A DNA stretch of 64,000 nucleotides, from contig QZKO01000014.1 of the NCBI GenBank assembly GCA_003599505.1, positions 7,774 through 71,773 on the forward strand, in the 5' to 3' direction. Below the pieces are notes generated by a model that was not told where the DNA came from, did no database searches, and saw only the letters and a list, made by a program, of their open reading frames with translations. Position 1 is the stretch's first letter. Each line of letters opens with the position of its first letter. The position numbers were made by a program, and so were the translations under genes. Origin of the DNA: Nitrospiraceae bacterium. GTDB lineage: Bacteria; Nitrospirota; Thermodesulfovibrionia; UBA6902. Shown here piece by piece: positions 1-64,000 of this stretch.

Positions 1-507
1 GACTGGATTTATAAAATTGCAAAATTTATTCCCAACCGTAAGGCGCTTAAAAAGTCCACATATCTTATTGATAAAGCGAGTTCGCCGGTCACCTTGTCAA
101 ACGTTTGTGGGACCAACCCGTTCGGCGGAATGGATATAAGCGCGGGGTCGGCTGCTGAATACGAAAAACTGCGTGAGCAGATTATTGATGAGCTCATGGG
201 TCTTAACAGTACACTTGGCGCCAATGCCGTTAAATGGGCTGTAAGGAGAGAACAATTGTATAGAGGTTTACATGAAAAGAGACTGCCGGACGTATTGTTT
301 GAGCTCGATGGGGAATACGGCGTAGGGATGGATTTATTTACACCTCTTTCGAGCCGGAACTATACTCACAAGAAAATATCGGGCGGGCATAAGAAAGAGG
401 GTATTTTACTGATATACAAAAACAGTGAAGGAATTATAAAGGCAAAGCGTCCTGAATCCGTTATGGGCGTGAAAGATTATGTTTTAAATTTAATCGCCGC
501 CTATTGA
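1..507 (+). CDS. C-terminal fragment (gene starts upstream of window) of an alkaline-phosphatase-superfamily protein (type I phosphodiesterase / phosphotransferase-like)
   Basis: Frame 1 is open from nt 1 with no in-frame stop, so the listed 94..507 ORF is the 3' end of a longer gene. The C-terminal composition (SGGHKKEGILLIY) resembles AlkP-fold enzymes. The stop TGA at 505-507 overlaps the next gene's start. Confidence 0.35.
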   Translation, partial: DWIYKIAKFIPNRKALKKSTYLIDKASSPVTLSNVCGTNPFGGMDISAGSAAEYEKLREQIIDELMGLNSTLGANAVKWAVRREQLYRGLHEKRLPDVLFELDGEYGVGMDLFTPLSSRNYTHKKISGGHKKEGILLIYKNSEGIIKAKRPESVMGVKDYVLNLIAAY

Positions 508-509
508 AA

Positions 510-1817
510 ATGAAGATTTTACTGGTCAGCAATTTTTACTATAACCGTGGAGGTGACTGTACCTATCTCTTCTACCTTAAGAAGCTTTTGGAAAAGAGGG
601 GACATAACGTTATTATATTTTCGATGAACCATCCCCAGAACTTTGATTCCGAATATTCCCGGCATTTTGTAAGCTATATAAATTATGATGAGGAAGTTAA
701 AAGCAAAACCATAGCTTCCGTGTTTAAGGTGCTGAACAGGACGATATATTCCAATGAAGCGAGGAGGAGGATCGAGGAACTGATACTGGATGAGAAACCG
801 GATATAGCACATCTGCAGAATATTCATCACCACATAACCCCTTCAGTATTCTATGCCCTGAAGAAGAACAATATCCCCATTGTCTGGACCTTGCATGATT
901 ATACTGTAATATGCCCCAACACTTCTTTTTTGTCTCACGGAAAGGTTTGCGAAAAGTGCCGGAAGAGCAAGTATTACTGGCCGTTAATCCTGAGGTGCAA
1001 GAAGAACTCGTTTGGCGCCAGCGCGATGGCTGCCTTTGAAACCATGATACACATGAAAATGGGAGTAAACGATCTTGTAGATATCTTTATCGCGCCGAGC
1101 AGTTTCCTGGAAAACAAGCTTATTGACTATGGTTTTGACAGGGCCAAGATACGTCATCTGACTAACTTTATGACGGATATCTCTGTGTCAGATGCAGAAA
1201 ATAAGATAAGCGGGACAAGCGACTATTACCTTTATATCGGCAGGGTATCGGAAGAGAAAGGCATCAAAACGCTTATCGATGCAGCAAGTAAAATAGATTC
1301 ATGCAAACTTAAGATCGTAGGTACCGGGCCCTTAGAGGAAGAAATGGTATCATATGCGGAGTCAAAAAATGGAATAAACAACATAGAATTTTTAGGATAT
1401 AGAAAGCATGAAGAGGTGTTAAGTCTTTTAAGGGGGTGCAGATTTGTGGTATTGCCCTCGGAGTGGTATGAAAATTACCCTTATTCCGTTCTGGAGGCAT
1501 TCTCATATGGTAAACCGGTGATAGGTTCAAGAATAGGCGGCATCCCGGAGATCGTTAAAAACTGGGAGACAGGCCTTCTTTTTGACCCGGGGGATTCTGA
1601 AGATTTAAGTTTAAAGATAAGGTTTCTCATCAATCATCCTGATAAAGCAGAAATGCTGGGACGGAATGCAAGACGATTTATTGATGAGGAAATTAATGCT
1701 GATAAGCATTACGATGACTTAATGTCAATTTACAGTTTTGTTTTACAGAAGACGATGGCAGAGAAACAGGGCGCACAAGGTCCCGGGAAATTTCACAAAA
1801 AGGACCGGAAAGTATGA
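510..1817 (+). CDS. Glycosyltransferase family 4 (GT4, GT-B fold), paralog A of a tandem pair
   Basis: EWYENYPYSVLEAFSYGKPVIGSRIGGIPEIV matches the GT4 E-x7-E nucleotide-sugar binding motif. The N-terminus MKILLVSNFYYNRGGDCTYLF is nearly identical to the next gene. I use the ATG at 510 rather than the TTG at 504 listed in the ORF track. The stop overlaps the next start (ATGA). Confidence 0.8.
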   Translation: MKILLVSNFYYNRGGDCTYLFYLKKLLEKRGHNVIIFSMNHPQNFDSEYSRHFVSYINYDEEVKSKTIASVFKVLNRTIYSNEARRRIEELILDEKPDIAHLQNIHHHITPSVFYALKKNNIPIVWTLHDYTVICPNTSFLSHGKVCEKCRKSKYYWPLILRCKKNSFGASAMAAFETMIHMKMGVNDLVDIFIAPSSFLENKLIDYGFDRAKIRHLTNFMTDISVSDAENKISGTSDYYLYIGRVSEEKGIKTLIDAASKIDSCKLKIVGTGPLEEEMVSYAESKNGINNIEFLGYRKHEEVLSLLRGCRFVVLPSEWYENYPYSVLEAFSYGKPVIGSRIGGIPEIVKNWETGLLFDPGDSEDLSLKIRFLINHPDKAEMLGRNARRFIDEEINADKHYDDLMSIYSFVLQKTMAEKQGAQGPGKFHKKDRKV

Positions 1818-3094
1818 AAATTCTTCTCATTAATAATTTTTACTATAATCGGGGTGGTGATTGCACCTATCTCTTTTCTCTTAAGGAACTTCTCGAAAAG
1901 AAGGGTCATACGGTGTCTGTTTTCTCGATGCATCATCCACTCAATTTTGATAATGAATACTCCAAATATTTTGTTGATTATATTAATTATGATGATGAGG
2001 TAAAGGACATAAACATCGCGTCCGGGACCAAGGTCTTAAAAAGGACCATCTTCTCATTGGAAGCAAGGGAAAAGATCGAGCGGCTTTTAAAGGAGGAGAA
2101 ACCTGACATTGCCCATCTGCAAAATATCCATCATCATATCACGCCGTCGATATTCTTTGCATTTAAAAAATATAAAATTCCGGTTGTATGGACCCTGCAT
2201 GATTACTCTATTATCTGTCCGAATACATCCTTTCTTTCTCACGGCAGGATTTGTGAAAAATGCAAAAAAAGGAAATATTTCTGGCCCCCTATAGAAAAAT
2301 GTAAAAAGGAATCTTTCAGCGCGAGCACCATGGCCGGCCTTGAGGCGGTGAGCCACTATGTTGCAGGGGTCAGCCAATTAGTTAATATGTTTATTGCCCC
2401 AAGTGAGTTTTTAAGGGGAAAATGTATTGAATACGGCATTAAAGAGGAAAATATAAAGTGCTTGCATTATTTTATTGATAAAAGATTTCCGCCTGGTACA
2501 GGTGAAAATAGTGACTATTTTCTTTACGCAGGGAGGTTGTCGCGGGAAAAGGGGGTCAAGACGCTTATTGATGCGACGCTTAAGGTATCCCTGAACGGGA
2601 AGGATGCAAATATATTGAAAAAATATAAACTTAAAATTGTCGGCGCCGGGCCTCTGCATGAGGAACTGGTTTCATATGCACGCTCAAAAGATAAAAACAA
2701 TATAATCGAATTCCTGGGTCATAAGAGGCATGAGGAAGTGATTGATCTTATCAGGGGATGTCGCTTTACAGTTGTCCCTTCCGAGTGGTATGAAAATTAT
2801 CCCTTTGCTATCATGGAATCCTTTATCTGTGGGAAACCGGTTATCGGCACAAAATTCGGGGGCATTCCTGAATTAATAACAAACACAGTTAGAGGATTGA
2901 TTTTTAAGCATGGGAATTCAGATGATTTGTGTGCAACTATTAAATATCTCCTTAACAACCCTGACCTTGCTGAAGAAATGGGTAGAAATGCGAGGACGTT
3001 TGCCCTTGAGGAATTGAATGGCGAAAAACATTATGAGAAGTTGATGGAAATATATGAGTTTGTAATGCACAAGAACAGAACCCATTCGACTTAG
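1814..3094 (+). CDS. Glycosyltransferase family 4 (GT4), paralog B (tandem duplicate of 510..1817)
   Basis: It shares the blocks MKILLINNFYYNRGGDCTYLF, DIAHLQNIHHHITPS, VWTLHDY, CPNTSFLSHG and EWYENYP with the upstream gene, in the same order. It has the GT4 EX7E motif. Confidence 0.8.
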   Translation: MKILLINNFYYNRGGDCTYLFSLKELLEKKGHTVSVFSMHHPLNFDNEYSKYFVDYINYDDEVKDINIASGTKVLKRTIFSLEAREKIERLLKEEKPDIAHLQNIHHHITPSIFFAFKKYKIPVVWTLHDYSIICPNTSFLSHGRICEKCKKRKYFWPPIEKCKKESFSASTMAGLEAVSHYVAGVSQLVNMFIAPSEFLRGKCIEYGIKEENIKCLHYFIDKRFPPGTGENSDYFLYAGRLSREKGVKTLIDATLKVSLNGKDANILKKYKLKIVGAGPLHEELVSYARSKDKNNIIEFLGHKRHEEVIDLIRGCRFTVVPSEWYENYPFAIMESFICGKPVIGTKFGGIPELITNTVRGLIFKHGNSDDLCATIKYLLNNPDLAEEMGRNARTFALEELNGEKHYEKLMEIYEFVMHKNRTHST

Positions 3095-3166
3095 CCCTAT
3101 TTATTGCAGAGGGTAATCTTTTTTATAGAGTCCAAATGAAGAAGCCGCTTTTCATTCGGAAATAAA

Positions 3167-4558
3167 ATGCCACTTAAGGAAAACGCAATATCCCTGATAC
3201 GGATTAAATTATTTGATATGGCAGGATATTGGCTGATAGGTATCCTTTTGATTATTCCTTTTCAACCCAGAATTTCTTTGATCACACAGCTCTGGAATAG
3301 CCGGGCAGCAAATATTTTTAATAAATTAGACGAATTAACAATCATTATATTTTTCCCTCTTGCGGCTTATATATTATATAGGAACTACAAGGAGGGAAGA
3401 ATTAATTGCCAGCTTTATGGAATTTTCGTTTTTCCTATTATTACAGTAATTTCTATGGGGTTCATATCGGGCCTTTTAAATCAAAATTCGATGTATATTA
3501 CTGCTCATGGCATTTTTTCTTATATAAAAAATTTCCTCCTTATCTTTATCTATGCAGCTTTTTTTAGAGAGGGTATTACATTTCAGAAGATATTCCAATT
3601 GATGTTAATTATTGCTGTATGTGTGGGCGTTATAGCTATTATCCACGAACTGTGGGCAATGTACCTGAAATATTCTGACTACGATCTTCCCATTTCAATC
3701 TTTAACAATATTCAAATGATAATGATAATGATAACTGGAGGCAAGATAGACCCTTTTAATTGGAGGATGGGAATTTACAGGACCCCTTCCATCATGACAC
3801 ATTATAATCTCCTCGGATTTTATAGCATATTCATCATTAGTATTTATTTAACAATAACAAAGAAAATTAACGCGATCAGCTTTTCCTCTCTTTTCGCGGG
3901 AGTTTTATTAAGCGTATCGAGGCTGGCTTTTTTGTGCTTTGCATTTTTAGCGGGATTCCAGATTTTAAAGGGCAGGAAATGGTTTATTGTTTTATTAATC
4001 CCTTTATTGCCCTTGCTGTTATATGCTGTTTTTATATCTCATAATAGTGTCTTTTCAGATGAAATAAATGTACCACGAGACACGATAACAGGAGAAGAGA
4101 TAAAAGAGGGAATGACTTCCTACCGGGAGTATGCACGTTCAAAGACACTTGAGGTGTGGAGAGACTATCCCGTATTAGGGGTTGGTCCCGGCATGTTCGG
4201 AGGGGATATAGCTGTAAAAAACAATTCACCGTATTATGAAGAATATAATGCTTTTGTATTGCTGAAACATTTTCGTACGTTAGATCAGTTTTGGCCCCAG
4301 GCGCTTGCTGAAATGGGCATCGTCGGGACGATTGCGTTTGCAGGATTGCTTGTCTCATTGTTTTTAACATTTCTGTTATCACGTCAATTGGCTGCCGATG
4401 AATTGACAAGAGGTTTATTTACAGGACTTACGGTATTTACGGTCTTTGTTTTTTTCAGTACTTTCAGCAACAGTTTAAACAATGCCCCGATTTTATTTCC
4501 TTATTGTGCAGTTGCAGGTATGGGATTAGGGTGTGGGGGACGACATGAAACTGCATAA
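3167..4558 (+). CDS. O-antigen ligase / polymerase family polytopic membrane protein (Wzy_C-like)
   Basis: It has about 10 predicted TM segments. A large late periplasmic loop contains REYARSKTLEVWRDYPVLGVGPGMFGG, matching the conserved R...YP.fGvGpG.f signature of the O-antigen ligase/Wzy family. Confidence 0.65.
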   Translation: MPLKENAISLIRIKLFDMAGYWLIGILLIIPFQPRISLITQLWNSRAANIFNKLDELTIIIFFPLAAYILYRNYKEGRINCQLYGIFVFPIITVISMGFISGLLNQNSMYITAHGIFSYIKNFLLIFIYAAFFREGITFQKIFQLMLIIAVCVGVIAIIHELWAMYLKYSDYDLPISIFNNIQMIMIMITGGKIDPFNWRMGIYRTPSIMTHYNLLGFYSIFIISIYLTITKKINAISFSSLFAGVLLSVSRLAFLCFAFLAGFQILKGRKWFIVLLIPLLPLLLYAVFISHNSVFSDEINVPRDTITGEEIKEGMTSYREYARSKTLEVWRDYPVLGVGPGMFGGDIAVKNNSPYYEEYNAFVLLKHFRTLDQFWPQALAEMGIVGTIAFAGLLVSLFLTFLLSRQLAADELTRGLFTGLTVFTVFVFFSTFSNSLNNAPILFPYCAVAGMGLGCGGRHETA

Positions 4559-6557
4559 TTTATTACTTGTCATCTTAACGTTGGCGAGTATAACTGCCGC
4601 AAGTTATGCGAGTGCCGGGGAGAGTGTAATCGTTGTTTATTATGACAAAGAGATTGGGCTTATAAATGAGAAAGTTTTTGGCAATACTTTCTTGAGTAAT
4701 GATCCCGGCACAGATGAACCTAAGTATAGTCATTATTATGGTCGCGCAGATTATGGCTTAGGGATTTGGGACCCAAAGAAGAAAGAATCAGTTAATGAGG
4801 TAGTAGAGTTAGCAAAAAATGCCGGAATATCTATTGTTCGTTTTACTAATGGCTCTTATCCCTGGAAAAAAACCATTGGTAAAGGAAGAGAACATTTTCT
4901 GTACGGAATTGATGAATTTTTAAAAACGACTAAGGAATTAGGCGCTGAGGCGGTTATTTTAATGAATTATTTTGTTGACAATGAGCAAGACGCTGCGGAC
5001 TTGGTGGAATATTTGAATGCTCCATGTGACGGGGAGCATCCATGGGCAGAGAAGCGGGCAGAAAATGGTCATCCTGATCCGTATAACGTGAAATATTTTG
5101 AGATCGGTAATGAAATTTATTATGTTAATAACGGGGTATCACCTGAACAATATGCCCACAAATATTTAAAATTCTATGAAGCAATGAAGGCAGTAGATTC
5201 CTATATTAAAATAGGTATAAATTTATATACAAACGAGTGGAACAGGAGGATGCTTCAAATAGTTAAGGATAAGGTTGATTTTGGTATTTTACATCTATAT
5301 CCCACACCTGTATGGGGGGAAAAGCTGAAACAGATGAATCCGATAGAAATTTTCAGCTTGTCTCTATCCATACCCCCTCTTGGTTATGAGAATTTGTTTG
5401 TGGATACTCTGAAACTTACAAAAAAAATAACCGGGAAAGAACTGCCCTTTGCTATTACTGAATATAACGGTGGCTTTGCCTCAGATAACACAATGCATTA
5501 CTTGCAAACTCTCGGAACTGCGTTAATCAATGCCGAACTACTCAGGATATTTATGAAACCGGAACACAAAGTTCTTTTGGCTACTTACTTTCATTATTCT
5601 AATGAAAATGGAGGGATTATCAGGGCAGAAGATAACTTTATAAAACATGACTATCTGAAACCGATAAAATATGTAAAACGTCCAAGTTACTATGTGTATG
5701 AACTTTATAACAAATACTTCGGGACTACATTGATAGACGTGAATGTGAGGACCGATTTTTATGATATTAGGGAAGGGGGCATTTATCCTCATATATCGGA
5801 TGTCATTTTGAATTTAAAAAAAGGAGTTGTTGTCAGCGAAGATTTATTAGACATTAAATGGGAGATAATAAATTACCCTGGTGTGAGTACAAGGGTAAAA
5901 GACGGTATATTAGAGATTGACTATAAGGTGATTCATTATGCTTATGCTTTTAAGAAAGCAAAAATAAAACCTAACACATATTATAGATTGTCAGGTTATG
6001 TGAAAACTGAAGAATTGTTTGATAAAGAAGGAATATGTTTAGAAGTTCAGGATGCAAGAGGATGGAAATATCTTGATATTAAAACAGAAAAAATAACCGG
6101 AACAGTTGATTGGACATTTGTGCACAGCATATTCAGGACACCACCCGAAGCTGATTCAGTAATAGTTTTAGCACGGAGAATGGGGAAAGGAGATCCTGAT
6201 GAGGGCAAGGTATTTATTAAAGATGTTAAACTTGAGGAATTTGATCCAGATACTCTTGTGCCGTTTCTTTCAGTTAATGCAAGTAAGAGCAAGAACGGAG
6301 ATAAAATATATCTGATGGTAATAAACAAGAATCTTGAAAAAGCCATATCATGCCAAGTTCAGTTAAGTGGTTTTGTAGCATCTGAAAAGGCAAGAATTAG
6401 GGTATTAAATGGACCGTCTATAACTGCTACAAATGAAATAATAAAAGATAATGTAAATGTAGTATATAAAGAAATTGAAATTGTCAATGGCGTTTTAAAA
6501 ATGAATTTCGACCCGCATACATTAACAGCAATCGAAATTGAAAAGAGAAAATTATGA
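4545..6557 (+). CDS. Secreted glycoside hydrolase, clan GH-A TIM-barrel (PslG/GH39/GH5-like) with C-terminal beta-sandwich domain
   Basis: The N-terminal Sec signal peptide is MKLHNLLLVILTLASITAASYASA. YFEIGNEIYY carries the clan GH-A acid/base NE(P) motif. The ATG at 4545 is preceded by GGGGGA, a Shine-Dalgarno-like sequence. The ORF track's GTG at 4533 is also possible. Confidence 0.55.
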   Translation: MKLHNLLLVILTLASITAASYASAGESVIVVYYDKEIGLINEKVFGNTFLSNDPGTDEPKYSHYYGRADYGLGIWDPKKKESVNEVVELAKNAGISIVRFTNGSYPWKKTIGKGREHFLYGIDEFLKTTKELGAEAVILMNYFVDNEQDAADLVEYLNAPCDGEHPWAEKRAENGHPDPYNVKYFEIGNEIYYVNNGVSPEQYAHKYLKFYEAMKAVDSYIKIGINLYTNEWNRRMLQIVKDKVDFGILHLYPTPVWGEKLKQMNPIEIFSLSLSIPPLGYENLFVDTLKLTKKITGKELPFAITEYNGGFASDNTMHYLQTLGTALINAELLRIFMKPEHKVLLATYFHYSNENGGIIRAEDNFIKHDYLKPIKYVKRPSYYVYELYNKYFGTTLIDVNVRTDFYDIREGGIYPHISDVILNLKKGVVVSEDLLDIKWEIINYPGVSTRVKDGILEIDYKVIHYAYAFKKAKIKPNTYYRLSGYVKTEELFDKEGICLEVQDARGWKYLDIKTEKITGTVDWTFVHSIFRTPPEADSVIVLARRMGKGDPDEGKVFIKDVKLEEFDPDTLVPFLSVNASKSKNGDKIYLMVINKNLEKAISCQVQLSGFVASEKARIRVLNGPSITATNEIIKDNVNVVYKEIEIVNGVLKMNFDPHTLTAIEIEKRKL

Positions 6558-8227
6558 AGTTATTAAAATATCTTGAAAAAATAGATATAACTTGTTGTTG
6601 TCTGCTTATAAGCAGTATGATCTTTCCTCTAATGGGATTTGGTTTATATTTTAGAAACGAAGATGCACAATATGTGATTTGGCTGGATAAGGATCATAAT
6701 ATTTTTAATGCGTTTAATTTAAATGCTAACTATGCTTCTATAACATACAGGCCTGTTTCCGAATTAGGGATGCGAATCGTGTATAGTTTTTTTGGAAGCA
6801 ACCCTTTGGCCTTCCAGGTTGCCAGTGGAATATCATTTATAGCTGCAATCTTCTTTTTATATAAAATCGTGATGCTTTTATTTAATAGAACTACCGCGTT
6901 TTTGGTAATATTAACTTTTTATTTAGGTTTTTATAAAATCATTCACTTTCTTTACACGCCTATTCAGGGCTTTCAATATTCTTTTGACTTGTTTTTAGCT
7001 ACCGGTTCTATTTTTTATGCAATGAAAGGATTGAAAGACGGGAAATTTAATTATTACTATGCAATAAGTATTTTATTGATGATTTCCGCTATATTTTCTC
7101 ACCCGGTATGTTCGTTTTTCCTTCCTATAATAAACATAGTTCTTCTAATCATAAATTGGAGAAAATTGGAAAATATACATATTAACAAAAAAATACTGAT
7201 TGTTGCTTTTTTTATTACGCTATTACTTGCTACAAAAATAGTTACAAAACAGGGTGTTGATATATTTAATAAATCAATTGTTGATGCTATAACGTTTCTA
7301 CTAAATGGATATATAGGATATGGTAATATTTTTCTAAATAGTAGACTTAATTTAATTCTTATCCCTTTTCCCCTTGTTTATGGATTAACACACTTTATAA
7401 TTAAAAAATACTTTTTCAGTTCCAAAGGTCATTCCATTTTTATTTATTCTTCTATTGGTGCAATTATTGGATGTATAATAGCTAATATAGTTTCTAAAGA
7501 AATCGCTTTTATAATATTAAGCGTGCTTCTTCTTATTATTGCAACAACAGACAGATATAAGTTTTTCTTAACGGTTTGGTTCTTTAGTAGTCTATTGCCA
7601 TCTATTCTGAGTACAGAAGCAACAGGGGTTTATGCACGGCATTCAGCATTTGCATTAAGTTTTACTGTAGGAATTATATATGGAGAAATTATATCTGAAA
7701 TTCTAAGCTTGATTCAAAATAAATTCAGAAGAGCCGTTAACTTGTTTTCGTTAAACGCTATAGCGTTTTCTTTGACGTTATTTATTCTTTCAATAAGCAG
7801 CTTAGCCAAATTTAATATCTTGCACATTCCATTTGTTAGCAGCCAGTTAGAACAACTAAATTACGTTAAGGATATAAGCTGCAATTTTCAAGACGTGCTG
7901 ATTTTTTTGGCAGAGAAAATAAACAAAAATGAGCATGTTTATTTCCTTAAAGACTTTAAGCTGGATAAAGAAAATCTTTATACACAGAATCATGTGGAGC
8001 GGCTCCGGCCTGCAGGAATTAATCATTATCCTTCTTATCTTAAAATGCATAATAGAGATGATTTAATAGTAGAATCTGTCGATAACCTTAATCAAATTTA
8101 TGGCAATCAGAAGATAATAGTTGCAACAAACAGTTGGGAGGCAGAGTATTTGGAATCTCGTTATACACTTAACATATGGAAAGTATTTAGACGGGGAAAG
8201 GCTATTGCAAAGATATACAGATATTAA
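6554..8227 (+). CDS. Polytopic membrane protein, putative GT-C fold glycosyltransferase
   Basis: It has more than 10 hydrophobic segments and a first-loop acidic motif (RNEDAQYVIWLD) followed by YRPVSELGMR, reminiscent of ArnT/PMT-type GT-C enzymes. Its start overlaps the upstream stop (ATGA). Confidence 0.4.
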   Translation: MKLLKYLEKIDITCCCLLISSMIFPLMGFGLYFRNEDAQYVIWLDKDHNIFNAFNLNANYASITYRPVSELGMRIVYSFFGSNPLAFQVASGISFIAAIFFLYKIVMLLFNRTTAFLVILTFYLGFYKIIHFLYTPIQGFQYSFDLFLATGSIFYAMKGLKDGKFNYYYAISILLMISAIFSHPVCSFFLPIINIVLLIINWRKLENIHINKKILIVAFFITLLLATKIVTKQGVDIFNKSIVDAITFLLNGYIGYGNIFLNSRLNLILIPFPLVYGLTHFIIKKYFFSSKGHSIFIYSSIGAIIGCIIANIVSKEIAFIILSVLLLIIATTDRYKFFLTVWFFSSLLPSILSTEATGVYARHSAFALSFTVGIIYGEIISEILSLIQNKFRRAVNLFSLNAIAFSLTLFILSISSLAKFNILHIPFVSSQLEQLNYVKDISCNFQDVLIFLAEKINKNEHVYFLKDFKLDKENLYTQNHVERLRPAGINHYPSYLKMHNRDDLIVESVDNLNQIYGNQKIIVATNSWEAEYLESRYTLNIWKVFRRGKAIAKIYRY

Positions 8228-8323
8228 GCGTGTTATATGATGACAACCACGTAATATTGAAATGATTTCTCAAATGCCGGCATATTAGTTGAAAGAAATT
8301 AAGAAAGGCGAAAAGAATAAGTA

Positions 8324-9331
8324 ATGCTAAAATACCCCAAAGAAATATGCATTATCCTTACATACAGGTGCAATGCAAAGTGCAATATGTGTGATGTATG
8401 GCATTATCCAACGAAAGCCGGTGAGGAAATTACTCCAACGCAACTTGAAAAACTTCCTTCAGACCTCAGGTTTATTAATATAACAGGTGGTGAACCATTC
8501 ATAAGACAGGATATTACTGATATTATAGATGTAATACGTCCTAAAACAAAGCGGATTGTAATCAGTAACAATGGTTTTTTTACCGGGCGTATCGTAAAGC
8601 TGTGTGAAAAATATCCTGATTTAGGGATAAGAATAAGTACTGAGGGGCTTCAAAAGACTAACGATTCAATCAGAGGGATACCTCATGGGTTTGACAGGAC
8701 TCTCAGAACCCTGTTGACATTGCGAAGAATGGGAATTAAGGATATTGGATTCGGCATGACCGTGCAGGATGAAAACTGCAAGGACTTGTTGCCTCTTTAT
8801 GAACTGTCAGATGCGCTCGGTTATGAATTTGCAACCGCAACGCTACATAATTCCCACTATTTCCATAAACTGGATAATAGGATAGATAATAAAGAGATGG
8901 TTTGCGGAGAGTTTGAAAAACTTATAACCGAGCTTTTAAAATCGAAATCAGTAAAAAAATGGTTCCGGGCCTATTTCAATTATGGATTGATGAATTATAT
9001 TTATGGGGGACAAAGATTCTTACCTTGCGAAATGGGAACAGAATCATGTTTTATAGACCCTTCAGGAGATGTATTAGCCTGCAATGGGATGGATGAAAAA
9101 ATGGCCATGGGTAATATCAGAGCGCAGTCATTTGAATCAATATGGAATAGCGAGCAGGCAAACAAGGTCCGTGAAATAGTCAGGTCATGTCAGAAGCAAT
9201 GCTGGATGGTCGGAAGCGCCGCCCCCGCCATTAAGAAGCATCCCTTGAAACCGCTTACCTGGGTCATCAGCAATAAACTCCGCCTTGTCTTTGGGAAAAA
9301 TCCTGACCTATGTATTCCTAACAGGAAATAA
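8324..9331 (+). CDS. Radical SAM enzyme with C-terminal SPASM/twitch Cys-rich domain
   Basis: YRCNAKCNMC provides the CX3CX2C [4Fe-4S] motif. NITGGEPF is the SAM-binding GGE motif. The C-terminus holds clustered Cys residues (CEMGTESCF...CNG...CQKQCW). It is paralogous to 23699..24799. Confidence 0.75.
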   Translation: MLKYPKEICIILTYRCNAKCNMCDVWHYPTKAGEEITPTQLEKLPSDLRFINITGGEPFIRQDITDIIDVIRPKTKRIVISNNGFFTGRIVKLCEKYPDLGIRISTEGLQKTNDSIRGIPHGFDRTLRTLLTLRRMGIKDIGFGMTVQDENCKDLLPLYELSDALGYEFATATLHNSHYFHKLDNRIDNKEMVCGEFEKLITELLKSKSVKKWFRAYFNYGLMNYIYGGQRFLPCEMGTESCFIDPSGDVLACNGMDEKMAMGNIRAQSFESIWNSEQANKVREIVRSCQKQCWMVGSAAPAIKKHPLKPLTWVISNKLRLVFGKNPDLCIPNRK

Positions 9332-9379
9332 TAGTTCGGTATTCTGCTTTTTATTTAAACACCCAATATCTGAGATTAA

Positions 9380-10489
9380 ATGAAAATAGTGGTAACCGGT
9401 ACCAGAGGTTTTCCCGGTGTGCAAGGGGGAGTGGAAAAGCATTGTGAAAAATTGTATTCACATTTGATAAAGCATGGCTGTGATATTACCGTCTTTTCCA
9501 GGAAACCATATGTCACGTACCCTGATGAGAAATTTAATGGGATAACGTTAATTCCTCTCAGTTGCCCTCAAAACAAATTTCTGGAAGCTATTGTTCATAC
9601 TTTTAAAAGTGTATTGGAAGCAAGAAAATTGCATCCTGATATTCTGCATATCCATGCAGTTGGCCCGGCACTGATGACCCCTTTTGCCCGTGTTCTCGGT
9701 ATGAAGGTTGTGGTTACCAGTCATGGTCCTGATTACAAGAGAAAGAAATGGTCGTGGCCGGCAAAAATATTCCTGAGATGGAGCGAATGGGCGGGGATGA
9801 CTTTTGCAAGTGAAATTATAGCGATTGCCCAGGATATTTCAAATGATATAAGGAAAAAGTACAGGAGAAATCCTGCTGTTATACCAAACGGTGTGGATAT
9901 TCCTGCGCAGGTAACTACGAGTGAGGCTCTCAAAAAATATGGTCTTCAAGAAAAAAGATATATTCTTTCTGTAGGAAGGTTTGTCCCGGAAAAAGGATTT
10001 CACGACCTTATAGATGCATTCAATAACATGAAAGGAAATAACTGGAAACTGGTGATCGTCGGAGATGCTGATCATGAGGATAAATACAGCCGTGATCTGA
10101 AAGTAAAGGCAGGGAATAATGAGAATATCTTACTAACAGGTTTTTTGACAGGTCAGCCTTTACAGGAAATATACAGTCATGCCGGACTTTTTGTTCTGCC
10201 TTCATCTTATGAAGGGTTGCCCATTGTTTTACTCGAAGCTATGAGTTATGGGTTACCATGTATCGCCAGTGATATTCCCGCCAATAGAAACGTTGATTTG
10301 GGTGATGATAGATTTTTCAGGGCAGGGGACATAAGCATGCTCTCTCGAAAGATCGTTTATTTTATTCAAAGACCATGGGAAGATACCGATAAAAGACATC
10401 AGGTTAACATGATTGCTGAAAAATATAACTGGGAAAGTATTGCTGATGAGACTTTGAAGGTTTATAAGAAAGTGTTTAAAGTGAGTTAG
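9380..10489 (+). CDS. Glycosyltransferase family 4 (GT4)
   Basis: VGRFVPEKGFHDLIDAF and LPSSYEGLPIVLLEAMSYGLPCIASD give the GT4 EX7E motif. A GT-B N-terminal Rossmann half is present. Confidence 0.8.
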   Translation: MKIVVTGTRGFPGVQGGVEKHCEKLYSHLIKHGCDITVFSRKPYVTYPDEKFNGITLIPLSCPQNKFLEAIVHTFKSVLEARKLHPDILHIHAVGPALMTPFARVLGMKVVVTSHGPDYKRKKWSWPAKIFLRWSEWAGMTFASEIIAIAQDISNDIRKKYRRNPAVIPNGVDIPAQVTTSEALKKYGLQEKRYILSVGRFVPEKGFHDLIDAFNNMKGNNWKLVIVGDADHEDKYSRDLKVKAGNNENILLTGFLTGQPLQEIYSHAGLFVLPSSYEGLPIVLLEAMSYGLPCIASDIPANRNVDLGDDRFFRAGDISMLSRKIVYFIQRPWEDTDKRHQVNMIAEKYNWESIADETLKVYKKVFKVS

Positions 10490-10591
10490 GCATCAATCGT
10501 TAGGTATCAATATCTTTTTCTTTTTAATTCTTCTGTTGTTATAATTATAATTAGTTCCTTTCTGTGAAAGGCTTGCAAAGATTTTTCTTCT

Positions 10592-12139
10592 TTACTCTAT
10601 CTCAAAATCATCTGTTATCTTATAAAAGCTATAAGGATAAATAATTTCATTTACATAACTGTCATCGGGAAGTAATTTAAAGTTGCCCTTAAAATAAAGA
10701 TTGAAAATAACTCGAAAAGAATTCACTGGTGTTATGGAAGGATATAAAATACTTTTATTAACCCCGGGCAGAAAATATGCATTTAATATGCTCATTTTCT
10801 GTTTTAACTCTATTTTGGTTGCGCGTTTGATGTTGTATTGATGTTTCTCCTGTACTAATTTCATAGGATAGGACCCCTCATCTGACTGTAAGATAATAAT
10901 TGGAACAATTTCAGAGGTTGACAGGAGTTTATCAATAAGTTCTTTAATTTTATGATTAATAAAAATTAATTGCTCCAGATAATTATAATTTTCATTACGC
11001 TTTTCGACTACCTCCTCTGTTAAGAAATTTCCGTTTCTATCAAAAACGTATGGAGTGTGAGGGACAAGTATATGGGCGAAAACAAACGTGGGCTCTTTAA
11101 TTTTCGGGATCTCGACGAGTTTGTTCAGTTTATACAGTGTCCTTTGCCAGTGCTCCATACGGGGATCATAGATGCCCCATGCGACTGATATAGGGTATAA
11201 AACTGTAGTTTGATACAACATCGTTGCAAAACGGGGAAAAATATAATAATTAATATTTAAATCTGCATATGGATTAAAGCTCGTCGGTCGCCAATAATCT
11301 CCAACATGCACATATTTATATCCTGCTGATTTCAGAAGGCGCAATACTTTGTAATCTCGCAACATGGCATAAAGCATTGTGAAATCCCGAGAATCCGTTC
11401 CCATCTCTTCCTTTAGATGAAATACATGCTCCATATTCAGGGACGATGAAAGGGAGGGGGCAGTCGTCATATAATTAGACCTGCTTTGATCCGCTACATA
11501 AAATCCTTTATCGGTTAAATAGTTGAGAAATTCATTGTTGTCATAACCATAAACTTCTTTGAGGCTGTCTGCCCTGCAATATCTATCGAGGATTATATAG
11601 TAAATATCCGGTTGTTTATCAGTTTTTGAAAACGTCAGTATATCTGTGTTTTCCTCTACACTATGTCTGCTATCATGACTAACATATCTCTCCTTGAACT
11701 TAAAAATAAATACATTAACAAAAGCCAATACGATCAATAAAACAGACATGGCATTAAGTAGATTTGTAAATCTTATTAAAGTTCTTCGAGATTTCCAGAC
11801 GAAAAAAACGATAATCGTAAATAATAGTACCCATGCTGACAGAAAATATCTATTTCTGATCATTGTACTGCCAAATGAATACGATTCTCTTATCCAGAAG
11901 AAAATGTGTCCGTAAGAGAAAAAAAATAAGAAAAAGAATGAGATTAGGATTCCAGATTTTCTTGTTTCTCTTAAGAAAAGATTTAAGAGTAAAAAAAAGA
12001 GAATCGCAAACAAAAGGATGACGGCTGCAGAAATAACCGGTACTTTTATCGATATTATTTCATTTATGTTGTGTGAATAGAGGAATAAAACGGGATATAG
12101 CGCAAACAAAAAGGGATGAATGATATAAGGCTTTTTCAT
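10592..12139 (-). CDS. Membrane-anchored sulfatase-fold phosphotransferase (LtaS/EptA-like; Thr replaces the formylglycine Cys)
   Basis: It has N-terminal TM helices. The C-terminal AlkP/sulfatase fold carries FAHILVPHTPYVFD and a metal-site-like ILDRY...TTAPSLSSSL in which the sulfatase C-x-P-x-R Cys/Arg are absent. It is paralogous to 62079..64000. Confidence 0.5.
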   Translation of the reverse strand: MKKPYIIHPFLFALYPVLFLYSHNINEIISIKVPVISAAVILLFAILFFLLLNLFLRETRKSGILISFFFLFFFSYGHIFFWIRESYSFGSTMIRNRYFLSAWVLLFTIIVFFVWKSRRTLIRFTNLLNAMSVLLIVLAFVNVFIFKFKERYVSHDSRHSVEENTDILTFSKTDKQPDIYYIILDRYCRADSLKEVYGYDNNEFLNYLTDKGFYVADQSRSNYMTTAPSLSSSLNMEHVFHLKEEMGTDSRDFTMLYAMLRDYKVLRLLKSAGYKYVHVGDYWRPTSFNPYADLNINYYIFPRFATMLYQTTVLYPISVAWGIYDPRMEHWQRTLYKLNKLVEIPKIKEPTFVFAHILVPHTPYVFDRNGNFLTEEVVEKRNENYNYLEQLIFINHKIKELIDKLLSTSEIVPIIILQSDEGSYPMKLVQEKHQYNIKRATKIELKQKMSILNAYFLPGVNKSILYPSITPVNSFRVIFNLYFKGNFKLLPDDSYVNEIIYPYSFYKITDDFEIE

Positions 12140-12146
12140 TAATATT

Positions 12147-13517
12147 TTATGTTTTTTGCATCAAATATAAAATTCTTTCTGAATCTCTTATCTCAATTAA
12201 CTTTAAGATTTTAAAATATTTCTTAAATTCTTTTTCAAAGGCAGGTTGTAAATAATCTGAGAAAATGTCTTTTCTTGTTGCTAAAAGTTTTTGAACTTGA
12301 GAGTCACTTTTGGGAATAAACTCAATAATCAGCATATTGCAGATTTTACTGAAAAAATCCGCTATTTTCTCCATAGGAAGATTGTTTGAAATAACAAGAT
12401 GATGGATTAAAGCAAGTGCCAGCACGACATCGGAGGGGCCGCGCTCCAGAAAAGACATTCTCTCTGTGTTCCCCCACCCTATATTAGAGCTTGGATTTGT
12501 CAGGTCTAATAATAGAGGTAAAATTTTTGTTTCCCCTCTTTCAGTACATCTAAGATAATTTATCTCGACCGCGGCAGGATCAATATCAAAAGAAATTGTT
12601 TGTATCCCTTTAGCACTTGCAATACTGCTAAATACGCCAATATTAGCGCCTAAATCCCATAAAAGGCCAGGGTGAACCTCATCTAACAAATCAGAAACAA
12701 CCGCTTTTTTATGGCTCAGTGCATCCGGCGGGTAATTTGTATCTTTATAATAATTGCCCCATTCAGTGCCAACGGGACGCCATTTTAATTTTTTGATAGC
12801 AGTTTCCAAATTATCAATAAGTCCAAGAAATGAAAGAAGATTCATCTTGCGGCTTCTTATATTTGTAGTCTTCCCTGAAAAATATTTCTGGCTTTTTGCA
12901 TGGAGATGGATATGTGAAAACAATGAGAATATAAAATGCGTATTAAATGGCAAAAGAGAACTTGCCAGGTCCAACGGAATTCCATCTATAAAAACTCTAA
13001 ATAGCTGGCTAAGTCTGACATCTCTGTAAACCATCAACGCTAAAGGAGCGAGAAAGTGTTGGCAGCACTGTCTGTATGCCACCCAAGGTTTTCCCTCCTC
13101 GTATGTTTCAAAAGAAAGTGTGTCGATAAAAATGGGTTTAGAGTCTTTAAATTGTATATTATAAGCGCTACAGTCTTTCAGGGACATTCCAAAGTCAAGT
13201 GCTTTTTTTTGAATTTCAAGAGTGGTTAAAGCAGCATCTTTCAATTGACTGAAACTCCATTCATATGGGTAAGATACAAAAGGAACAATTTCAGGCTTTA
13301 TTATTTTATACGCTAAATCAGATTTGGCAGCTTGCACATCAACTTCTATGTGGGGAATTAATAGTTCTGCTTTTACAAGAGAGTCATAAAGACCCGACTC
13401 CATAAGATGCTGATAATTGTTTTTATAATAACAGTTTACTTGTCGATAAAGATGCCCATCCTGCTGAAAAAGGAATCCGCTTGGATCTCGAAAAGACCCC
13501 GATATGGGATGGTTCAT
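12147..13517 (-). CDS. Two-domain protein: N-terminal kinase-like (APH-like) region plus C-terminal class I SAM-dependent methyltransferase domain
   Basis: The C-terminal LLWDLGANIGVFSSIASAKGIQTISFDID matches MT motif I plus the acidic loop. The N-terminal LKDCSAYNIQF...IDTLSFE resembles a kinase catalytic loop and DFG-like region. The kinase reading is weak. Confidence 0.4.
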   Translation of the reverse strand: MNHPISGSFRDPSGFLFQQDGHLYRQVNCYYKNNYQHLMESGLYDSLVKAELLIPHIEVDVQAAKSDLAYKIIKPEIVPFVSYPYEWSFSQLKDAALTTLEIQKKALDFGMSLKDCSAYNIQFKDSKPIFIDTLSFETYEEGKPWVAYRQCCQHFLAPLALMVYRDVRLSQLFRVFIDGIPLDLASSLLPFNTHFIFSLFSHIHLHAKSQKYFSGKTTNIRSRKMNLLSFLGLIDNLETAIKKLKWRPVGTEWGNYYKDTNYPPDALSHKKAVVSDLLDEVHPGLLWDLGANIGVFSSIASAKGIQTISFDIDPAAVEINYLRCTERGETKILPLLLDLTNPSSNIGWGNTERMSFLERGPSDVVLALALIHHLVISNNLPMEKIADFFSKICNMLIIEFIPKSDSQVQKLLATRKDIFSDYLQPAFEKEFKKYFKILKLIEIRDSERILYLMQKT

Positions 13518-13717
13518 GCCTTGGTTTCTTTTGAGAATATAGATTTAAAAAAATTTATGATCTTCTTCCAGAATAACTTGACCAAATAAAGTCCTGTGAC
13601 AGAAGCTGCAATAATCATTTGAATAATGTAACTGCCAGTCCCGGCATCAAGATAAGCATAACCATTTTGGGGACAAGTCAAAAGACATAATACAACTAAA
13701 ACGAATATAATTTTCAA
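13514..13717 (-). CDS. Small secreted/membrane mini-protein (signal peptide plus C-terminal TM and basic tail)
   Basis: It encodes 67 aa. MKIIFVLVVLCLLTCPQNGYA is signal-like. It is followed by a short motif, a hydrophobic helix and KLFWKK. It sits tightly between two operon genes, with a 4-nt overlap on one side and a 5-nt gap on the other. It could be spurious. Confidence 0.3.
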   Translation of the reverse strand: MKIIFVLVVLCLLTCPQNGYAYLDAGTGSYIIQMIIAASVTGLYLVKLFWKKIINFFKSIFSKETKA

Positions 13718-13722
13718 CCTAT

Positions 13723-15264
13723 TTATTTTCCTCCTGAAGAATGAATCCTGTCCTTTGTTTTCATAATATTATAACAGTAAATATCAACATTCGCAATTTC
13801 AGTTATATCCTTGTGAAGAGATTTAATTTCATCATGATTACTGTCAAGCCAAGCCTTTGCATAACCGTTTTTGTCTGCATACCATTCACGGCTGAGGATT
13901 AGCCAGAGACGCTTTTTATTCTCCGCCATTTCCTGAAGCACGCCTTCAATGTCCTTCTTATTGTCTGTCTGTGCGGATTTTAATGACTCGCAGACGATAT
14001 CCTCTGATCTGGAATATCTATTGAATGTTACATCGTCAACAACACATAGCAGCACATCGTCTGCAGATCTATGGCTTTTTATATATGATACAGCGCTGCG
14101 TATGTCAGGTTTTGAATATTTAACATCAGACTGATAGCTTGCATATGAGAAAGAGCAAAATCCGATGATCGCGGCTATTGCAACAAGGGGCAGGTATTTA
14201 CTGAGCTTCACTGATTTCAGGCATAAAAGCCAATCTATTCCTATAGAGACACACAAAAGAGATCCAAACAGTGCTGCACCGCTATATCTTACATTATAAG
14301 TTAACCGTGGGTTTAAGAGCGTTAATACGATTGCCCCGCTTATGGGCATGATTATGAGAAGAAGGAGAAGGATGAATTCTGCTCTATCCTTTCTTGTGGA
14401 CCATAGACCCAGAGTGACTAATGTGCTGTAAAGAATAAACAGCGGGAAGATTATGGAGATGTAAGGCGTTACTACTGTTAACGACGGGTTGATATGGAGT
14501 TCTCTTAAGGAAGGGCCGATACTAAACCCTGCAAAAAAAGAATAGAAGGTGTAGGGAAGAGCTATAAAATAATTTACAGGTTTTAGATAAGCTGTTCCCC
14601 TGTCTTTCAAAGATGTTAACTGGTGGATGATCCATGGCAGATAACAGATTACAATAACACTGAAAGCCGCGATCCATTTAAGGACCTGATGCTTGTATTT
14701 TTTAAAAAATATAATTAAATACAGAAATTGCACGAACATGATAAACACAAACATCTGCAATGTATAAAGCGCGGCGATAGAGCTTATTATAAAGCCTGAG
14801 TAGTTGGCAGGGCTTGGCTTATCAAGCGCTCTCAGGAAGTATAGCATAGATACCAGAATCAGCATCCAGAAAAGGGCGTACATCCTTGCATCTTGTGAAT
14901 ACCATATGTGGAATGGCGATATTGACAATAAGAATGCCGATATAAGGCCGGTCTTTTCATTAAATAATTTTTTCCCAAGTAAAAAAAATAAAGGAACACT
15001 CAATGATCCAAAAATGAATGGTACAAATCGTATCGCATAATCACTGTCAGGGAATAATTTAGATACAGCATAGACCAGGATCGCATTTGCCGGGGGAGTA
15101 TCGGGAAGACTTAATGACATGTCACCCAGAAATTGACGCTTAAATGCAGTCTCCTCAGCAACTTCATCATACCACAGTGACTGCCTGCTTATACCATATA
15201 CCCGTAACAGGACGGCAATCAAGAAGATAACGATAGATATGGAAATGACAATACGTCTTGACAT
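13723..15264 (-). CDS. GT-C fold glycosyltransferase of the ArnT/PMT (GT39/GT83-like) family
   Basis: The N-terminal TM helix is followed by the loop motif SLWYDEVAE, the DE motif of ArnT/PMT enzymes. It has at least 11 TM segments. It lies immediately downstream of a Dpm1/ArnC-like GT2. Confidence 0.65.
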   Translation of the reverse strand: MSRRIVISISIVIFLIAVLLRVYGISRQSLWYDEVAEETAFKRQFLGDMSLSLPDTPPANAILVYAVSKLFPDSDYAIRFVPFIFGSLSVPLFFLLGKKLFNEKTGLISAFLLSISPFHIWYSQDARMYALFWMLILVSMLYFLRALDKPSPANYSGFIISSIAALYTLQMFVFIMFVQFLYLIIFFKKYKHQVLKWIAAFSVIVICYLPWIIHQLTSLKDRGTAYLKPVNYFIALPYTFYSFFAGFSIGPSLRELHINPSLTVVTPYISIIFPLFILYSTLVTLGLWSTRKDRAEFILLLLLIIMPISGAIVLTLLNPRLTYNVRYSGAALFGSLLCVSIGIDWLLCLKSVKLSKYLPLVAIAAIIGFCSFSYASYQSDVKYSKPDIRSAVSYIKSHRSADDVLLCVVDDVTFNRYSRSEDIVCESLKSAQTDNKKDIEGVLQEMAENKKRLWLILSREWYADKNGYAKAWLDSNHDEIKSLHKDITEIANVDIYCYNIMKTKDRIHSSGGK

Positions 15265-15294
15265 CTCATTATTCAGAGCTACTTCTGAATCCTT

Positions 15295-16059
15295 TCACAG
15301 AAGACCAAACAATTTTTCAAAGCGCAATCTTATTACAGTGTAAATATATTTTTTCCCGCGTTTCAGATAATGCAATATGTTGCTGCCGGTCTTAGATTCC
15401 CCGCTTCGTCGAGGCATAGCCATATAGGGCAATTCACAAACACGATATTTTTTGCTCAGTACGCGAAAAATGAAGTCAATAAAATATTCTCCGTAATCGC
15501 CTCTTAATGGAATGGCTTTCAGAACCTCACGTTGAACTGCAATAAAACCGCTTGTGTAATCTGAGAATGTAGGATATAAAAAAAATCTTATGCCCCAATT
15601 TAACGATTTGCTTAAAATGAGCTGTATAAAACTTCCCTTGCCTCTGCGATCTTCACCCCCACCGATTATGTAACGGGAATTTACAACAACCTCAAATCCC
15701 TGCGAGATCATAAAAAGCAACTGGGGAATGCATTCGGGAGGGTGGGTAAAATCACAATCGAACCAAATTATTATATCATGGGATGCGGATGATATACCCT
15801 CTTTCAGTGATGCGGTAAGTCCATGATCTTTCATGCGGCGAATGACACGTATATCAGCGGCCTCACAGGTAGTATTTGATGCAATTTCCCATGTTTTGTC
15901 AGGAGAATTATCATCTACGACAATGACCTCAATTTTTTGTATTCCTGTATGCCGGATGGCATTTACTGTTGCATGGATTAGGTCCTCAATGTGGCCGGCT
16001 TCATTGAAGGTGGGCATTATGACAGATACTCCCGATATGGAAGAGGACAGTGTAACCAC
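15295..16059 (-). CDS. GT2 polyprenyl-phosphate glycosyltransferase (Dpm1/ArnC-like, soluble form)
   Basis: VIMPTFNEAGHIE...VIVVDDNSPDKT is GT-A DXD-type architecture (DD motif) typical of dolichyl/undecaprenyl-phosphate sugar synthases. Confidence 0.75.
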   Translation of the reverse strand: MVTLSSSISGVSVIMPTFNEAGHIEDLIHATVNAIRHTGIQKIEVIVVDDNSPDKTWEIASNTTCEAADIRVIRRMKDHGLTASLKEGISSASHDIIIWFDCDFTHPPECIPQLLFMISQGFEVVVNSRYIIGGGEDRRGKGSFIQLILSKSLNWGIRFFLYPTFSDYTSGFIAVQREVLKAIPLRGDYGEYFIDFIFRVLSKKYRVCELPYMAMPRRSGESKTGSNILHYLKRGKKYIYTVIRLRFEKLFGLL

Positions 16060-16138
16060 TATTGTTTAATGACCTTAATTAATATGATTTGATTTGCTAT
16101 AAATTCTTTCATTGACTTTAGGCTAAAAAGGAGATACT

Positions 16139-17248
16139 TCACTTTGGCATTATTTCTTTAATAGCTGCTGCGACTTTTTGTATATCTCTTTCTGATAGAG
16201 TTAGGCCTGATGGCAGATACAGTCCCTGCTTTGAGATCCTCTCAGTAACCGGGTAGGACTCATTACTGAAAAAACCCATCTTGCACAGAGCTGGTTGTTC
16301 GTGCATTCCGAGGAAGTAAGGTCTTGTAGCTATTTCTTTTTCACTTAGCTGCCTTGCGAAACTTTCAGCAGTAAATCCTGTTGTCTCACTAATTACTATT
16401 CCATACATCCAATAAACATTTTTTGCCCATTTTTTTTCAACCGGTTTTTGAATCCATTTGATGTCCGTTAGATGTTTATTATAAGACGCTCCATTTCTTC
16501 TTTTGATTCCGACAAATTCATCTATTCTTTCCATTTGGGCGGTGCCAACTGCGGCCTGAAGATTAGTTATGCGGTAGTTTCCTCCTAATTCTTCATGATA
16601 AAATCTTCTTCCTTCCTTAAAGCAAAGATTTCTGTGCAGTCTCGCCCTCTCAGAAAGTCTGTTATCATTAGTTACGACCATACCTCCTTCACCTGTTGTA
16701 ATGATCTTATTGGCATAAAAACTGAAACAATTTATATGTCCAATGCCTCCACATTTCCTGCCCTTATATTCAGCTCCGTGTACTTCCGCGGCATCCTCAA
16801 TGATATATAACCCGTATTTTTCTGCAAGATATATAATAGGATCCATATCGACCGGGTGACCATACATATGGACTGGCATTATTGCTTTCGTTTTTTTGGT
16901 AATTTTATCCTTTACCTGATTGATGTCCATACACCATGTGTCAGCCTCTACATCAACAAGCACCGGAACCCCACCTCGTCTTATGACTGCGAGTGCACAG
17001 GAGATAATAGTGAATGCAGGCATAATAACTTCTTCTCCCGGCTTTAGATCTATTGCGGACATCGCAACTTCAAGCGCTACGGTACCATTGCAAACCGCTA
17101 TGCCATGCTGCAGGCCAACATAACTTGCAACCATCTCTTCAAAGCTTCGTACAAAAGGGCCTTCAGACGAGATCCACCCTGTATCAATGCATTCCATTAA
17201 ATATTTTTTTTCATTCCCGTTCAAAAGAGGTTCATTAACTGGAATCAT
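16139..17248 (-). CDS. DegT/DnrJ/EryC1/StrS-family PLP-dependent sugar aminotransferase (ArnB-like)
   Basis: GIAVCNGTVALEVA and SFYANKIITTGEGGMV carry the PLP-lysine motif and are diagnostic of the family. Confidence 0.85.
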   Translation of the reverse strand: MIPVNEPLLNGNEKKYLMECIDTGWISSEGPFVRSFEEMVASYVGLQHGIAVCNGTVALEVAMSAIDLKPGEEVIMPAFTIISCALAVIRRGGVPVLVDVEADTWCMDINQVKDKITKKTKAIMPVHMYGHPVDMDPIIYLAEKYGLYIIEDAAEVHGAEYKGRKCGGIGHINCFSFYANKIITTGEGGMVVTNDNRLSERARLHRNLCFKEGRRFYHEELGGNYRITNLQAAVGTAQMERIDEFVGIKRRNGASYNKHLTDIKWIQKPVEKKWAKNVYWMYGIVISETTGFTAESFARQLSEKEIATRPYFLGMHEQPALCKMGFFSNESYPVTERISKQGLYLPSGLTLSERDIQKVAAAIKEIMPK

Positions 17249-17685
17249 GTTTTTTCCTCAAAGTGTGTTTTATCTATCTCACCTGCATAAGGCCCCTGTT
17301 TTATTTCTATCATATCAACATCTTCAATAACCTCAAACCCATGACCACCGCCTCCGAGCAAAATAACGTCTCCTGCATCGAGAAAATGTGTTGAATAATA
17401 AGACTGATTGCTGCGATACAAATCAACTTTTAATCTTCCTCTCTTAATTACTAATACTTCTTGTGTAAAGCGTATCTCGCGTTTAACAGCATTATGGGCG
17501 TGAGGTTTAATTTTTCTTCCTGCTTTATGATGCATATATGCGAGTTGTTGAGAAAAATCATCTGGTGTGAAAAACTTGACTCCTTCGGTTGAAAAATTAT
17601 TTCTTATAATTATTGCTAAAATTTCATTATCATCTTTAATTGTTTCTATATATTCCATAGTCTTTCCTATCACTACTATTGGCAA
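17245..17685 (-). CDS. Cupin-domain protein (possible sugar isomerase/epimerase)
   Basis: It has the two-motif cupin signature (PHAHNAVKRE ... GGGGHGFEV). The 4-nt ATGA overlap with the aminotransferase indicates translational coupling. Confidence 0.45.
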   Translation of the reverse strand: MPIVVIGKTMEYIETIKDDNEILAIIIRNNFSTEGVKFFTPDDFSQQLAYMHHKAGRKIKPHAHNAVKREIRFTQEVLVIKRGRLKVDLYRSNQSYYSTHFLDAGDVILLGGGGHGFEVIEDVDMIEIKQGPYAGEIDKTHFEEKT

Positions 17686-17841
17686 CTCTTTTCTTTTGGT
17701 CGATTGTGAATTATCCCTGATCCAGGACGTATCAATAGAAATTGTAACTTATTGTAATAGTTTATATTCTGAACATCAATTAAATCAACTTTTATCCTCG
17801 TATATATGAAAAAGGACACTTCTATTTTGGCTTGGCAGAAA

Positions 17842-18492
17842 TTATTTCTCACCAAAGATGTAATCTGACTGAGTTGATTCGAGCGACAAACTGAGATCAT
17901 GAACAAATTCATTTCCCATAATTATTGCTTCTTCTATTTCATGTTCATTTGCAGGAATATCAATACGCACCATTAAACCAACACGTTTTGCATTAAAGAG
18001 AGAGAAATATAGTTGTTTAATCTTATTCTCAATCCACTCATTGGCGATGTTTTTATCAATAATTACCCAGTAAAAGCTCAGGAAACTGTTTCCACCATTT
18101 TGTGTAAATAACGCGTGTGCTTTAAAGGTGCGGTTAGAGACTGTAAACTCGGTATCTTCGAGTTCATTTATCATATATCCCGAGTTTGTGAAGCAAACTC
18201 GGGGGTTGTGTAAATTTCCGGCATCCAGAATGATGAAAAGCAGGCTTTTACCGTCCTGATTTATATATTGATACCCAAGCGCGTCATTGATAAAATTATA
18301 TGTGGATTCCTCATAATTAATATTTAAAGCCCCTGTGACGTCTTTTCCATTCCATCCTGGAAAGGTAAGAGGAATTTTAAGTTCGGAGATGAATTTTGTG
18401 CCGGTGTATTTTGTTTCAGGGATAATATAACTTGATAAAACAGTAGATATCAGCAAGAAAATCACTATAAAAGTTTTTCTTTTATATGTCAT
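17842..18492 (-). CDS. EpsI-family exosortase-associated protein
   Basis: It has a single N-terminal TM and a soluble domain of about 190 aa. It is positioned immediately downstream of the exosortase, which is the canonical EpsH/EpsI arrangement. Confidence 0.5.
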   Translation of the reverse strand: MTYKRKTFIVIFLLISTVLSSYIIPETKYTGTKFISELKIPLTFPGWNGKDVTGALNINYEESTYNFINDALGYQYINQDGKSLLFIILDAGNLHNPRVCFTNSGYMINELEDTEFTVSNRTFKAHALFTQNGGNSFLSFYWVIIDKNIANEWIENKIKQLYFSLFNAKRVGLMVRIDIPANEHEIEEAIIMGNEFVHDLSLSLESTQSDYIFGEK

Positions 18493-18506
18493 GGAAAATT
18501 AACTCG

Positions 18507-19319
18507 TTAAGTCAATTTGTTCATTAATGATTCTATTCCCAACAGTCCGGACAGAGTAATAATAAAAATTACGATTCCGCTGAAGTTATGAAAAAAGCCC
18601 TGTCCGGCTTCTTCCCCGAAATAGAATGTTATGAGGCATAAAGTTATGACACGAATCAGATTACCAAGCAATGACAGAGGAACGATACAGACGGCAAGGG
18701 CAGATTTCTTTAAAATAGATCCGTTCATAATATAAACATAAACCAGCACCAGGGAAAACATCGTAATCAGAGAACGAAATCCGCTGCAGGGCGCTCCCAT
18801 GAATATTGTAGTGTAACCTATAGTTAATTCGAGCCCCGATCTCGTAATAGGATAATTCAGCAGCGCCAGTATCGATTCTGTCGCGACCGATATAGCGTGG
18901 CGCATGGGTAATGTGATGCTATCCAGAATTCCAAACGGCGGCGGTATTAACAATAGGAGATATAAGATAGGAAAAGATAGTTCTTTTGCCATATCATTTC
19001 CATAAAGATATCCTGTTAAACCGAATAAAAAAGGTATTATGGAAATTATTTGGAAGAAAAAGTAACCTTGACGCAGACCCCAAAGATGCATCGTGAGTCC
19101 CGTTAATAACAGGAAGAGATTGAGAGCATTATTGTAATGACGATCATTTTTATTAACGATTTCTTTCAGTCTCAGCCGTTTTCGCCAGACAAGCCAGATA
19201 GAAAGGGGTAAAATAAAGTAAGCATGTGTGTAATCAATAAAATCCCAGCGCGTTTTGTAAAGGTCGAAGAATTTCGGTATATAAAGAACAAGTGCCAGTG
19301 TCCAGATTAAATAAGTCAA
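18507..19319 (-). CDS. Exosortase (Xrt/EpsH family) polytopic membrane transpeptidase
   Basis: It has about 8 TM segments. A conserved-looking Cys/Arg region, GAPCSGFRSL, is present. It sits adjacent to an EpsI-like gene. Confidence 0.6.
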   Translation of the reverse strand: MTYLIWTLALVLYIPKFFDLYKTRWDFIDYTHAYFILPLSIWLVWRKRLRLKEIVNKNDRHYNNALNLFLLLTGLTMHLWGLRQGYFFFQIISIIPFLFGLTGYLYGNDMAKELSFPILYLLLLIPPPFGILDSITLPMRHAISVATESILALLNYPITRSGLELTIGYTTIFMGAPCSGFRSLITMFSLVLVYVYIMNGSILKKSALAVCIVPLSLLGNLIRVITLCLITFYFGEEAGQGFFHNFSGIVIFIITLSGLLGIESLMNKLT

Positions 19320-19506
19320 TGTGACAAAACCTCAGTGCCTTAAATTGAACCGCTTGTCGAACCATGGATGCCCGATTAAAGACTTCGGGCATGATGAAAA
19401 ATAAAAATAACAATTTATGGACATATACTAATTGGTTTGCTGAACAAGAATTTTCCAAAAAATTAATAATTTGTTATAGTAATATTATAAATAATTATCA
19501 AAAGAT

Positions 19507-20898
19507 ATGAAAGTACTTCTAATAAATCCTTTAACCCTGGAAGACAGTATGGTGAATATCACTCCCAATCTTGGCTTGGGATATCTGGCAACTTCTCTGA
19601 GAAACAACGGGTTTGAAGTGGAAATATGGGATGGTGTCAAGAAGAACATGACGAAACGGGGACTTGAAGAGAGGTTGAAGAAACGCGATTACGATGTTGC
19701 CGGTTTTCAGGTATATACCCGGAGCGTGAAGGAAACTCAAGAAGGACTTGAGAAAGTTAAGGCGCTTGATTCCAGGATCGTTACAGTAGTAGGTGGGCCG
19801 CATCCTTCAGGTGACCCGGAAGGCTCTCTGACTCATCTTAAAACTGATTACGCTTTTCGGGGAGAAGCTGAAATAGGTTTATCCCAATTGTTAAAAAAAA
19901 TTACCGGAAAGGTAAATGAACCATTTGAAAATATCAATAATTTAATCTGGAAAAGCAATGGGAAAATTATATGTAATCCGCTGCAGCCTATTGAAAATCT
20001 GGATGTGGTAGGCATTCCGGCTTGGGATATGATTAACCCTAATGACTATCCCTACGCGCCGATTGGAGCTTTTTCAAAAAAAATGCCTTTAACGAGTATT
20101 TCCACAACGCGTGGTTGTCCCTATCACTGCACTTTTTGCGCGAACAACACGATTATGGGCAGGAAGGTAAGGGCGAGAAGCACAGAAATTGTTTTGGCAG
20201 AAATGGACTTATTGTATAACAAGTATGGAGTTAGAGAATTTCAGATTATTGATGATAATTTTACATCCAAAAAAGCCCTTACTCTGGGGGTGTGCGAAGG
20301 CATTATTAACAGAGGGTGGGATATAGGCCTTTCATTTCCGAACGGGGTGAGACTAAGTACTCTTGATGAAGAAATTCTGCATCTGCTTGAAAAGGCCGGC
20401 TGCTACTCTTTGGGGCTTGGTATAGAATCAGGTTCTCCAAGGACTTTAAAGAATATGAAAAAAGCTCAGTCAGTTGATGAGATAAAAGAAAAAGTTAATC
20501 TAATCCATAATGTTACCAGGATCAGGACCACAGGCTTTTTTATCATCGGCTATCCAACAGAAGAAAAAGAAGACATTTTGCAGACGATCAACCTGTCTAA
20601 GGAACTTCCCATAGACAGGGCGCAGTTTACTATATGCCTTCCAGTTCCCGGAAGCGAAATGACAGAGCAAATGATAAAAGCCGGAAAGCTGAAAGATGTG
20701 GATTTCAGTGACATATCTTTTCAGAATATTGTCCATATACCTGAAAAGATGACATTAAAAGAACTGAGGCGATACCGGATGAAAGCGTATATGGAATTCT
20801 ACCTCAGATTCAGGATAATCTTCGGCTTATTATCAGAAATCAAATCAATTGAACATATGAAATTTATATTCCGAAGAGTAATGAAGTTGTTTTCATAG
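19507..20898 (+). CDS. B12-binding-domain radical SAM enzyme (class B), paralog 1
   Basis: The N-terminal Rossmann-like cobalamin-binding domain begins MKVLLINP. TTRGCPYHCTFC is the CX3CX2C motif. It is paralogous to 43151..44548 and 54107..55534. Confidence 0.8.
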   Translation: MKVLLINPLTLEDSMVNITPNLGLGYLATSLRNNGFEVEIWDGVKKNMTKRGLEERLKKRDYDVAGFQVYTRSVKETQEGLEKVKALDSRIVTVVGGPHPSGDPEGSLTHLKTDYAFRGEAEIGLSQLLKKITGKVNEPFENINNLIWKSNGKIICNPLQPIENLDVVGIPAWDMINPNDYPYAPIGAFSKKMPLTSISTTRGCPYHCTFCANNTIMGRKVRARSTEIVLAEMDLLYNKYGVREFQIIDDNFTSKKALTLGVCEGIINRGWDIGLSFPNGVRLSTLDEEILHLLEKAGCYSLGLGIESGSPRTLKNMKKAQSVDEIKEKVNLIHNVTRIRTTGFFIIGYPTEEKEDILQTINLSKELPIDRAQFTICLPVPGSEMTEQMIKAGKLKDVDFSDISFQNIVHIPEKMTLKELRRYRMKAYMEFYLRFRIIFGLLSEIKSIEHMKFIFRRVMKLFS

Positions 20899-20997
20899 GC
20901 TCATATTCAATCTGAAGACAATGAATAGTTATTTTTTCTTTGAGGCTCCTCAATATATCAAGCATTAATCCGGTGAATTGAACCGTAATCGCAGCAA

Positions 20998-22275
20998 ATG
21001 AACTTGAAACCACTGACAGTTTTACATATAAATAAGCTTCATTACATATTTGGAGGAGCGGATGTAATTTATTTCAGGACGGCCGAAATTCTTGAGAAAA
21101 ACGGCCATAGCTCAGTTTTTTTCGCAATGCGCCACCCGGATAATCTGCCTTGTCACACTGCAGAGTATTTCATGCCTTTGATCGACACTGGCAAGAGATA
21201 TGTAAGTGACTTCGTAAAAGCGTCCTGCAGAAATATATATTCCTTTAAAGCGAGGAAATGCATTTCCAGAATATTAGACAAATATCATATCGACATCGTA
21301 CACATGCATGATATCCACCGCCAGATGTCTCCCTCTATACTTCATGAAATCAAAAAGAGGGAAATCCCTGTGGTGATGACTCTCCATAATTACAAAATGA
21401 TATGCCCTTCTTTTCTTATGATGGCTCATGGAAAGCCGTGCGAGGCGTGTGATCAGGGAAAGTATTTTAATGCCGTTAAGCTGAAGTGCGTTAAGGGGTC
21501 GTTTTTCAGGAGCGCTCTGCTTGCCATTGAGTTATATATGCATCACAAAATTCTTGATGCATATAAAAACGTTAATGTCTTTATTGCTCCGAGTATTTTT
21601 TTAAAGAATAAGCACGAGGAAATGGGATTTCATAAGAATATAGTACATCTTCCGTACCCTCTTGATGTTAAGGGGTTTGATAAAGTCAACCCGGAGGAGA
21701 TTAAAGAAAAAACCGGTGGGCAGCTTACTTTTGTATATTTTGGAAGACTTGAACCTGAGAAAGGGCTTTTTACACTTTTTGAGTCGATTAAAAATATTTC
21801 CTACAATGAAGCAGAGAGCCGGGTAGTATTTAAGATTATTGGTGAAGGTGCAATAAAAGATGAACTGCACGAAATAGCGCTGCGAAACGGGATGCACAAT
21901 GTTGAATTTCTCGGATACTTAACAGGGGAAGATCTTTTTACTGAAATTAGAAAAGCCGATGTCGTGATAATCCCTTCAGAGTGGTATGAAAATTATCCGG
22001 TTTCAGTAATGGAGGCATTTGCTTTGGGTAAACCTGTAATTGGCGCAAGAATCGGAGGAATTCCGGAAATGGTCAAGGATAATGCGACCGGTTTAACCTT
22101 TGAATCCGGCGATCCTTCAGATTTAGGTGAAAAGATTACATACGTCATAAAGAATCCTGGTAAAGCCGCTCTCTGGGGAAGAAATGCACGGGAGTTTATA
22201 GAAAGGGAAGTAAATCCTGAAAAGCATTATCGGCAATTAATGAAAATTTATAATATGGCTATGTCCCACAGATGA
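20998..22275 (+). CDS. Glycosyltransferase family 4 (GT4), paralog C of the 510/1814 pair
   Basis: EWYENYPVSVMEAFALGKPVIGARIGGIPEMV, DIVHMHDIHRQMSPS and CPSFLMMAHGKPCEAC parallel the conserved blocks of the tandem GT4s. Confidence 0.8.
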   Translation: MNLKPLTVLHINKLHYIFGGADVIYFRTAEILEKNGHSSVFFAMRHPDNLPCHTAEYFMPLIDTGKRYVSDFVKASCRNIYSFKARKCISRILDKYHIDIVHMHDIHRQMSPSILHEIKKREIPVVMTLHNYKMICPSFLMMAHGKPCEACDQGKYFNAVKLKCVKGSFFRSALLAIELYMHHKILDAYKNVNVFIAPSIFLKNKHEEMGFHKNIVHLPYPLDVKGFDKVNPEEIKEKTGGQLTFVYFGRLEPEKGLFTLFESIKNISYNEAESRVVFKIIGEGAIKDELHEIALRNGMHNVEFLGYLTGEDLFTEIRKADVVIIPSEWYENYPVSVMEAFALGKPVIGARIGGIPEMVKDNATGLTFESGDPSDLGEKITYVIKNPGKAALWGRNAREFIEREVNPEKHYRQLMKIYNMAMSHR

Positions 22276-22633
22276 GAAGGGCTGCTATGCCGGACAATAC
22301 TATTTTCGCTAATCAGTTATTATTAACTCCTGCAGAAAGATAACCATAGCCGGTAGCATACAAAATAACTGACCGTTAGCGTTAATTCAAAGAAGATTAA
22401 TATGAGAATAAAACTTGATATGAATGACTTTACTCTCATTTATTCGGTCCCTCCTTTTTTATTGCTCCGGACGCGACTGAAGCCCGATATTGCCCGCTGC
22501 TTGTGTCGTTTTATATTCATGAGTTAACATGCAAGAAGTATACCATAATCATTATATGCGCCTGCCCTTGAATAATCACAGTAATTCAATGGGTTATATC
22601 AGTCTGGGGGGCATTTATTAATTGAAGGAAAAT

Positions 22634-22646
22634 GTGCCAGGCACAA
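22634..22646 (-). terminator. Candidate small intrinsic terminator for the minus-strand GT2 gene
   Basis: TGTGCC-A-GGCACA is a palindrome of 5-6 bp per arm. It lies about 40 nt past the stop of 22684..23715 and is followed on the minus strand by ATTTTCCTT. It is weak and short. Confidence 0.2.
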
Positions 22647-22683
22647 TAAATGAACGATGTTGGCACAATTACCAGACTTCTTA

Positions 22684-23715
22684 TTAGGAATTATCGTAGT
22701 TTTTATACAGACTCTTGAGATTTGTTTTTACCCCCAATAATGCTCTCAACGATCCAATTCCGGGGGAAACATTTCCAATGAGTAACGATAAAAAAGTTAA
22801 AGGGACTTCTTTTATATGCTCGGAATATTTTATTGATTCGATTACGATTATCGCTGAGTAAAAAATGAGGATAGCTAAATAAAAAAAGAGAAAGGTATTA
22901 GAGAAGAAAGAGATAATTCCACCTGCAATTATAAACAACAGAAAAAACATGGGCAGAAGGAATGAAACCGTATGAAAAGAAATATGTTCCCTGAAAATGT
23001 CTTCTTTGAGCGATGCGAAAACAGTAGAGCCGTACGTGACTCTTTGAAGAAAATAAGGCTTAAATAAAGACCTGTTGTGGTGATAAACGATTACTTTATT
23101 GTTATAAAATATTTTCTTTTTATTGCTGATTATTCTCATGCAAAGCTCTATATCTTCGCCGGTGAACAGGTTTTCATTAAATCCCTTCAACTCTTCTATT
23201 GCCTGTTTATTTACAATAAGATTGCACGAAGGCAGATCGTAGCAGTATCTTGAGTGCGCTATCTTCTTCCTGAATGAATTTGCTCCGGAAACAAAAAAAG
23301 ATTTTAATGAATTCCCAACACATCTCTTATATAAGTTATCATTGGGAGGAGTTATATTTGGCCCGCCGACTGCCCAGATATCAGTGTTTTTCGTAAACGT
23401 CTTTACCGCATTTTCCAGCCAGTCCCTTGTCGGATAAGCATCAGAGTCAATAAAGGCATAAAAATTTCCGGCGGCATTATTTATGCCGATATTTCTTTTG
23501 AACGCGATATTCTTGTTCCCGGTTTCTACTGTCTTTATATTCCTGCTGATTAATTTTTCAGGTAATTCTATCTTGTTATCAGGGAGTAAAATAATCTCAA
23601 AATCGGGATAATTTAAATCAAGACAATGCAGGACACATTCATATACATAAGAATTGAATTCTACAAAAGGTATTATTATTGATACCCTGCTGTTCACCTT
23701 AAAATTTGACTGCAT
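22684..23715 (-). CDS. GT2 family glycosyltransferase with C-terminal TM helices
   Basis: VSIIIPFVEF...IILLPDN is a GT-A N-terminus. Two or three C-terminal hydrophobic helices follow. It overlaps the upstream radical SAM gene by 17 nt. Confidence 0.7.
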   Translation of the reverse strand: MQSNFKVNSRVSIIIPFVEFNSYVYECVLHCLDLNYPDFEIILLPDNKIELPEKLISRNIKTVETGNKNIAFKRNIGINNAAGNFYAFIDSDAYPTRDWLENAVKTFTKNTDIWAVGGPNITPPNDNLYKRCVGNSLKSFFVSGANSFRKKIAHSRYCYDLPSCNLIVNKQAIEELKGFNENLFTGEDIELCMRIISNKKKIFYNNKVIVYHHNRSLFKPYFLQRVTYGSTVFASLKEDIFREHISFHTVSFLLPMFFLLFIIAGGIISFFSNTFLFFYLAILIFYSAIIVIESIKYSEHIKEVPLTFLSLLIGNVSPGIGSLRALLGVKTNLKSLYKNYDNS

Positions 23716-24799
23716 TGTACAGCATAGGAATGATGAATTTGGGATTTGATATGGCGTTCACAGACCAAACACATTCGTATGTACAGGCACATTTCGTGTT
23801 TTTGATAAACTCCTTACAATCAGTTACCTGTTTATTTTGCCATAGTTTCATGAAATCCATATCATAATCCCTCAGGTTCCCAAGATTTTTATCGTTAAGT
23901 ATCTCACAAGGATAAACATCCCCATTTGCATAAATAACTCCAAAAAGAGAGGCCGCGGAACAATTTACAATAAATTTCTTTTTTATATAGGTCTCCGCAA
24001 CAATTTTACTTACCAATATATTTTTTGAATTCATGAGTCTTCCCTGAAAGTGCTTTTCAAAACCTTTTGTTACTCCGGATAATTGGTCCCTGCGCATTTC
24101 TTTTGTCAAATTAATATATGATTCTAATATCTCCGTTTTTACATCAGAATTAATTTCTCTGACAACTCCGGCCTCCCTCATTATTGTTGCCGTGCATGAA
24201 TCTATTCCAAGACTCTTCAGATATGCATAAAGTTTTAAAACGTTATGGTAGTTATGGTGTGCTATAGTTATGCAGATATTGGGCATTATGTTGACATTCT
24301 TATAAGATTTAACCAAGTGATAACTGTCAAGGACTTTTCGGAATAAACCTTCTACTCCCCTGTTCTTATCATGCTCTTCCTCAAAATTATCAATGGAGAA
24401 CTGGAAAGTCACTTTCCCTTTTATGTTAGAACTGACAAAGCTCTCCAGAAAATCATGAATTCTATCAGTGAAAAACCCGTTTGTCGTTATAAATAATGAT
24501 TGTATATTCGTAGTTGTAAAATAAGCCCTGGCGATATCAAACATATCTTTTCTGAGAAAAGGCTCTCCTCCGGTCAGGTTAACGTTGAACAGGCTTTTTC
24601 CAAATGTCTTTGTCATTCTTTCTATATCATCTAAACTTAATTCATTCTTAGAGACACTCTGATTATTGATGTCAACAAAGCAATGTTCACACCTCGCATT
24701 ACATCTATTAGTTACAAAGTGTATTACGCTGATTGGTTCTTTTTTTAAAAAAAATGAATTAAGAATCAATCCCGGCATTTTATACATTGATTTATTCAT
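23699..24799 (-). CDS. Radical SAM enzyme with SPASM domain (paralog of 8324..9331)
   Basis: TNRCNARCEHC is the CX3CX2C motif. NLTGGEPFLRKDMFDI parallels NITGGEPFIRQDITDI of 8324. The C-terminus has clustered Cys (CSAAS...CEIL...CKEFIKNTKCACTYEC). Confidence 0.75.
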   Translation of the reverse strand: MNKSMYKMPGLILNSFFLKKEPISVIHFVTNRCNARCEHCFVDINNQSVSKNELSLDDIERMTKTFGKSLFNVNLTGGEPFLRKDMFDIARAYFTTTNIQSLFITTNGFFTDRIHDFLESFVSSNIKGKVTFQFSIDNFEEEHDKNRGVEGLFRKVLDSYHLVKSYKNVNIMPNICITIAHHNYHNVLKLYAYLKSLGIDSCTATIMREAGVVREINSDVKTEILESYINLTKEMRRDQLSGVTKGFEKHFQGRLMNSKNILVSKIVAETYIKKKFIVNCSAASLFGVIYANGDVYPCEILNDKNLGNLRDYDMDFMKLWQNKQVTDCKEFIKNTKCACTYECVWSVNAISNPKFIIPMLYNAVKF

Positions 24800-24985
24800 T
24801 TTCTATGCGCGGGTCAGCCGGGCTGGAAATATTAATGATCAAAGTAAACTTGAACAAAAGCATAGAGTCTTCAGACGTTAATTTATCTAATTATAATATA
24901 TTTTAGAATATATAGTAATCACGTGAGGTTACAAAAGCAGTCAAGTTATAAGTAGAATGACCTGTCTTTGATCAGGAAAAAGAGG

Positions 24986-25016
24986 AACCGGACATCATGC
25001 TTTACTCCGTCCGGTT
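24986..25016 (-). terminator. Candidate rho-independent terminator at the 3' end of the minus-strand epimerase gene
   Basis: AACCGGAC-N15-GTCCGGTT forms an 8-bp stem. On the minus strand it is followed by CCTCTTTTTCC. It spans the stop of 25002..25988. Confidence 0.35.
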
Positions 25017-25988
25017 TTCGGTTCGGCTGTATTGTCTTTCGTGAAGCACCCATTGGTATTGGCGACGTACACCGTCGACCAGGCCGATCTTCGGTGACCA
25101 CTCCAGGACATCCCGGGCGCGGCGGGTGTCGATGTTGTAATCCAGGCGCTTTTTAACTCGTTTATGATATTCAATGTCCACCGGTCGTTCGGCAACCATA
25201 CGAACGGCCTCCGCGATGTCCCGGATGCGGCAGCTGCTTCCGTTTCCGATATTAAATATGCCCCGGGCTCTTCGGAACCATGCAAGATAAACCGCCTCGG
25301 CGGCGTCTTCCGCGTAGACCAGGTTCCTTCGATCTTCTCCGTCTCCGTAAATGGACAGGGGAAGGCCTTCGGCCGCCCGATGAATAAAATTGCCGACTGC
25401 CCGCTTGAGGCGATCACCGGGACCATACACGGCCGGCAGACGAAGCGAACAGACGGGCAGGTCGTGGAGGTCCCCGTAGAGATGCAGATATTTTTCGCCG
25501 ATTAATTTGGCGGCCCCGTAAAACGTGAGAGGCAGGGTCGGATGCAACTCTGAAATGATATCGTTTTGAGGGGTCCCATAGACTTCAAAGGAACTGATAT
25601 AGACCAGAGATTGAAGCAAGGGTGCCCGTGCGAGCGCCCGCAACAGGCGAATCGAACCGTGCACATTGTGTGAAAGCAGTCGGACCGTGTCCTCGGGTTG
25701 ATTGGCAGCGGTATTATCGGGGATAAAAGCGGCCGAATGCACCCATCCCTCGATTTGGCCGAGATACGGGCCCAGGGCGTCCACGAAGTCATCGGACGTC
25801 AAGTCTGCCGGCTGAGCATATACGTTGCCGGGCCACGATACCCCGTGTATGGACGGCGCGGTAGCGGGTGAACGGGAAATACAGAGGACAGTGTGCCCGT
25901 TCCGCGTCAAGGCCTGTACGATAAACTGCCCCAGATGCCCGGAGGCCCCGGTGACGGCAATCATGATGAACCTCCCAACACATCCCAC
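25002..25988 (-). CDS. NAD-dependent epimerase/dehydratase (extended SDR), high-GC
   Basis: MIAVTGASGHLGQFIV is the Rossmann GxxGxxG motif. YGAAK supplies the YxxxK catalytic motif. Its codon usage is foreign to the flanking genes. Confidence 0.75.
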   Translation of the reverse strand: MGCVGRFIMIAVTGASGHLGQFIVQALTRNGHTVLCISRSPATAPSIHGVSWPGNVYAQPADLTSDDFVDALGPYLGQIEGWVHSAAFIPDNTAANQPEDTVRLLSHNVHGSIRLLRALARAPLLQSLVYISSFEVYGTPQNDIISELHPTLPLTFYGAAKLIGEKYLHLYGDLHDLPVCSLRLPAVYGPGDRLKRAVGNFIHRAAEGLPLSIYGDGEDRRNLVYAEDAAEAVYLAWFRRARGIFNIGNGSSCRIRDIAEAVRMVAERPVDIEYHKRVKKRLDYNIDTRRARDVLEWSPKIGLVDGVRRQYQWVLHERQYSRTENRTE

Positions 25989-26866
25989 ATCAGCTTCAAC
26001 CCGTCGGGGAAATCGGTTTTCGGGTCGAATCCGAATGCTTTTCTGGCCCGATCAATGGTATACCAGCGATCGACCCATGAGCTCTCCCGATAAAGGATTT
26101 CAGGCTGTATGGGCCGGCAGGACAGGGCGCAGACGGCGTCCGCAACGTCTTTCAGTGTATGCGGCCGGCCGGAAGAGATGTTGAAGACGCCCTCTGCGCC
26201 TTTCCGGATAACCTGCTCGATGGCTACAGCTATATCCTTGACGAAAATATCGTCTCTGATTTCAGCTCCGGTTCCATGGATGACAGGACGTTTGCCTTGT
26301 TTCACGCAATCCATAAATAGGGGAATGACATTGCGCCGGTGCTGGCCGGGTCCGTATATGAAAGCGAGCCGGAGGTTGCAGAGCTTGACGCCCCGTTTTT
26401 CACAGGCAATCCGGAGAAAATGCTCCGCGCAAAGTTTGGCCACGCCATACAGGGTGAACGGATCAGTGGGGTGCGATTCATCGACCGGGAGATTGCGGGG
26501 TCTTCCATACACCTCGATGCTGCTGATGTGAACGACGCTATCCGGCGCGTCGGGCAACCGGTCCAGGAATTCCAGCGGAGCCCGCACCATGAGGTCAATG
26601 TCCGAATGGGCAAATGAATCGGACTCCCGCTGTTGCGTGATGTGGGCCGCTAACCAGACCAGTACGTGCATAGGCCCTGCTTCCCTGATCGCCTTATCGA
26701 GATCCTGCCGGTCAAGCAGGTTTCGCTCATGGAATTGCTCGCCGTTAAAGGGACCTCCCTCGGGGGGACGCAGGTCGAACGAAACGACTTCCATGCCGCT
26801 GTCCAGCAGTTGCCGGACGACATGCCGGCCCAAAAACCCGCTGGAACCTGTAACCACCGCTTTCAT
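25961..26866 (-). CDS. NAD-dependent epimerase/dehydratase (extended SDR), high-GC
   Basis: MKAVVTGSSGFLGRHVV and YGVAK are present. Its 3' end overlaps the next gene by 28 nt. Confidence 0.75.
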   Translation of the reverse strand: MKAVVTGSSGFLGRHVVRQLLDSGMEVVSFDLRPPEGGPFNGEQFHERNLLDRQDLDKAIREAGPMHVLVWLAAHITQQRESDSFAHSDIDLMVRAPLEFLDRLPDAPDSVVHISSIEVYGRPRNLPVDESHPTDPFTLYGVAKLCAEHFLRIACEKRGVKLCNLRLAFIYGPGQHRRNVIPLFMDCVKQGKRPVIHGTGAEIRDDIFVKDIAVAIEQVIRKGAEGVFNISSGRPHTLKDVADAVCALSCRPIQPEILYRESSWVDRWYTIDRARKAFGFDPKTDFPDGLKLMWDVLGGSS

Positions 26867-27159
26867 AAAACTGCTCCGATTTTCTCCACGAGAAAATTAC
26901 CTGCCGCAAATTATCATACCACACTCAGAGTAGTATTTTTCCGGTTAGAAAGCCCGGCACCTGCGCTACATATAGCTTGACTTATCGAGCAGTGCGGGAT
27001 GCGCAACTGATTGCGTATTGTGTTAATATAAACAATGAGTTCTGCAATGCCGGCATCATTTATTTACCGTACTCATACTATTCTATTGCCTGATACCGAA
27101 ATCCAGATTTAATAATTGTTTATTTTACTGATTTATAGTGAGGGAAAAAACTATATTCA

Positions 27160-28131
27160 ATGAAAAAAGAAACAAGTAAGCTTGAAGGAAGTAACGTGCT
27201 CGTAACAGGCGGGTGTGGTTTCATAGGGTCACATTTGATAAGAAGACTAATCGACTTGCACGTCGGCAGTATTACGGTAATTGATAGTTTGAAGTATGGC
27301 GATAAAGCAAATATAGGCAAAGAGTCTGAGAATATTATAGTAATAAAATATACAATTGATAATAAAAACGATGACGTTCTTTACGAGGCTCTTCATGGAA
27401 TCGACTATTTATTCCACTTAGCTGCAGAGAAGCACAATCAATCTATCAATAACCCTACAGATGTGATAAACAGCAATATAAACGGGACGTTCAGGCTCTA
27501 TGAAGCTGCTGCCAGGAATAGAGTCAGGAAAGTGGTTTATGCATCATCTCTTTATGCCTATGGTCGTATGTCTGTTCCCGATATGAACGAATCGGAATTG
27601 CCGGCGCCGAAAACAATCTATGGAATTTCCAAATTGGCAGGGGAACTCTTCCTTGCTCACTACTTACAGAAAAATGACCTGAAATATAACGTGTTAAGAT
27701 ATTTTTTTACTTATGGCCCTAAACAATTCAGCGGGACGGGATATAAATCTGTTATCGTGAAAAATTTCGAAAGAATTTTAAGAAATGAAAACCCGATAAT
27801 ATTTGGCGATGGGAAACAGGTATTGGACTACATCTATATCGATGATGTCATAAGCGCCACCATTAAGGCAATGGAGTCGGATTGTTATGGTGAAGTATTT
27901 AACGTTGGGTCATCTATTCCCTCTTCAATAGATCAAGTTACTGACGTGATGCTCAGAGTCAGCGGAAAGTCACTTGATAAACTATATGACCCGCCTGATG
28001 AGACAAAAGATACATACAGAGTAGCCGACATTTCAAAAATCAAAAAAATATTAAACATTCAGCCCACTGTATCACTTGAAGAAGGACTGAGCAAAACATA
28101 TGAGTGGATACAACAGAGAGGGAATGTATGA
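27160..28131 (+). CDS. NAD-dependent epimerase/dehydratase (UDP-sugar 4-epimerase / UXS-like extended SDR)
   Basis: VLVTGGCGFIGSHLIRRLI and YGISK are present. It has no TDE triad, so it is unlikely to be a 4,6-dehydratase. Its codon usage is native and AT-rich. Confidence 0.8.
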   Translation: MKKETSKLEGSNVLVTGGCGFIGSHLIRRLIDLHVGSITVIDSLKYGDKANIGKESENIIVIKYTIDNKNDDVLYEALHGIDYLFHLAAEKHNQSINNPTDVINSNINGTFRLYEAAARNRVRKVVYASSLYAYGRMSVPDMNESELPAPKTIYGISKLAGELFLAHYLQKNDLKYNVLRYFFTYGPKQFSGTGYKSVIVKNFERILRNENPIIFGDGKQVLDYIYIDDVISATIKAMESDCYGEVFNVGSSIPSSIDQVTDVMLRVSGKSLDKLYDPPDETKDTYRVADISKIKKILNIQPTVSLEEGLSKTYEWIQQRGNV

Positions 28132-30305
28132 GGTATGAACTTTCTATCATTGCTCCTTGTTACAATGAGACTTTAAACATTCACGAGCTAATAGAGCGCT
28201 TACAGAATGTAATGAATAAGAAGAATATCAATGGTGAAATCATACTTGTAAATGATGGAAGTATTGATGATACGGGAGAAGTCATCGACCGGTCCTCGGC
28301 AAAATATGAGAATGTTACCGCTGTTCATCACAAAATAAATCAAGGCATTGCTGCTGCCTGGAAAACAGGCCTGTCCGTCTCGTCCGGCGAGTATGTATGT
28401 GTTATAGACGCTGACCTTCAATATCAGCCTGAAGATATATCGAGACTTTACAGGGAAATCAAGCTTACGAACATAGACGTAGCGCAGGGATACCGAAGCA
28501 ATATCGGACGTCAGATGGACTACAGATATTTTTTAAGTCGTGGCTTTAACCGTATCCTCAATCTTCTTTTTGGAATGAATCTGAAAGATAACAAATCGGG
28601 GTTTGTCTTGTGCAGGAGAGAGATTTTACAAGACATATTGCAGCATCGCTATCACTATTATTATTTTCAAAGCTTTATTGCTATCGCGGCCAAGGAAAAA
28701 GGGTATACAATTCGTGAAGTTGAAGTTTTGTTCAGAGAGAGACGTCTGGGGAAGTCTTTTATCCAAAGGTGGCCTTTAAATGTAATTATCTGCTGTATTA
28801 TCGACATAGTGAAAGCCTTCATTGAGCTGCGTGTATTTAAAAAAGATGAAGACATATTAAGAGATTTTCTTTTACACAATAAACCGGCGCATTATGAGGA
28901 AACTTTACCGGGATGGCGGAAGATCTTTTTTAAGTTTTATATTCTTTTGATGCCGCTTCATCACTGGATGATCTCGCGCGTTGCCATGCTTTATTATAAG
29001 GAATTAAAACAAAGTCAATGGTTGTCCCCGGACAAGATTAAGGAGCTGCAGGAAATAAAACTCAGAAGGCTTATTAACCAGGCCTATTATCATGTGGGGT
29101 ACTATAGGGAACTATTTGATGAACACGGATTAAAACCGTCAGACATTAACACTATTGAGGATTTACAAAAGTTGCCGTTGCTGGATAAACACAGTGTGCG
29201 AAACAATCTTTATTTTGATTTAATGTCCGATAATCATAATAAAAGAAATATTCTCAAGATAACTACGAGCGGTTCAACGGGCGAACCTTTTGTTTGCTAT
29301 GCCGACAAGCATCAACTGGAGATCAGGTGGGCGACAACCCTGAGAAGCATGGAATGGACCGGCTACCGTTTTGGAGATAAACAGGCGAGACTCTGGCATC
29401 AGACAATAGGAATGACACGGCTTCAGATCATTCGTGAGAAAATGGACGCGTTTTTCAATCGCAGACTGTTTATCCCTGCTTTTGAGATGAACAAGAAAAA
29501 CCTTAACCATTTAATCGGTAAATTGAAGATGCATGCCCCTGTTCTGATTGACGGATATGCTGAATCATTCAATTTCCTGGCCCATTATATAAAGAACATC
29601 GGCCTTGACGGAGTCCATCCCAAGGCGATTATATCATCTGCACAGGTGCTGCCGGAACATAGCAGAGAAATCATTGAAGATGAATTTAAATGCGGGGTCT
29701 TTGATAAATACGGAAGCCGGGAATTCTCCGGTATTGCTTATGAATGTAATGCGCATAACGGACATCACATTGTCGCAGAGAACTATATAGTTGAAATATT
29801 GAAAGATGGAAAAACTGCAAAACCCGGCGAAGTTGGAGAGATCATAATTACAGATTTGAATAATTACAGTATGCCTTTTATTAGATATCGTATCGGGGAC
29901 CTGGCGGTTGCGATGGACAATTCTGTTACTTGCGCCTGCGGAAGGGGATTGCCGCGAATTGGAAAGATCGAAGGTCGTGTTCAGTCTATTATTATAACGA
30001 CCAACGGAACATACATACCCAGCTCATTTTTTCTGCATTTGTTAAAGGATTATGATCATATTATAAGGCAGTTTCAAGTTGTGCAGGAAGAAGAGGGGAA
30101 GGTAACATTAAAGATTGTGAAAGGTCTAAGCTTTGCCGAAAGTGTCTTTAATGAAACCGTGTTAGGCTCTTTGCACAGGTATCTTGGCGATGACATGATT
30201 ATTAATGTGGAATTTGTCGATAAGATACAAATGGTCAGGACAGGCAAACATCAGACAAGCATATCAAAACTGAATTTTGATTACCAGAATATCAACAAGC
30301 ACTGA
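28128..30305 (+). CDS. Fusion protein: N-terminal GT2 polyprenyl-phosphate glycosyltransferase (Dpm1/ArnC-like) plus C-terminal CapK/PaaK-like adenylate-forming enzyme (phenylacetate-CoA ligase / F390-synthetase family)
   Basis: The N-terminus has LSIIAPCYNETLNIHE...ILVNDGSIDDTG...VIDADLQY (GT-A). After about 230 aa comes a hydrophobic stretch, then TTSGSTGEPFVCYADKHQLEIRW (the AMP-binding P-loop of the PaaK/CapK family) and later acyl-adenylate motifs. A single uninterrupted ORF spans both domains. I use the ATG at 28128, which overlaps the upstream stop by 4 nt. The ORF track lists a GTG at 28104. Confidence 0.6.
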   Translation: MRYELSIIAPCYNETLNIHELIERLQNVMNKKNINGEIILVNDGSIDDTGEVIDRSSAKYENVTAVHHKINQGIAAAWKTGLSVSSGEYVCVIDADLQYQPEDISRLYREIKLTNIDVAQGYRSNIGRQMDYRYFLSRGFNRILNLLFGMNLKDNKSGFVLCRREILQDILQHRYHYYYFQSFIAIAAKEKGYTIREVEVLFRERRLGKSFIQRWPLNVIICCIIDIVKAFIELRVFKKDEDILRDFLLHNKPAHYEETLPGWRKIFFKFYILLMPLHHWMISRVAMLYYKELKQSQWLSPDKIKELQEIKLRRLINQAYYHVGYYRELFDEHGLKPSDINTIEDLQKLPLLDKHSVRNNLYFDLMSDNHNKRNILKITTSGSTGEPFVCYADKHQLEIRWATTLRSMEWTGYRFGDKQARLWHQTIGMTRLQIIREKMDAFFNRRLFIPAFEMNKKNLNHLIGKLKMHAPVLIDGYAESFNFLAHYIKNIGLDGVHPKAIISSAQVLPEHSREIIEDEFKCGVFDKYGSREFSGIAYECNAHNGHHIVAENYIVEILKDGKTAKPGEVGEIIITDLNNYSMPFIRYRIGDLAVAMDNSVTCACGRGLPRIGKIEGRVQSIIITTNGTYIPSSFFLHLLKDYDHIIRQFQVVQEEEGKVTLKIVKGLSFAESVFNETVLGSLHRYLGDDMIINVEFVDKIQMVRTGKHQTSISKLNFDYQNINKH

Positions 30306-30306
30306 A

Positions 30307-32328
30307 TCATCGGCCGGTTGTATAAGTATCGCTCATATTGGGTTGATAAACAAATGGCTTGTCAGGATAATATTTCCTGAGTTCATTTGAAAGGAAGTCC
30401 ACGTCGGATTGGTTGAAGGATCCGATCCTTTCATAAAGATAAACCTTTGCTTTCTTCTTCTCAAGAGTAAGATTGAACTCGTAGGGGAGTCGTCTGTAAG
30501 AAGCGCCCATATCTTTCCCGTTTAGAATGGATTCAGCCGGAATGACGACGGTCAGTGTTTGTTCACGGCTGAAATCATGTTGTACCGGATCGGTTACAAG
30601 CACATACCGGGCTTTAAAAAGAGCATTGGGAAATCCGTCTTTCTGATCAAGTGCGCCGCTTCTGTAGATATGGTTTCCCATATACGGGGTGTCTGGAAGA
30701 GACAAATAGGCTTTTTCAATGATTTCAGAGTTTAAGAGGTCATTGCCCGCCAGAACGTACAGCCTGTCATCGGGATCAGTCAGGAGTCCTCGTATTACAC
30801 TCAGCATCCTTTTTATCTCAGGGATATCATGCCGTACAGGAGGCTCATATCTATTTATGGGAAACAGAGTTTTGGCCTGTTTTGTGTACGGAGCTGCTTC
30901 CGGGGAGAAAACAGCAGAAAAATTTAAAGACGCAATGAGAATATAAACGGAACAGATAGTGGCTCTTACAGTCCGTGATTTTACATTTAAAATAATTCCT
31001 GTTATGAACAATGAAATAAACAGGACTATGGTTGGTATTAAGATGTCATAATGGTGAGGGAAAAAACTGTGAATCCTTGTGAACAGGAAGAAAGTAAACG
31101 CCCATTGAATCAGCAGGAATGAAGCCAGTTTCCTGGTATTTCTGTAATAAAAGGATACAAATACACCTAACAAGGCCATAGCAATATAGAGAAAGCCAAA
31201 ATGCGCCAGGAATCTTTTGAAATCCTGCAAAGTAGTATCACTAAATTTATAAGCCGTTATATATGAATAATCACCGATAAATATTTTTATCAGAAAAGGT
31301 CCGGCTATCATTATGAAAAAAAATCCGGAAATGAAGATAGTAAACAATAGTTTCTTTGACAGAACAAGGAGTCTTTCGCGATCAAAACGATGCTCTATGA
31401 ATAAAAAGATATATTCATTAATGATAAGAGCAATAAAAAAGGAGGCAGCCCAGAAGATATAGTACTGACGGAAGATAACCAATACGGGAACCAATATGGC
31501 AAGGAAAACCAGGGTCCTGTATCTTTGGGCGGGAAACGGATATTTGAAATAGGAAAAGAGGATGAGACATATTATAAAAAAGCCGCCAATGCCGACATAT
31601 CCATCTAATAGAGGAACCCAGATAAAAGTGAATGAAAAGAAGGTGAAAAGAGCTACAAAGCTTGCGCTGATCGGGATGCGGTCATTATACAGCATTGCAG
31701 CGCTTCTTTTATATAAGAGGAGGAAAAATATGGCGGAAAAAAAGAGGAAGATGTTTACCATCGATAAAATAAAGGACAACCTCTGTGTACCGAATAATAG
31801 AGAAAATGGTGTCAACAGAAAGGGGGCCAATAAGTTGTAATGGTCAAACTGGATGCTGCCCAGAACAATTAGTATGGCATGTACAGGATTAGCTTTAAAT
31901 ACTGTGCTTATTCCTGCATACTTTTCAGGAAATATTGCTGAATCCCAACTGAAAATATAGTTTTGCTTCCCTACAATATGTATAGCAAATAAATTACTTG
32001 CAGTAAGAAAAAGAAGAAGCATTATAAGATCATATTTTGAAACCGAGGGGCGGTTTGCAAGGTCTCCTTTTCGTTCGAGCATATACTCATTATCATTGAA
32101 TTTCTTTTTGAAATAATTGATTAGCCCCGGGAATAAAAGCAAAGTCAGGCCTGTAATAATAAGGACGAAACCATTTCTTATGAAAAATAACTCCGTATAA
32201 CCGAGCCCCTTGCTTCCTATGCCCAACAAATCAGGTACAAAAGAAAGAAAGATAAAAAATAATCCCAGAACCGGCAGCGCCAATGAATACTTTTTTTGAG
32301 ATACCGGCTTATTATTTTTAGATAACAT
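30307..32328 (-). CDS. Large polytopic membrane protein with C-terminal periplasmic domain (function unknown; possible GT-C-like transferase/polymerase)
   Basis: It has about 12 or more hydrophobic helices followed by a soluble tail of about 200 aa. It is the last gene of the long minus-strand operon. Confidence 0.4.
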   Translation of the reverse strand: MLSKNNKPVSQKKYSLALPVLGLFFIFLSFVPDLLGIGSKGLGYTELFFIRNGFVLIITGLTLLLFPGLINYFKKKFNDNEYMLERKGDLANRPSVSKYDLIMLLLFLTASNLFAIHIVGKQNYIFSWDSAIFPEKYAGISTVFKANPVHAILIVLGSIQFDHYNLLAPFLLTPFSLLFGTQRLSFILSMVNIFLFFSAIFFLLLYKRSAAMLYNDRIPISASFVALFTFFSFTFIWVPLLDGYVGIGGFFIICLILFSYFKYPFPAQRYRTLVFLAILVPVLVIFRQYYIFWAASFFIALIINEYIFLFIEHRFDRERLLVLSKKLLFTIFISGFFFIMIAGPFLIKIFIGDYSYITAYKFSDTTLQDFKRFLAHFGFLYIAMALLGVFVSFYYRNTRKLASFLLIQWAFTFFLFTRIHSFFPHHYDILIPTIVLFISLFITGIILNVKSRTVRATICSVYILIASLNFSAVFSPEAAPYTKQAKTLFPINRYEPPVRHDIPEIKRMLSVIRGLLTDPDDRLYVLAGNDLLNSEIIEKAYLSLPDTPYMGNHIYRSGALDQKDGFPNALFKARYVLVTDPVQHDFSREQTLTVVIPAESILNGKDMGASYRRLPYEFNLTLEKKKAKVYLYERIGSFNQSDVDFLSNELRKYYPDKPFVYQPNMSDTYTTGR

Positions 32329-32475
32329 ATATCCTATATTAGAAACGGCCGTTCAACTTAGTCATACAAAATATTAAGGGAATAAGAAGACATTTATTTT
32401 AAGAAAAACATAATATAACATTATCAATATAACCGAACAAGTCGCAAGTTGCTATTTGAGTTGCAACCACTTAAT

Positions 32476-33717
32476 TTAATTCGCTGATGGATAACACTTT
32501 TTAAAACAGAACAATCGGCGCAAATCGTTCTTAAACCACTCAGGAAGCGATGAAAAAAATAGATAAAGCAAGCCGACTAAAATAATCCAGTTAGAAAACT
32601 CTTCCATAGCGAATGTTATTTTTCTTCCCAGGAAGCGCATTACAACGTTACTCCAGAGTGAAAACATTATTGCTGAAAAAGTAATGCGAGGAACTAATGA
32701 ATCGCCTTTATCGCAATCACGCATCCATACTACTAACTGGGGTATAGCAAAAACTAAAAACACCAGTCTGTAATCAACAGTATTCATCAGCAGGAAACAG
32801 CCTATATAAATTCCCGCTCCAATTCTGAAGGCATCAACATATTGCGGTTGTCTGCACAGTCCGGAGCCTGCTCTACGCATGCTGAAATATAAAGCTGCAG
32901 CCACCGATATAAAGGCCAAGATATAGGAAAGTATCTTAAAGAACAGCACTTGGCTGTCAGACAGAGGGAGATGATAGAAACGCCCGTGTCTCAGCGCCAT
33001 CCACCATACATCTCTTCCAAATGAACTGCTGACGCCTTTGGGCGCCGTCTTGAAGAGCTGTATAAAATCAGTAATCGATAATAACGCATAGAGAACGAAG
33101 ATACCTGATCCCGTTAGAAAAAGAAACCAGAATTTCCTTTTATGTTCTTTCAGAAGATATGGAATTCCAAAAATCGGATACAGTTTAAGTATCGCGGCGA
33201 ATAAGAAGATCAGCAGTGCCGAAATACTCGAGTAAGAATTTATGACCAGCGCGAGGGATAATATGAAAAATATTATTAACTCTATGTTCGATCTTTCCAC
33301 CCCGAGCATTACAGGAGGGGAGAGAATAACAAAAAACAGGATAAGGTACGTGAAATTATCAAAATTTCCGGAGAACCAGAAGATGCCGATACCGATGAGA
33401 AATAAGATTATTACGATGCTCCCCAATATATTTGTATGGCTCTCATTAATTCCCAGGGAGAAAAGGGCGTGCCATATTCTCGGATAATTAAGCAGTGTGC
33501 CTCTGGGATTGACAGTATTTTTGTAGATTTGATCATGTCCTTGAGCATGTGATTCCGACGCCCATGCGAACTGACGTGAATCGAAAAAGCCGGGAGGGTC
33601 CAGGGGGAGCTGCCACTTTCTTATCAAGAAATCATTATGAAGAGATACGAATGAAAATATCGATGCCGTTATTATCAGTATGATGGCGACAAACAGTATT
33701 AATTTCAATCTGGTCAT
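32476..33717 (-). CDS. Polytopic membrane protein (possible GT-C / DUF2029-like mannosyltransferase-type)
   Basis: It has about 10 TM helices. The first periplasmic loop is rich in aromatic and acidic residues. Confidence 0.35.
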   Translation of the reverse strand: MTRLKLILFVAIILIITASIFSFVSLHNDFLIRKWQLPLDPPGFFDSRQFAWASESHAQGHDQIYKNTVNPRGTLLNYPRIWHALFSLGINESHTNILGSIVIILFLIGIGIFWFSGNFDNFTYLILFFVILSPPVMLGVERSNIELIIFFILSLALVINSYSSISALLIFLFAAILKLYPIFGIPYLLKEHKRKFWFLFLTGSGIFVLYALLSITDFIQLFKTAPKGVSSSFGRDVWWMALRHGRFYHLPLSDSQVLFFKILSYILAFISVAAALYFSMRRAGSGLCRQPQYVDAFRIGAGIYIGCFLLMNTVDYRLVFLVFAIPQLVVWMRDCDKGDSLVPRITFSAIMFSLWSNVVMRFLGRKITFAMEEFSNWIILVGLLYLFFSSLPEWFKNDLRRLFCFKKCYPSAN

Positions 33718-33748
33718 ATGATTGGAAATAGAATGTTTTTAAAATATG

Positions 33749-35287
33749 TTATCCCTGTCTTGCTTTCATCCATATTTCGTATATTCCATATGTTTTCTTT
33801 AATTCATAATTGCTGCCGATGTAATTATCAAGCAAATTAACATTCGAATCAATTTTGCTCAGATTGGGCTCATATCGATCCCGCACAGCCAGTACGACCA
33901 AAGGGGTATCGTTATTTCTTAATTCATTAATCATTTCGCTTTGCGCTTCAACGGTAGTGGTTACGCCTGCATCCAACTCATGATATTTTGTCGCGCAATT
34001 CCTCTCCGCAAGAAAGTAAATAACCGGATCGTTAAAACGAAATTGATCATGGTTTTTGACACCAACATATATATATTCATTTTCTAAGGTATTGTTTTTA
34101 ATAAAGGTGACTGTTTCTTTTAAGTTTGAATCTATAATCAAATATCTGATTCTATCCATGTCAGCGTTTACAGTACTCACGATATAACCTTTTGTGCGTT
34201 TTAAAATCAGCTCGATAGTGCTGATCGGTCTGATAAATGCGACGCTAAAAACGATAATGAACATCACATAAACACCTCTTTTCTGCCATGTGTTGAGTGA
34301 TAACGTTTCAGGCAATGAGCACAGTAAAATTGAAGCAGACACAATTCCCGTCAGGGCAACGGGAAGCAAATGTGGTATATCTGATCGAACACTGACCTGA
34401 AACATGAAAAGCAAACCGATGAGGGAGATAAGCAGTCCTCCATAGGCCACCATATGATCAGTTTTGCGTTTCATCAGGACCAAAGAAATGATGACGCTGA
34501 TCAAAAGCACAACCGGGAATAAATAAAAGGAGAACGCATATATTGACAAGGAAGGATAAGGGAGTTGCGCATATTCAGTCAGGACATTAAGAGGCATAAG
34601 GATCATATCATTGATTATAAATTTTAAAGCGGAATTCAGAAAGAAATAAATAATTACGGGTAATGCCGATATCATTCCGATCACTATAAAAGAAATGAAC
34701 GGGGTCCATGATTTTCGCACCCCGGTTATTCTCATGACAAACAGGACAACAGCCATAGCTATAGCAGCGTATCCTCCCAAATCATGTCTAAATAGAATAG
34801 CCAGGACAATGGCCACAGCGCTTAACGCGACATAATAAATTGTATTGTGTTTCATATGTAACAAGAGAAAATACACACTGATATATATAAAAAGAACAGA
34901 TGGATATACCGGATACCCCGGATAACTGCTATGTCCCATCCAGACAAGAGACATCGTCCATCCGACAAATGCCAATTTATTTGATGCCAATAACCTTATG
35001 ATCAAAAAAATAAAAAGAGATAGAAGAGCTCTTACTGCAATATCATATATCCTTTCAGTGGTAACGGACGTCCCGAATATATTAAAAAGCGCTGCTATTG
35101 TGTAATATTGCCCGGGTGGATATGCACTGCTGAAATCTTTATATGGGATTTGCCCTTTCAGGACTCTTTCTGCTCCAAAAAGGATTAGCCCTTCATCATA
35201 AGGGCCCAGACCTATATTGAGTATTGGAAGATAATATATCGCGGCGACAATAAAGATGAGGATCAATAATAGAATATTTTTTTTCAT
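33749..35287 (-). CDS. GT-C-like polytopic membrane glycosyltransferase
   Basis: The N-terminal TM helix is followed by GLGPYDEGLILFGAERVLKG (the DE loop motif). It has more than 11 TM helices. I use the ATG at 35287 (MKKNILLL), giving a 1-nt spacer to the upstream stop, rather than the longer 35332 start. Confidence 0.45.
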   Translation of the reverse strand: MKKNILLLILIFIVAAIYYLPILNIGLGPYDEGLILFGAERVLKGQIPYKDFSSAYPPGQYYTIAALFNIFGTSVTTERIYDIAVRALLSLFIFLIIRLLASNKLAFVGWTMSLVWMGHSSYPGYPVYPSVLFIYISVYFLLLHMKHNTIYYVALSAVAIVLAILFRHDLGGYAAIAMAVVLFVMRITGVRKSWTPFISFIVIGMISALPVIIYFFLNSALKFIINDMILMPLNVLTEYAQLPYPSLSIYAFSFYLFPVVLLISVIISLVLMKRKTDHMVAYGGLLISLIGLLFMFQVSVRSDIPHLLPVALTGIVSASILLCSLPETLSLNTWQKRGVYVMFIIVFSVAFIRPISTIELILKRTKGYIVSTVNADMDRIRYLIIDSNLKETVTFIKNNTLENEYIYVGVKNHDQFRFNDPVIYFLAERNCATKYHELDAGVTTTVEAQSEMINELRNNDTPLVVLAVRDRYEPNLSKIDSNVNLLDNYIGSNYELKKTYGIYEIWMKARQG

Positions 35288-35288
35288 A

Positions 35289-36038
35289 TCAGCTATTTTC
35301 TTTTCTTGCCACACAAAAAACTGAGAGACCAAAAGGGAGCTTTACCCCTGACATTATAAGTTTGTTTTCAAGGAATAAAAGATGCGTAAATATTTTATTG
35401 AACAGGCAGCCGGATTGATTAAGGTCGGAATCACTGTCGTCCTTGTTCACAAAAATAAATTTGTCAACCATTCTCTTAATTGCGGCTATGGGGAAAAGCA
35501 GTGTATTTCGATATGTGATTATCTCTATTCTAAACCCGGCTTTTTCCAGGTCGCTTTTCAATCCTTCTATTGTATACCTTCGCCTTGTATGAATCGCTAC
35601 ATCATGCTTGCTTTTTAAAAAATTATAAGCGGGTACGTTTAACAGTAATATTCCATTTGGACTGATAACTTCATGGAGTTCTTTCAATGTATTTACGTCA
35701 TTTTTCACGCCCATGTGATAAATAACATCTAAAGAAACTACAATATTAAATAAATTATTTTTAAGGGGAACTTCGCATATTGAACCCCTGATCAGGTTAT
35801 TTATATTTCTCAATTTGCAAAAGTTAATTGCAACTTCCGAAAAATCCAGACCAAAAGCCCGGTACGCTTTACACTCATCAAGAAATTTGCCTGTACCGCA
35901 ACCCGCATCCAATATTCTCATGCCATCATGTTTATGACTAAACTTATCAATAGAAGAAAAGACCAGGTCCCTTAATCCAACATACCACCAGTAGTTATCT
36001 TCTATGTTAAATATAACTTCATATACTTTCTTTTCCAT
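35289..36038 (-). CDS. Class I SAM-dependent methyltransferase (size and architecture compatible with sugar N-methyltransferases of the TylM1/DesVI type)
   Basis: MRILDAGCGTGKFLDE is motif I. An acidic residue ends beta2 (GLDFSE). The protein is about 250 aa. Confidence 0.7.
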   Translation of the reverse strand: MEKKVYEVIFNIEDNYWWYVGLRDLVFSSIDKFSHKHDGMRILDAGCGTGKFLDECKAYRAFGLDFSEVAINFCKLRNINNLIRGSICEVPLKNNLFNIVVSLDVIYHMGVKNDVNTLKELHEVISPNGILLLNVPAYNFLKSKHDVAIHTRRRYTIEGLKSDLEKAGFRIEIITYRNTLLFPIAAIKRMVDKFIFVNKDDSDSDLNQSGCLFNKIFTHLLFLENKLIMSGVKLPFGLSVFCVARKENS

Positions 36039-36190
36039 TGAGCACTATGATCTTATCAGACAATGATTCTATAGATACATTGATTTTTGCTTAATCATAT
36101 AAGCATGACGGTAGAAAACGAATTGACGATGTCAACGGTTGTTTATATTTAAACCATTATTTTTAGTATCACTCATTGTCTCTATAGAAA

Positions 36191-37300
36191 TCAATTAATA
36201 TTTGCAATGATATCATGTAACGCTTTAACAGTTATTTGTTGTTCGTCATCGGAAAGGGAAGGATACATAGGTAGAGAAAAGATCTCTTTAGCAGCATCCT
36301 CCGTATGAGGTAAATCACCCTCTTTGTAACCTAAAAACTGATAACCTGTCATGGCATGAATGGGCCATGGATAACTGATATTAACGAAAATGTCTCTGTT
36401 TTTCAGTCCCTCAATAATCTGATCTCTACGGGGGTGCCGGCAAACGTATAAATAATATACATGCTTATTGCCCTGCTTTGTTTTCGGTAAGGTAAGTTTC
36501 GCGTTTAATAACATGTGATCATATTTTTGTGCAAGAAGTCTTCTGCGCTTTATATATTCTTCAATATGTTGCAGCTTACTTAAAAGAATCGCCGCATGAA
36601 GCTCATCGAGTCTTGAATTGTAACCGTGCTCTACTGAATAATATGTCTTCTCCATGCCGTAAAAACGAAGCCGGAGCAGTTTCTTGTACAGCTTTTCACT
36701 ATTTGTTAAAACCATACCACCGTCTCCATACCCGCCGAGGATCTTGGTTGGGTAAAAAGAGAAGGCTGAAACGTCTGACATAGAGCCGGCCTTATTGCCG
36801 TTAAAGATCGCTCCATGACTCTGGGCGCAGTCTTCAAGGACCTTGAGACCATAAGCATCAGCTACCCGTTTGACGTCGTCCATATTTACGCATTGGCCGT
36901 AGAGGTGAACCGGAAGGATACACTTTGTCTTCTTCGTAACTGCTTTCTCCAGCAAAGAGGTGTCCATAAGGTAAGTTTCCGGGTCTATGTCGACAAATCT
37001 TGGAACTGCGCCGGTTGAAACAATAGCCGATACCGTCGGGACAGCGGTATTGGACACGGTTATTACCTCATCTCCAGGACCTATACCTAATCCCTTCAGA
37101 CCGAGGAATATAGCATCCGTCCCGCTATTGACACCTACTCCGAATTTTACTCCGCAATATTCAGCAAATGTTTCCTCAAATTTCTTTACGTTCTCTCCGA
37201 GTATCAGGCATCCCGACCTCAAGACCTTTTCTATCGAGGCATGAATCTCCTCTTTTTCCTGTTCATATTCTTTCAAGTAGCTCCAAATTTTTATAGACAT
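36191..37300 (-). CDS. DegT/DnrJ/EryC1/StrS-family PLP-dependent sugar aminotransferase
   Basis: GVNSGTDAIFLGLK and SAFSFYPTKILGGYGDGGMV (PLP Lys) are present. Confidence 0.85.
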   Translation of the reverse strand: MSIKIWSYLKEYEQEKEEIHASIEKVLRSGCLILGENVKKFEETFAEYCGVKFGVGVNSGTDAIFLGLKGLGIGPGDEVITVSNTAVPTVSAIVSTGAVPRFVDIDPETYLMDTSLLEKAVTKKTKCILPVHLYGQCVNMDDVKRVADAYGLKVLEDCAQSHGAIFNGNKAGSMSDVSAFSFYPTKILGGYGDGGMVLTNSEKLYKKLLRLRFYGMEKTYYSVEHGYNSRLDELHAAILLSKLQHIEEYIKRRRLLAQKYDHMLLNAKLTLPKTKQGNKHVYYLYVCRHPRRDQIIEGLKNRDIFVNISYPWPIHAMTGYQFLGYKEGDLPHTEDAAKEIFSLPMYPSLSDDEQQITVKALHDIIANIN

Positions 37301-37303
37301 TCG

Positions 37304-38305
37304 TTACTCCTTCAATAAGGCGGCTGACCGCATTCTGTGCAACACGCGTGCGTCTGAAAGCAAATTTTCTATAAGATATTTGTGATCCCCTCCCTGAACT
37401 GCTTCAATAACTTTTTGCATATAGATTGAAAAACTGTCGGCTTTAGGAACCTTTATCACGGCACAGGTATTGCGATGTCTGACCTGTATTTCGTTTTCCA
37501 TCTCTGCAGGAGTTGTGAAGATGCGCTCGATGGCGGCGTATACCGTGGGGCCAATCAAGCCGAGGTAATTGCTGTATTCCGTATCAAACCCGAAATGACC
37601 CACCATGGACCTCCCCCCTTTATAGGCTGCAAGCATGCTGAAAGAGGTCTCCACGTTATCGCTTCCGCCATAACTGCAAATCCTGCAGAAAACCTTCTCA
37701 GGTTCTTCCCCGAAAAATAACCTGCCGACAGATACCGCGTAAGAACCGAGATCCAAAAGAGCTCCTCCGCCGAGATACTTCTTATATCTGAAATCATCGG
37801 GTTTTAAGGGAGGGAAAGAAAACACCGCCGTTAACCTTGTCGGGCCGCTTTTTGTTTCAGAATAGATATTCCTGATGGCCTGTATTTGCGGGTGAAAAGC
37901 ATAGACTGTCGCCTCGGATAAACATAAACCGGATTTTCGGGCCAATTCCGCCAGGTTTTTCGTAGTCTCGAAATCAGTGAATGCCGGTTTGTCGACAATT
38001 ACGTGAAATCCGCGTAAAAGCGCTTTCTCTGCCCACTTGGCGTGTTTGCTGTTAACGGTTGAAATATAAACCAGGTCGGCTCTGCTTTTTGCCAAAGCGG
38101 TATCATAATCATCAAATATTTCACCTTTATATTTATAAGGCAGTGATATCTTTGATGCGGACGACAGCGAAGCTACGTCTACGCGCGTGATAGAAGGGAT
38201 GACAGACAGGGCGGGTATGACACGCTTTTGTACAATGCTGGAATATCCAATAAATAATATATTCATTTTAATATGTAAAAAGTCCGTTAAATGAAGCTTA
38301 AACAA
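37304..38305 (-). CDS. Gfo/Idh/MocA-family NAD(P)-dependent oxidoreductase (sugar-nucleotide dehydrogenase / ketoreductase)
   Basis: The N-terminus MNILFIGYSSIVQKRVIPAL is a Rossmann fold. An EKP-type motif region (GFHVIVDKPAF) is present. Confidence 0.75.
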   Translation of the reverse strand: MFKLHLTDFLHIKMNILFIGYSSIVQKRVIPALSVIPSITRVDVASLSSASKISLPYKYKGEIFDDYDTALAKSRADLVYISTVNSKHAKWAEKALLRGFHVIVDKPAFTDFETTKNLAELARKSGLCLSEATVYAFHPQIQAIRNIYSETKSGPTRLTAVFSFPPLKPDDFRYKKYLGGGALLDLGSYAVSVGRLFFGEEPEKVFCRICSYGGSDNVETSFSMLAAYKGGRSMVGHFGFDTEYSNYLGLIGPTVYAAIERIFTTPAEMENEIQVRHRNTCAVIKVPKADSFSIYMQKVIEAVQGGDHKYLIENLLSDARVLHRMRSAALLKE

Positions 38306-39738
38306 GAAAGTATGTTTCTTGCCTCAATATTTAAATAATTATTATACTTTTTAAAAGTCATTATTTGATTCAAAGTCATCCATTTATAATTTTCAGGTAT
38401 ATCTATCAATGTGGAATCATCTATCTCGACTATCATGTTCTTGTTCTGCCAATGATAAAACCTTCCACCTTCTTCAGATTGGATAGAATAATATCTTATC
38501 CGGGTCGGGTCAGCACTTATAAAAATCTCCAGAAAAGGTGGTTTATTTGACTGCCGCATACGGTATGCAGCATCTGCGCATGATACCGTAGGAGCCATCT
38601 CAACGACGTCAAGATTCCCGGGTTCCGGCTTTCCCTGAACCAAAAAGTGGAGTACGTTGTGTATCTTCTTGACAAGAAAGCCTATCAGACCGTAGGAATA
38701 ATGCTTTAATAACGGCTGGGTCCACGTCAAAACCTCCCTGCTTCCAGCTGTTACCGAAACCGCGATCACGGAAAAGAATTGCCCGGATTCATGGTGAATT
38801 TCTTTATCAGTGCATATCCACCCGGATACCGCCTTCAAAGGGATATTCTCTACCTTCATATAATATTTTGTTTTTAATTCCGTGAACCAGCTGATTATTT
38901 CATCTGTATTGTGAAGGGCCCGCTTTTCGTCAATTATTGAAGTAAATATGTCTTTACAAAACCCTTGAAGTTTGCAGTCAAACAGTTCTATCTCGTCGGG
39001 CTCTCCTGACAGCAAATATTCATAACCCCGCCTCATCTCATCATTAATAAAGGGGATGCATGATATGACCGATCTGGTATCCATATTTACAAAATTATCA
39101 AGGGACAGAAGTCTCTTTATTTGTCCTAACGTAAGCCATTGGAAGTCATCGTACAATTGTATGTCTTCATCCACTTCAACTATCATATTCCGGTTCCGTT
39201 TGCGCAGAAAACGTGACCCCTGTTCTGACTGCAGCTGGTCTATGAGAATTGTTGATTTCGACCTGTCAAGAAAATACTCAAGATAAGCAGGCAGTTTACC
39301 TTTATGTACCTGAGTGTAGTTGCTTTTGGTGGCCTGAACCGTGGGCGACAGCTGGTTGATATTTATATTGCCGGGCTCCATCTTTGACTGCATAAGGAAA
39401 TACCTTATCCCATCAACCTTCTTTGTAACTATTCCCAGAATGCCGATCTCAGGCTGGTTGATGATAGGCTGTTCCCAGTCTTTAAAAGGGCCGAAATTAG
39501 TATGTACTCTGATGCCCTCAACTTTGAAAAACTTCCCGGAAGCGTGAACAAGATTTTGCGAATCTTCTTCGAAATACCATTTGTCAAGTTTCTCAAATGA
39601 AATCTGTTCTACAGAAAATAAATTTGCTGTTTCCCTTGAATTAAACCAGTGAATAAAATCGTTTGTCTTCAGGAAACGATTTTCTTCCGTTAGAGCGGAC
39701 AAAAGGAAGCTGGATTCTTTAGATTTTGTGTTGAACAT
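38287..39738 (-). CDS. NDP-hexose 2,3-dehydratase (EvaA/TylX3/Hexose_dehydrat family), two tandem homologous domains
   Basis: An internal duplication is visible. HASGKFFKVEG...GILGIVTKKVDGIRYFLMQSKMEPGN (N-terminal half) parallels HESGQFFSVIA...GLIGFLVKKIHNVLHFLVQGKPEPGN (C-terminal half). The protein is about 480 aa, typical of the family. Confidence 0.6.
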   Translation of the reverse strand: MFNTKSKESSFLLSALTEENRFLKTNDFIHWFNSRETANLFSVEQISFEKLDKWYFEEDSQNLVHASGKFFKVEGIRVHTNFGPFKDWEQPIINQPEIGILGIVTKKVDGIRYFLMQSKMEPGNININQLSPTVQATKSNYTQVHKGKLPAYLEYFLDRSKSTILIDQLQSEQGSRFLRKRNRNMIVEVDEDIQLYDDFQWLTLGQIKRLLSLDNFVNMDTRSVISCIPFINDEMRRGYEYLLSGEPDEIELFDCKLQGFCKDIFTSIIDEKRALHNTDEIISWFTELKTKYYMKVENIPLKAVSGWICTDKEIHHESGQFFSVIAVSVTAGSREVLTWTQPLLKHYSYGLIGFLVKKIHNVLHFLVQGKPEPGNLDVVEMAPTVSCADAAYRMRQSNKPPFLEIFISADPTRIRYYSIQSEEGGRFYHWQNKNMIVEIDDSTLIDIPENYKWMTLNQIMTFKKYNNYLNIEARNILSCLSFI

Positions 39739-39752
39739 CTTTATCCGGAAAT

Positions 39753-40208
39753 CTAACTCTTTGTTTTTGTCGTGTAATTAAAGTTGTTCTTTACGGTTTC
39801 CATGTATTCTTCCCAGCTTCTAATTGATTTCGAAATATCATAATGCGTGTTAGCCAATACCACGCATACAGCATCGCCGGAAAAATCATAGATTCTTATA
39901 AAAATCATCCTGGGGATATAAAGTCCTCGAGTTGCATCATTCAACTCATATATCTCTGAATTAATTCCATCAGACAGGTTTATTTTAAACGAACCGGAAG
40001 AAGCAATAACAATTTGGTCGGTATCAACATGAGCATGTCCACCTCTTGGAGAGGAAATATGGTGCATATAGAAAATTCGTTTTATACTAATCGGAATATC
40101 AAATTCGCTCTCTATTGACGTCAAGGTGCCCCTCGAATCGGTAATAGATGGTAATACGATCCATTTGACATATTTTAAGCTTGGCTTTGAAATCTGTTTT
40201 GGCGACAT
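39753..40208 (-). CDS. FdtA/QdtA/WxcM-like cupin (sugar 3,4-ketoisomerase / epimerase-type)
   Basis: DSRGTL...RIFYMHHISSPRGGHAHVDTDQ...SGSFKINLSDG matches the FdtA-type RG.HAH...G......DG pattern. It is about 150 aa. Confidence 0.55.
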   Translation of the reverse strand: MSPKQISKPSLKYVKWIVLPSITDSRGTLTSIESEFDIPISIKRIFYMHHISSPRGGHAHVDTDQIVIASSGSFKINLSDGINSEIYELNDATRGLYIPRMIFIRIYDFSGDAVCVVLANTHYDISKSIRSWEEYMETVKNNFNYTTKTKS

Positions 40209-40234
40209 GATTCTTATAATACTATCTAAGCGAG

Positions 40235-41089
40235 CTATTTCTTATGACAAACAACGGTTTGAAAATATGTGCTTCGCATTAATCGACTTAACATAAATAT
40301 TCCCCACACCCCGCTCCGGAAAATGGCGTTGAATATGGGAGATTGAACAGGGGAATCGACTGCGGACAGAGGGAAATTATGAAAAAGTATTTTCTTGACG
40401 GACAATTCATTAATATGTAACAAATGGCTGAGAGAAGAAACATTGAAGTGATTGAGATGATGCCTGTTGTAGAGTCGTTCAAGAGGCATAGTACAGCCAA
40501 ATCGATGGAGCAAGCGTGAAATTCCATAAATAATTCCCCGATCGTTTACGGTCGTAATTATTACTAATCCGTTTGGAGAACATAATTCATAAAGACGCCT
40601 GGTGAATTTCTGAACATCTGCCACATGTTCTATAACGGCTGTGTTAACAACAACATCAAATTGCCGATTTAAATCAGCACTGAAAATATCAGCATGTAGA
40701 AAATGTACCCCTTCGACAGGAGAATTCTCATACAGGTCTATGCCGGTTAAGGATAACCTGTGATTTTTCTTTCGGAGAAACTTAAGAAAATCACCTCTCC
40801 CGCAACCTATATCGATAACAGAAGCATCAGGTTTGAAATTTGTAATAGATTTATTATACGTCTCGAACAGGGCAATATTAGGATTATTAAACCAATTAGC
40901 ATGTGAGACATTAAAATATTCAGAATCATATTCTTCAAAATTACCTTTAAGGTCGCTAAAGCAATGATCACAATTTGGGCAACGATAGAGGTTAAGGTCA
41001 GAAAAACTATACTCCATGAAACTCATTGCGCCACAAATTGTACAGTTTAATTCTTCAGCATTATTACTTTTTATCGCCATAGTATTCAT
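40235..41089 (-). CDS. Class I SAM-dependent methyltransferase with N-terminal Cys4 zinc ribbon
   Basis: CTICG...CPNCDHC supplies four Cys. VIDIGCGRGDFLKFL is motif I. Zn-ribbon methyltransferases occur among sugar C- and O-methyltransferases. Confidence 0.65.
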   Translation of the reverse strand: MNTMAIKSNNAEELNCTICGAMSFMEYSFSDLNLYRCPNCDHCFSDLKGNFEEYDSEYFNVSHANWFNNPNIALFETYNKSITNFKPDASVIDIGCGRGDFLKFLRKKNHRLSLTGIDLYENSPVEGVHFLHADIFSADLNRQFDVVVNTAVIEHVADVQKFTRRLYELCSPNGLVIITTVNDRGIIYGISRLLHRFGCTMPLERLYNRHHLNHFNVSSLSHLLHINELSVKKILFHNFPLSAVDSPVQSPIFNAIFRSGVWGIFMLSRLMRSTYFQTVVCHKK

Positions 41090-42026
41090 ATTTGTTTCTT
41101 ATGGTATATTGAGGTTTTTTATTCAGAGAAAGAAAAATCCTTCCAATGTATTCTCCAACCATACCCAGCATTATTAGCTGTATTCCACCGAAAATTGAAA
41201 TTGAAACAAACAAACTTGCAAAACCTACCGGCACATCGGGATTTATAAATCTTTCAATCGCAGTATAAATACCCAAAAGCAATCCAATAGTAGCAAATAT
41301 GAGTCCCAGGATAATTGATGTTCTCAATGGCAGGATAGAAAAATTGGTAAACATATTCATCCATAAGGAAATCAGCTTTTTGAATGTATACCCTGAACTT
41401 CCTTGTATTCGTTTCTGATGATCTACATCGATTTTACCGATATTATCCGTGATTTGAATTATTAAACCATCAATATAAGGAAATGGCGCCTCATATTTAA
41501 TAATTTCATTTACCAGAAATTTATTTAAAACCTTAAAACTTGAAAGATACAGGTCTCTTGGTTTCCCTAACATGAGGTTGGCAACCTTGTCATTAAGCCA
41601 GCTTCCCAGATTTCTGAAAAAATTATGCCTTTTTTTTTCGTAATGCGAATATACTACATCATAATCATTATCCAGGGAGGCCTTTACAAGTTTCAAAACT
41701 TCACTTATTGGGTTCTGGAAATCGTCATCCATGATAACTGTATAATCGCCGGTTACATTGTTTAATCCTGCCATTACCGCGCTGTGTTCACCAACGTTTT
41801 TTGACAAGGAATAAAATTTCACGATCTCTTTATTTTTCTCGAACAAGGATATACACACTTCATCCGAGTTGTCTCGCGAATTATCATTAACAAGAATAAT
41901 CTCAAGCCTGAAAAGGGGGACCAACTCTCTGATCAGTTCTTCAACCAGTCTGCTTATGGTTTTTTCAGAGTTATATACGGGAACAATAACAGATAATGAA
42001 GTTAACGAGGTGGTTTTGTTCATCAA
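41064..42026 (-). CDS. GT2 polyprenyl-phosphate glycosyltransferase with C-terminal TM hairpin (ArnC/GtrB-like)
   Basis: LSVIVPVYNSEKTIS...ILVNDNSRDNSDEV...IMDDDFQ is GT-A with a DXD motif. Two C-terminal TM helices (IILGLIFATIGLL.../GFASLFVSISIFGGIQLIMLG) follow. It is paralogous to 61101..62063. Confidence 0.75.
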   Translation of the reverse strand: MMNKTTSLTSLSVIVPVYNSEKTISRLVEELIRELVPLFRLEIILVNDNSRDNSDEVCISLFEKNKEIVKFYSLSKNVGEHSAVMAGLNNVTGDYTVIMDDDFQNPISEVLKLVKASLDNDYDVVYSHYEKKRHNFFRNLGSWLNDKVANLMLGKPRDLYLSSFKVLNKFLVNEIIKYEAPFPYIDGLIIQITDNIGKIDVDHQKRIQGSSGYTFKKLISLWMNMFTNFSILPLRTSIILGLIFATIGLLLGIYTAIERFINPDVPVGFASLFVSISIFGGIQLIMLGMVGEYIGRIFLSLNKKPQYTIRNKYEYYGDKK

Positions 42027-42132
42027 TTTTCATTAATTATAACAAATAAATCAAAAACAAGAAAGCGTTTGCCGTGTATTAGAGACTATTACACTTCCGA
42101 CTTAATGTACGTGTGACTTTACGGCGGTTCCA

Positions 42133-42160
42133 TATAATTCTCTCTTTCGGGAAAGAGAGG
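42133..42160 (+). promoter_or_regulatory. Candidate -10 box (TATAAT) immediately followed by a strong hairpin in the divergent GT2/GT2 intergenic region
   Basis: TATAAT lies at 42133-42138. CTCTCTTTC-GG-GAAAGAGAG gives a stem of about 9 bp at 42141-42160. A -35-like GTGACT lies 14 nt upstream, which is suboptimal spacing. Confidence 0.25.
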
Positions 42161-42283
42161 GTCAGGACTGTTGCGTCAAATAACATAGATATTACAAATA
42201 ATCATCAGGTAGCATTTAGTTTGCTAATAAGTATATAATATACATAGTTAAATTTAAATTGTTAATGAATCAGATTAGCCAGT

Positions 42284-42997
42284 TTGAATAATAGTTCAGA
42301 TAAGCCATCCATAGCCGTATTTTTCCCTGTATACAAAGATGAGGGCACAGTTGAGAAAGTCGCAATGAAAGCCCTAAGAGTCTTGTCTGATATAGCCTCT
42401 CAGTATAAAGTTATTATTGTTGATGACGGAAGTCCTGACAGGTCAGGAGAAATCGCTGATCGATTGGCAGCAAGATATCCGGAAGTACAATCTGTACATC
42501 ATGATAATAATCTTGGATATGGCGCTGCCCTTAAAACGGGTTTTAAATATTCACTTGGTTATGAGTGGATTTGCTTCACAGACGGGGATGATCAGTATGA
42601 TGTTAACGAATTGTATCATTTATCAAAGTTGTTTCATCACTTTGACCTGATTGTAACGTTCCGTTACTCAAAAATATATGGAACACTAAGGACGTTTATG
42701 TCTTTTGTATATAATTTTGTTATTAGATGGTTATTTAAGTCTCATTTACGTGATCATAACTGTGGATTAAAAGTAATCCGCTCAAATGTTGTTAAAGATA
42801 TGGAGCTAATTTCAAATAGCGCATTTATTGGCGCGGAAATTGTCATTAATGCTATGGTAAGAGGATATCCTATTGGTGAAGCGGGAATAAGGACATATCC
42901 AAGAACCTTCGGCGAGTCGAGTGTTACGTCTGTTAAGAATATAGTCAATAGTATCCTTGATATGCTGAGGGTTTACAAGAAAATATTCAAACAATAA
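42284..42997 (+). CDS. GT2 polyprenyl-phosphate glycosyltransferase (Dpm1-like, soluble)
   Basis: IAVFFPVYKDEGTVE...IIVDDGSPDRSGEI...FTDGDDQY is GT-A with DXD. Confidence 0.7.
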   Translation: MNNSSDKPSIAVFFPVYKDEGTVEKVAMKALRVLSDIASQYKVIIVDDGSPDRSGEIADRLAARYPEVQSVHHDNNLGYGAALKTGFKYSLGYEWICFTDGDDQYDVNELYHLSKLFHHFDLIVTFRYSKIYGTLRTFMSFVYNFVIRWLFKSHLRDHNCGLKVIRSNVVKDMELISNSAFIGAEIVINAMVRGYPIGEAGIRTYPRTFGESSVTSVKNIVNSILDMLRVYKKIFKQ

Positions 42998-43150
42998 GAT
43001 TCAACAAACGAAGCCGGTAGCAGGGGAATCCATGAACTTGGAAAACTGCAGAAACGCTGAACTGCCCTTTTGAGGAAAGTTATATATGTTCTCCCGGAAA
43101 TTCCCGTAGAGCCTTTTTTAATTATCCTTTAAAGATATAAGAGATAACTG

Positions 43151-44548
43151 ATGAAAAATAAAAAAATATTATTAGTCAATCTTCCTTTTGAAAAAATATA
43201 TGAGAAAACATCATTAAAGGGGGTTGCTCCATCTACCCCTCCTTTGGGGCTGGCATGTATTGGCGGAAGTTTATTGCAAAACGGACATGAAGTGAAATTG
43301 TTTGATTTCAATATCTATGGAACGGGAGAATTCGTAAAAATATTGGAAGATTTTGCTCCGGATTTTGTGGGGATAACTTTTGTCACTCCTTTGATTAGAG
43401 AAGCCCAAAAAGTATCAGAGCTTGTTAAAAAAATCAATAGGAAAATTATTGTTATCGGCGGAGGGCCGCATTGTTCTTCTTTCCCCGAATCTTCTGTAAA
43501 AGAAGCATTATTAGATATCGGGGTCATTGGCGAGGGAGATTTTATCATAAATGAGATAGCTTCGGGAAAGGACCTTCAGCAGATAAAAGGCATAGCATAT
43601 AAAAAGGGGGATGAAATAATTACCAATGAGAGAGAAGACTTCATAAAAGACCTGGATTCACTTCCTTTTCCTGCCTACCCGCTTTATGAAAAAGAAAAAT
43701 ATAAAGTGCCCGCTGCAATCGCCCGGGAGAACCCCGTAGCATGGGTTGAAACCTCGAGAGGGTGCGTGTTTGGATGTATTTACTGCAATAAAAGCTGTTT
43801 TGGTAAAACTTTTCGCGTTAAATCCCCGGAAAGGATTGTTGAGGAGTTTGCTGAAGTAAAAAAATTGGGGTTCAGGGAAATTCATTTAACAGATGATGGT
43901 TTTACAACGAATATTAAACGTGCAAAGAGAATATGTGACTTATTGATTGAGTCAAAAGTGAATATTGGCTGGAGTACAATAACCGGTATCCGCGTAGACA
44001 GGGTCGATTTTGAATTGCTGGGCAAAATGCGGCAAGCCGGATGTTACCGGGTATACTTCGGAATCGAGTCAGGGAATCAAGAAATACTTAATAACATAAA
44101 GAAGGGAATAACTTTAGAACAAGTTAGAAAAGCCGTTGAATCGGCCAAAAAAGCAAAACTGGAAGTTGCGGGGTATTTCATGATAGGACTCCCCGGAGAA
44201 ACTGAAAAAACAATGCAGGATACAATCAGGTTTGCAAAATTACTTGATCTGGATCTGGCTAAAATAAGCATCACTATCCCTTTGCCCGCAACGGAAATAT
44301 TTAATGAACTGGATACAAAAGGCCTGATAAAAACTCATGACTGGGAAAAATTTAAATTTTATTCTACCCCTTCAACAATTTATGACCATCAAAACTTATC
44401 CTGGCCGACAATTGAGAAATACTATGCAAAGTTCTACAAGGAGATATACTTAAATCCTAAATTCATACTCAGAAGATTTAAAAACGGTTTAGTGAATAAA
44501 ACATTAATCGATGATTTTAAAATGTTCATACAAATGAAGTGGACTTGA
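43151..44548 (+). CDS. B12-binding-domain radical SAM enzyme (class B), paralog 2
   Basis: MKNKKILLVNLPFEK begins the B12-binding fold. SRGCVFGCIYCNK is CX3CX2C. Confidence 0.8.
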   Translation: MKNKKILLVNLPFEKIYEKTSLKGVAPSTPPLGLACIGGSLLQNGHEVKLFDFNIYGTGEFVKILEDFAPDFVGITFVTPLIREAQKVSELVKKINRKIIVIGGGPHCSSFPESSVKEALLDIGVIGEGDFIINEIASGKDLQQIKGIAYKKGDEIITNEREDFIKDLDSLPFPAYPLYEKEKYKVPAAIARENPVAWVETSRGCVFGCIYCNKSCFGKTFRVKSPERIVEEFAEVKKLGFREIHLTDDGFTTNIKRAKRICDLLIESKVNIGWSTITGIRVDRVDFELLGKMRQAGCYRVYFGIESGNQEILNNIKKGITLEQVRKAVESAKKAKLEVAGYFMIGLPGETEKTMQDTIRFAKLLDLDLAKISITIPLPATEIFNELDTKGLIKTHDWEKFKFYSTPSTIYDHQNLSWPTIEKYYAKFYKEIYLNPKFILRRFKNGLVNKTLIDDFKMFIQMKWT

Positions 44549-44610
44549 ATTGCATGGAAAAGATCGGAAAGCTCCCGCATGACTTCAGTGTCGGTAGAAC
44601 GGACGTTAAT

Positions 44611-46170
44611 TCAGCGACTTCGATTTTTCTTTAAATCGCAAAGATAAAAAGAATTGTTTTCAAATTCACACTCAAGCTTGCCCTGAAAATCATCGAATCT
44701 TAAATCAAAATCAATGTATTTCTTTTTGGCGATGACAATATATTTAGCATCAGAATCATATGCTTTATCGGGCGTAAAAGTGAAATGGTCCATCGCAAAA
44801 GATTTTCTGTCGGTATAAAGTGTCATTGCCCTCGGTTTATGAAAAATTATGGCATCGTCCTTGTTTGTATTTTTTTTAATATAGTTAAACATTTCTACAC
44901 TATCAGGCGAATATGGTCCGTCAACTACCTGGCCGCTTTTGTTGAAAATGATGCTCTTATAAGCCGTATGTAACATATAGACAAAGGAAATTAATATTAA
45001 TCCAATACAAAACAAATATGCAGCATTGATATTTGTAAACCTGACCTTATCAGATAAATCTAAAGATAAAGAAATACCTTTAAGTCCTGCGAATAGAAAA
45101 TATATGAAAAATGGGAATATAGGCATGACGTACCAGGGCGCCCTCGGCGGGAAAATAATGACTAAGACCAGGTTAAACAGAACATACCATATATACATAT
45201 AATCATCTTTCCTGTTGCGTATCATTCCTGAAACCACAAAAAATAGCATAATAAGATATAGAATTAAATGGATCTTATCGTAACCCAGGCCGAAGACGCT
45301 GTATTTTACGAACAGATAAGGGAAATACCGTGCCGGTAACACTATATAATATTTAATATTCATAATGATTGAAGATAATCTGATCTCATTAAAAAGTTTA
45401 TTCAAATGCCCGTACTCGCCCCCGGTAATGTCCTCGGATGAAAAAAACCAGACGCTTGCCGCATTGAGAACAAAGAAAATTATATAGGGCATAAACTTGA
45501 TCCTATCTGAAAATATAAAATTTCTGAGAGTGCCCCTATTGTGAAAAAATTGAGCACATAATAAAGTTGGCACAAGTAAAAATCCAAAGGGCCTTGTAAA
45601 GGATGAGAAGAACATAAAAAATCCGAGTAAGAAGTAACTTGTAGATTTGTTGATCCAGATTTTATCTGAAATAATAAATCGTTGAATAAGCAATAAGGTA
45701 GCTAATGAGAAAAACAGATACGGCATATCAGAAGAAATATGGTCCTTGAATTCAAAAAACCATGGATTAAATCCCAGAACTGCCGTCAGCAATAAACTTT
45801 GCAGGTTGTCTAATTTATCCCGTAAGAGTAAAAAAAGTGACAATAAAGATAACGAAAAAAAGAATACAAGATATATTTTCATTGCATGGACGTCTAATCC
45901 GAAGACATGATATACAGGGCTTAATAAAAGGCAAGTGCCCCATTCACCGTCTACAGGCCCAATCCACAACGTTGAATTTTTCACCCTATATTTGTTAATA
46001 GATATAAATTCATCCATTGTACCCTCAGCTATACTCTTTGCTGCACTTATGAATGAAGCAAAATCGTCTCCCCAATCATGTCCATCTGTAAGGCTAACAA
46101 CATTGATGATAAAAACAAATAAGAGGAGCAAGAATAATGCTGCATAAGTTTTTTTATTATCTAAAGCCAT
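44611..46170 (-). CDS. Polytopic membrane protein with periplasmic C-terminal domain (possible GT-C-like transferase)
   Basis: It has about 12 TM helices. The N-terminal loop DGHDWGDDFASFISAAKSIAEG is acidic and aromatic-rich. Confidence 0.4.
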   Translation of the reverse strand: MALDNKKTYAALFLLLLFVFIINVVSLTDGHDWGDDFASFISAAKSIAEGTMDEFISINKYRVKNSTLWIGPVDGEWGTCLLLSPVYHVFGLDVHAMKIYLVFFFSLSLLSLFLLLRDKLDNLQSLLLTAVLGFNPWFFEFKDHISSDMPYLFFSLATLLLIQRFIISDKIWINKSTSYFLLGFFMFFSSFTRPFGFLLVPTLLCAQFFHNRGTLRNFIFSDRIKFMPYIIFFVLNAASVWFFSSEDITGGEYGHLNKLFNEIRLSSIIMNIKYYIVLPARYFPYLFVKYSVFGLGYDKIHLILYLIMLFFVVSGMIRNRKDDYMYIWYVLFNLVLVIIFPPRAPWYVMPIFPFFIYFLFAGLKGISLSLDLSDKVRFTNINAAYLFCIGLILISFVYMLHTAYKSIIFNKSGQVVDGPYSPDSVEMFNYIKKNTNKDDAIIFHKPRAMTLYTDRKSFAMDHFTFTPDKAYDSDAKYIVIAKKKYIDFDLRFDDFQGKLECEFENNSFYLCDLKKNRSR

Positions 46171-46404
46171 AATAAACGGTCAATCCTCAGGTCTGAGATC
46201 CCTTCATTGGAGTTTGTTGAAGCTTCTGAAGTCCCTGGAACAAGCAGTCCTTATCGAACTGAAATGCGTATATATTCTGAATTTCCTTATCCCTCTTTGC
46301 CGGCGCAAATATAATATTAAAGATTAATATAATTACAAGAAAATTGCAAAAACAGTTGATAATGCCCTGTTACATCAAATAATATTTGAAATGAAATGAT
46401 AATC

Positions 46405-46435
46405 GTTGCCTCATGCATGAATTATTTGAGGCAAC
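46405..46435. promoter_or_regulatory. Perfect 9-bp inverted repeat (GTTGCCTCA-N13-TGAGGCAAC) in the 445-bp divergent intergenic region
   Basis: It was read directly from the sequence. The loop contains ATGCAT. There is no adjacent T-tract, so it is not a terminator. It lies between the divergent starts at 46170 and 46616. Confidence 0.25.
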
Positions 46436-46615
46436 AATTAGCATTCATCGCAATTTTGCAGGCAATACGGTTGCTGTATTTTTTTTAACGATAACGATGT
46501 TATAATTAAATAACTTCTTCTTACCTTATGAGCAGACCATGAACGGGTTGTTTTATTCTCTGTATACTAAATTAAGGCGGTACCTAAATCTAATTCATCA
46601 GCAGGGTTAAAAATC

Positions 46616-48046
46616 ATGGTCTTTAGTTCAACAATTTTTTTATTCGGGTTTTTGCCTCTTATTCTATTTCTTTATTATATCTCACCTAAAGTTTCAAAAA
46701 ATATTGTTCTGTTAAGTGGGAGCTTGATCTTCTATGCATGGGGGGAAGTTTTTTATGTGTTAGTTATGATCTCATCAATTATCTTCAATTATGTATTGGG
46801 AATTTTTATTAACCGGCCCTCCAGAAAAAAAATATATTTAAGTGTGGGAGTTATTGGGAATCTCATTCTATTAGGAACATTCAAGTATGCCAATTTTATA
46901 ATTGACAATTTCAATTCAGTTCTCAACCGGATGAATTTAGATTCAATTTCAATTGAACCAGTGCACCTTCCAATAGGCATTTCTTTTTTTACGTTCCACT
47001 CTATTTCCTATTTGGTTGATGTGTACAGAAGGAAATCCCCTGCTCAAAAGAACATATTTGATTTTGCCTTGTATATTTCACTATTTCCACAGTTAATTGC
47101 CGGGCCGATTATTCGTTATCATGATATCGCATCTCAGATTATAAACAGATCCCATTCAATAATTTTGATATCTTCCGGCATCCAGCGATTTGTTTTCGGA
47201 CTGGCAAAAAAAATGTTAATCGCTAACCCTCTCGGTGAGGTGGCAGATAAAATATTTGCATTGCCGGCCGACAGATTGTCTTCATCAATTACATGGTTGG
47301 GTATATTATGTTATACACTCCAAATTTATTTTGACTTTTCCGGCTATTCGGATATGGCGATTGGTTTGGCCAGGATGTTCGGTTTTCATTTATTGGAAAA
47401 TTTTAATTATCCATATATTTCCAAATCCATACAAGAGTTTTGGAGAAGATGGCATATTTCATTGTCAACGTGGTTTCGTGACTACTTGTATATACCCCTT
47501 GGAGGGAACCGGGTTTCGCCTTCCCGGGTATATTTTAATCTCTTTTTAGTCTTTATCCTCTGCGGACTTTGGCACGGAGCAAGCTGGAATTTTATTGTTT
47601 GGGGATTGATTCACGGTCTATTCCTGATAACCGAACGGGTTGGGTTCACGCAGTTTCTGGAGAAATTATGGAGACCAATCAGGCATGGGTATGCAATGAT
47701 TATTGTAGCCACAGCATGGGTGTTCTTCAGGTCTGATACTATATCGTTTGCATTACATTACGTATCTGTAATGTTTGGTATTAATAATCCATCCCGTTCA
47801 TTTTATACTATTGAAATGTTTTTAACTAATGAAGTAATAATCTCATTATTATTTGGAATAATGTTCGCTACCCCACTTTACAGTTTCATTTCAGAAAACT
47901 TAAAATTAAATTATTATAAGAACCACATAAAAGCCGTGCCCTATTATTACGCTCCAAAGATGCTGTTAATATGTATATTGCTGTTTATTTCAATATTAAA
48001 AGTTACTTCATCAACTTATAGTCCGTTTCTTTATTTCAGGTTTTAA
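46616..48046 (+). CDS. MBOAT-family membrane-bound O-acyltransferase (AlgI/DltB-like)
   Basis: It has about 10 TM segments. The conserved MBOAT His is in FWRRWHISLSTWFRDYLYIPLGGNR. Confidence 0.75.
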   Translation: MVFSSTIFLFGFLPLILFLYYISPKVSKNIVLLSGSLIFYAWGEVFYVLVMISSIIFNYVLGIFINRPSRKKIYLSVGVIGNLILLGTFKYANFIIDNFNSVLNRMNLDSISIEPVHLPIGISFFTFHSISYLVDVYRRKSPAQKNIFDFALYISLFPQLIAGPIIRYHDIASQIINRSHSIILISSGIQRFVFGLAKKMLIANPLGEVADKIFALPADRLSSSITWLGILCYTLQIYFDFSGYSDMAIGLARMFGFHLLENFNYPYISKSIQEFWRRWHISLSTWFRDYLYIPLGGNRVSPSRVYFNLFLVFILCGLWHGASWNFIVWGLIHGLFLITERVGFTQFLEKLWRPIRHGYAMIIVATAWVFFRSDTISFALHYVSVMFGINNPSRSFYTIEMFLTNEVIISLLFGIMFATPLYSFISENLKLNYYKNHIKAVPYYYAPKMLLICILLFISILKVTSSTYSPFLYFRF

Positions 48047-48055
48047 CGGCGGTTT

Positions 48056-49222
48056 ATGTTTATTCGTGATACAAATAAAATTTTTAGTTGTCTGATTGCG
48101 TTGATATTTTTTGCAATCATTTGCGCTCCGTTATTGATGTTCGGACTTTCCGGACACGAAGAGATCTCTGTGGCTGAAAATAGAAAGCTTGCGTCATTGC
48201 CGCGATTTCAAGTTTCCCCGGAAGGTCTGAAGGAGCTCCCGAATCAAGTTGAAAAATACTACCAGGACCATTTTGGTTTTAGACTTAGCTTCCTTCATTT
48301 ATACCAGTTAATTAAGTATAAAATTGGTGATTCACCCACAGAGCATATGATTATTGGTAAAGAGGGATGGCTGTTTGGCAAGGGGAAAGGATATTTTGAT
48401 AAAAACGATCAAATTGACAACTATAGAAATATTAACGTACTGTCATCGGAAGAATTGGATCATTTGACAAAGACGTTAGTTGCAAAGCATCTCTGGTTAA
48501 AAGAAAAAGGAATTAAATTTATATTCATTATTGCGCCGAGTAAACACACAATCTACTCGGAATACATCCCTTCATACTTTACCAAGGTGCAGGACAAGTC
48601 AGCTTTAGACCAGGTTGTAGAAGCATTACAACAATACCCTGACTTTACTATAGTAGATCTTCGTAGGGGTTTAATCGATCATAAGAAAAATTCAGAACAT
48701 TTTCTTTATTATCGACTTGATTCGCACTGGAACAGTTATGGAGCGAATATTGCTCAGTACGAAATTGCAAAAAGTATTGAATCATATTTTCCTGGACGGA
48801 TTAAACCGATTCTGAATAAGCCGGAAGGCTTTGACGCCGCGCCTGACCGATCCGTTGCCGGTAGTCCTTATTTAATCAAAATTAAGGAAGAAGACCCTCT
48901 CCCCATATGGAAGAGTCGATGCGGTATAGAGCGTATACATGAGAAGAATGAACAAGACGGCATTTTTACGACAAGTTGTAAGGATGCAGACCTTAAAGCA
49001 GTTGTTTTCAGGGATTCGTTTTTTATAGCTCTCCAGCCCTTTATTTCTGAATACTTCAGGCGCATAACATACATATCTGATGAAATTAGCTACACGGAAT
49101 TGGAAAAATATGTCACGAGCGAAAAACCGGATATTGTACTTGAAGAATGGGTTGAGCGGAAATTACTGCTATCGCATGAATTGGACGACAGATTTCTGAT
49201 GACAATGAACAAATTAGATTGA
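48056..49222 (+). CDS. AlgJ/AlgX-like (DHHW-family) periplasmic O-acetyltransferase partner of MBOAT, N-terminally anchored
   Basis: An N-terminal TM is present. YRLDSHWNSYGA matches the D-x-H-W catalytic motif of AlgJ/AlgX-type SGNH-like enzymes. Confidence 0.5.
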   Translation: MFIRDTNKIFSCLIALIFFAIICAPLLMFGLSGHEEISVAENRKLASLPRFQVSPEGLKELPNQVEKYYQDHFGFRLSFLHLYQLIKYKIGDSPTEHMIIGKEGWLFGKGKGYFDKNDQIDNYRNINVLSSEELDHLTKTLVAKHLWLKEKGIKFIFIIAPSKHTIYSEYIPSYFTKVQDKSALDQVVEALQQYPDFTIVDLRRGLIDHKKNSEHFLYYRLDSHWNSYGANIAQYEIAKSIESYFPGRIKPILNKPEGFDAAPDRSVAGSPYLIKIKEEDPLPIWKSRCGIERIHEKNEQDGIFTTSCKDADLKAVVFRDSFFIALQPFISEYFRRITYISDEISYTELEKYVTSEKPDIVLEEWVERKLLLSHELDDRFLMTMNKLD

Positions 49223-49358
49223 GAATAAATTCCAACATGATATGAAGAAAAAAAGTGAATGGGTTTGCAAATATTAAGCCTACATCATTTTTCGTCAGCA
49301 ATTATTGTAAGATTAATAATATTATTATCATTACTGTAATGTGACGTCAATATAGTTT

Positions 49359-50504
49359 ATGAAAATCAATGCCATAAAGGTTATAGACTATTATGTGGGA
49401 AGCTCTCTTATAGCAATGCTCAAACCTTTTGTTATATTGCTTGAGAAAATCCTGCGAAGAGACCACAGGCTTGAACTTAAAAAACAGGTGACCTTCGTGA
49501 AATTATTAGGCGGCGGCAGTCTTGTAATCGCATTTCCTGCTTTGCTTGGCTTAAGGAAAAAATATCCGGACCTGAGCATAAATCTTGTTACGACCAAAGG
49601 GATCACCCCTTTTGCCCGCAGCCTGAATATTTTTGACAATTATTTTGAGATTGACTATTCGAGTGTAATTAAACTGCTCTTAAGTTCATTGAATACCTAT
49701 ATCAGGACCTTCGGGAGCGATACCATTATTGATCTTGAAGTCCATAGTAAACTAACGACAGTTTTTTCAGTTCTCAGCGCGGCCCGAAACCGTATAGGAT
49801 TTTATGAGCATGAGGCGTTCTGGAGAAGACGTATCTATACCCACATGATCTATTTTAATACTTTTTCCGGTTCGTATGAATTCTATGATAAAATTATTCA
49901 TCTTTTTACGGTATCTCCGTCTTCAATTGGTGAGTGCAGGGACCATCTACTGAAGGGCTTACCCAGAGTTGAACAAACCGGGAAATACAGGATATGCATA
50001 GGCCACGCATGTTCAGATATTGGACGTGAGCGAATGCTTGATGCCAAGCAATGGGAGAAGGTTTTTCAATCAAGAATTGATAAGAATATTGAAGCAGAAG
50101 TCGTGTTTCTTGGCGTGAAAAGAGATTCTCAGCTCGCCGCTGAAATAATAGAGACTCTATCCACACGATTCAGGAATATTAAATTTGTCAATTCCTGCGG
50201 GCAATATAGCCTGACTGAAAGCCTGGCGATTTTAAGCTCAAGTAACGAGTTCTGGAGCATTGATTCTTCTCTTCTTCATTATGCACGTCTTTTTAATATT
50301 AAAACTGTTTCATGGTGGGGGCCGACAGATCCAAAGACCCGTTTACGCGCGATACCCGGGCTTGAGGAAGAAACCTATTATTGCAAAATACCATGTTCTC
50401 CCTGCACTCATGTTACCGAAACTCCGCCCTGCATGGGTGATAATATCTGTATCGAAAATTTATTTAATGACAAAAAACGCGAATGGACGGGGCTCGTTAC
50501 CTGA
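49359..50504 (+). CDS. Glycosyltransferase family 9 (heptosyltransferase-like)
   Basis: LLGGGSLVIAFPALLGLRKKYPDL is the N-terminal GT9 signature. LTESLAILSSSNEFWSIDSSLLHYARLFNIKTVSWWGPTDP matches the C-terminal DSG..HLA...G.P.V.LFGPT.P block. A terminal CSPC...C cluster is present. Confidence 0.6.
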   Translation: MKINAIKVIDYYVGSSLIAMLKPFVILLEKILRRDHRLELKKQVTFVKLLGGGSLVIAFPALLGLRKKYPDLSINLVTTKGITPFARSLNIFDNYFEIDYSSVIKLLLSSLNTYIRTFGSDTIIDLEVHSKLTTVFSVLSAARNRIGFYEHEAFWRRRIYTHMIYFNTFSGSYEFYDKIIHLFTVSPSSIGECRDHLLKGLPRVEQTGKYRICIGHACSDIGRERMLDAKQWEKVFQSRIDKNIEAEVVFLGVKRDSQLAAEIIETLSTRFRNIKFVNSCGQYSLTESLAILSSSNEFWSIDSSLLHYARLFNIKTVSWWGPTDPKTRLRAIPGLEEETYYCKIPCSPCTHVTETPPCMGDNICIENLFNDKKREWTGLVT

Positions 50505-50529
50505 AATACTGCTTGATACTTTCACTCTT

Positions 50530-51411
50530 TCAAAAAGGGCGTATTCTTGTTTTGAGATGTTCAAACACGCTGAAATCAGGGGCGGGATTTTGATCAAAAA
50601 AAGTAAGGATCGATTCGCTGCGAAAAGGCAGTTTAAATTTTATTTTTTCCAGAATAATCAACAGAAACCATGGGATTTGCCACGGTACTGGTATGAATAG
50701 AACGTTCTTCTTTACCTGACGATCTTTTATTTTGACAAGAAACTGTTTCAACGTGAGAGGTTTTTCATTCACAGCGCATATTGGCTTAACGATAGCTTTA
50801 TTTTTTGAGGCAACTTCTTCTACAAGGGCAAGAAGGTCATCAAGATGAGAAGTATAGACGGTCGGCCTCTTTGAATATAGGATTGGCACAATAGGAAGGA
50901 TTCGAAATAATTTTTCAAAGAACTGTAACGTCCCTCCTCCCTGTCCTCCATACAGTTTATTTTTTTTATCCACATAGATAGTACCCGGGCGGATAACGAC
51001 CCCCCCCTGTTCAAAGGTATTTTGTTCTCCGGCAAGCTTGGCCCGGCCGTACATTGTTCTGCACCCTTCAAACGCGTGCATGCTGGAGATAAACACAATA
51101 AGGCCGACTTTTGCTTTCTTAGCCGCTTCAAGAAGCAGCTTTGTGCCGTTAATGTTGATATCTCTGATTGTATCCGGGTTGTTACATTTAAAATCATATG
51201 CGCAATGAATAAGTAAGTCTACATCAGCCAGAGATGCAGGGTCTATTTTATCACCCAGTGAAAAATGTATGATTTTATCATCGCTATCAGTTCCCCGGTC
51301 TTTTTTCCTTTGCATTTTTATCACGGACCAGCCGGATTCTTTCATTTTTTGAGCGATATGATGACCAAGAAATCCGGTAGCCCCTGTGACAGCGCATGTT
51401 CCTTTAGACAT
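50530..51411 (-). CDS. NAD-dependent epimerase/dehydratase (SDR family)
   Basis: CAVTGATGFLGHHIAQKM is the Rossmann motif. YGRAK is YxxxK. Confidence 0.7.
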   Translation of the reverse strand: MSKGTCAVTGATGFLGHHIAQKMKESGWSVIKMQRKKDRGTDSDDKIIHFSLGDKIDPASLADVDLLIHCAYDFKCNNPDTIRDININGTKLLLEAAKKAKVGLIVFISSMHAFEGCRTMYGRAKLAGEQNTFEQGGVVIRPGTIYVDKKNKLYGGQGGGTLQFFEKLFRILPIVPILYSKRPTVYTSHLDDLLALVEEVASKNKAIVKPICAVNEKPLTLKQFLVKIKDRQVKKNVLFIPVPWQIPWFLLIILEKIKFKLPFRSESILTFFDQNPAPDFSVFEHLKTRIRPF

Positions 51412-53023
51412 TGGGACCTTCCATTGTCTGCTTATCTACTGAGTCCGCGATTCTGCAGGCATTAGCCATGACTGTGAGGGTTAAAGGCGTAGCAGGAATA
51501 GATGGCAGAACAGACGAATCAACTATATGCACGCGTTCACATCCGGAAGGTCTCCCAAGGAGGTCTGTTTGATAGGCATTTGGCGACTGAGACATAGGAA
51601 GTGTAGAACCGATGTGCTGACTGTCTCCAGGTAAAAGTGTTTGAACACCCAGTCCCAATGGTATACCCCCGAGAGCATGACGATGTTTTTTTAGCAAGCG
51701 CAGAATGGATTTCATGATGGCATCGGATTTCGGATTGATTTGTCCTTTTATTTCTCCCATACCTTTGGTCCCGGGTTTATATTCATGGACCTTGAGTGAC
51801 ATTGCTCCGGAGTCGTCTGAATGGAAATACACAAAACATATCATTAACCTCTCAAAGAACCCTGAAAACAATTTTGGGACAAGTTCTGTAATAGAACCCA
51901 GCCGTTGCCTCAGAGGCTCCAACATGAGATCATTGTAGCCGTAATATTGCAAATGAACTATGTTAGGACTAACAGAGGGGTTATCGATCTCCATGTAGAT
52001 CTGATCAGCAGTATGCTCCTTTTCTTTAACACAACCCCTGGAACGATGCCATCTCAGCAGCGGGAAAACGTATTTTTGACTGTCCTTGATAATAAATTCA
52101 TGGTCCGTTAAGTTCAGAGATCGAGCGACAATGCATGTAGTATTGATGACCCCGCAGGCAAGAAATAATCGGCAGCCTTTGAGAATTGATTCGTCCGAGG
52201 AATGAATATCTTTAATATGTATTTCGACCTCCCCATTGTCTTCTGAAAAACGTGTGACAAGCTTACCGGGTAAATAAGTAAAATTATCATCTTTCTGTAA
52301 CTGAGTTAATAAAAAAGCAGAGTTAAAAATAGCGTTATTGGGACAACCATGCATACACAACCCACAAGGGGAACAACCTTTATTATCAAGTGAATACTTT
52401 GACCCAACAGCTAACTTTGCTCTCCCAAAGTAGAGGCCATCATCTGCTAAATCATCCTTGTAAGGTTTAAGACTTTCGTATAAGTCATTTCCCTGTTTGC
52501 CAAGAGGGAAAGAAGGGGGGTATCCTATATTTACAGGAAATATCTCTGACATTTCACCTTTTGGAGAGGCAATATCGATAATTTCTTCCAATAAGGTGTA
52601 ATATGGTTTCAACTCATTGAAAGTTATCGGCCAACCAAGCATTTCTTTCGGAATTATACAGCTTACATTTGCTCCCCACACGGTACTGAAACCGCCTTTT
52701 GCCAAAGAAGACCGGATGACCGCCTTATCATCATTCTCTACGAAAGTATCATCTATACCTTTATACGGAAAATCCGAACCGAATAATGTCTTGGCCGGCT
52801 GAACGTCGCTCTGCTGCCTGTGTTTTTTGCGGAGGAGGTGGATGTCCTTTATCAGTTCCGCTGTATCACGATCTTTACGATATCTGTTTACAAGAGACTG
52901 GGACTCATCTTTCAGGGTAAAACCAACATCCAAGAGAGTTACCTTATAGCCTGCTTTAAGAAGGGTGTAGGCGCAGGCAATTCCAGACGGTCCCGATCCA
53001 ACCACATACATCATGTTATTCAT
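51404..53023 (-). CDS. GMC-family FAD-dependent oxidoreductase
   Basis: The N-terminal YVVGSGPSGIACAYTLLKAGYKVTLLDVG is the FAD-binding GxGxxG motif. The C-terminal ERVHIVDSSVLPSIPATPLTLTVMANACRIAD matches the GMC_oxred_C signature. Confidence 0.65.
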   Translation of the reverse strand: MNNMMYVVGSGPSGIACAYTLLKAGYKVTLLDVGFTLKDESQSLVNRYRKDRDTAELIKDIHLLRKKHRQQSDVQPAKTLFGSDFPYKGIDDTFVENDDKAVIRSSLAKGGFSTVWGANVSCIIPKEMLGWPITFNELKPYYTLLEEIIDIASPKGEMSEIFPVNIGYPPSFPLGKQGNDLYESLKPYKDDLADDGLYFGRAKLAVGSKYSLDNKGCSPCGLCMHGCPNNAIFNSAFLLTQLQKDDNFTYLPGKLVTRFSEDNGEVEIHIKDIHSSDESILKGCRLFLACGVINTTCIVARSLNLTDHEFIIKDSQKYVFPLLRWHRSRGCVKEKEHTADQIYMEIDNPSVSPNIVHLQYYGYNDLMLEPLRQRLGSITELVPKLFSGFFERLMICFVYFHSDDSGAMSLKVHEYKPGTKGMGEIKGQINPKSDAIMKSILRLLKKHRHALGGIPLGLGVQTLLPGDSQHIGSTLPMSQSPNAYQTDLLGRPSGCERVHIVDSSVLPSIPATPLTLTVMANACRIADSVDKQTMEGPNV

Positions 53024-53030
53024 AGTCTTT

Positions 53031-54104
53031 TTATCTTGCCTCGAGAAAAGTGCCGGTAAATTTTGCTACCATACTTTTAGTTGACTTTTCAATTGCAACA
53101 CAAGCTAACAAGAATATCGGGGATAAAATTAATGTGAATATCATACTCTTAGTGTTTCCGTGTGTGATTAATCCAAATTTATCCAATAAATAAAAATAAA
53201 AGAAATGAAATAAATATACCGGATATGAGTAGTTCCCCAATATATTGATTATTTTTTTAAAAGGCAAAACGATGTCATTATTTAACGTACACAGCATAAG
53301 AAGAAAAGTTGATAAGACGAATAAAGGCGCGGCAAAAAGCGCCGAATTATTGAATATCATATTATTAACACGTGTTAAATAAACCATTGACAGGAAAACA
53401 AGAAATGAAATAAAAAGACTTGCATTACCGGACAATAATTTAAATTTATCTTTATTGATGCCGGACAAACAAAACGATAGTGAAAATATAAACAAGTGAC
53501 TGAGGAACATAAAACGATAGACAAAATAAGATCTTGTGATCGGCAGGCCTATTATAACATAGGAAATATGCGTTATAGACATAACAGTTAGTATGATTGT
53601 TAATGTCTTAAGCGGGCCATATTTTTTTATAATTAAAAATAAAAAAGGTGCTATCAGATAGCATTGAAGCAATGATGGAATGAACCAATACCATCGAGGA
53701 GCTTCATAAAATGGAAATGCCAGAAAATTCATAAATGAAGGCAAATCGTAACTGGCTGCACCTTTTGAAATCAAATATACTGTATACAAAACCAAACTGA
53801 CTAAATAGAGCGGATATAACCGGAAGAATCTTTTAAACAGGAATCTCTTAACAGTATTAATATTAAATACGGTATATTTCTCCAACGACTTATATACGCA
53901 GTAGCCGCTCGTTATAAAAAAAAACGCTACTATTCCGTTAGCAAAACCTTCAATTGATCTTGAGTAGTTCCAGATTACATAATGATTCATTACCACAGCT
54001 ATAATGGCAAGTCCTCTCAGGTAAGATATTTTTTCATTTGTGGTTAAATCTGCGTTCATATGCGTTAATGTCTTTTTGCAAAATACCTGCATCAAGACTT
54101 TCAA
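53031..54104 (-). CDS. Acyltransferase family 3 (OatA/WecH-like) integral membrane O-acyltransferase
   Basis: ISYLRGLAIIAVVMNHY is the N-terminal Acyl_transf_3 R-G...H motif. It has about 10 TM helices. Confidence 0.65.
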   Translation of the reverse strand: MKVLMQVFCKKTLTHMNADLTTNEKISYLRGLAIIAVVMNHYVIWNYSRSIEGFANGIVAFFFITSGYCVYKSLEKYTVFNINTVKRFLFKRFFRLYPLYLVSLVLYTVYLISKGAASYDLPSFMNFLAFPFYEAPRWYWFIPSLLQCYLIAPFLFLIIKKYGPLKTLTIILTVMSITHISYVIIGLPITRSYFVYRFMFLSHLFIFSLSFCLSGINKDKFKLLSGNASLFISFLVFLSMVYLTRVNNMIFNNSALFAAPLFVLSTFLLMLCTLNNDIVLPFKKIINILGNYSYPVYLFHFFYFYLLDKFGLITHGNTKSMIFTLILSPIFLLACVAIEKSTKSMVAKFTGTFLEAR

Positions 54105-54106
54105 TC

Positions 54107-55534
54107 TTATTTTTTCTTGTAAAACACCTTCATGTAATGAAGGCTGAAACTTAAGACTTCCTGTACTCTAAGTCCTTCAGATTTTATGTAGACGAGAAAA
54201 TAAATAAACTGAAACCACAGGTTGAATAACGGATTTGGAGGAAGTTTTACGAGTTTTTTTATTAATGGGAGGGTCCAGGGGAAAAGGACGGCAGTCTGGA
54301 AAAACCTTTGAATGTTAAGGAGTTCGTTTATATTATTGTTTTTCATGACCGACCCCTTGTAATAAGAATCATCTATGGAATTAATATCGAAGTCTTTATC
54401 AAGGAACCCCTCTTCCTTGGCATAATCGACAATTTTAGTGCCTGAGTACGGATTATAAACCGAACACCAGGGGTAAGCGGTTTTGATCCTGATATTCAGG
54501 TCGATAGTCTCAAAGGCCTGCTCAACTGTTTCCCCGGGAAGGCCCGTCATGCAGTAGGCCCTGAACTTGATGCCATATTTTGTCAGCAACCCTGCGGTCT
54601 TAATGATCTGATCGTCACTGAGATTTTTTTTCAATATCTCATTTCTCAATTTTTCATTTCCGGATTCCATTCCGAATCTGGCAATACAACAACCGCTTGT
54701 CTTGAGTTCTCTTACCAGTTCTTCGTCCAGCATATCCGCCCTGATTAAACCGATATAAGGCAGATTAATTTTTTCCCTGTAATACCTCAGGAAATCCAGC
54801 GCCCATCTTTTGTTTATGAACATAATGTCCGATATGAAAAAAACCCGCTTAAAATCATATCGGGATTTTACCTGAAGTATTTCTTCGATTATATTTTCTT
54901 TACTTCTGAACCTTGTATATTTGCCCTTTCCCCTATACATTTCTTTCAGTTTGTGATTAAAACAAAAACTGCAGTCGTAGGGACATCCCCGCACGCCGAG
55001 AAAATTCTTTACAGACAGATTTTTGAGGAAGGGATAATTATCATAATAGAGTTCGAGGTCCATAAAAGGTAACTCATCAAGGTTTTCAATCAAGTGGCGG
55101 AGGTCGTTTTTATATATCCTGTCTTTCTGTTTAACCCAAAGATTAAGGATATTGGCAATATCGCTGTTATTATCAAGGGCGTTCATTAAATCCAGCATGG
55201 CATATTCACCCTCTCCGCGACAGATGATATCCACTCCTTCCTCTTCAATAACCTCGGGGAAATATGTAGGATGCACCCCCCCGAAAACTACTTTGATATC
55301 CGGGAATTCCTTTTTAACTTCCCGGCAAACATTTAAAGCCCAATGCTGCATGCCGCTCATAAGTGAAAAACCTATCACATCAGGAATATTTTTCTTCAGG
55401 GCCTTTACAAAACCGGCCGGTTGTGTGTCTATCACCATATTACAATTATGACCATGTTTTTTAAGCACTGCCGATACGTACTGTACCCCCGGGAATTCTG
55501 CTTTAATATTCTGAAAAAAAGTGATCGTGGCCAT
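54107..55534 (-). CDS. B12-binding-domain radical SAM enzyme (class B), paralog 3
   Basis: GVRGCPYDCSFCFNH is CX3CX2C. An N-terminal B12-binding-like domain is present. It shares overall collinearity with 19507 and 43151. Confidence 0.8.
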   Translation of the reverse strand: MATITFFQNIKAEFPGVQYVSAVLKKHGHNCNMVIDTQPAGFVKALKKNIPDVIGFSLMSGMQHWALNVCREVKKEFPDIKVVFGGVHPTYFPEVIEEEGVDIICRGEGEYAMLDLMNALDNNSDIANILNLWVKQKDRIYKNDLRHLIENLDELPFMDLELYYDNYPFLKNLSVKNFLGVRGCPYDCSFCFNHKLKEMYRGKGKYTRFRSKENIIEEILQVKSRYDFKRVFFISDIMFINKRWALDFLRYYREKINLPYIGLIRADMLDEELVRELKTSGCCIARFGMESGNEKLRNEILKKNLSDDQIIKTAGLLTKYGIKFRAYCMTGLPGETVEQAFETIDLNIRIKTAYPWCSVYNPYSGTKIVDYAKEEGFLDKDFDINSIDDSYYKGSVMKNNNINELLNIQRFFQTAVLFPWTLPLIKKLVKLPPNPLFNLWFQFIYFLVYIKSEGLRVQEVLSFSLHYMKVFYKKK

Positions 55535-55826
55535 TAAACGGTAATCCTCTTTCTGAATTCGAGACCAAAACTGTCAGGCTGGCGGAATAATCTTCGGAAA
55601 CGATAAAAGTTGCCGGGCCCGGGAAACCGGGCATTCGGCAATTCTTTAAAAAAAACGGATTCCTGCAAGCGCCGGAATGACGACGAAGGAAACTGAAAAC
55701 AGTTTTTCAGCAGAATGATATGCAATATGTTTGCGGACCTTGCAGTGCAAGGTATATTTTGTTTTGAGAACCCTAACAAGATGATAGTGTTTGCGATTCA
55801 GACATATTCAAAGTTTAACAAAAGGA

Positions 55827-57710
55827 TCAGTGAACCTGCAACATTCCGGGTTGTCTCATCCGGATATCTGTGAGTCTATTGACATTCGTTTTAAAATCTT
55901 CCTGAGAAATCTCATCGAGAACCGAAACAGGAGAGGCAGGGGCTACGGTATCCGAAGGAGGTATCTTATATACATAATAATCTGAATTTGCAATCCGTTG
56001 CCAGTCAAAATAAGAATCCGGATTCGCAATCTTCTGCTTTTCAGCAGGAGAAATCTGACCCGGCAGACTTTTTGTAACAATGACCTTTGCCCCTGTCCTG
56101 CCGAACGCCCCGATGACTTTGAATTGCGTTTCATTATTTGCTTCCCAGAAATAATCCGCCTCTTCACCGGGCATCTCAGCAACAATTCGGACCTTTGCAA
56201 GCCTGGCCCAGAAGTAAGGATGCGAGTAGCCGATACTCGCGACCTTGTCGCCCGGTAAAACTCCCATTTGTTTTATGGCGTCTGCAACCTGCCAATGCGT
56301 GTTATCGGGTAAAGAATATCTGTCTCTGATCAAATGACGGGTTGACGTGAACATCATTACCATCCCTATGAGAAGAGCGATATTCCTCAGTAATCTTATT
56401 GATTCATCGGAGTCAGGAAGGCGTATGCCGGAAAATACTCCCAGCCATAAAAGAGTAATAAAAGGGGCAACATACCTTGACTCGGCAGATACCATAAAAT
56501 ACATGCTTAAGGCCATGATCGCAGGAATCAATAAACTCCATTGTTCCGACATGTCCCTCACGATCAGCCACTTCCTGCGGCCCATGAGACAGAGAATGAA
56601 GACGGTAAAGAACATAATGTTGAAATCCGGATTGAAAATTTGATAGTAGCTTTTGACGGTGCTTTGAAAAACTCTTAACTGGTTCTCCAGGTTAAAATGG
56701 ATTTCAAGGCCGTCATACCAGTAGGAAGGATCATACCACATCGGGTATGTTCCCGGGACCGGAGCTCCGAATTCATAAACCTTAGGCACATTGAAAATCC
56801 GTCTTGGAGGATGTTTGAACATGCGGTTGACGGAATTTGTATCATCCCAGTAACGACCGATTGTAAACTTAGTTACATGATGGTAGTTGAATTTTCCCGC
56901 GTCCCCGAATGTAAAACGCCCCTTTGCGTGTGAAATTGCGATGATAAAAGGGCCTGCAACGGACATGAAAATGATCAGAGCGATTATAGTACGGGGCAAC
57001 GCCTTGCGGAAATTGCCGAACGAAAAAAAACTAAGCGATAAAAAAATGAAAGATAGAGGGAACATGACCGATTTTGCAAGATAGCCGAAACCAAGCACTG
57101 CTCCCAACAAGGCAAATGTAAAATAATTTTTTACTCCTCTGCGTATGCGCAATAATATTCCGCAGGCCAGATACACAAAAGCAGAAACACACATATCCGG
57201 AGTTACTATGGATAAAGTTATCATGTTCAGGGAAGAATGCAGGAACAAGGAGTATCCCAGTGCGATCCATGCCCATTCCGGAAAGATCACACCACAATCC
57301 CCCGGTTTTTTCCCCTGCCGGAAATGATGGTATCCGATCAATTGCAGCAGGAGGAAATGAAAACATCCTAACGCGAACAGGTAACTTATGAAATTTACGA
57401 GATGAACAACAGGAAATTCATTATATGGTGAAGGTTTCAGGAAATGCATTGCCGGGCCTAACAGCCATGAATATAACGGACTCCAATAAGCGTTAACGGC
57501 ATTCTTCCAGTCGCCGCGGAAATACGTGTCTCCTATATCGAGATATGAGATGCCGTCAGCGTCCATATGATAACGGGCGTCCCAGGCTTGCCAGGCCCCC
57601 AGGATGACGCAGATAAGCCAAAAGACTGCTATCAGCCGTTTATTGCGGGGGTGGATAGATAACGGGTTGTTTTTTTGCGGATGAACAGGGTCAGTATTAT
57701 TCTTTTCCAT
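55827..57710 (-). CDS. Large GT-C-like polytopic membrane protein with C-terminal periplasmic domain (ArnT/PMT-like)
   Basis: The N-terminal TM is followed by an Asp-rich loop (HMDADGISYLDIGD). It has about 12 TM helices and a soluble domain of about 200 aa. Confidence 0.5.
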   Translation of the reverse strand: MEKNNTDPVHPQKNNPLSIHPRNKRLIAVFWLICVILGAWQAWDARYHMDADGISYLDIGDTYFRGDWKNAVNAYWSPLYSWLLGPAMHFLKPSPYNEFPVVHLVNFISYLFALGCFHFLLLQLIGYHHFRQGKKPGDCGVIFPEWAWIALGYSLFLHSSLNMITLSIVTPDMCVSAFVYLACGILLRIRRGVKNYFTFALLGAVLGFGYLAKSVMFPLSFIFLSLSFFSFGNFRKALPRTIIALIIFMSVAGPFIIAISHAKGRFTFGDAGKFNYHHVTKFTIGRYWDDTNSVNRMFKHPPRRIFNVPKVYEFGAPVPGTYPMWYDPSYWYDGLEIHFNLENQLRVFQSTVKSYYQIFNPDFNIMFFTVFILCLMGRRKWLIVRDMSEQWSLLIPAIMALSMYFMVSAESRYVAPFITLLWLGVFSGIRLPDSDESIRLLRNIALLIGMVMMFTSTRHLIRDRYSLPDNTHWQVADAIKQMGVLPGDKVASIGYSHPYFWARLAKVRIVAEMPGEEADYFWEANNETQFKVIGAFGRTGAKVIVTKSLPGQISPAEKQKIANPDSYFDWQRIANSDYYVYKIPPSDTVAPASPVSVLDEISQEDFKTNVNRLTDIRMRQPGMLQVH

Positions 57711-57921
57711 TGAAGATAATTTGTGACGGGATCTTCTTTAAACGGAAATGACTTGGAATTTTAAAATGTTTTTATATACAATCGAGACGACACGTTACAA
57801 AGTATGCTTAAAAATTTGATCAAGAAAAATAAAGGATATTAAAAAACCAAGCTTGATTATTTTAAAAAATAAATAGGATAAATATCAATACCTTGCAGAA
57901 AAAATTACCGATATCAAACCC

Positions 57922-57956
57922 GGACATTTCTCTTTTGGTAAAAACAGGACATTTCT
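57922..57956. promoter_or_regulatory. Direct repeat GGACATTTCT(C/G), two copies with start-to-start spacing of 25 bp, in the divergent promoter region
   Basis: Copies lie at 57922-57931 and 57947-57956. The region sits between the divergent starts at 57710 and 58037. It could be a tandem-site regulator operator. Confidence 0.25.
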
Positions 57957-58036
57957 GAACCGGCCTGACATGCCTTGTTTTTTTTTGAGCTTTCTGACAA
58001 AATTTATAAAACATAACACTGAACGGAGAACCCGAC

Positions 58037-58318
58037 ATGGATAAAAGAAATTATGGAATGCTTCTGATTGTTGTATCTGTTATTGTAGCCGTTGTTTATA
58101 CTTTCTGGGTCCCATTAAGTTACCTCCTGAATGATGGAAAAGAGCCCCTCATCCTCAAAGACATTCTGCCGCCTCCGATATGGGGGATAATAATCCCGGT
58201 ATTCCTTCTGATGCTGTTCACGACGTTTATTTTCAGTTGGATCGGATGGAACATTTTGCATGCTCCACCGCAGGAAGAAACTTCCTTAAAGGATTTAGAA
58301 GGTAAACGAGCAGATTAA
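58037..58318 (+). CDS. Small two-TM membrane protein (hypothetical)
   Basis: It encodes 93 aa with two hydrophobic helices. It is an isolated plus-strand ORF and could be non-coding. Confidence 0.3.
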   Translation: MDKRNYGMLLIVVSVIVAVVYTFWVPLSYLLNDGKEPLILKDILPPPIWGIIIPVFLLMLFTTFIFSWIGWNILHAPPQEETSLKDLEGKRAD

Positions 58319-59502
58319 CCGTACTTCCTCAACCTCTTTGTATAGAAAGATATCCAGCGCAAATTCGGGCTCTTCCAGGGAAGTTCTTCGATAAGATTAT
58401 CTTCAGGATGAAAAAGTACACGGGAGTATTTGTTATACAGGTCCGAACATAATGCGCCAAACCGGATATCTTTATCCATTAATTTGTAATACATACTGTA
58501 TGAATCGATTATGGTCCTTAAAAATGTGACTCCGGACCTGAAATTAAACTGGGGCTCAACCTTTTTCCCGCGTACCAGGTCATAATATATTTCCGGAAAA
58601 TTCACCCCGCATTCCATCGGCAGCCTGATCCATGCCCAAACCCTCGGGTTTATTTCAAACATCTTATATTTCCCGTCTCTTTTATCGAATTTGAACTCAA
58701 GTTCAGCCAAACCCTGCCATTTGATCTTTCTGAAGAACTCCAAACCAATATCAATTATTTCGGGGATCCTTTCACTTACGTAATAAGTCGCGATGCCCTG
58801 ATAAATATGCTTGGACCTTACTGTACTCAGTTTACGGCATGTAAAAACCGCTTTAGGCTCGCTCTGTTCATCAAAAAGCACGCCGAGATTACAAAGACTT
58901 GTCACGCCGCCGGGTATCCACTCCTGAGCGATGTAGCCCAGTTTCTTCTCACCCAGCATATTTAATATTCGGTCGAGTTCATTGCTGTTCTTGACAACGT
59001 GTTGTCCCCTGCTGCCTCCCGACGAACGAGGTTTCAGCACCAGAGGAAAATCGATTCCGACGTCATTGAGATTATCTTCAGGGGAATCGAAAAAGTATGT
59101 CTTCGGGGAGGAGACCTGAAAAGCTTCCAGAGCCCGGGCTGTTTTTGCCTTATCAAAAGCAATACAATTGAGTTGTCCGTCAGGGATCAAAATTAAAAAA
59201 TATTTTTTCAGCTCGTTCTTATTATCTGCAATTAATTGACTGCACGGATCATCGTTTACCAGCAATGCTTTCCCGGGATCTTTTCTGCCAAGTTCCAATA
59301 AGAAACTCATGAAATCCTCGGGATTTTTTTCCGGATCCGGCGATATCAATTTCTTGTTAATGCCGGATATGAAGAAGCCCGGCGCCTCCGGATCATGATC
59401 GAATACGGTTACTTCTATTCCATTCCGGATAAACGATTTAATGATTGCGAAATTTGAAATCTCTCTCAGCAAGCCGATGATTATACCTGGTTTCTTATCC
59501 AT
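58315..59502 (-). CDS. ATP-grasp domain ligase (carboxylate-amine ligase type)
   Basis: The central LVLKPRSSGGSRGQHVVKN...YIAQEWIPG matches the ATP-grasp phosphate-binding loop and hinge region. Confidence 0.65.
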   Translation of the reverse strand: MDKKPGIIIGLLREISNFAIIKSFIRNGIEVTVFDHDPEAPGFFISGINKKLISPDPEKNPEDFMSFLLELGRKDPGKALLVNDDPCSQLIADNKNELKKYFLILIPDGQLNCIAFDKAKTARALEAFQVSSPKTYFFDSPEDNLNDVGIDFPLVLKPRSSGGSRGQHVVKNSNELDRILNMLGEKKLGYIAQEWIPGGVTSLCNLGVLFDEQSEPKAVFTCRKLSTVRSKHIYQGIATYYVSERIPEIIDIGLEFFRKIKWQGLAELEFKFDKRDGKYKMFEINPRVWAWIRLPMECGVNFPEIYYDLVRGKKVEPQFNFRSGVTFLRTIIDSYSMYYKLMDKDIRFGALCSDLYNKYSRVLFHPEDNLIEELPWKSPNLRWISFYTKRLRKYG

Positions 59503-59531
59503 TAGGAAATCAGAAAAATGACAGTTATGCG

Positions 59532-60245
59532 CTATCTCTTGTGAAAAAATTGATCTGCCGGTTTATTGCCGTATATGATGAATTCACATCCGCTGAAAAA
59601 ATACCGTCTTAATTTAATAAAAGAGCCGTGCCGCTCAATAATCTTCCTGTAATAGGGGATGTAATAAATCAGATAGACCGGGCGAGGATTTTTCTCAACA
59701 GAAGAACAAATGTTATCAAGTACTTTTTTCAAAATAACTTCATCAAACGGATTAAAAAGATAAAAAACATTTTCATCGTCTTTTATTTCATAATGGACTA
59801 CATCGGAATGAATAACGTCAATATGCGCATTACGTCCTGTTTTTTGCTGATATATGGAAATATTTTTCCGGGCGCATTCACACAGCTTCTCGGAGAAGTC
59901 AACTCCAACCACTCTTTTGAAACCAAAATGGGGTGCTAATAATAACATTTTCCCCTTACCGCACCCAATGTCAACAAAAACACTGTCGTCAGGAAATTCG
60001 ATAGCGTCCAGTAACTTTTTAAAGGCTATCGCTGGTGTCGAAGCATATCTGTGTCCTCTCGAATAATTCTCACTGTTTATGTCCAGGTTTTTCAACTCGA
60101 CATGACTTACAGTATCTGTTCCATATCTAAAATCAAAGAGGTAATCAAGAACTGCCACCAGAGATGCCTGAATCGTGCTTTTGAGGCCATAACTTTTATA
60201 AGCATCGAGAATACGATCGGATAATTTAGCGGAATGAGCATTCAT
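59532..60245 (-). CDS. Class I SAM-dependent methyltransferase
   Basis: FVDIGCGKGKMLLLA...VVGVDFSE supplies motif I and the acidic loop. Confidence 0.7.
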   Translation of the reverse strand: MNAHSAKLSDRILDAYKSYGLKSTIQASLVAVLDYLFDFRYGTDTVSHVELKNLDINSENYSRGHRYASTPAIAFKKLLDAIEFPDDSVFVDIGCGKGKMLLLAPHFGFKRVVGVDFSEKLCECARKNISIYQQKTGRNAHIDVIHSDVVHYEIKDDENVFYLFNPFDEVILKKVLDNICSSVEKNPRPVYLIYYIPYYRKIIERHGSFIKLRRYFFSGCEFIIYGNKPADQFFHKR

Positions 60246-60417
60246 AAGATATATGAAATTTTAACAAAAAACTGCGTAAAATTGTCAAACATAAATTAAC
60301 TGAATTTATTAAAACCTGCCTTTAAATCAATTAACTCATCTTTTTTGTTATACTAATTGATACCGTTTTCATTTAAATGACGTCTGACAATTTTATTTTA
60401 CACAAAATACAGCAATT

Positions 60418-61089
60418 ATGATCCTCGGATATAAGATAATCTTTATACTTCTTGTCGCCTTTGCGGTGATATTTATTTACGCAAGAGGGTATTACCCTAT
60501 ATTTTTTCTGAGAGACCCCGCCAGGAAGCTTCCTCCGGAAGGAAATCATATTTACGCTCCGGCAGACGGCAGAATCGCCTATATAAGAGAAATTAAAGAT
60601 GGAGATGTTCCTATCTGTATTAAAGCAGGGAAGATAATCCCTCTTGAAGAAATCACAAGAAGCCACCTTAATGAGATAAAAGACGGTTATATTGTCGGTA
60701 TTATCATGAGTTTCTGGAATGTACATATTCAGCGGGCCCCGATATCAGGAAAAGTCATTGATCAGATCTATGTGCCCGGACGTTTCTTTGATGTTGGAAT
60801 TAATGCCGGGAGAATGTTGAAAGAATCAGAAAGGAATGTATTGATATTAAAAGATCCTGTCAGGAATTTCAGCACCATTACTATTCAACTGGCCGCAATC
60901 TGGGTAAGAAGAATCGTAAGCCTGGTCAAAAAAGGAGACGAACTAAAACTGGGTCAAAGATATGGATATGTTAAGTTCGGGTCCCAGGTAGATATTATTA
61001 TCCCTGACCTTAAAGGGTTACAGTTTACTATTAAGAAGGGCCAAAAGGTTTACGCCGGGGAAACAATTATTGCCCGCTACGATACCTGA
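60418..61089 (+). CDS. psd: Archaeal/short-type phosphatidylserine decarboxylase proenzyme (pyruvoyl-dependent)
   Basis: An N-terminal TM is present. WNVHIQRAPISGKV matches the H..R.P..G motif. The C-terminal VKFGSQVDI matches the FGS(R/Q)VD self-cleavage site of short PSDs. Confidence 0.7.
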   Translation: MILGYKIIFILLVAFAVIFIYARGYYPIFFLRDPARKLPPEGNHIYAPADGRIAYIREIKDGDVPICIKAGKIIPLEEITRSHLNEIKDGYIVGIIMSFWNVHIQRAPISGKVIDQIYVPGRFFDVGINAGRMLKESERNVLILKDPVRNFSTITIQLAAIWVRRIVSLVKKGDELKLGQRYGYVKFGSQVDIIIPDLKGLQFTIKKGQKVYAGETIIARYDT

Positions 61090-61100
61090 TTTCACTAATA

Positions 61101-62063
61101 ATGGTACAAGAAAGAAATACCAAACCTGTCATAGCAATTGTAATACCCTGTTATAATGAAGAATCTGTATTAAATGAAACATCACAACAGCTTAATACTC
61201 TTGTAGAGAAACTTATCCGGAATAACAATATAAGCGACCAGAGTTTCATATGTTTTATTGATGACGGGAGCACAGATACAACCTGGGATAAAGTAGAGGA
61301 ACTGCACTTCAAGAACAACAGGATTAAAGGTGTGAAACTTTCCCGCAATGCCGGCCATCAGAACGCATTAATGGCCGGTTTGGACAGCGTGTACGAAAAA
61401 ATTGACTGCGCTATCTCTATAGATGCTGATTTGCAGGACGATATTTCAGTCATTGAATCGATGGTCGAACAGTTCAATAAAGGCTTTGAAGTTGTATATG
61501 GTGTAAGGAGAAAAAGGGAGACTGATACTTTATTAAAGAAGAATACTGCTTTGATTTTTTACAGACTCATGTCTTGTTTTGGTATTGACATGGTTTATAA
61601 TCATGCAGACTTCAGGCTCTTGAGTAAAAATGTTATCGGACATTTAAAATCGTTTAAAGAGGTTAATTTGTTTTTGAGGGCCATGATCCCTTTAATTGGT
61701 TTCAGATCAACAAATGTTTATTATGACAGAAAAGTCAGATATGCAGGGACCTCAAAGTATTCCGCAGGGAAAATGATAGCCTTTGCGTTGGACGGGATCA
61801 CTTCTTTCAGCATTACCCCTTTGCGATTTATCACCGTTATCGGCTGCGTTTTGTTTATATCTTCACTTATCTTGACTGCATGGGCGTTTATGGTCACCAT
61901 TCAGCATAAATCTATACCGGGTTGGGCATCGACCGTATTGCCGATCTACTTTATCGGAGGGATCCAATTGTTATCAATAGGCATTATAGGTGAATATTTA
62001 GGGAAAATTTATAAAGAAGTAAAGGCCCGCCCCAGATATATAAAAGATATAGAACTGTTTTAG
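61101..62063 (+). CDS. GT2 polyprenyl-phosphate glycosyltransferase with C-terminal TM hairpin (ArnC/GtrB-like), paralog of 41064..42026
   Basis: IAIVIPCYNEESVLNE...FIDDGSTDTTWDKV...IDADLQD is GT-A with DXD. Two C-terminal TM helices are present. Confidence 0.75.
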   Translation: MVQERNTKPVIAIVIPCYNEESVLNETSQQLNTLVEKLIRNNNISDQSFICFIDDGSTDTTWDKVEELHFKNNRIKGVKLSRNAGHQNALMAGLDSVYEKIDCAISIDADLQDDISVIESMVEQFNKGFEVVYGVRRKRETDTLLKKNTALIFYRLMSCFGIDMVYNHADFRLLSKNVIGHLKSFKEVNLFLRAMIPLIGFRSTNVYYDRKVRYAGTSKYSAGKMIAFALDGITSFSITPLRFITVIGCVLFISSLILTAWAFMVTIQHKSIPGWASTVLPIYFIGGIQLLSIGIIGEYLGKIYKEVKARPRYIKDIELF

Positions 62064-62078
62064 AAAGGCGTCGGAATA

Positions 62079-64000
62079 ATGAAATCTGATCAGAAGCAAA
62101 AACCGACTAACGGAGTGTCATTTTTACATTTATTTCGTTTAACTTTTGTGCTGTTTTCCCTTTACTTATTGAGAGAAGCTTTCAATCGCTGGGACGGGTT
62201 TTTGTTCTATGCCACTTTTTCTGAATTTGTTCCTGCGGTTGCTCTTGTTTCAATCCTTTGGACCATTGTAGCGCTTTTGGCGACCCTTTTGCTGTGGACA
62301 CTATTTAGGTTATTTGAAAGTCTGTCCGCCCGAATAGGATTAAAGATAAGAACTGCCCATTTATTGCTGTATGGAGTAGCCGGTGTATTGTTAGGCGGAT
62401 TAGTCTGGAAAACAAAGAGGCTATTATGGACTGACGTACAAACGAGCGATCAATTGAAAATTATTTTATTTGTAGCTGTAGCGCTCGTGTCCGCGTACTC
62501 GGTATGGGTGCTTCGCGATAAGGCGCAGCACTGGTTTAATATTGTACAGGACCGGATTACACCCCTGGTATGGTTGTTCGGTTTTATTGTATTTATTTCT
62601 GTGCCTGTTGTGGTTTCGTCTACATGGGGGAAGAAAGTCGAAAAACCGGTGCCCGAAAAATTCAATCAAACCTCTTTATCACAATCAGACAATAAACGTC
62701 CTAACATTATTCTGGTAATATTTGATACCCTGACGTCGCGGGACATGTCTCTGTACGGATATAGTAGGGAGACAACGCCGTTTATCACTGAGTGGGCAAA
62801 GAATGCCACAGTATTTACGAGGGCGGAAGCGAGCAACAATCATACTTCACCTGCTACGGCCAGCCTCATGACAGGCAAGAGGGTCTGGTCTCATCAGGTA
62901 TATCATCAAAAAGGATCGATTCCTGTAAAGAGCGATATAGAAAGTCTGCCGGGAGAATTAAAGAAATATGGCTACTATAACGTGGCTTTTGTTGCCAACG
63001 GTTCTGCTTCCACTCCAAAATTGGGAATATTTGACAACTTCGATATTTCTTTGCTGGTTTCCGAGTTTTACCAGCCGGATAATCTGGTCTTTCTTGACCC
63101 CTATCAATACGGACGCATTGATATATTGCTCTATAAAATATTCGGTGAAAAAATCAGACTGCATGACTGGATACTGGGCACTAAATTATTAGGGACCCTG
63201 GAGCCGCTTATCGCTAAATTCAGTCACAATACGGAAACAGCGGTACCGCCGGAAGTTGCGTTTAACAAGTTTCTGGAGATTTATGACGATATTCCCGAAC
63301 CTTTTTTTGCGTGGATCCACGTTCTTCCGCCGCATGCCCATTATTTGCCCCCGAAGCCCTACCTGGGTATGTTTGGTTCCACCCGACCGGCTGAACGATA
63401 CATGGGGGATAAAGAATTTAACATGGAAGAGGAGCGGACCCGTTATGATGAATTTATCAGATATTGTGACAAACAGTATGAAGAATTTATGACTGAGTTA
63501 GAGAAGAGAAAGAAGTCGGAAAATACCACTGTTATTTTTTCGTCTGACCATGGAGAAAGTTTTCAACATGGTTTCTTTCAGCACGCTGTCCCCGCTCTAT
63601 ATGAGCAACTGACCAATGTGCCTCTAATAATAAAAGAACCGGGCAAACCGGATGGGAAGGTTATTCACGACACAGTGGAACAAATCGATATTCCGGCTAC
63701 AATGCTTGACCTGGCCCATATACCGGTGCCTGAGTGGATGGAGGGACGTTCCCTGCTCCCATATATGCGTGGTGAAGCACTCTTACCAAAGACCGCATTC
63801 TCTATGTATTATCAGACAAATCCGAGTCGTGGTCATCAAATTACCAAGGGTCTGATTGCTGTCTGGGAAGGCGACTATAAACTGATACACCATTTAGAAA
63901 ATGAAAAATCACTCCTTTTTAACCTGAAAGAGGACCCGGAGGAATTGGAAAATCTCTTTGGCAAAGAACCGGAAACAGGAAAGCATTTGCTTGATCTGAT
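62079..64000 (+). CDS. Membrane-anchored sulfatase-fold phosphotransferase (Thr-nucleophile type), 3'-truncated by window end
   Basis: N-terminal TM helices are present. NIILVIFDTLTSRD...NNHTSPATASLMTG aligns with the sulfatase CSPSRASLLTG motif with C->T and R->T substitutions. VIFSSDHGE is the DHG metal site. The ORF is open to the window end and is not in the ORF track because it has no stop. Confidence 0.6.
   Translation, partial: MKSDQKQKPTNGVSFLHLFRLTFVLFSLYLLREAFNRWDGFLFYATFSEFVPAVALVSILWTIVALLATLLLWTLFRLFESLSARIGLKIRTAHLLLYGVAGVLLGGLVWKTKRLLWTDVQTSDQLKIILFVAVALVSAYSVWVLRDKAQHWFNIVQDRITPLVWLFGFIVFISVPVVVSSTWGKKVEKPVPEKFNQTSLSQSDNKRPNIILVIFDTLTSRDMSLYGYSRETTPFITEWAKNATVFTRAEASNNHTSPATASLMTGKRVWSHQVYHQKGSIPVKSDIESLPGELKKYGYYNVAFVANGSASTPKLGIFDNFDISLLVSEFYQPDNLVFLDPYQYGRIDILLYKIFGEKIRLHDWILGTKLLGTLEPLIAKFSHNTETAVPPEVAFNKFLEIYDDIPEPFFAWIHVLPPHAHYLPPKPYLGMFGSTRPAERYMGDKEFNMEEERTRYDEFIRYCDKQYEEFMTELEKRKKSENTTVIFSSDHGESFQHGFFQHAVPALYEQLTNVPLIIKEPGKPDGKVIHDTVEQIDIPATMLDLAHIPVPEWMEGRSLLPYMRGEALLPKTAFSMYYQTNPSRGHQITKGLIAVWEGDYKLIHHLENEKSLLFNLKEDPEELENLFGKEPETGKHLLDL

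Follow-up and report, generated by a model that had tools for sequence, protein, structure and literature searches.

Genes for an aminotransferase, a lipid-phosphate glycosyltransferase (GT2), and a membrane glycosyltransferase (GT-C) follow an exosortase gene and its partner epsI on one strand of the DNA of a Nitrospiraceae bacterium. The logic of these enzymes is well known, and it is their location behind exosortase genes that is unusual. The original prediction held that they form an Arn-like module and that its coupling to the exosortase points to PEP-CTERM proteins or an associated exopolysaccharide (EPS), rather than lipid A, as the acceptor. The question, then, is what the module makes and to which surface molecule the product is attached. 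In what follows, "the window" is the whole 64-kb stretch of DNA that was analysed.

Gene order and the exosortase pair

Nine genes run in the same direction on the minus strand of the window, from 19319 to 10592, in the following order:

18507..19319, minus strand: exosortase, 270 aa (PF09721, 2.3e-54)
17842..18492, minus strand: EpsI, 216 aa (PF11984, 2.1e-14)
17245..17685, minus strand: small cupin (weak WbuC-cupin match, 2e-5)
16139..17248, minus strand: DegT-family PLP aminotransferase, 369 aa (PF01041, 6.6e-114)
15295..16059, minus strand: short soluble GT2, 254 aa (PF00535, 1.1e-33)
13723..15264, minus strand: GT-C membrane glycosyltransferase, 513 aa (PMT_2, 5.8e-13)
13514..13717, minus strand: mini-ORF, a 67-aa membrane protein (conserved in loci L099 and L100)
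12147..13517, minus strand: p456, a 456-aa soluble protein (sub-threshold methyltransferase matches)
10592..12139, minus strand: p515, a 515-aa protein of EptA/LtaS type (fold match to EptA/MCR-1)

The intergenic gaps, in string order, are 14, 156, -4, 79, 30, 5, -4, and 7 bp. No terminator-like sites were found between the nine genes, and a single, weak promoter-like site lies inside the 156-bp gap between EpsI and the cupin; we infer that the nine genes are co-transcribed. The predicted gene order on one strand, from the exosortase and EpsI to p456, is present, with short gaps. The LtaS-like gene, which had been placed within 12147-19319, actually lies outside these coordinates, at 10592-12139.

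The best explanation of the string, with a probability as a whole of roughly 0.55, is that three units stand end to end, namely xrt-epsI, cupin-DegT-GT2-GT-C, and TM protein-p456-p515, and that the second and third are accessory cassettes in a hypervariable slot 3' of epsI, which decorate an exported surface glycan (EPS or LPS).

The first unit is the most familiar. The exosortase passes the models TIGR02602 (129 bits, cutoff 105.6) and TIGR04178 (62 bits, cutoff 23) and reaches no cutoff of a curated Xrt subtype, the two best scores being those for XrtB (196 bits, cutoff 275) and XrtV (186 bits, cutoff 313). The motifs of the EpsH family (Cys, N-x-x-R, and H-x-x-x-G) have been defined [PMC1569441], and the corresponding residues C178, N220-x-x-R223, and H244-x-x-x-G248 are invariant in an alignment of 20 exosortase homologues. 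The protein is of an unnamed subtype that is common to Nitrospirota, Omnitrophota, and Brocadiales. EpsI, an exosortase-associated periplasmic protein, has one predicted N-terminal TM helix and scores 66.8 bits against the EpsI type B model, below the cutoff of 220; epsI comes after xrt in nearly all of 77 related exosortase loci. Exosortase genes are known to occur amid EPS genes [Haft et al. 2006, PMC1569441], and xrt-epsI would be the pair that sorts PEP-CTERM proteins, a conserved part of a large surface-glycan island.

This island fills the 64-kb window and holds further GT-C and polyprenyl-phosphate GT2 genes:

32476 and 33749: further GT-Cs
36191: further DegT
41064-42026: ArnC/PgfS-like GT2 (160 bits)
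42284: PpgS-like GT2
44611 and 55827: GT-C-like genes

There is at least one more aminotransferase/ArnC-like GT2/GT-C set in the window, far from xrt. The island also contains a Wzy_C/O-antigen-ligase-family gene, a GT9 heptosyltransferase-like gene, and, at 6554-8227, a gene for a 557-aa polytopic protein with no family match. No flippase family (GtrA, MATE, SMR, or similar) was detected in the operon, and Pfam and NCBIfam searches that covered the operon and every window ORF of 110 aa or more found no formyltransferase, polysaccharide deacetylase, or SMR-type flippase.

Enzymes of the cassette and the downstream trio

The cupin more likely starts at the ATG at 17658, which gives a protein of 137 aa. 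A search for Pfam or PDB sequence matches to it found none, and its family comprises 2381 representative clusters, some members of which are fused to SDR epimerases, GT2, or methyltransferase. An orthologue adjoins DegT in locus L001 (217 bits), and in the window the cupin and DegT reading frames overlap by 4 bp. The cupin is probably a nucleotide-sugar-modifying enzyme.

For DegT, the best PDB matches are the GDP-perosamine synthases 3bn1 and 3dr4 (302 bits, versus 164 bits for ArnB). The protein scores below the cutoffs of both the LegC family (331 bits, cutoff 420) and the ArnB model PRK11658 (207.5 bits, cutoff 631); it shares 30% identity with Escherichia coli ArnB, with the PLP lysine aligned (FSFYANK / FSFHAIK). 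Its predicted activity is that of a C4 aminotransferase whose substrate is an NDP- (probably GDP-) 4-keto-6-deoxyhexose. The GT2, for which no TM helix is predicted, is a polyprenyl-phosphate glycosyltransferase of the DPMS/GtrB/ArnC class. Its best PDB match is the Dol-P-Man synthase of P. furiosus (5mlz, 8.5e-34, 120 bits, versus 64 bits for ArnC), and its top NCBIfam neighbours are ArnC, PgfS, AglJ, and Dol-P-hexose transferase; it reaches 66.9 bits against the ArnC model PRK10714 (cutoff 529) and shares 27% identity with E. coli ArnC in the catalytic domain only. The nearest relatives of the two enzymes, GDP-perosamine synthase and Dol-P-Man synthase, are thus two independent hints that the donor may be of the GDP/manno type. 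No GDP-mannose-specific 4,6-dehydratase was found in the window; in locus L088, a GDP-mannose-4,6-dehydratase-like gene (PF16363, 2e-53) accompanies DegT and GT2 next to the GT-C orthologue. None of DegT, GT2, and GT-C is an Arn orthologue, and Ara4N is probably not the sugar.

In the GT-C, roughly 10-11 TM helices are followed by a periplasmic alpha/beta domain of some 130 aa at the C-terminus, and an acidic motif, W-x-D-E, lies in the first periplasmic loop, behind TM1 of the GT-C fold. The WYDE motif that had been reported is indeed there (SLWYDEVAEE), and W31, D33, and E34 are nearly invariant among 31 orthologues. The profile match of the protein is to PMT_2 (PF13231). Aligned by hhalign with E. 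coli ArnT, the GT-C family reaches a probability of 0.56%, and no ArnT model matches. A classical GT39 PMT was also rejected: the loop-1 Asp-Glu is present, but only PMT_2 matched, and neither PF02366 nor MIR or another known peptide-binding domain was found. Within PMT_2, the family of the GT-C is an uncharacterised one. The Arn-like module consequently survives as a logic, with all three enzyme types confirmed, but not as a set of Arn orthologues, and the view that the acceptor is not lipid A gains support, since its modification through a true ArnT is unlikely.

In the pathway that we propose, DegT and the cupin, with a 4,6-dehydratase encoded elsewhere, would make an NDP-4-amino-4,6-dideoxyhexose, which is probably perosamine-like and linked to GDP. 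The GT2, soluble and DPMS-like, would move the amino sugar onto polyprenyl phosphate, a flippase would turn the product over, and the GT-C would transfer the sugar at the periplasmic face. The cassette thus probably charges a lipid carrier with an amino sugar, which is then attached, outside the cytoplasm, to a surface molecule.

The third unit begins with the mini-ORF, which proves to be a real conserved gene, with counterparts in L099 (68 bits) and L100 (34 bits), each directly upstream of a p456 homologue. Its product has a signal-like N-terminus, one predicted TM helix, and the motif Y-L-D-A-G-T-G-S. The homologues in these two loci are 65-70% identical to p456, and both lie directly upstream of a p515 homologue. 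The assignment of p456 as a methyltransferase is tentative: its C-terminal half carries a weak class-I SAM-methyltransferase signature, but all matches are sub-threshold (Pfam E 0.023 and 0.045; UbiG E 0.35, or 0.13 with a profile), and its N-terminal domain is without an assigned family. p515 is predicted to have 4-5 TM helices at its N-terminus, next to an alkaline-phosphatase-fold domain outside the cytoplasm. No Pfam match, including PF00884, was found for p515 itself; it has more than 5000 homologues, and PF00884 occurs in about 40% of those listed. Some homologues are named LTA synthase family; by fold the nearest solved structures are EptA and MCR-1: the AF2 model (pLDDT 87.4) has full-length EptA (5fgn), EptC, and MCR-1 as its top Foldseek matches. 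Conserved candidate site residues are D185, T226/S229, H356, H361, and D420/E421. Since it is found in both L099 and L100, the trio is portable. As an independently mobile unit, the TM protein, p456, and the EptA-like p515 would probably serve the extracytoplasmic addition of a phospho-substituent, which may carry a methyl group.

One co-directional string holds both an amino-sugar GT2/GT-C cassette and the gene of an EptA/MCR-1-like protein, which raises the idea that together they modify lipid A or the LPS core with an amino sugar and a phospho-substituent, lowering the surface charge as an analogue of arn plus eptA. Enterobacteria pair the addition of Ara4N with that of phosphoethanolamine to lipid A, and the string resembles this pairing; the Wzy_C and GT9 genes of the island would fit as well. 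However, the GT-C is not specifically related to ArnT in sequence, DegT and GT2 lie far below the ArnB and ArnC cutoffs, and ArnA, ArnD, and ArnE/F are absent from the operon and from window ORFs of at least 110 aa. Furthermore, the trio also occurs in an EPS-type context in L100, with Wzx, a pyruvyl transferase, and an EpsI gene, and the cassette is patchily distributed among close relatives. Modification of lipid A or core is thus quite improbable. The likeliest target of the second and third units would instead be the polysaccharide (EPS or LPS) that the Wzy/GT4/GT9 genes around them produce for export.

Linkage to exosortases and the possible acceptors

As gene linkage, the predicted coupling of the module to the exosortase holds in one direction; a functional coupling is not supported. 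Xrt-EpsI lies within 10 kb of the GT-C orthologue in 8 of 11 informative loci, and in seven of these eight the GT-C follows epsI directly and in the same orientation, even with the sugar genes rearranged and exchanged, although the loci compared come from related Nitrospirota and the counts are not independent events. This clustering exceeds chance, and the position of the GT-C hints at a tie to Xrt/EpsI closer than shared residence in an island. No exosortase is present within 10 kb in the remaining three loci, similar sets lie far from xrt, and only one of 77 species-level loci of the window exosortase type carries the GT-C. The link is asymmetric: the GT-C is usually near Xrt-EpsI, and this exosortase type is rarely accompanied by the GT-C. 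The cassette therefore occupies a variable slot behind epsI. Because epsI directly abuts core genes in locus L010, the block downstream of epsI is read as an insertion.

Within the cassette, DegT and GT2 adjoin the GT-C in 10 of the 11 informative loci, so that the genes for making the donor are linked to the transferase. The tailoring genes vary: a GNAT is found in L002, L102, and L104, a methyltransferase in L004, L008, and L105, and the cupin in the window, L001, and L103. A constant DegT/GT2/GT-C core with differing tailoring genes is typical of variable glycan-decoration cassettes.

The persistent position behind epsI has to be weighed in favor of another possibility, in line with the original prediction, namely that the GT-C acts in protein O- (or N-) glycosylation and places the amino sugar on PEP-CTERM proteins during exosortase processing. 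The DPMS-like GT2 and the PMT_2 GT-C resemble the actinobacterial Ppm1/Pmt pair, and NCBIfam has a family of oligosaccharyltransferases associated with archaeosortase A (TIGR04154). In addition, classical PEP-CTERM genes flank related exosortases in 33 of 77 loci, and the 92-97 candidates are rich in Ser+Thr (17.0% versus 11.6%) and Asn (7.7% versus 3.9%), a richness noted earlier by Haft et al. [PMC1569441]. However, no PEP-CTERM gene was found in the 64-kb window or beside any GT-C orthologue, the GT-C has neither a peptide-binding domain of a known kind nor a PF02366 match, and several GT-C genes of the island, like 3 of the 11 loci, are unlinked to xrt. Sorting does not need the GT-C, since 76 of the 77 exosortase loci do without it. 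Glycosylation of PEP-CTERM proteins is thus unlikely.

It has also been speculated that exosortases conjugate proteins to a sugar bearing an amino group [Veith et al. 2020, PMC7468200]. If so, the amino sugar installed by the GT-C could be part of an acceptor or anchor glycan for the cleaved PEP-CTERM C-terminus, like the linking sugar of the type IX secretion sortase. Since no N-acyl or N-methyl transferase adjoins DegT in the window and L001, the amine could be free there, and the placement behind epsI would suit this role. However, the free amine is not conserved, since a GNAT acetyltransferase lies between DegT and GT2 in the Xrt-linked L102 and methyltransferases are present in L008 and L103; the cassette is missing from nearly all exosortase loci of the window type, and no exosortase acceptor of any sort has an experimental precedent. 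This role is very unlikely.

Both ideas would make the GT-C family a dedicated exosortase-EpsI accessory in some Nitrospirota, which either places an amino-6-deoxyhexose on PEP-CTERM cargo or builds the sugar acceptor of the exosortase. The proposal is doubtful; if true, it would be the first concrete biochemical link in bacteria between exosortase sorting and glycosylation. A GT-C family found recurrently behind xrt-epsI is in any case a defined gene with which to probe the attachment of exosortase cargo and PEP-CTERM glycosylation. If, on the other hand, the reading of glycan decoration is right, the locus exemplifies periplasmic surface-glycan decoration in which polyprenyl phosphate carries a perosamine-like amino sugar; to our knowledge, such a donor has no prior description. 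The locus would then illustrate how Nitrospirota diversify their matrix, with cassettes swapped into one slot of a conserved EPS locus.

Comparison with known systems

The first unit agrees with the PEP-CTERM/EpsH-EpsI system [PMC1569441] in having a Cys/Arg/His exosortase followed by EpsI amid polysaccharide genes, with relatives flanked by classical PEP-CTERM genes. It differs in its subtype, in the lack of a PEP-CTERM gene within 64 kb, and in the GT-C cassette inserted directly 3' of epsI, a rare arrangement for exosortases of its type. p515, with its N-terminal TM helices, extracytoplasmic sulfatase-fold domain, and top structural matches to full-length EptA and MCR-1, is like the EptA/MCR-1/BcsG/LtaS transferases; unlike them, it has no Pfam or PDB sequence match of its own and is always accompanied by a TM protein of 67-114 aa and the highly conserved p456.

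With the Arn pathway, which adds Ara4N to lipid A, the cassette shares the sequence of DegT aminotransferase, undecaprenyl-phosphate GT2, and GT-C at the periplasmic face, and the nearby EptA-like gene. However, the window enzymes are far under the cutoffs (ArnB, 207 versus 631; ArnC, 67 versus 529), ArnT is unmatched, and ArnA, ArnD, and ArnE/F are missing; DegT is perosamine-synthase-like, the GT2 is DPMS-like, and the context is one of EPS and exosortase genes.

The mycobacterial PpgS (Rv3631)/Rv3779 system transfers galactosamine onto arabinogalactan, and Ppm1/Pmt of Actinobacteria carries out protein O-mannosylation. In both, as in the window, a short GT2 without an anchor makes a polyprenyl-phosphate (amino)sugar, which a PMT_2/GT-C enzyme transfers to an envelope polymer or protein outside the membrane. 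The similarity of the window GT2 to the PpgS model NF058614 is very weak (28.6 bits, cutoff 370), however, the host is a diderm Nitrospirota, and the donor would probably arise by transamination of a 4-keto-6-deoxy NDP-sugar rather than from UDP-GalNAc.

Three-component modification of periplasmic glycans is widespread, with O-antigen glucosylation by GtrA/B/C, CsbB/GtcA/YfhO, and the PPPRS-MATE-GT136 of Citrobacter youngae as examples [PMC11127046]. These systems likewise load a single sugar on polyprenyl phosphate in the cytoplasm, transfer it after export by a GT-C with a C-terminal periplasmic domain, and are encoded by genes clustered within a polysaccharide locus and variably present between strains. 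The window differs in that its operon has no recognisable flippase gene, its GT2 is without the TM helices found at the C-terminus of GtrB and ArnC, and its donor is a predicted amino-6-deoxyhexose. The units behind epsI would thus carry out a post-export decoration of the Gtr, Arn, PpgS-Rv3779, or BcsG kind, diversifying the matrix that houses PEP-CTERM proteins, with a GT-C of an uncharacterised PMT_2 family whose preferred site is directly behind xrt-epsI.

The nine-gene string and its products

Nine minus-strand ORFs span positions 19319 to 10592 of the window and are separated by gaps of 14, 156, -4, 79, 30, 5, -4, and 7 bp. No terminator-like sites were found between the nine genes, one weak promoter-like match lies within the 156-bp gap 3' of epsI, and promoter-like matches overall show no excess over the shuffled expectation. 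Co-transcription of the string is plausible.

Genes of the string, in order from the exosortase gene (xrt)
18507-19319, minus: exosortase (Xrt; PF09721, 2.3e-54)
minus: EpsI (PF11984, 2.1e-14)
minus: small cupin (weak WbuC match)
minus: DegT aminotransferase (6.6e-114)
minus: GT2 (1.1e-33)
13723-15264, minus: PMT_2 GT-C, 513 aa (5.8e-13)
13514-13717, minus: mini-ORF, 67-aa TM protein
12147-13517, minus: p456, 456 aa
10592-12139, minus: p515, EptA/LtaS-like

The gene order of the original prediction was borne out, and the families that it named are supported by searches. However, the "LtaS-like" gene, which it had counted within its operon, lies beyond the bounds that it gave, at 10592-12139, and although the 456-aa "methyltransferase" gene is present, the matches behind that label are all sub-threshold.

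The module of aminotransferase, GT2, and GT-C had also been likened to Arn. The DegT protein, which retains the PLP lysine and falls under the cutoff of every NCBIfam equivalog, is nearest to GDP-perosamine synthases (302 bits, versus 164 bits for ArnB; 30% identity with E. coli ArnB). The GT2, at 254 aa and without a TM helix, is nearest to Pyrococcus Dol-P-Man synthase (8.5e-34), with ArnC more remote (64 bits; 27% identity across the catalytic domain). Given these identities and the absence of equivalents of ArnA, ArnD, and ArnE/F, the module is Arn-like in the outline of its logic, but a true Arn system is ruled out, as every test of Arn membership failed. That the cassette (cupin, DegT, GT2, and GT-C) modifies lipid A or the core, in a manner analogous to arn plus eptA, is a reading that shares this outline and could draw on the EptA-like p515, but it is considered improbable.

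The DegT and GT2 similarities are two independent pointers to a perosamine-type sugar. No GDP-mannose 4,6-dehydratase was found within the window; the GDP-perosamine proposal therefore rests on these similarities and on a comparison locus, L088, in which a GDP-mannose-dehydratase-like gene adjoins DegT and GT2. Taken together, they favor a GDP-linked, perosamine-type amino-6-deoxyhexose as the putative donor. The cupin's family is large (2381 representative clusters), and because some proteins in it occur as fusions with SDR epimerases, GT2, or methyltransferase, the cupin is predicted to be a sugar-pathway enzyme. The GT-C, which is 100% identical to the Nitrospiraceae MAG protein C4526_02075, carries an SLWYDEVAEE loop, whose W31, D33, and E34 are nearly invariant in 31 orthologues. 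PDB sequence searches gave no match for GT-C, cupin, or p515, and relaxing the Pfam search to E 10 yielded no informative match for cupin, p456, p515, or the mini-ORF.

The last three genes form a separate, conserved, portable unit (small TM protein, p456, and EptA-like membrane protein; window 10592-13717), since homologues occur in identical order in comparison loci L099 (5296-8548) and L100 (5266-8545). Against these counterparts, the mini-ORF scores 34-68 bits, p456 673-707 bits (65-70% identity), and p515 486-567 bits. The small TM protein bears a Y-[ILV]-D-[PA]-G-T-G-S motif. p456 has a weak SAM-methyltransferase signature, and PDB sequence searches with it reach only E 0.13-0.35. Many of the >5000 homologues of p515 carry PF00884 or are named as LTA synthase family, and the best structural matches of its model (pLDDT 87.4) are full-length EptA, EptC, and MCR-1. 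In L100, the trio lies directly 3' of an EpsI-family gene (4277-5014), along with a Wzx-like flippase; no exosortase gene is visible upstream, and an adhesin-like gene (1708 aa) lies on the opposite strand.

Genomic linkage to the exosortase, and candidate cargo

The physical coupling to an exosortase that had been noted holds from one side only. Eleven loci with sufficient flanking sequence have a GT-C orthologue (41-54% identity); in eight of them (the window, L001, L004, L008, L088, L090, L102, and L103), Xrt-EpsI is no more than 10 kb away from GT-C, and in the other three (L002, L104, and L105) it is absent from that range. In seven of these eight, GT-C follows epsI, with both genes on one strand. 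In addition, six further GT-C orthologues lie on contigs matching in size those of an exosortase homologue. Seen from the exosortase, the cassette is present in only 1 of 77 species-level loci of this exosortase type (L008). Thus, the link is meaningful from the GT-C side but not from the exosortase side. In L010, epsI directly abuts a conserved core (a radical-SAM/SPASM gene, a GH-like gene, Wzy, and GT4 genes), and consequently the cupin-to-p515 block is an insertion in a variable slot.

The exosortase has >680 homologues, which come from Nitrospirota, Omnitrophota, and Brocadiales; the Cys, N-x-x-R, and H-x-x-x-G motifs are invariant in an alignment of 20 homologues. Exosortase and EpsI fall under the cutoffs of all curated NCBIfam Xrt/EpsI subtypes (best, XrtB and XrtV) and belong to a large, conserved clade (loci L006-L082) flanked by classical PEP-CTERM genes, which looks like an uncurated subtype. 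In L011 of Nitrospirae (10777-12638), there is an insertion between xrt and epsI, which lie ~1.9 kb apart rather than adjacent. Four genes accompany xrt-epsI far more steadily than the amino-sugar cassette does; orthologues lie near this exosortase type across phyla (~290-930 bits), in many of loci L004-L066.

Steadier companions of xrt-epsI
8324-9331: radical-SAM/SPASM gene
9380-10489: GT4
19507-20898: B12-binding radical-SAM gene
20998-22275: GT4

It has been postulated that the GT-C cassette glycosylates PEP-CTERM cargo. Related exosortases are flanked, in 33 of the 77 loci, by 92-97 classical PEP-CTERM ORFs, which are rich in Ser+Thr (17.0% versus 11.6%) and Asn (7.7% versus 3.9%), in agreement with Haft et al. 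2006 (PMC1569441). No PEP-CTERM ORF was found beside GT-C orthologues among the loci compared, and two regex scans of all six frames of the 64-kb window gave no credible PEP-CTERM tail. This reading is judged unlikely.

The tailoring genes beside GT-C vary by locus (GNAT, methyltransferase, cupin, and SDR), giving the appearance of variable glycan-decoration cassettes. Another proposal, for which type IX secretion (discussed in PMC7468200) serves as precedent, is that the cassette supplies a sugar acceptor for exosortase transfer. The free amine would be the nucleophile; this proposal is weakened by the GNAT of L102, a locus that is Xrt-linked, and is very improbable.

The surrounding glycan island

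The whole window is a surface-glycan island (GC ~31-47%) with several GT4 and GT2 genes, a Wzy_C family gene, a GH-like gene, a GT9-like gene, three B12-radical-SAM and two radical-SAM/SPASM genes, two DegT aminotransferases, an NDP-hexose 2,3-dehydratase/FdtA set, and up to six GT-C-like membrane proteins. At least one further aminotransferase/ArnC-like GT2/GT-C set lies distant from xrt (32476-42026, minus); it is larger than the cassette, follows the same logic, and also holds two methyltransferases, FdtA, NDP-hexose 2,3-dehydratase, and a GFO/IDH oxidoreductase.

Glycosyltransferase and aminotransferase genes of the second module
41064-42026, minus: full-length ArnC/PgfS-like GT2 (160 bits to ArnC)
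36191-37300, minus: PseC-like DegT
33749-35332, minus: PMT_2 GT-C
32476-33717, minus: GT87 GT-C

The GT-C genes at 13723 and 33749 are not recent paralogues (BLASTP E 0.89). In L004, orthologues of the DegT, methyltransferase, and GT2 of the second module adjoin an orthologue of the GT-C at 13723.

Four large polytopic membrane proteins (44611-46170, minus; 55827-57710, minus; 30307-32328; and 6554-8227) have no above-threshold family match. Sub-threshold PMT_2 similarity in two of them (E 0.013 and 0.35) suggests further divergent GT-C enzymes, and the 557-aa protein at 6554-8227 is a candidate for either the missing flippase or a polymerase. An unusual 733-aa fusion (28104-30305, plus) joins an N-terminal polyprenyl-phosphate-type GT2 to a C-terminal PaaK/F390-synthetase-like adenylate-forming ligase. 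An MBOAT and AlgX-like SGNH pair (46616-49222, plus), as in alginate (AlgI/AlgX) O-acetylation, implies by analogy that an exported polysaccharide would be O-acetylated.

Proposed role and related systems

Taken together, these results lead us to favor, at a probability of roughly 0.55, a lipid-carrier-dependent periplasmic decoration of the island's polysaccharide (EPS or LPS) by the cassette. In this model, the EptA-like trio would be a second decoration unit joined to the amino-sugar cassette; both occupy the variable slot behind xrt-epsI. The original interpretation is supported in part. No paper was found in the literature that ties an exosortase to ArnT, GT-C, PMT_2, or perosamine; the recurring place of this GT-C family behind epsI offers a testable handle on the fate of exosortase cargo.

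With the Arn pathway, the module shares an outline of its workings, but it is without ArnA, ArnD, and ArnE/F. The mycobacterial PpgS/Rv3779 pair is also close to the cassette. Among known systems, the three-component glycan modification pathways (PMC11127046) come nearest to it.

What the first reader, a model, noticed from the sequence alone, without database searches (positions are those of the whole stretch)
19507..55534. Three paralogous B12-binding radical SAM enzymes, each adjacent to a transferase
19507..20898 is next to a GT4, 43151..44548 is next to a Dpm1-like GT2, and 54107..55534 is next to an Acyl_transf_3 O-acyltransferase. All three share the B12-binding N-domain and CX3CX2C core. 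Class B radical SAM enzymes typically methylate unactivated carbons; GenK and Fom3 are examples in aminoglycoside and fosfomycin pathways. Three copies embedded in a glycan locus hint at C-methylation, or another radical tailoring step, of sugar units in an anaerobe's surface glycan.
Basis: inference. Interest (0 to 1): 0.6.

Follow-up and report, generated by a model that had tools for sequence, protein, structure and literature searches.

The report
Radical SAM enzymes in lipid-linked glycosylation modules
Three distantly related B12-domain radical SAM enzymes in a Nitrospirota surface-sugar gene cluster each belong to a widespread, uncharacterised family that sits next to membrane sugar transferases using lipid-carried sugars, which suggests (unproven) that they remodel a sugar on its lipid carrier.

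Summary
ORFs 19507-20898(+), 43151-44548(+) and 54107-55534(-) all carry a B12-binding domain plus a radical SAM CxxxCxxC core, and they lie next to a GT4, a Dpm1/ArnC-like GT2 and an Acyl_transf_3 protein.

"Paralogous" holds only at superfamily level. The three are 27-29% identical, and each has its own orthologue group at 50-90% identity.

None reaches a curated family cutoff. Best sequence matches mix non-methylating enzymes (HpnJ, BchE) with methylases (MgmA, Sden_1168, PhpK). The best fold match is the sugar dehydratase AprD4. Chemistry therefore cannot be read from sequence.

The conserved partner in related loci is a GT-C membrane glycosyltransferase (PMT_2 or GT87), often with a small soluble GT2:
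- R2 family: 15 of 17 loci
- R1 family: 17 of 19 loci
- Unrelated B12-radical-SAM controls: 0 of 32 loci

Some of these genes overlap the radical SAM gene by 4 nt. R2 relatives occur in Nitrospirota, Elusimicrobia, Planctomycetota, CPR bacteria and DPANN-labelled archaea.

My best reading is that these are cytoplasmic tailoring enzymes of polyprenyl-phosphate-sugar/GT-C glycosylation modules. C-methylation is the most likely chemistry; ring contraction and dehydration remain open. The glycan link is supported. Substrate and chemistry are inferred.

The parts
19507..20898 (+). R1: B12-binding-domain radical SAM enzyme (463 aa) of its own subfamily.
   Evidence: Pfam PF02310 and PF04055. No NCBIfam cutoff is met; the best hits are BchE 153, ApyD 151 and Sden_1168 148 bits. 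Orthologues at 58-89% identity are mostly labelled Nitrospirota. The best PDB sequence matches are MgmA (7e-24) and AprD4 (3e-21).
20998..22275 (+). GT4 glycosyltransferase 99 nt downstream of R1.
   Evidence: Pfam Glycos_transf_1 and Glyco_transf_4. The R1-GT4 order recurs in L093, L094 and L157, but in only 2 of the 19 R1-family loci counted.
18507..19319 (-). Exosortase (XrtB/XrtV-like), transcribed divergently from R1.
   Evidence: Pfam Exosortase_EpsH at 185 bits; NCBIfam XrtB at 196 bits, below its cutoff of 275. The same divergent Xrt-EpsI/R1 arrangement occurs in L006, L093, L094, L096, L100 and L104.
17842..18492 (-). EpsI-family exosortase-associated protein.
   Evidence: Pfam DUF3485/EpsI. 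The best NCBIfam hit is EpsI type B, below threshold.
13723..16059 (-). PMT_2 GT-C glycosyltransferase (13723-15264) plus a Dpm1/ArnC-like GT2 (15295-16059). This is the GT-C module nearest to R1.
   Evidence: Pfam PMT_2 and Glycos_transf_2. The best NCBIfam hits for the GT2 are ArnC, PgfS, AglJ and Dol-P-hexose transferase, all below threshold. The same gene set flanks R1 orthologues in L093 and L094.
42284..42997 (+). Small soluble GT2 (237 aa, no TM segment), 153 nt upstream of R2. It is a candidate polyprenyl-phosphate-sugar synthase.
   Evidence: Pfam Glycos_transf_2. The best NCBIfam hits are ArnC, PpgS and Dol-P-hexose transferase, all below cutoff. No TM segment is predicted. A small GT2 is directly adjacent to the R2 relative in 9 of 17 loci, with 4-nt overlaps in L009, L016 and L025.
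43151..44548 (+). R2: B12-binding-domain radical SAM enzyme (465 aa).
   Evidence: Pfam domains. HpnJ scores 223 bits (cutoff 577.6) and BchE 185 bits. The AF2 model has pLDDT 89. Foldseek finds AprD4 at TM 0.78, then TsrM, MgmA, CysS, TokK and OxsB. Orthologues at 45-91% identity occur in Nitrospirota, Elusimicrobia, Planctomycetota, Falkowbacteria, and Pace-/Nanoarchaeota-labelled MAGs.
44611..46170 (-). Polytopic membrane protein (519 aa, roughly 10 hydrophobic segments), convergent with R2. It is a divergent GT-C (PMT_2-like) glycosyltransferase.
   Evidence: Pfam PMT_2 is below threshold at E 0.013. hhalign against a PMT_2 alignment from the related loci gives 98.6% probability over 413 columns, versus 3.9% and 0.2% for the Wzy and MBOAT controls. 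TM count.
55827..57710 (-). Polytopic membrane protein (627 aa) upstream of R3 on the same strand. It is probably GT-C-like.
   Evidence: About 9 hydrophobic segments. hhalign against PMT_2 gives 95.3% over 224 columns. Pfam PMT_2 is only E 0.35. A homologue lies beside a PMT_2 and a B12-radical-SAM gene in L042.
54107..55534 (-). R3: B12-binding-domain radical SAM enzyme (475 aa) with a hydrophobic, aromatic-rich C-terminus.
   Evidence: Pfam domains. HpnJ scores 128 bits and ApyD 115 bits, both far below cutoff. PDB sequence matches are AprD4 (2e-14) and MgmA (6e-10). Relatives at 43-81% identity occur in MAGs labelled Nitrospirota, Omnitrophota, Deltaproteobacteria and Ignavibacteriae, in Tenacibaculum retecalamus, and in 'bacterium SCSIO 12741'. 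C-terminal hydrophobicity.
50530..54104 (-). Tightly packed genes downstream of R3: Acyl_transf_3 (53031-54104), a GMC-like FAD oxidoreductase (51404-53023) and an SDR (50530-51411).
   Evidence: Pfam hits. The gene ends are 2 nt apart (R3/AT3), 7 nt apart (AT3/GMC) and overlapping by 8 nt (GMC/SDR), judged from the coordinates, which suggests one operon.

Best explanation
R1, R2 and R3 are three separate subfamilies of class-B-type radical SAM enzymes (N-terminal cobalamin-type Rossmann domain followed by a radical SAM barrel). I propose that they act as cytoplasmic sugar-tailoring enzymes inside GT-C-dependent glycosylation modules of a large exosortase-linked surface-glycan locus.

Proposed flow, clearest for R2:
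1. The small soluble Dpm1/ArnC-like GT2 loads a monosaccharide from a nucleotide sugar onto polyprenyl phosphate.
2. The radical SAM enzyme cleaves SAM reductively, abstracts a hydrogen from an unactivated sugar carbon of that lipid-linked sugar (or of its NDP precursor), and installs a modification. Cobalamin-mediated C-methylation is the most probable chemistry.
3. The modified polyprenyl-phosphate sugar is flipped across the membrane.
4. The adjacent GT-C enzyme transfers it to the glycan outside the cytoplasm.

Shown: domain content, fold, subfamily separation, and conserved gene neighbourhood. Inferred: the substrate (lipid-linked versus NDP-linked), cobalamin use, and the chemistry.
For: Domains and motif are confirmed. 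The R2 model is confident (pLDDT 89, pTM 0.88) and matches every solved cobalamin radical SAM enzyme of this architecture (TsrM, MgmA, CysS, TokK, OxsB) as well as AprD4.

The two most conserved N-domain motifs of R2, GGPH and GEGD, align to GGPH and GEGE of TokK, whose structure holds cobalamin. R1 and R3 carry the corresponding GGxH and GE[AG]E motifs.

Neighbourhood counts:
- 15 of 17 R2-family loci have a GT2 and/or a GT-C within two genes.
- 17 of 19 R1-family loci do, and 15 of the 19 have a GT-C.
- 0 of 32 loci of unrelated B12-radical-SAM genes do.
- Three further R1-locus neighbours in L105, L107 and L109, two of them directly adjacent to the R1 gene, are GT-C-like by hhalign at 95-97%.

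Four-nucleotide overlaps between GT2 and radical SAM genes, or PMT_2 and radical SAM genes, occur in L009, L016, L025, L022 and L024.

The association is not simply an inherited cassette. R2 is 72% identical between the window and L009, yet the adjacent GT2s are only 20% identical with E 0.17.

In the window, R2 lies between a GT2 and a GT-C (98.6% by hhalign). R3 lies behind a GT-C-like gene (95.3%).

R3 relatives sit beside GT87, PMT_2, YfhO or GT9 genes in five of the six other R3-family loci examined.

Radical SAM enzymes need cytoplasmic SAM and reductant, so they must act before the sugar is flipped (established knowledge).

Modification of a sugar while it is on polyprenyl phosphate has precedent. 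ArnD and DprE1/DprE2 are cited from my own knowledge. PMC11127046 was found and only its abstract was read; it reports three-component systems as a common pathway for extracytoplasmic addition of pentofuranose sugars. That these systems include a polyprenyl-phosphate-sugar epimerisation step is my own recollection.

Radical SAM enzymes acting on lipid-anchored hexoses also have precedent in HpnJ and Cds (PMC13459092). C-methylation is the activity found in every functionally characterised group of this superfamily (PMC12931638).
Against: No curated family cutoff is reached, so no function transfers by homology.

The top HMM hits, HpnJ and BchE, are not methylases. The best structural match, AprD4, binds no cobalamin and dehydrates a sugar diol (PMC12931638).

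No small GtrA-type flippase ORF was found in the window's intergenic gaps.

One R3 relative (L173, 52% identity) has no glycan genes nearby.

In L091 the R3 relative directly follows NDP-sugar pathway genes, which fits an NDP-sugar substrate as well as a lipid-linked one.

R2 orthologues occur in CPR and DPANN genomes, which generally lack cobalamin synthesis (my own knowledge, not tested here). That is awkward for an obligate cobalamin enzyme unless the cofactor is salvaged.

The neighbour classes were assigned with HMMs I built from these loci themselves. Many R1-family loci come from closely related organisms, so the counts are not fully independent.
Confidence: 0.5

Rival explanations
1. 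HpnJ/Cds-like rearrangement. The enzymes use the 5'-deoxyadenosyl radical to contract or recyclise a lipid-anchored hexose or hexosamine into a carbocyclic (cyclitol-type) unit, not to methylate it. The GT-C then transfers this carba-sugar.
For: HpnJ is the best-scoring curated family for R2 (223 bits, near full length) and for R3 (128 bits). HpnJ follows a GT2 (HpnI) and a deacetylase (HpnK) in its own pathway, and it acts on a lipid-linked glucosamine. Cds does the analogous step on a glucose-bearing archaeal lipid (PMC13459092). A GT2 plus Polysacc_deac_1 pair lies in the R3-relative locus L172, and a Polysacc_deac_1 gene in the R2-relative loci L004 and L005.
Against: Scores are well below the HpnJ cutoff of 577.6: 223, 146 and 128 bits. 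HpnJ co-clusters with the methylases Fom3 and MoeK5 in published networks, so proximity to HpnJ does not indicate chemistry (PMC9204698). The HpnJ reaction has never been reconstituted (PMC13459092). I know of no carbocyclic sugar transferred by a GT-C enzyme.
Confidence: 0.17
2. AprD4-like dehydratase. The N-domain does not bind cobalamin. The enzyme dehydrates a sugar diol by radical chemistry, and a neighbouring SDR reduces the product, giving a deoxy sugar.
For: AprD4 is the top Foldseek hit for R2 (TM 0.78/0.79, E 2e-26). It is also the top PDB sequence hit for R3. AprD4 acts on a sugar and needs the reductase AprD3 (my own knowledge). SDR genes lie next to R2 relatives in L009, L015 and L017-L019. 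An SDR lies in the R3 operon at 50530-51411. This reading would remove the cobalamin problem in CPR and DPANN hosts.
Against: The phmmer alignments to AprD4 cover only the radical SAM core (R2 residues 164-393), whereas those to TokK and MgmA extend into the N-domain. PF02310 matches at 65-75 bits, and the GGxH and GEG[ED] motifs are conserved. The AprD4 NCBIfam model scores only 63-107 bits against a cutoff of 500. No SDR lies next to R2 in the window.
Confidence: 0.13
3. Not a sugar enzyme. The enzymes might modify a lipid, such as the polyprenyl carrier or a membrane lipid. R1 in particular might modify a protein or peptide, such as the PEP-CTERM substrates of the adjacent exosortase.
For: R1 is divergently paired with the exosortase and EpsI in the window and in at least six related loci. 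ApyD (a RiPP enzyme) and the ladderane-type lipid radical SAM family are among the better NCBIfam hits. Many members of this large sequence group act on lipids or peptides (PMC12931638, PMC13459092). The R3 relative in L173 has no glycan context.
Against: R1-family members keep a GT-C neighbour even in loci where no exosortase is visible, such as L099, L103, L105-L109 and L111. I looked for no precursor-peptide gene, and none stood out. The coupling to GT2 and GT-C genes spans bacteria and archaea-labelled MAGs that lack exosortases.
Confidence: 0.1

Closest known systems
HpnI / HpnK / HpnJ (hopanoid cyclitol-ether side-chain pathway)
   Same: A GT2 glycosylates a lipid, and a B12-domain-type radical SAM enzyme then remodels the lipid-anchored sugar. 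HpnJ is the best-scoring curated model for R2 and R3 (PMC13459092).
   Different: Scores are far below the family cutoff: 223 and 128 bits against 577.6. The window carries no squalene-hopene cyclase or other core hopanoid gene; the only hopanoid-related hit is a weak, sub-threshold match of the SDR at 50530-51411 to HpnA, the hopanoid-associated sugar epimerase. Here the presumed carrier is polyprenyl phosphate, and the product would be passed to a GT-C rather than remaining a lipid head group.
Three-component extracytoplasmic glycosylation systems (polyprenyl-phosphate-sugar synthase, flippase, GT-C), e.g. ArnC/ArnD/ArnEF/ArnT, GtrA/B/V, and the pentofuranose systems of PMC11127046
   Same: A small Dpm1/ArnC-like GT2 and a PMT_2-type GT-C flank R2. 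In the Arn pathway (ArnD) and the DprE1/DprE2 system, the sugar is chemically altered while it sits on the lipid carrier (my own knowledge). PMC11127046 was read only as an abstract.
   Different: None of the papers returned by my three searches combining radical SAM with GT-C, polyprenyl-phosphate, ArnT or exosortase terms mentions a radical SAM component. No GtrA-type flippase was found in the window.
Sugar C-methylating class B radical SAM enzymes: GenK, GenD1, Fms7, MoeK5
   Same: Same superfamily and domain order. These enzymes methylate unactivated sugar carbons (PMC9204698, PMC4340712). From my own recollection, MoeK5 acts on a sugar of a phosphoglycolipid.
   Different: They belong to antibiotic pathways of actinomycetes. 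The only related curated model (KedN5-type) scores 62-72 bits against a cutoff of 700.
AprD4 (radical SAM 1,2-diol dehydratase of apramycin biosynthesis, PDB 6FD2)
   Same: Best structural neighbour of the R2 model (TM 0.78). It acts on a sugar and has the same two-domain layout.
   Different: AprD4 binds no cobalamin (PMC12931638). Sequence similarity is confined to the radical SAM core. The NCBIfam AprD4 model is far from its cutoff.
MgmA/QCMT (methyl-coenzyme M reductase glutamine C-methyltransferase, PDB 9CCB)
   Same: Best PDB sequence match for R1 and R2 (7e-24 and 2e-29). It has a similar length of about 450 aa and is a proven cobalamin-dependent radical C-methylase (PMC11796369, PMC12931638).
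   Different: Its substrate is a protein. The NCBIfam model TIGR04014 scores 68-156 bits against a cutoff of 360.

Membership tests
Class B (cobalamin-dependent) radical SAM enzymes | CxxxCxxC motif in a radical SAM (partial TIM barrel) domain | tested here: met
   PF04055 scores 75-98 bits in all three. The cysteines are aligned and invariant within and between the subfamilies.
Class B (cobalamin-dependent) radical SAM enzymes | N-terminal Rossmann-type cobalamin-binding domain preceding the radical SAM domain | tested here: met
   PF02310 scores 65-75 bits against a cutoff of 32. The AF2 model of R2 aligns over its full length with TsrM, MgmA, CysS, TokK and OxsB. R2's GGPH and GEGD motifs align to GGPH and GEGE of TokK.
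Class B (cobalamin-dependent) radical SAM enzymes | Actual binding of cobalamin and its use in catalysis | not testable with these tools
   AprD4 shows that the fold alone is not sufficient (PMC12931638). The position aligned with the lower-axial Trp76 of TokK is Pro80/Leu81 in R2, which is hydrophobic. This is only a hint.
HpnJ (TIGR03471) | Score at or above the curated cutoff of 577.6 bits | tested here: not met
   R2 scores 223 bits, R1 146 and R3 128.
HpnJ (TIGR03471) | Location among hopanoid biosynthesis genes (shc, hpnH, hpnI, hpnK) | tested here: not met
   No such genes appear among the window ORFs scanned with Pfam. There is only a weak HpnA-like hit for the SDR at 50530-51411.
BchE (TIGR02026) | Score at or above the curated cutoff of 481 bits | tested here: not met
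   Scores are 153, 185 and 99 bits. The 'anaerobic Mg-protoporphyrin cyclase' labels on homologues are automatic JGI names.
AprD4 family diol dehydratase (NF033070) | Score at or above the curated cutoff of 500 bits | tested here: not met
   Scores are 83, 107 and 64 bits, even though AprD4 is the best fold match for R2.
Three-component (polyprenyl-phosphate-sugar / GT-C) glycosylation system | Dpm1/ArnC/GtrB-like GT2 that makes a polyprenyl-phosphate sugar | tested here: inconclusive
   The GT2 domain is certain. The best NCBIfam hits for 42284-42997 are ArnC, PpgS and Dol-P-hexose transferase, all far below cutoff. Its small size and lack of TM segments fit this class, but activity is unproven.
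Three-component (polyprenyl-phosphate-sugar / GT-C) glycosylation system | GT-C fold glycosyltransferase encoded nearby | tested here: met
   For 44611-46170, hhalign gives 98.6% probability over 413 columns against PMT_2 proteins, with negative controls at 4% or less. Bona fide Pfam PMT_2 genes lie beside R2 and R1 relatives.
Three-component (polyprenyl-phosphate-sugar / GT-C) glycosylation system | Small GtrA/ArnEF-type flippase | tested here: not met
   The window's intergenic gaps hold no 70-150 aa multi-TM ORF except a 93-aa two-TM ORF at 58037-58318. A flippase could lie elsewhere or belong to another type.

The most novel reading that the evidence does not exclude
These subfamilies define an undescribed 'four-component' glycosylation pathway. 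In it, a B12-domain radical SAM enzyme performs radical chemistry (C-methylation, ring contraction or deoxygenation) on a monosaccharide while it is attached to polyprenyl phosphate, between the Dpm1-like synthase and the GT-C transferase. The pathway would be spread by gene transfer among anaerobic bacteria, CPR bacteria and DPANN archaea. It would put unusual C-modified or carbocyclic sugars on their surfaces.
Probability: 0.35. Interest if true: 0.75.

Novelty: new variant of a known kind. Interest (0 to 1): 0.55.

Why it matters
The largest sequence group of B12-domain radical SAM enzymes has no assigned functions or structures (PMC12931638). R1 alone has 7,120 relatives at E <= 1e-30 among 50%-identity cluster representatives.

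A reproducible genomic partner (small GT2 plus GT-C) supplies a concrete candidate substrate, the polyprenyl-phosphate sugar made by the neighbouring GT2. It also gives a short operon of two or three genes that can be expressed and assayed.

If the idea is right, it adds radical chemistry to the known ways of diversifying surface glycans at the lipid-carrier stage. It would also explain part of the cell-surface biology of uncultivated groups (CPR, DPANN, Nitrospirota, Omnitrophota), where these genes are common.

Tried and rejected
1. Exact-sequence lookup of R2 found nothing. The source was identified instead through the 100%-identical database entries labelled Nitrospiraceae MAG.

2. I suspected a fourth B12-radical-SAM gene at the window's left edge, because L006 and L007 carry a 918-aa gene call combining B12-binding, Radical_SAM and GT4 domains, and its GT4 half is 60% identical to window ORF 504-1817. 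In the window, however, the GT4 stands alone. The truncated upstream ORF (1-504) has no radical SAM or other Pfam signal. I could not retrieve the full fusion sequence, and the representative search did not surface it.

3. Long 'B12rSAM' ORFs in other loci (L039, L030, L156, L139) were checked for fused domains. The extensions carry no Pfam domain and may be artefacts of my permissive ORF starts.

4. Literature searches combining radical SAM or B12-binding with exosortase, with polyprenyl phosphate and GT-C, and with ArnT returned no relevant paper. A fourth search for 'B12-dependent radical SAM' with surface-polysaccharide terms required only two of six terms, and none of the papers listed contained the radical SAM term, so it was uninformative. 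The one apparent hit concerned nitrogenase paralogues.

5. A proper phylogeny against GenK, Fom3, TsrM, HpnP and BchE was not possible, because those sequences could not be imported. NCBIfam model scores and PDB matches served as a proxy.

6. Rfam found nothing in the window.

7. Amphipathic or hydrophobic C-termini hint at peripheral membrane binding: R1 has muH 0.62 at its last 18 residues, and R3 has an aromatic-rich stretch at 431-452. I regard this as too weak to use as evidence.

Full report
**Observation**

The three ORFs are real and lie at the stated coordinates. I call them R1 (19507-20898, +, 463 aa), R2 (43151-44548, +, 465 aa) and R3 (54107-55534, -, 475 aa).

Each matches Pfam B12-binding (PF02310) at 65-75 bits against a cutoff of 32. 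Each also matches Radical_SAM (PF04055) at 75-98 bits against a cutoff of 29.5. The CxxxCxxC cysteines align.

- a GT4 at 20998-22275
- a 237-aa GT2 at 42284-42997
- an Acyl_transf_3 protein at 53031-54104

**Source organism**

Database entries 100% identical to all three proteins are labelled 'MAG: Nitrospiraceae bacterium' and lie on a 147-kb contig.

**Are they paralogues?**

Only in the sense of shared superfamily. Pairwise BLASTP gives:

| Pair | Identity | Bits |
|---|---|---|
| R1-R2 | 28% | 185 |
| R1-R3 | 27% | 105 |
| R2-R3 | 29% | 129 |

Each protein has a dense series of orthologues at 50-90% identity in other organisms. A search of 1.8 billion 50%-identity cluster representatives with R1 found at least 150 foreign clusters scoring 280 bits or more. 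It found 7,120 clusters at E <= 1e-30. The three are therefore members of three old subfamilies, not local duplicates.

**What family are they?**

None reaches the curated cutoff of any NCBIfam model.

| Protein | Best NCBIfam hits (bits) |
|---|---|
| R1 | BchE 153, ApyD 151, Sden_1168 P-methylase 148, HpnJ 146 |
| R2 | HpnJ 223 (cutoff 577.6), BchE 185, Sden_1168 162, MgmA 156, PhpK 146 |
| R3 | HpnJ 128, ApyD 115, PhpK 100, BchE 99 |

Against solved structures by sequence, MgmA/QCMT (9CCB, a proven cobalamin C-methylase) is best for R1 and R2. AprD4 (6FD2, a cobalamin-free sugar diol dehydratase) is best for R3.

An AlphaFold model of R2, built on 14 orthologues, is confident (pLDDT 89, pTM 0.88). 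Its Foldseek hits run from AprD4 (TM 0.78) through TsrM, MgmA, CysS, TokK and OxsB, all at E < 1e-18.

The architecture is therefore that of the N-terminal-B12-domain class. The GGPH and GEGD motifs of R2's N-domain align to GGPH and GEGE of TokK, which was solved with cobalamin. R1 and R3 carry the corresponding GGxH and GE[AG]E motifs.

Two reviews explain why chemistry cannot be read from this placement:
- Non-methylating members lie in the same large sequence group as methylases, with 'no clear structural features' to separate them (PMC12931638).
- Fom3, MoeK5 and HpnJ co-cluster (PMC9204698).

**Surroundings in the window**

The whole 64 kb is a glycan locus.

Polymer assembly and export:
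- an exosortase with EpsI (17842-19319), divergent from R1
- a Wzy_C protein

Nucleotide-sugar pathway:
- an NDP-hexose 2,3-dehydratase
- two FdtA-like cupins
- two DegT aminotransferases
- a GFO/MocA reductase

Tailoring and acylation:
- several class I methyltransferases
- an MBOAT/AlgX-like pair

Glycosyltransferases:
- four GT4s
- at least five Dpm1/ArnC-like GT2s
- many polytopic membrane proteins

Two of the Pfam-less membrane proteins flank the radical SAM genes:
- 44611-46170(-), convergent with R2, matches an alignment of PMT_2 proteins at 98.6% hhalign probability over 413 columns.
- 55827-57710(-), upstream of R3, matches at 95.3%.

Wzy and MBOAT controls give 3.9% and 0.2%.

R3, Acyl_transf_3, a GMC-like FAD oxidoreductase and an SDR are packed with gaps of 2 and 7 nt and an 8-nt overlap, judged from the coordinates.

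Two further radical SAM genes of the SPASM type lie beside glycosyltransferases, at 8324-9331 and 23699-24799.

**Related loci**

*R2 family.* The scan of species-representative genomes plus exact-protein look-ups returned relatives in MAGs labelled Elusimicrobia, Planctomycetota, Falkowbacteria (CPR), Pace-, Nano- and Woesearchaeota (DPANN) and others.

In a MAG whose R2 homologue carries a Pacearchaeota label, the order is PMT_2, GT2 (237 aa), radical SAM, with a 4-nt GT2/radical SAM overlap, inside a locus containing STT3. In the Falkowbacteria MAG the order is GT2, radical SAM, SDR, B12-radical SAM, PMT_2.

*Neighbour classification.* I classified neighbours with HMMs built from the window's proteins and from proteins of the related loci that carried Pfam annotations.

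| Group | Loci | GT2 and/or GT-C within two genes | Other counts |
|---|---|---|---|
| R2 family | 17 | 15 | small GT2 directly adjacent in 9 |
| R1 family | 19 | 17 | GT-C in 15; GT4 in 2 |
| Unrelated B12-radical SAM genes from the same scan | 32 | 0 | |

Three more R1-locus neighbours with no class, in L105, L107 and L109, are GT-C-like by hhalign at 95-97%; those in L107 and L109 are directly adjacent to the R1 gene.

*Not a co-inherited cassette.* R2 is 72% identical between the window and L009, while the adjacent GT2s are only 20% identical with E 0.17.

*R3 family.* Six other loci were examined.

| Locus / organism | Context of the R3 relative |
|---|---|
| Tenacibaculum retecalamus | GT87 gene overlaps its start |
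| 'bacterium SCSIO 12741' | GT87 gene overlaps its start |
| Omnitrophota contig | GT9, SPASM radical SAM, GT2-methyltransferase fusion, split transketolase, YfhO |
| L091 | follows four NDP-sugar pathway genes; precedes Wzx, GT2s and YfhO |
| L172 | several PMT_2 genes and a GT2 plus Polysacc_deac_1 pair |
| L173 | no glycan context |

Acyl_transf_3 does not recur in any of them.

**Mechanism**

Shown:
- domain content and fold
- three distinct subfamilies
- conserved, sometimes translationally coupled, neighbourhood with small GT2 and GT-C genes across very distant lineages

Inferred: radical SAM chemistry needs cytoplasmic SAM and a reductant, whereas GT-C enzymes act outside the cytoplasm on polyprenyl-phosphate sugars. 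The radical SAM step must therefore come before flipping. It would act either on the polyprenyl-phosphate sugar made by the neighbouring GT2 or on its NDP precursor.

Two kinds of precedent favour the carrier-linked stage. They do not prove it.
- Sugars are edited on the carrier by ArnD and DprE1/E2 (my own knowledge). PMC11127046, of which I read only the abstract, reports three-component systems as a common route for adding pentofuranose sugars outside the cytoplasm.
- Radical SAM enzymes act on lipid-anchored hexoses in the cases of HpnJ and Cds (PMC13459092).

As for chemistry, C-methylation is the most common activity of this superfamily. The N-domain looks intact. The position aligned to TokK's lower-axial Trp76 is Pro80/Leu81 in R2, which is hydrophobic like the radical methylases (PMC12931638). 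This last point is weak.

I rate the parts of the model as follows:
- glycan-tailoring role: about 0.75
- carrier-linked substrate: about 0.4
- methylation: about 0.4
- combined statement: 0.5

**Rivals**

1. HpnJ/Cds-like ring contraction to a carbocycle (0.17).
2. AprD4-like dehydration with an SDR partner, cobalamin-independent (0.13). This would fit the CPR and DPANN hosts, which generally cannot make cobalamin (my own knowledge).
3. A non-sugar substrate (0.1), either a lipid or a PEP-CTERM protein. This applies above all to R1, which is paired with the exosortase.

Evidence for and against each is listed in the structured fields.

**Comparison with known systems and novelty**

The enzymes are new, uncharacterised subfamilies of a known superfamily. 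The gene module (small GT2, B12-domain radical SAM, GT-C) resembles a three-component glycosylation system with an added radical SAM editing step.

Three targeted full-text searches returned no paper connecting radical SAM enzymes with exosortase loci, polyprenyl-phosphate sugars, GT-C enzymes or ArnT. [quoted passage not shown] The held library lacks many subscription papers, so this absence is not proof.

I classify the finding as a new variant of a known kind, with moderate interest (0.55). The function itself remains inferred.

**Limits**

- Neighbour classes rest on HMMs I built, not on Pfam for every gene.
- R1-family loci are phylogenetically clustered.
- Taxon labels of MAGs may be wrong.
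- No phylogeny with characterised enzymes could be built.
- Cobalamin genes of the genome could not be examined.

Noticed in passing
window 8324-9331(+) with 9380-10489(+); window 23699-24799(-) with 22684-23715(-): Two more radical SAM genes, of the SPASM type with no B12 domain, each sit beside a glycosyltransferase. One lies 48 nt upstream of a GT4 with a DUF1972 domain. The other overlaps a GT2 whose best NCBIfam hit is the mycofactocin glycosyltransferase MftF (101 bits, cutoff 280). The first pair is conserved at 74% and 65% identity in L006 and L007. The window therefore carries five radical SAM genes in one glycan locus.
   Followed up: partly
L006:1-1252 and L007:1-1252 (related Nitrospirota-type contigs): A 918-aa gene call combines B12-binding, Radical_SAM and GT4 domains in two independent assemblies. 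Its GT4 half is 60% identical to window ORF 504-1817, which stands alone in the window. If the fusion is real, it links a B12-radical SAM enzyme physically to a GT4. The full sequence could not be retrieved.
   Followed up: partly
window 6554-8227, 13723-15264, 30307-32328, 32476-33717, 33749-35332, 44611-46170, 55827-57710: Seven polytopic membrane proteins in 64 kb are GT-C or GT-C-like: two match Pfam PMT_2, one matches GT87, and four are seen only by hhalign at 95-99%. At least five Dpm1/ArnC/PgfS-like GT2s accompany them (15295-16059, 41064-42026, 42284-42997, 61101-62063, 28104-30305). This is an unusually high density of carrier-dependent glycosylation modules.
   Followed up: partly
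window 50530-53023(-): A GMC-like FAD oxidoreductase (539 aa) overlaps an SDR (293 aa) directly downstream of R3 and Acyl_transf_3. An oxidase-reductase pair recalls the DprE1/DprE2 logic of epimerising a lipid-linked sugar, although the FAD enzyme belongs to a different family.
   Followed up: no
window 43151-44548 versus L009:8004-9395, and the adjacent GT2 genes: R2 is 72% identical to the homologue in L009. That homologue's protein entry is labelled Pacearchaeota, while the L009 genome record is titled only 'bacterium'. The neighbouring 237-aa GT2s are essentially unrelated (20% identity, E 0.17). This suggests the radical SAM gene moves between hosts on its own and lands next to non-orthologous GT2s.
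   Followed up: partly
window 62064-64000: The last 1.9 kb of the window has no ORF of 150 aa or more and no Rfam match at gathering thresholds. Its nature is unknown.
   Followed up: partly
window 36191-40208(-) and 16139-17685(-): Two deoxy-amino-sugar gene sets are present. The first comprises an NDP-hexose 2,3-dehydratase, an FdtA-like isomerase, a GFO/MocA reductase and a DegT aminotransferase. The second pairs a DegT aminotransferase with a 146-aa cupin ORF (17245-17685) that looks FdtA-like. The locus probably makes 3-amino and 2,6-dideoxy hexoses.
   Followed up: no
window 46616-49222(+): An MBOAT gene is followed by an AlgX-like SGNH-domain protein. This is the arrangement used for O-acetylation of alginate-type exopolysaccharides.
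   Followed up: no
L090:10001-11754 (Omnitrophota contig carrying an R3 relative): A split transketolase pair (N- and C-terminal halves) lies inside the glycan locus, next to a GT2-methyltransferase fusion and a YfhO gene. This hints at synthesis of a branched-chain (two-carbon) sugar.
   Followed up: no
L089 (bacterium SCSIO 12741), L028, L038, L158, L162, L169: Some glycan-type loci carry four to six B12-domain radical SAM genes in a row, interleaved with methyltransferases, GT9, GT87 and SPASM radical SAM genes.
   Followed up: no

Follow-up and report, generated by a model that had tools for sequence, protein, structure and literature searches.

A G+C-rich pair of SDR genes that probably replaced a radical SAM gene in a variable slot of a low-GC Nitrospirota glycan locus

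How did a short, sharply bounded stretch of G+C-rich DNA come to lie between the AT-rich genes of a glycan locus? The DNA analysed here (the window, 64 kb in all) is an exosortase-linked glycan-biosynthesis locus from a low-GC (about 37%) Nitrospirota metagenome-assembled genome (MAG), in which G+C is 55–60% within 24984–26953 and 29–46% over the rest. An earlier note read this island as a recent horizontal insertion from a high-GC donor into a pre-existing glycan operon, flanked by imperfect direct repeats that might be a duplicated target or att-like footprint. Our analysis instead favours, with a probability of roughly 80%, a model in which a horizontally acquired two-gene unit replaced a gene for a B12-binding radical SAM protein (B12-rSAM) in a variable slot of a mosaic glycan locus.

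The composition step is as abrupt as the earlier note had described. In 300-nt windows, G+C is 0.31–0.35 through 24750–25049, 0.55–0.60 over 25050–26849, and 0.36–0.39 from 26850, and it is at most 0.46 in all remaining 1-kb bins of the 64 kb. The shift in third-position codon usage is likewise present: GC3 is 0.65 in SDR-A and 0.63 in SDR-B, the two genes of the island, vs 0.384±0.056 (maximum 0.49) in the 47 other ORFs. GC1 and GC2 of both genes also lie above the host values, and the fraction of GARP residues is 0.29–0.32 in the pair, 0.194±0.030 in the host, and 0.41 (median) in the nearest protein family. The pair thus shows the deviant composition and codon usage by which genomic islets are recognised. 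The right edge had been placed too far out, at ~27070; the foreign block stops at ~26953, where the blastn alignment to locus L003 ends (that to L002 ends at 26939). The block, its parts, and its native neighbours are as follows:

23699..24799, minus strand: radical SAM/SPASM enzyme, native left flank, 366 aa, 33% G+C (Pfam)
24803..24983, no strand: AT-rich spacer separating the block from the rSAM/SPASM start codon (flank alignment and blast breakpoints against L035, L036, and L047)
24984..26953, minus strand: transferred block (promoter-like region, SDR-A, SDR-B, 3′ hairpin), 90% nt identity to L002, L003, and L004
24986..25016, minus strand: 3′ hairpin that includes the SDR-B stop codon, predicted RNA fold with a 9-bp stem, AACCGGACG / 13-nt loop / UGUCCGGUU
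25002–25964, minus strand: SDR-B, extended SDR paralogue, 320 aa (PF01370, E 1e-40)
25961–26866, minus strand: SDR-A, extended SDR (NAD-dependent epimerase/dehydratase), 301 aa, G+C ~57% (PF01370, E 2e-39)
26867..26953, minus strand: non-coding DNA of the block ahead of SDR-A, conserved in L002/L003
26954..27159, no strand: spacer separating the block from the SDR3 start codon (flank alignment)
27160..28131, plus strand: SDR3, native right flank, 323 aa, GC3 0.39 (Pfam)
28104..30305, plus strand: GT2-ligase, native fusion, 733 aa (Pfam, NCBIfam, and PDB matches)

The island holds exactly two overlapping SDR genes, as had been claimed. Both are on the minus strand, the SDR-B start overlaps the SDR-A stop by 4 nt (ATGA), and both products match PF01370 over profile positions 1–240 (135.8 bits for SDR-A and 139.9 bits for SDR-B; cut-off 20.9). 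The two proteins are 30% identical to each other (BLASTP E 2e-39) and would be paralogous nucleotide-sugar enzymes of the epimerase/dehydratase type; SDR-A matches RJQ56209.1, a protein of a 'Nitrospiraceae bacterium' MAG, at 100% identity. The GxxGxxG motif and the Ser/Thr...YxxxK catalytic residues are present in both (GSSGFLG, SSIEVYG, and YGVAK in SDR-A; GASGHLG, SSFEVYG, and YGAAK in SDR-B), and S115, Y140, and K144 of SDR-A are invariant in a family alignment with 17 homologues. In PF01370 membership and in these motifs the pair resembles the extended SDRs GalE, RmlB, UXS, UDP-GlcA 4-epimerase, and MoeE5. Unlike these enzymes, SDR-A and SDR-B score below all NCBIfam equivalog cut-offs (the top match is TIGR01181, at 92–94 bits vs a cut-off of 365, and the scores against GalE, RmlB, LegB, heptose epimerase, and other equivalogs are far short of threshold) and form a two-paralogue clade of their own, tied to a GT2-ligase gene. 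The best solved relatives of SDR-B are UDP-glucose and UDP-glucuronate 4-epimerases, MoeE5, and UDP-glucuronate decarboxylase, and the substrate is possibly a UDP-uronic acid or UDP-hexose derivative bound for a polyprenyl-phosphate carrier.

The ends of the block suggest a self-contained transcription unit, running from a −10-like promoter through SDR-A and SDR-B to a 3′ hairpin. Upstream of SDR-A, an extended −10-like element, TGGTATGAT, is located at 26921–26913 (the L002 equivalent is TGGTATAAT), and GGAG is located at 26877–26874, 7 nt ahead of the SDR-A ATG; a sigma-70 scan, in which the −35 match was missing, made no promoter call upstream of SDR-A, and the −10-like region is a putative promoter. 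At the other end, the hairpin is followed by CCUCUUUUU in the window. The stem is kept in L002, where a G·U pair is replaced by G-C and z = −5.5, and is followed there by A-rich sequence with no U-run; the shared block stops 2 nt beyond the stem. The hairpin, whose loop exceeds 8 nt, is not among the calls of a consensus terminator scan; it looks like a terminator and may act as one. Terminal inverted repeats AACCGGA/TCCGGTT were considered for the two ends and rejected, being only 7 nt long and not conserved in L002. Within the block, an internal inverted repeat at 26126–26200 gave a sub-threshold match to a plant miRNA, the sole result of the Rfam scan.

The same block occurs in other DNA. 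Loci L002, L003, and L004, from three samples and mutually 99.6–99.8% identical, match the window at 90% nt over 24984–26953 only (L002 1714–3669 on window 26939–24984; L003 21–1990 on window 26953–24984). Their flanks are AT-rich (upstream ~35% G+C) and unrelated to the window, with neither a nucleotide nor a translated match between the window and these three loci beyond the block. Another contig, L001, has an 81%-identical pair in another gene arrangement and also encodes a homologue, 85% identical in aa, to the GT2-ligase of the window. A metagenome scan added two short loci only, both of the L002 population, and exact look-ups of both SDR proteins and of P0001 in a contig index returned no match. 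One further candidate, L043, was rejected as a carrier of the pair, as its three SDRs are SDR3-like.

Relatives of the window, compared over ±10 kb each, show what else the slot can hold. The slot lies in the divergent intergenic region between an rSAM/SPASM–GT2 operon (its GT2 gene is at 22684–23715) and an SDR3–GT2-ligase operon (the GT2-ligase gene begins within the 3′ end of SDR3). All relatives with 73–86% nt identity in both flanks lack the SDR pair there, although it may lie elsewhere in their genomes. In the closest, L046–48 (86% in both flanks, including the rSAM/SPASM gene), homology is lost at the start codons on either side (window 24802 and 27155), and the slot is filled by a gene for a 494–508-aa B12-rSAM protein. 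In L035 (flanks 81–83%; rSAM/SPASM gene 81%), the slot holds an orthologous B12-rSAM gene (81% aa) together with HTH_Tnp_1 and HTH_21 remnants of IS3 type. In the more distant L036–39, it is empty, with 395 nt separating the flank genes, so that the comparison with related genomes proposed in the earlier note does yield an empty site. SDR3 is kept beside the GT2-ligase in L035–L040 and L046–48. Alignment of the flanks with MAFFT (preferred to a global alignment, in which cheap gap extension had produced stray matches of no meaning) locates the remnants of the host intergenic DNA: 24803–24910 and the region from ~27003 on align with the intergenic DNA of L036, where the site is empty, the latter also with that of L035, whose homology picks up again at window 27079, and 24911–24983 is without counterpart.

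The window itself has no orthologue of the relatives' B12-rSAM (best match 39%). Parsimony favours B12-rSAM as the ancestral state, because it is present in L046–48 and in the outlying L035 and the window is nearest to L046–48. Cassette replacement, in which a variable slot exchanged its B12-rSAM gene, therefore describes the event better than simple insertion does, with the polarity of the swap resting on parsimony over three lineages: in the lineage of the window, the pair would have displaced a gene that the closest relatives retained. What stands of the insertion proposed in the earlier note is the foreign origin of the genes, their high-GC ancestry, and the pre-existing glycan locus.

The earlier note had expected BLAST to lead to a high-GC taxon. 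The nearest protein family of the pair is found mainly in the high-GC genomes of Acidobacteriota and Myxococcota (Polarisedimenticolia, 69–72% G+C; Myxococcota, 58–72%), at 30–54% aa identity only. Outside three close copies, the nearest proteins are 45–54% identical, and none is close enough, at ~50% identity, to name a donor. A long stem leads to the window clade in an NJ tree built without bootstrapping. The transfer is recent only in relative terms: after the split from the 86%-identical relatives, yet with no sampled donor closer than ~50% aa.

The family also carries a functional association. The native GT2-ligase comprises a GT2 domain, polyprenyl-phosphate glycosyltransferase-like, and a PaaK/CapK-like adenylate-forming ligase. 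The genomes scanned for the pair were other than the window's own. In 23 of 26 distant loci (Acidobacteriota, a 'cyanobacterium' MAG, and Myxococcota), the pair lies within ~1.1 kb of a GT2-ligase homologue (50–62% identical). The G+C of the pair equals that of the host in the distant loci, and the window's GT2-ligase groups with low-GC homologues while its SDR pair groups with high-GC ones. The pair's family evolved mainly in high-GC bacteria, and in the window the pair probably works together with the native GT2-ligase. Because the pair adjoins the GT2-ligase gene in high-GC genomes, the acquisition most likely supplied the GT2-ligase with its usual sugar-nucleotide-modifying partners.

A mechanism of entry had been proposed from the flanking repeats, according to which a site-specific mobile element or cassette used an att-like site and left 21–23-nt direct repeats as its footprint. 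The two strings do exist at 24988–25010 and 27050–27070, the block ends are identical in two contexts, the 3′ end is a hairpin, and IS3 remnants occupy the same slot in L035. We nevertheless consider this mechanism very unlikely. The best local alignment of the two strings scores 10.5, which is equalled or exceeded by 90–95% of shuffled or random pairs of junction regions, and CCGGNCATCAT, with at most 1 mismatch, occurs 3 times vs 3.2 expected. The left copy lies inside the SDR-B 3′ hairpin, and the right copy lies ~100 nt beyond the block, in host intergenic DNA with a counterpart in L036, whose site is empty; the L002 junctions have no equivalent repeats. A general repeat search of the window did not report the pair and found no flanking direct or inverted repeats that stand out. 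The 'direct repeats' are, on these comparisons, a chance likeness of a hairpin arm to host intergenic DNA. The palindrome reported at the right copy, ATGCCGGCAT, is present at 27047–27056 and is unremarkable, being one of 104 perfect 10-nt palindromes in the window. Nor are there other signs of mobility: no tRNA gene in the 64 kb, no integrase or transposase domain among the 49 ORFs of at least 120 aa, and no match of the block in plasmid or phage collections. Direct repeats beyond chance, an integrase, and the frequent tRNA target, as expected of an integrative element, and a transposase, terminal inverted repeats, and a target-site duplication, as expected of an IS or composite transposon, are all missing from the window. 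Replacement of the B12-rSAM gene probably proceeded by recombination in a mosaic locus rather than through a site-specific element.

Three further accounts dispense with this replacement. The earlier note had named one of them, a chimeric metagenomic assembly, in which a GC-rich fragment was mis-joined into an AT-rich contig; the very sharp composition step and the MAG origin of the window would fit it. It would need two breakpoints that cut out exactly one promoter-to-hairpin unit and land in intergenic DNA, while deleting B12-rSAM, and it would have to coexist with a 90%-identical block, with both ends identical, in AT-rich DNA of three other assemblies, with the joint presence of the pair and the GT2-ligase homologue on the L001 contig, and with a pair that adjoins its usual partner gene; a chimera thus appears extremely improbable. 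Scarcely credible, too, is that the genes are native and owe their high G+C to selection or biased gene conversion. Nothing specific speaks for this beyond the functional tie of the pair to its native neighbour, the GT2-ligase, and it is opposed by the slot without the pair in all syntenic relatives, by the shift of all three codon positions and of amino-acid composition, and by the different groupings of GT2-ligase and pair.

The remaining account accepts the foreign origin and reverses the order of events: the pair would be the older occupant of the slot, and the relatives would later have swapped in B12-rSAM or lost the pair. In its favour are the three diverged copies (81–90% nt) already in low-GC hosts, an amino-acid composition of the pair midway between host and high-GC family, and the presence of the pair in L001, a relative by its GT2-ligase. 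Against it are parsimony, as set out above for the B12-rSAM orthologues, and the state of the window copy, which is the most GC-rich and without net GC-to-AT decay. Specifically, polarised substitutions number 31 GC-to-AT vs 37 on the window branch and 40 vs 20 on the L002 branch, and parallel changes bias these counts too strongly for them to time the transfer. We regard this order of events as unlikely, and replacement of B12-rSAM by the pair as the better account.

Replacement of this type is an ordinary instance of the mosaic evolution of glycan loci. Such loci are typically mosaic, with genes of deviant G+C and alternative gene sets at one position, and the window resembles known mosaic polysaccharide clusters (O-antigen, capsule, EPS) in its deviant-composition sugar-nucleotide genes, its alternative sets between conserved flanks, and its lack of mobility genes. 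It differs in that G+C deviates upward here (57% in a 37% genome) and downward in classic enterobacterial examples, in its host, an uncultured Nitrospirota MAG, and in its two-gene unit with promoter-like and hairpin ends of its own. With integron gene cassettes, the block shares compactness, occurrence in different contexts, and a 3′ boundary at an imperfect hairpin. It differs from them in having its own promoter-like region and two genes, and by eye the 31-nt hairpin has no recognisable R′/R″ core; with its own −10-like element, with two genes, and with no integron integrase, attI, or cassette array in the 64 kb, we rejected the block as an integron cassette. The Arn polymyxin-resistance pathway (the ArnA SDR decarboxylase and the ArnC GT2 acting on undecaprenyl phosphate) likewise pairs UDP-sugar SDRs with a GT2 of the ArnC/DPMS/GtrB type. 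The GT2 domain of the window, which resembles polyprenyl-phosphate glycosyltransferases of the ArnC, DPMS, and GtrB types, in contrast forms one polypeptide with a PaaK/CapK-like adenylating domain, and a formyltransferase is absent; the resemblance to Arn is a functional analogy only.

The locus provides a well-bounded worked case of gene cassettes being exchanged among surface-glycan genes, here in an uncultured Nitrospirota lineage of low G+C. The phenomenon is itself textbook; three states of one slot (empty, B12-radical-SAM, and SDR pair) were recovered from metagenomes. The case also cautions against reading too much into short 'repeats' where composition changes. A literature search returned nothing relevant on the GT2-CapK/PaaK fusion or on this type of locus in Nitrospirae. 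Given that the fusion is 60–66% identical across phyla, one may speculate, at long odds, that the SDR-A/SDR-B unit is one of several exchangeable 'plug-in' cassettes for a GT2-PaaK/CapK-like ligase pathway, with the hairpin marking the recombination boundary; if so, the pathway might decorate a polyprenyl-phosphate-linked sugar, and the hairpin boundary would let cassettes swap loci. More broadly, an uncharacterised pathway of sugar modification is suggested by the conserved association of the SDR-A and SDR-B paralogues with the GT2-adenylating ligase fusion in Acidobacteriota, Myxococcota, and other groups.

The island's SDR pair was genuinely acquired by horizontal transfer and forms a two-gene islet within a mosaic glycan locus. 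G+C in 300-nt windows is 0.31–0.35 up to ~25000, 0.55–0.60 over 25050–26850, and 0.36–0.39 beyond, a step unique in the 64 kb, where every other 1-kb bin is at most 0.46. The step coincides with two ORFs:

25961–26866, minus strand: SDR-A, 301 aa, PF01370
25002–25964, minus strand: SDR-B, 320 aa, PF01370

The ORFs share an ATGA overlap, and their products are paralogues (30% identity) that match PF01370 (NAD-dependent epimerase/dehydratase) full length and reach none of the curated NCBIfam equivalog cut-offs. GC3 is 0.63 and 0.65 in the pair versus 0.384±0.056 (maximum 0.49) in the 47 other window ORFs, GC1 is 0.64 versus ~0.43 elsewhere, and GC2 is raised too. In the proteins, the GARP fraction is 0.29–0.32 (host, 0.194±0.030) and the FYMINK fraction 0.20–0.21 (host, 0.357±0.034). 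These data confirm the earlier note's abrupt switch in G+C and third-position composition and its two overlapping SDR genes. SDR-A also contains an inverted repeat (26126–26200; 25 nt, 84% complementary, 25-nt spacer), which produced a spurious, sub-threshold Rfam match to a plant miRNA family.

The independent JGI contig L002 is 90% identical to the window in nucleotide sequence over 24984–26939 only; L003 carries the shared block on to 26953, and L003 and L004 represent two further samples of the same population as L002 (99.6–99.8% identical). The L002 upstream flank is ~35% G+C, and nothing in the flanks of L002 and L003 resembles the window or any other fetched locus, either in nucleotide sequence or in translation. 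Read in the coding direction, the common block starts ~87 nt 5′ of the SDR-A start, and its upstream stretch contains an extended −10-like sequence, TGGTATGAT (TGGTATAAT in L002), and GGAG 7 nt ahead of the SDR-A ATG. At its 3′ end, a hairpin (24986–25016) has a 9-bp stem, with the SDR-B stop codon inside it and CCUCUUUUU after it in the window; the block ends 2 nt past the stem, and L002 keeps the hairpin with a G·U to G–C change. The block is a single self-contained transcription unit, with a predicted promoter and a predicted terminator. Plasmid and phage collections contain no copy of it. In L002, ~750 nt of AT-rich DNA without a called gene (960–1713) separates the block from a PMT_2-like membrane protein gene.

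A third copy of the pair, in contig L001, is 81% identical in nucleotide sequence, has 51% G+C in a ~44% context, and is convergent to another GT2 and radical-SAM pair. The same contig bears an 85%-aa homologue of GT2-ligase, a native 733-aa neighbour of the pair in the window (28104–30305, plus strand) in which a GT2 domain is fused to a ligase domain. Behind this homologue, a 58-aa ORF (L001 4105–4283) overlaps sequence aligning to window 30306–30408, the 3′ end of the following gene, and is probably a remnant at a rearrangement breakpoint:

30307–32328, minus strand: 673-aa ORF, no Pfam or NCBIfam match

This ORF lies directly downstream of GT2-ligase in all close relatives (664–673 aa in L034–L038 and L046–48).

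Syntenic loci, recovered via the 733-aa gene and the radical SAM/SPASM cluster as anchors, reveal the contents of the slot in relatives. Loci L046–48 are 86% identical to the window in nucleotide sequence on both sides, with homology ending exactly at the start codons of the rSAM/SPASM gene (window 24802) and SDR3 (window 27155), and have in the slot a B12-binding radical SAM gene (494–508 aa; L047 8400–9908). Locus L035 (81–83% identical) has an orthologous B12-rSAM (81% aa; 7076–8632), together with pieces of an IS3-type transposase (HTH_Tnp_1 and HTH_21; 6352–6980). The window has no orthologue of this gene (best match, 39%). In L036–39 (73–77% identical), the slot is just 395 nt, an empty site of the kind that the earlier note had proposed to look for in related genomes. 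The slot is variable, and what took place there is a cassette swap, not a simple insertion, so that target duplication is not expected. By parsimony, the SDR pair would have replaced B12-rSAM in the window lineage, because the window is closest to L046–48 and L035 lies outside that pair. The slot is a recombination hotspot, marked by B12-rSAM and, in L035, by the IS3-type remnants. Mobility machinery is not apparent in the 64-kb window: it has no tRNA genes, and its 49 ORFs of at least 120 aa have no integrase or transposase domains.

The earlier note had read strings at 24988–25010 and 27050–27070 as imperfect direct repeats and as possibly a duplicated target or att-like footprint. The strings are present, but their similarity does not exceed chance: their best gapped alignment scores 10.5, and at least that score is reached by 90–95% of control comparisons, made with shuffled junction regions or with real region pairs ~2 kb apart elsewhere in the window. 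A repeat search of the window did not report the pair, the common core occurs at chance rate, and the window contains 104 perfect 10-nt palindromes. The left string corresponds to the 3′ hairpin's loop plus one of its arms; the right string lies ~100 nt outside the end of the foreign block, where the intergenic DNA can be aligned with the equivalent spacer of island-less relatives. The repeats are evidence of nothing, and the footprint is not real.

Chimeric assembly, in which the island was mis-joined into an AT-rich contig, is very improbable. It would need, all together, excision of exactly one promoter-to-hairpin unit and its drop into an intergenic slot, loss of the resident B12-rSAM gene, and landing beside the SDR unit's usual partner gene; moreover, the block occurs with identical ends in AT-rich DNA of three other assemblies.

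As to the source of the acquired pair, a high-GC or mid-GC ancestry is supported. Homologues in named genomes come from the Acidobacteriota (Candidatus Polarisedimenticolia; 44% and 48%), from one 'cyanobacterium' MAG (45%), and from many Myxococcota (30–34%), and G+C of the pair there equals the host's own (47–74%). The family has a median GARP fraction of 0.41 and is therefore mostly in high-GC genomes, and an unbootstrapped, descriptive NJ tree joins the window clade by a long stem to the base of this high-GC clade. The nearest relatives of native GT2-ligase are low-GARP, low-GC proteins, so that the neighbours' histories differ. The earlier note's high-GC donor thus holds as ancestry and not as an identified donor, the best homologues beyond the three close copies being only 43–54% identical. 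When L001 serves as outgroup for polarising substitutions, GC-to-AT decay is apparent on the L002 branch (40 versus 20) and absent from the window branch (31 versus 37); because parallel changes bias these counts, the transfer is not timed from them.

In its entirety, the window is a glycan locus linked to an exosortase (EpsH/EpsI), with many glycosyltransferases, deoxysugar enzymes, and radical SAM enzymes, including:

17842–19319: exosortase EpsH/EpsI pair
8324–9331, 19507–20898, 23699–24799, 43151–44548, 54107–55534: five radical SAM enzymes (three B12-binding, two SPASM)

Glycosyltransferases are interleaved with the five radical SAM enzymes, which are even more numerous in relatives' loci, including Endomicrobiales locus L041. 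In locus L043, an intein (Intein_splicing and LAGLIDADG matches) splits a UDP-glucose/GDP-mannose dehydrogenase gene (18693–20325); a second, intact copy is present, as are three SDR3-like genes upstream of GT2-ligase.

Of 26 distant loci with the pair (L005–L030), 23 have a GT2-ligase homologue (50–62% identical) within ~1.1 kb of it; contig ends cut the other three. In low-GC relatives, GT2-ligase is translationally coupled to SDR3 instead; in the window, SDR3 and the pair occur together. The first domain of GT2-ligase is a GT2 most like polyprenyl-phosphate glycosyltransferases (DPMS, ArnC, GtrB-type), the second a PaaK/CapK-like adenylate-forming ligase, and UDP-glucuronate 4-epimerases, MoeE5, and UDP-glucuronate decarboxylase are among the solved proteins most closely related to SDR-B. 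Most likely, the two SDRs would remodel a UDP-sugar and GT2-ligase would load or modify the product on a lipid carrier. The fusion (~725–730 aa; 1555 homologues at E ≤ 1e-60) and two paralogous SDRs form a conserved three-gene module, the fusion being 60–66% identical across Endomicrobiales, Patescibacteria, Thermodesulfobacteriota, Myxococcota, and Acidobacteriota; we found no literature on this module. A cassette event in a glycan locus is of an ordinary, already known kind; the part most worth follow-up is the module of GT2-ligase, SDR-A, and SDR-B.
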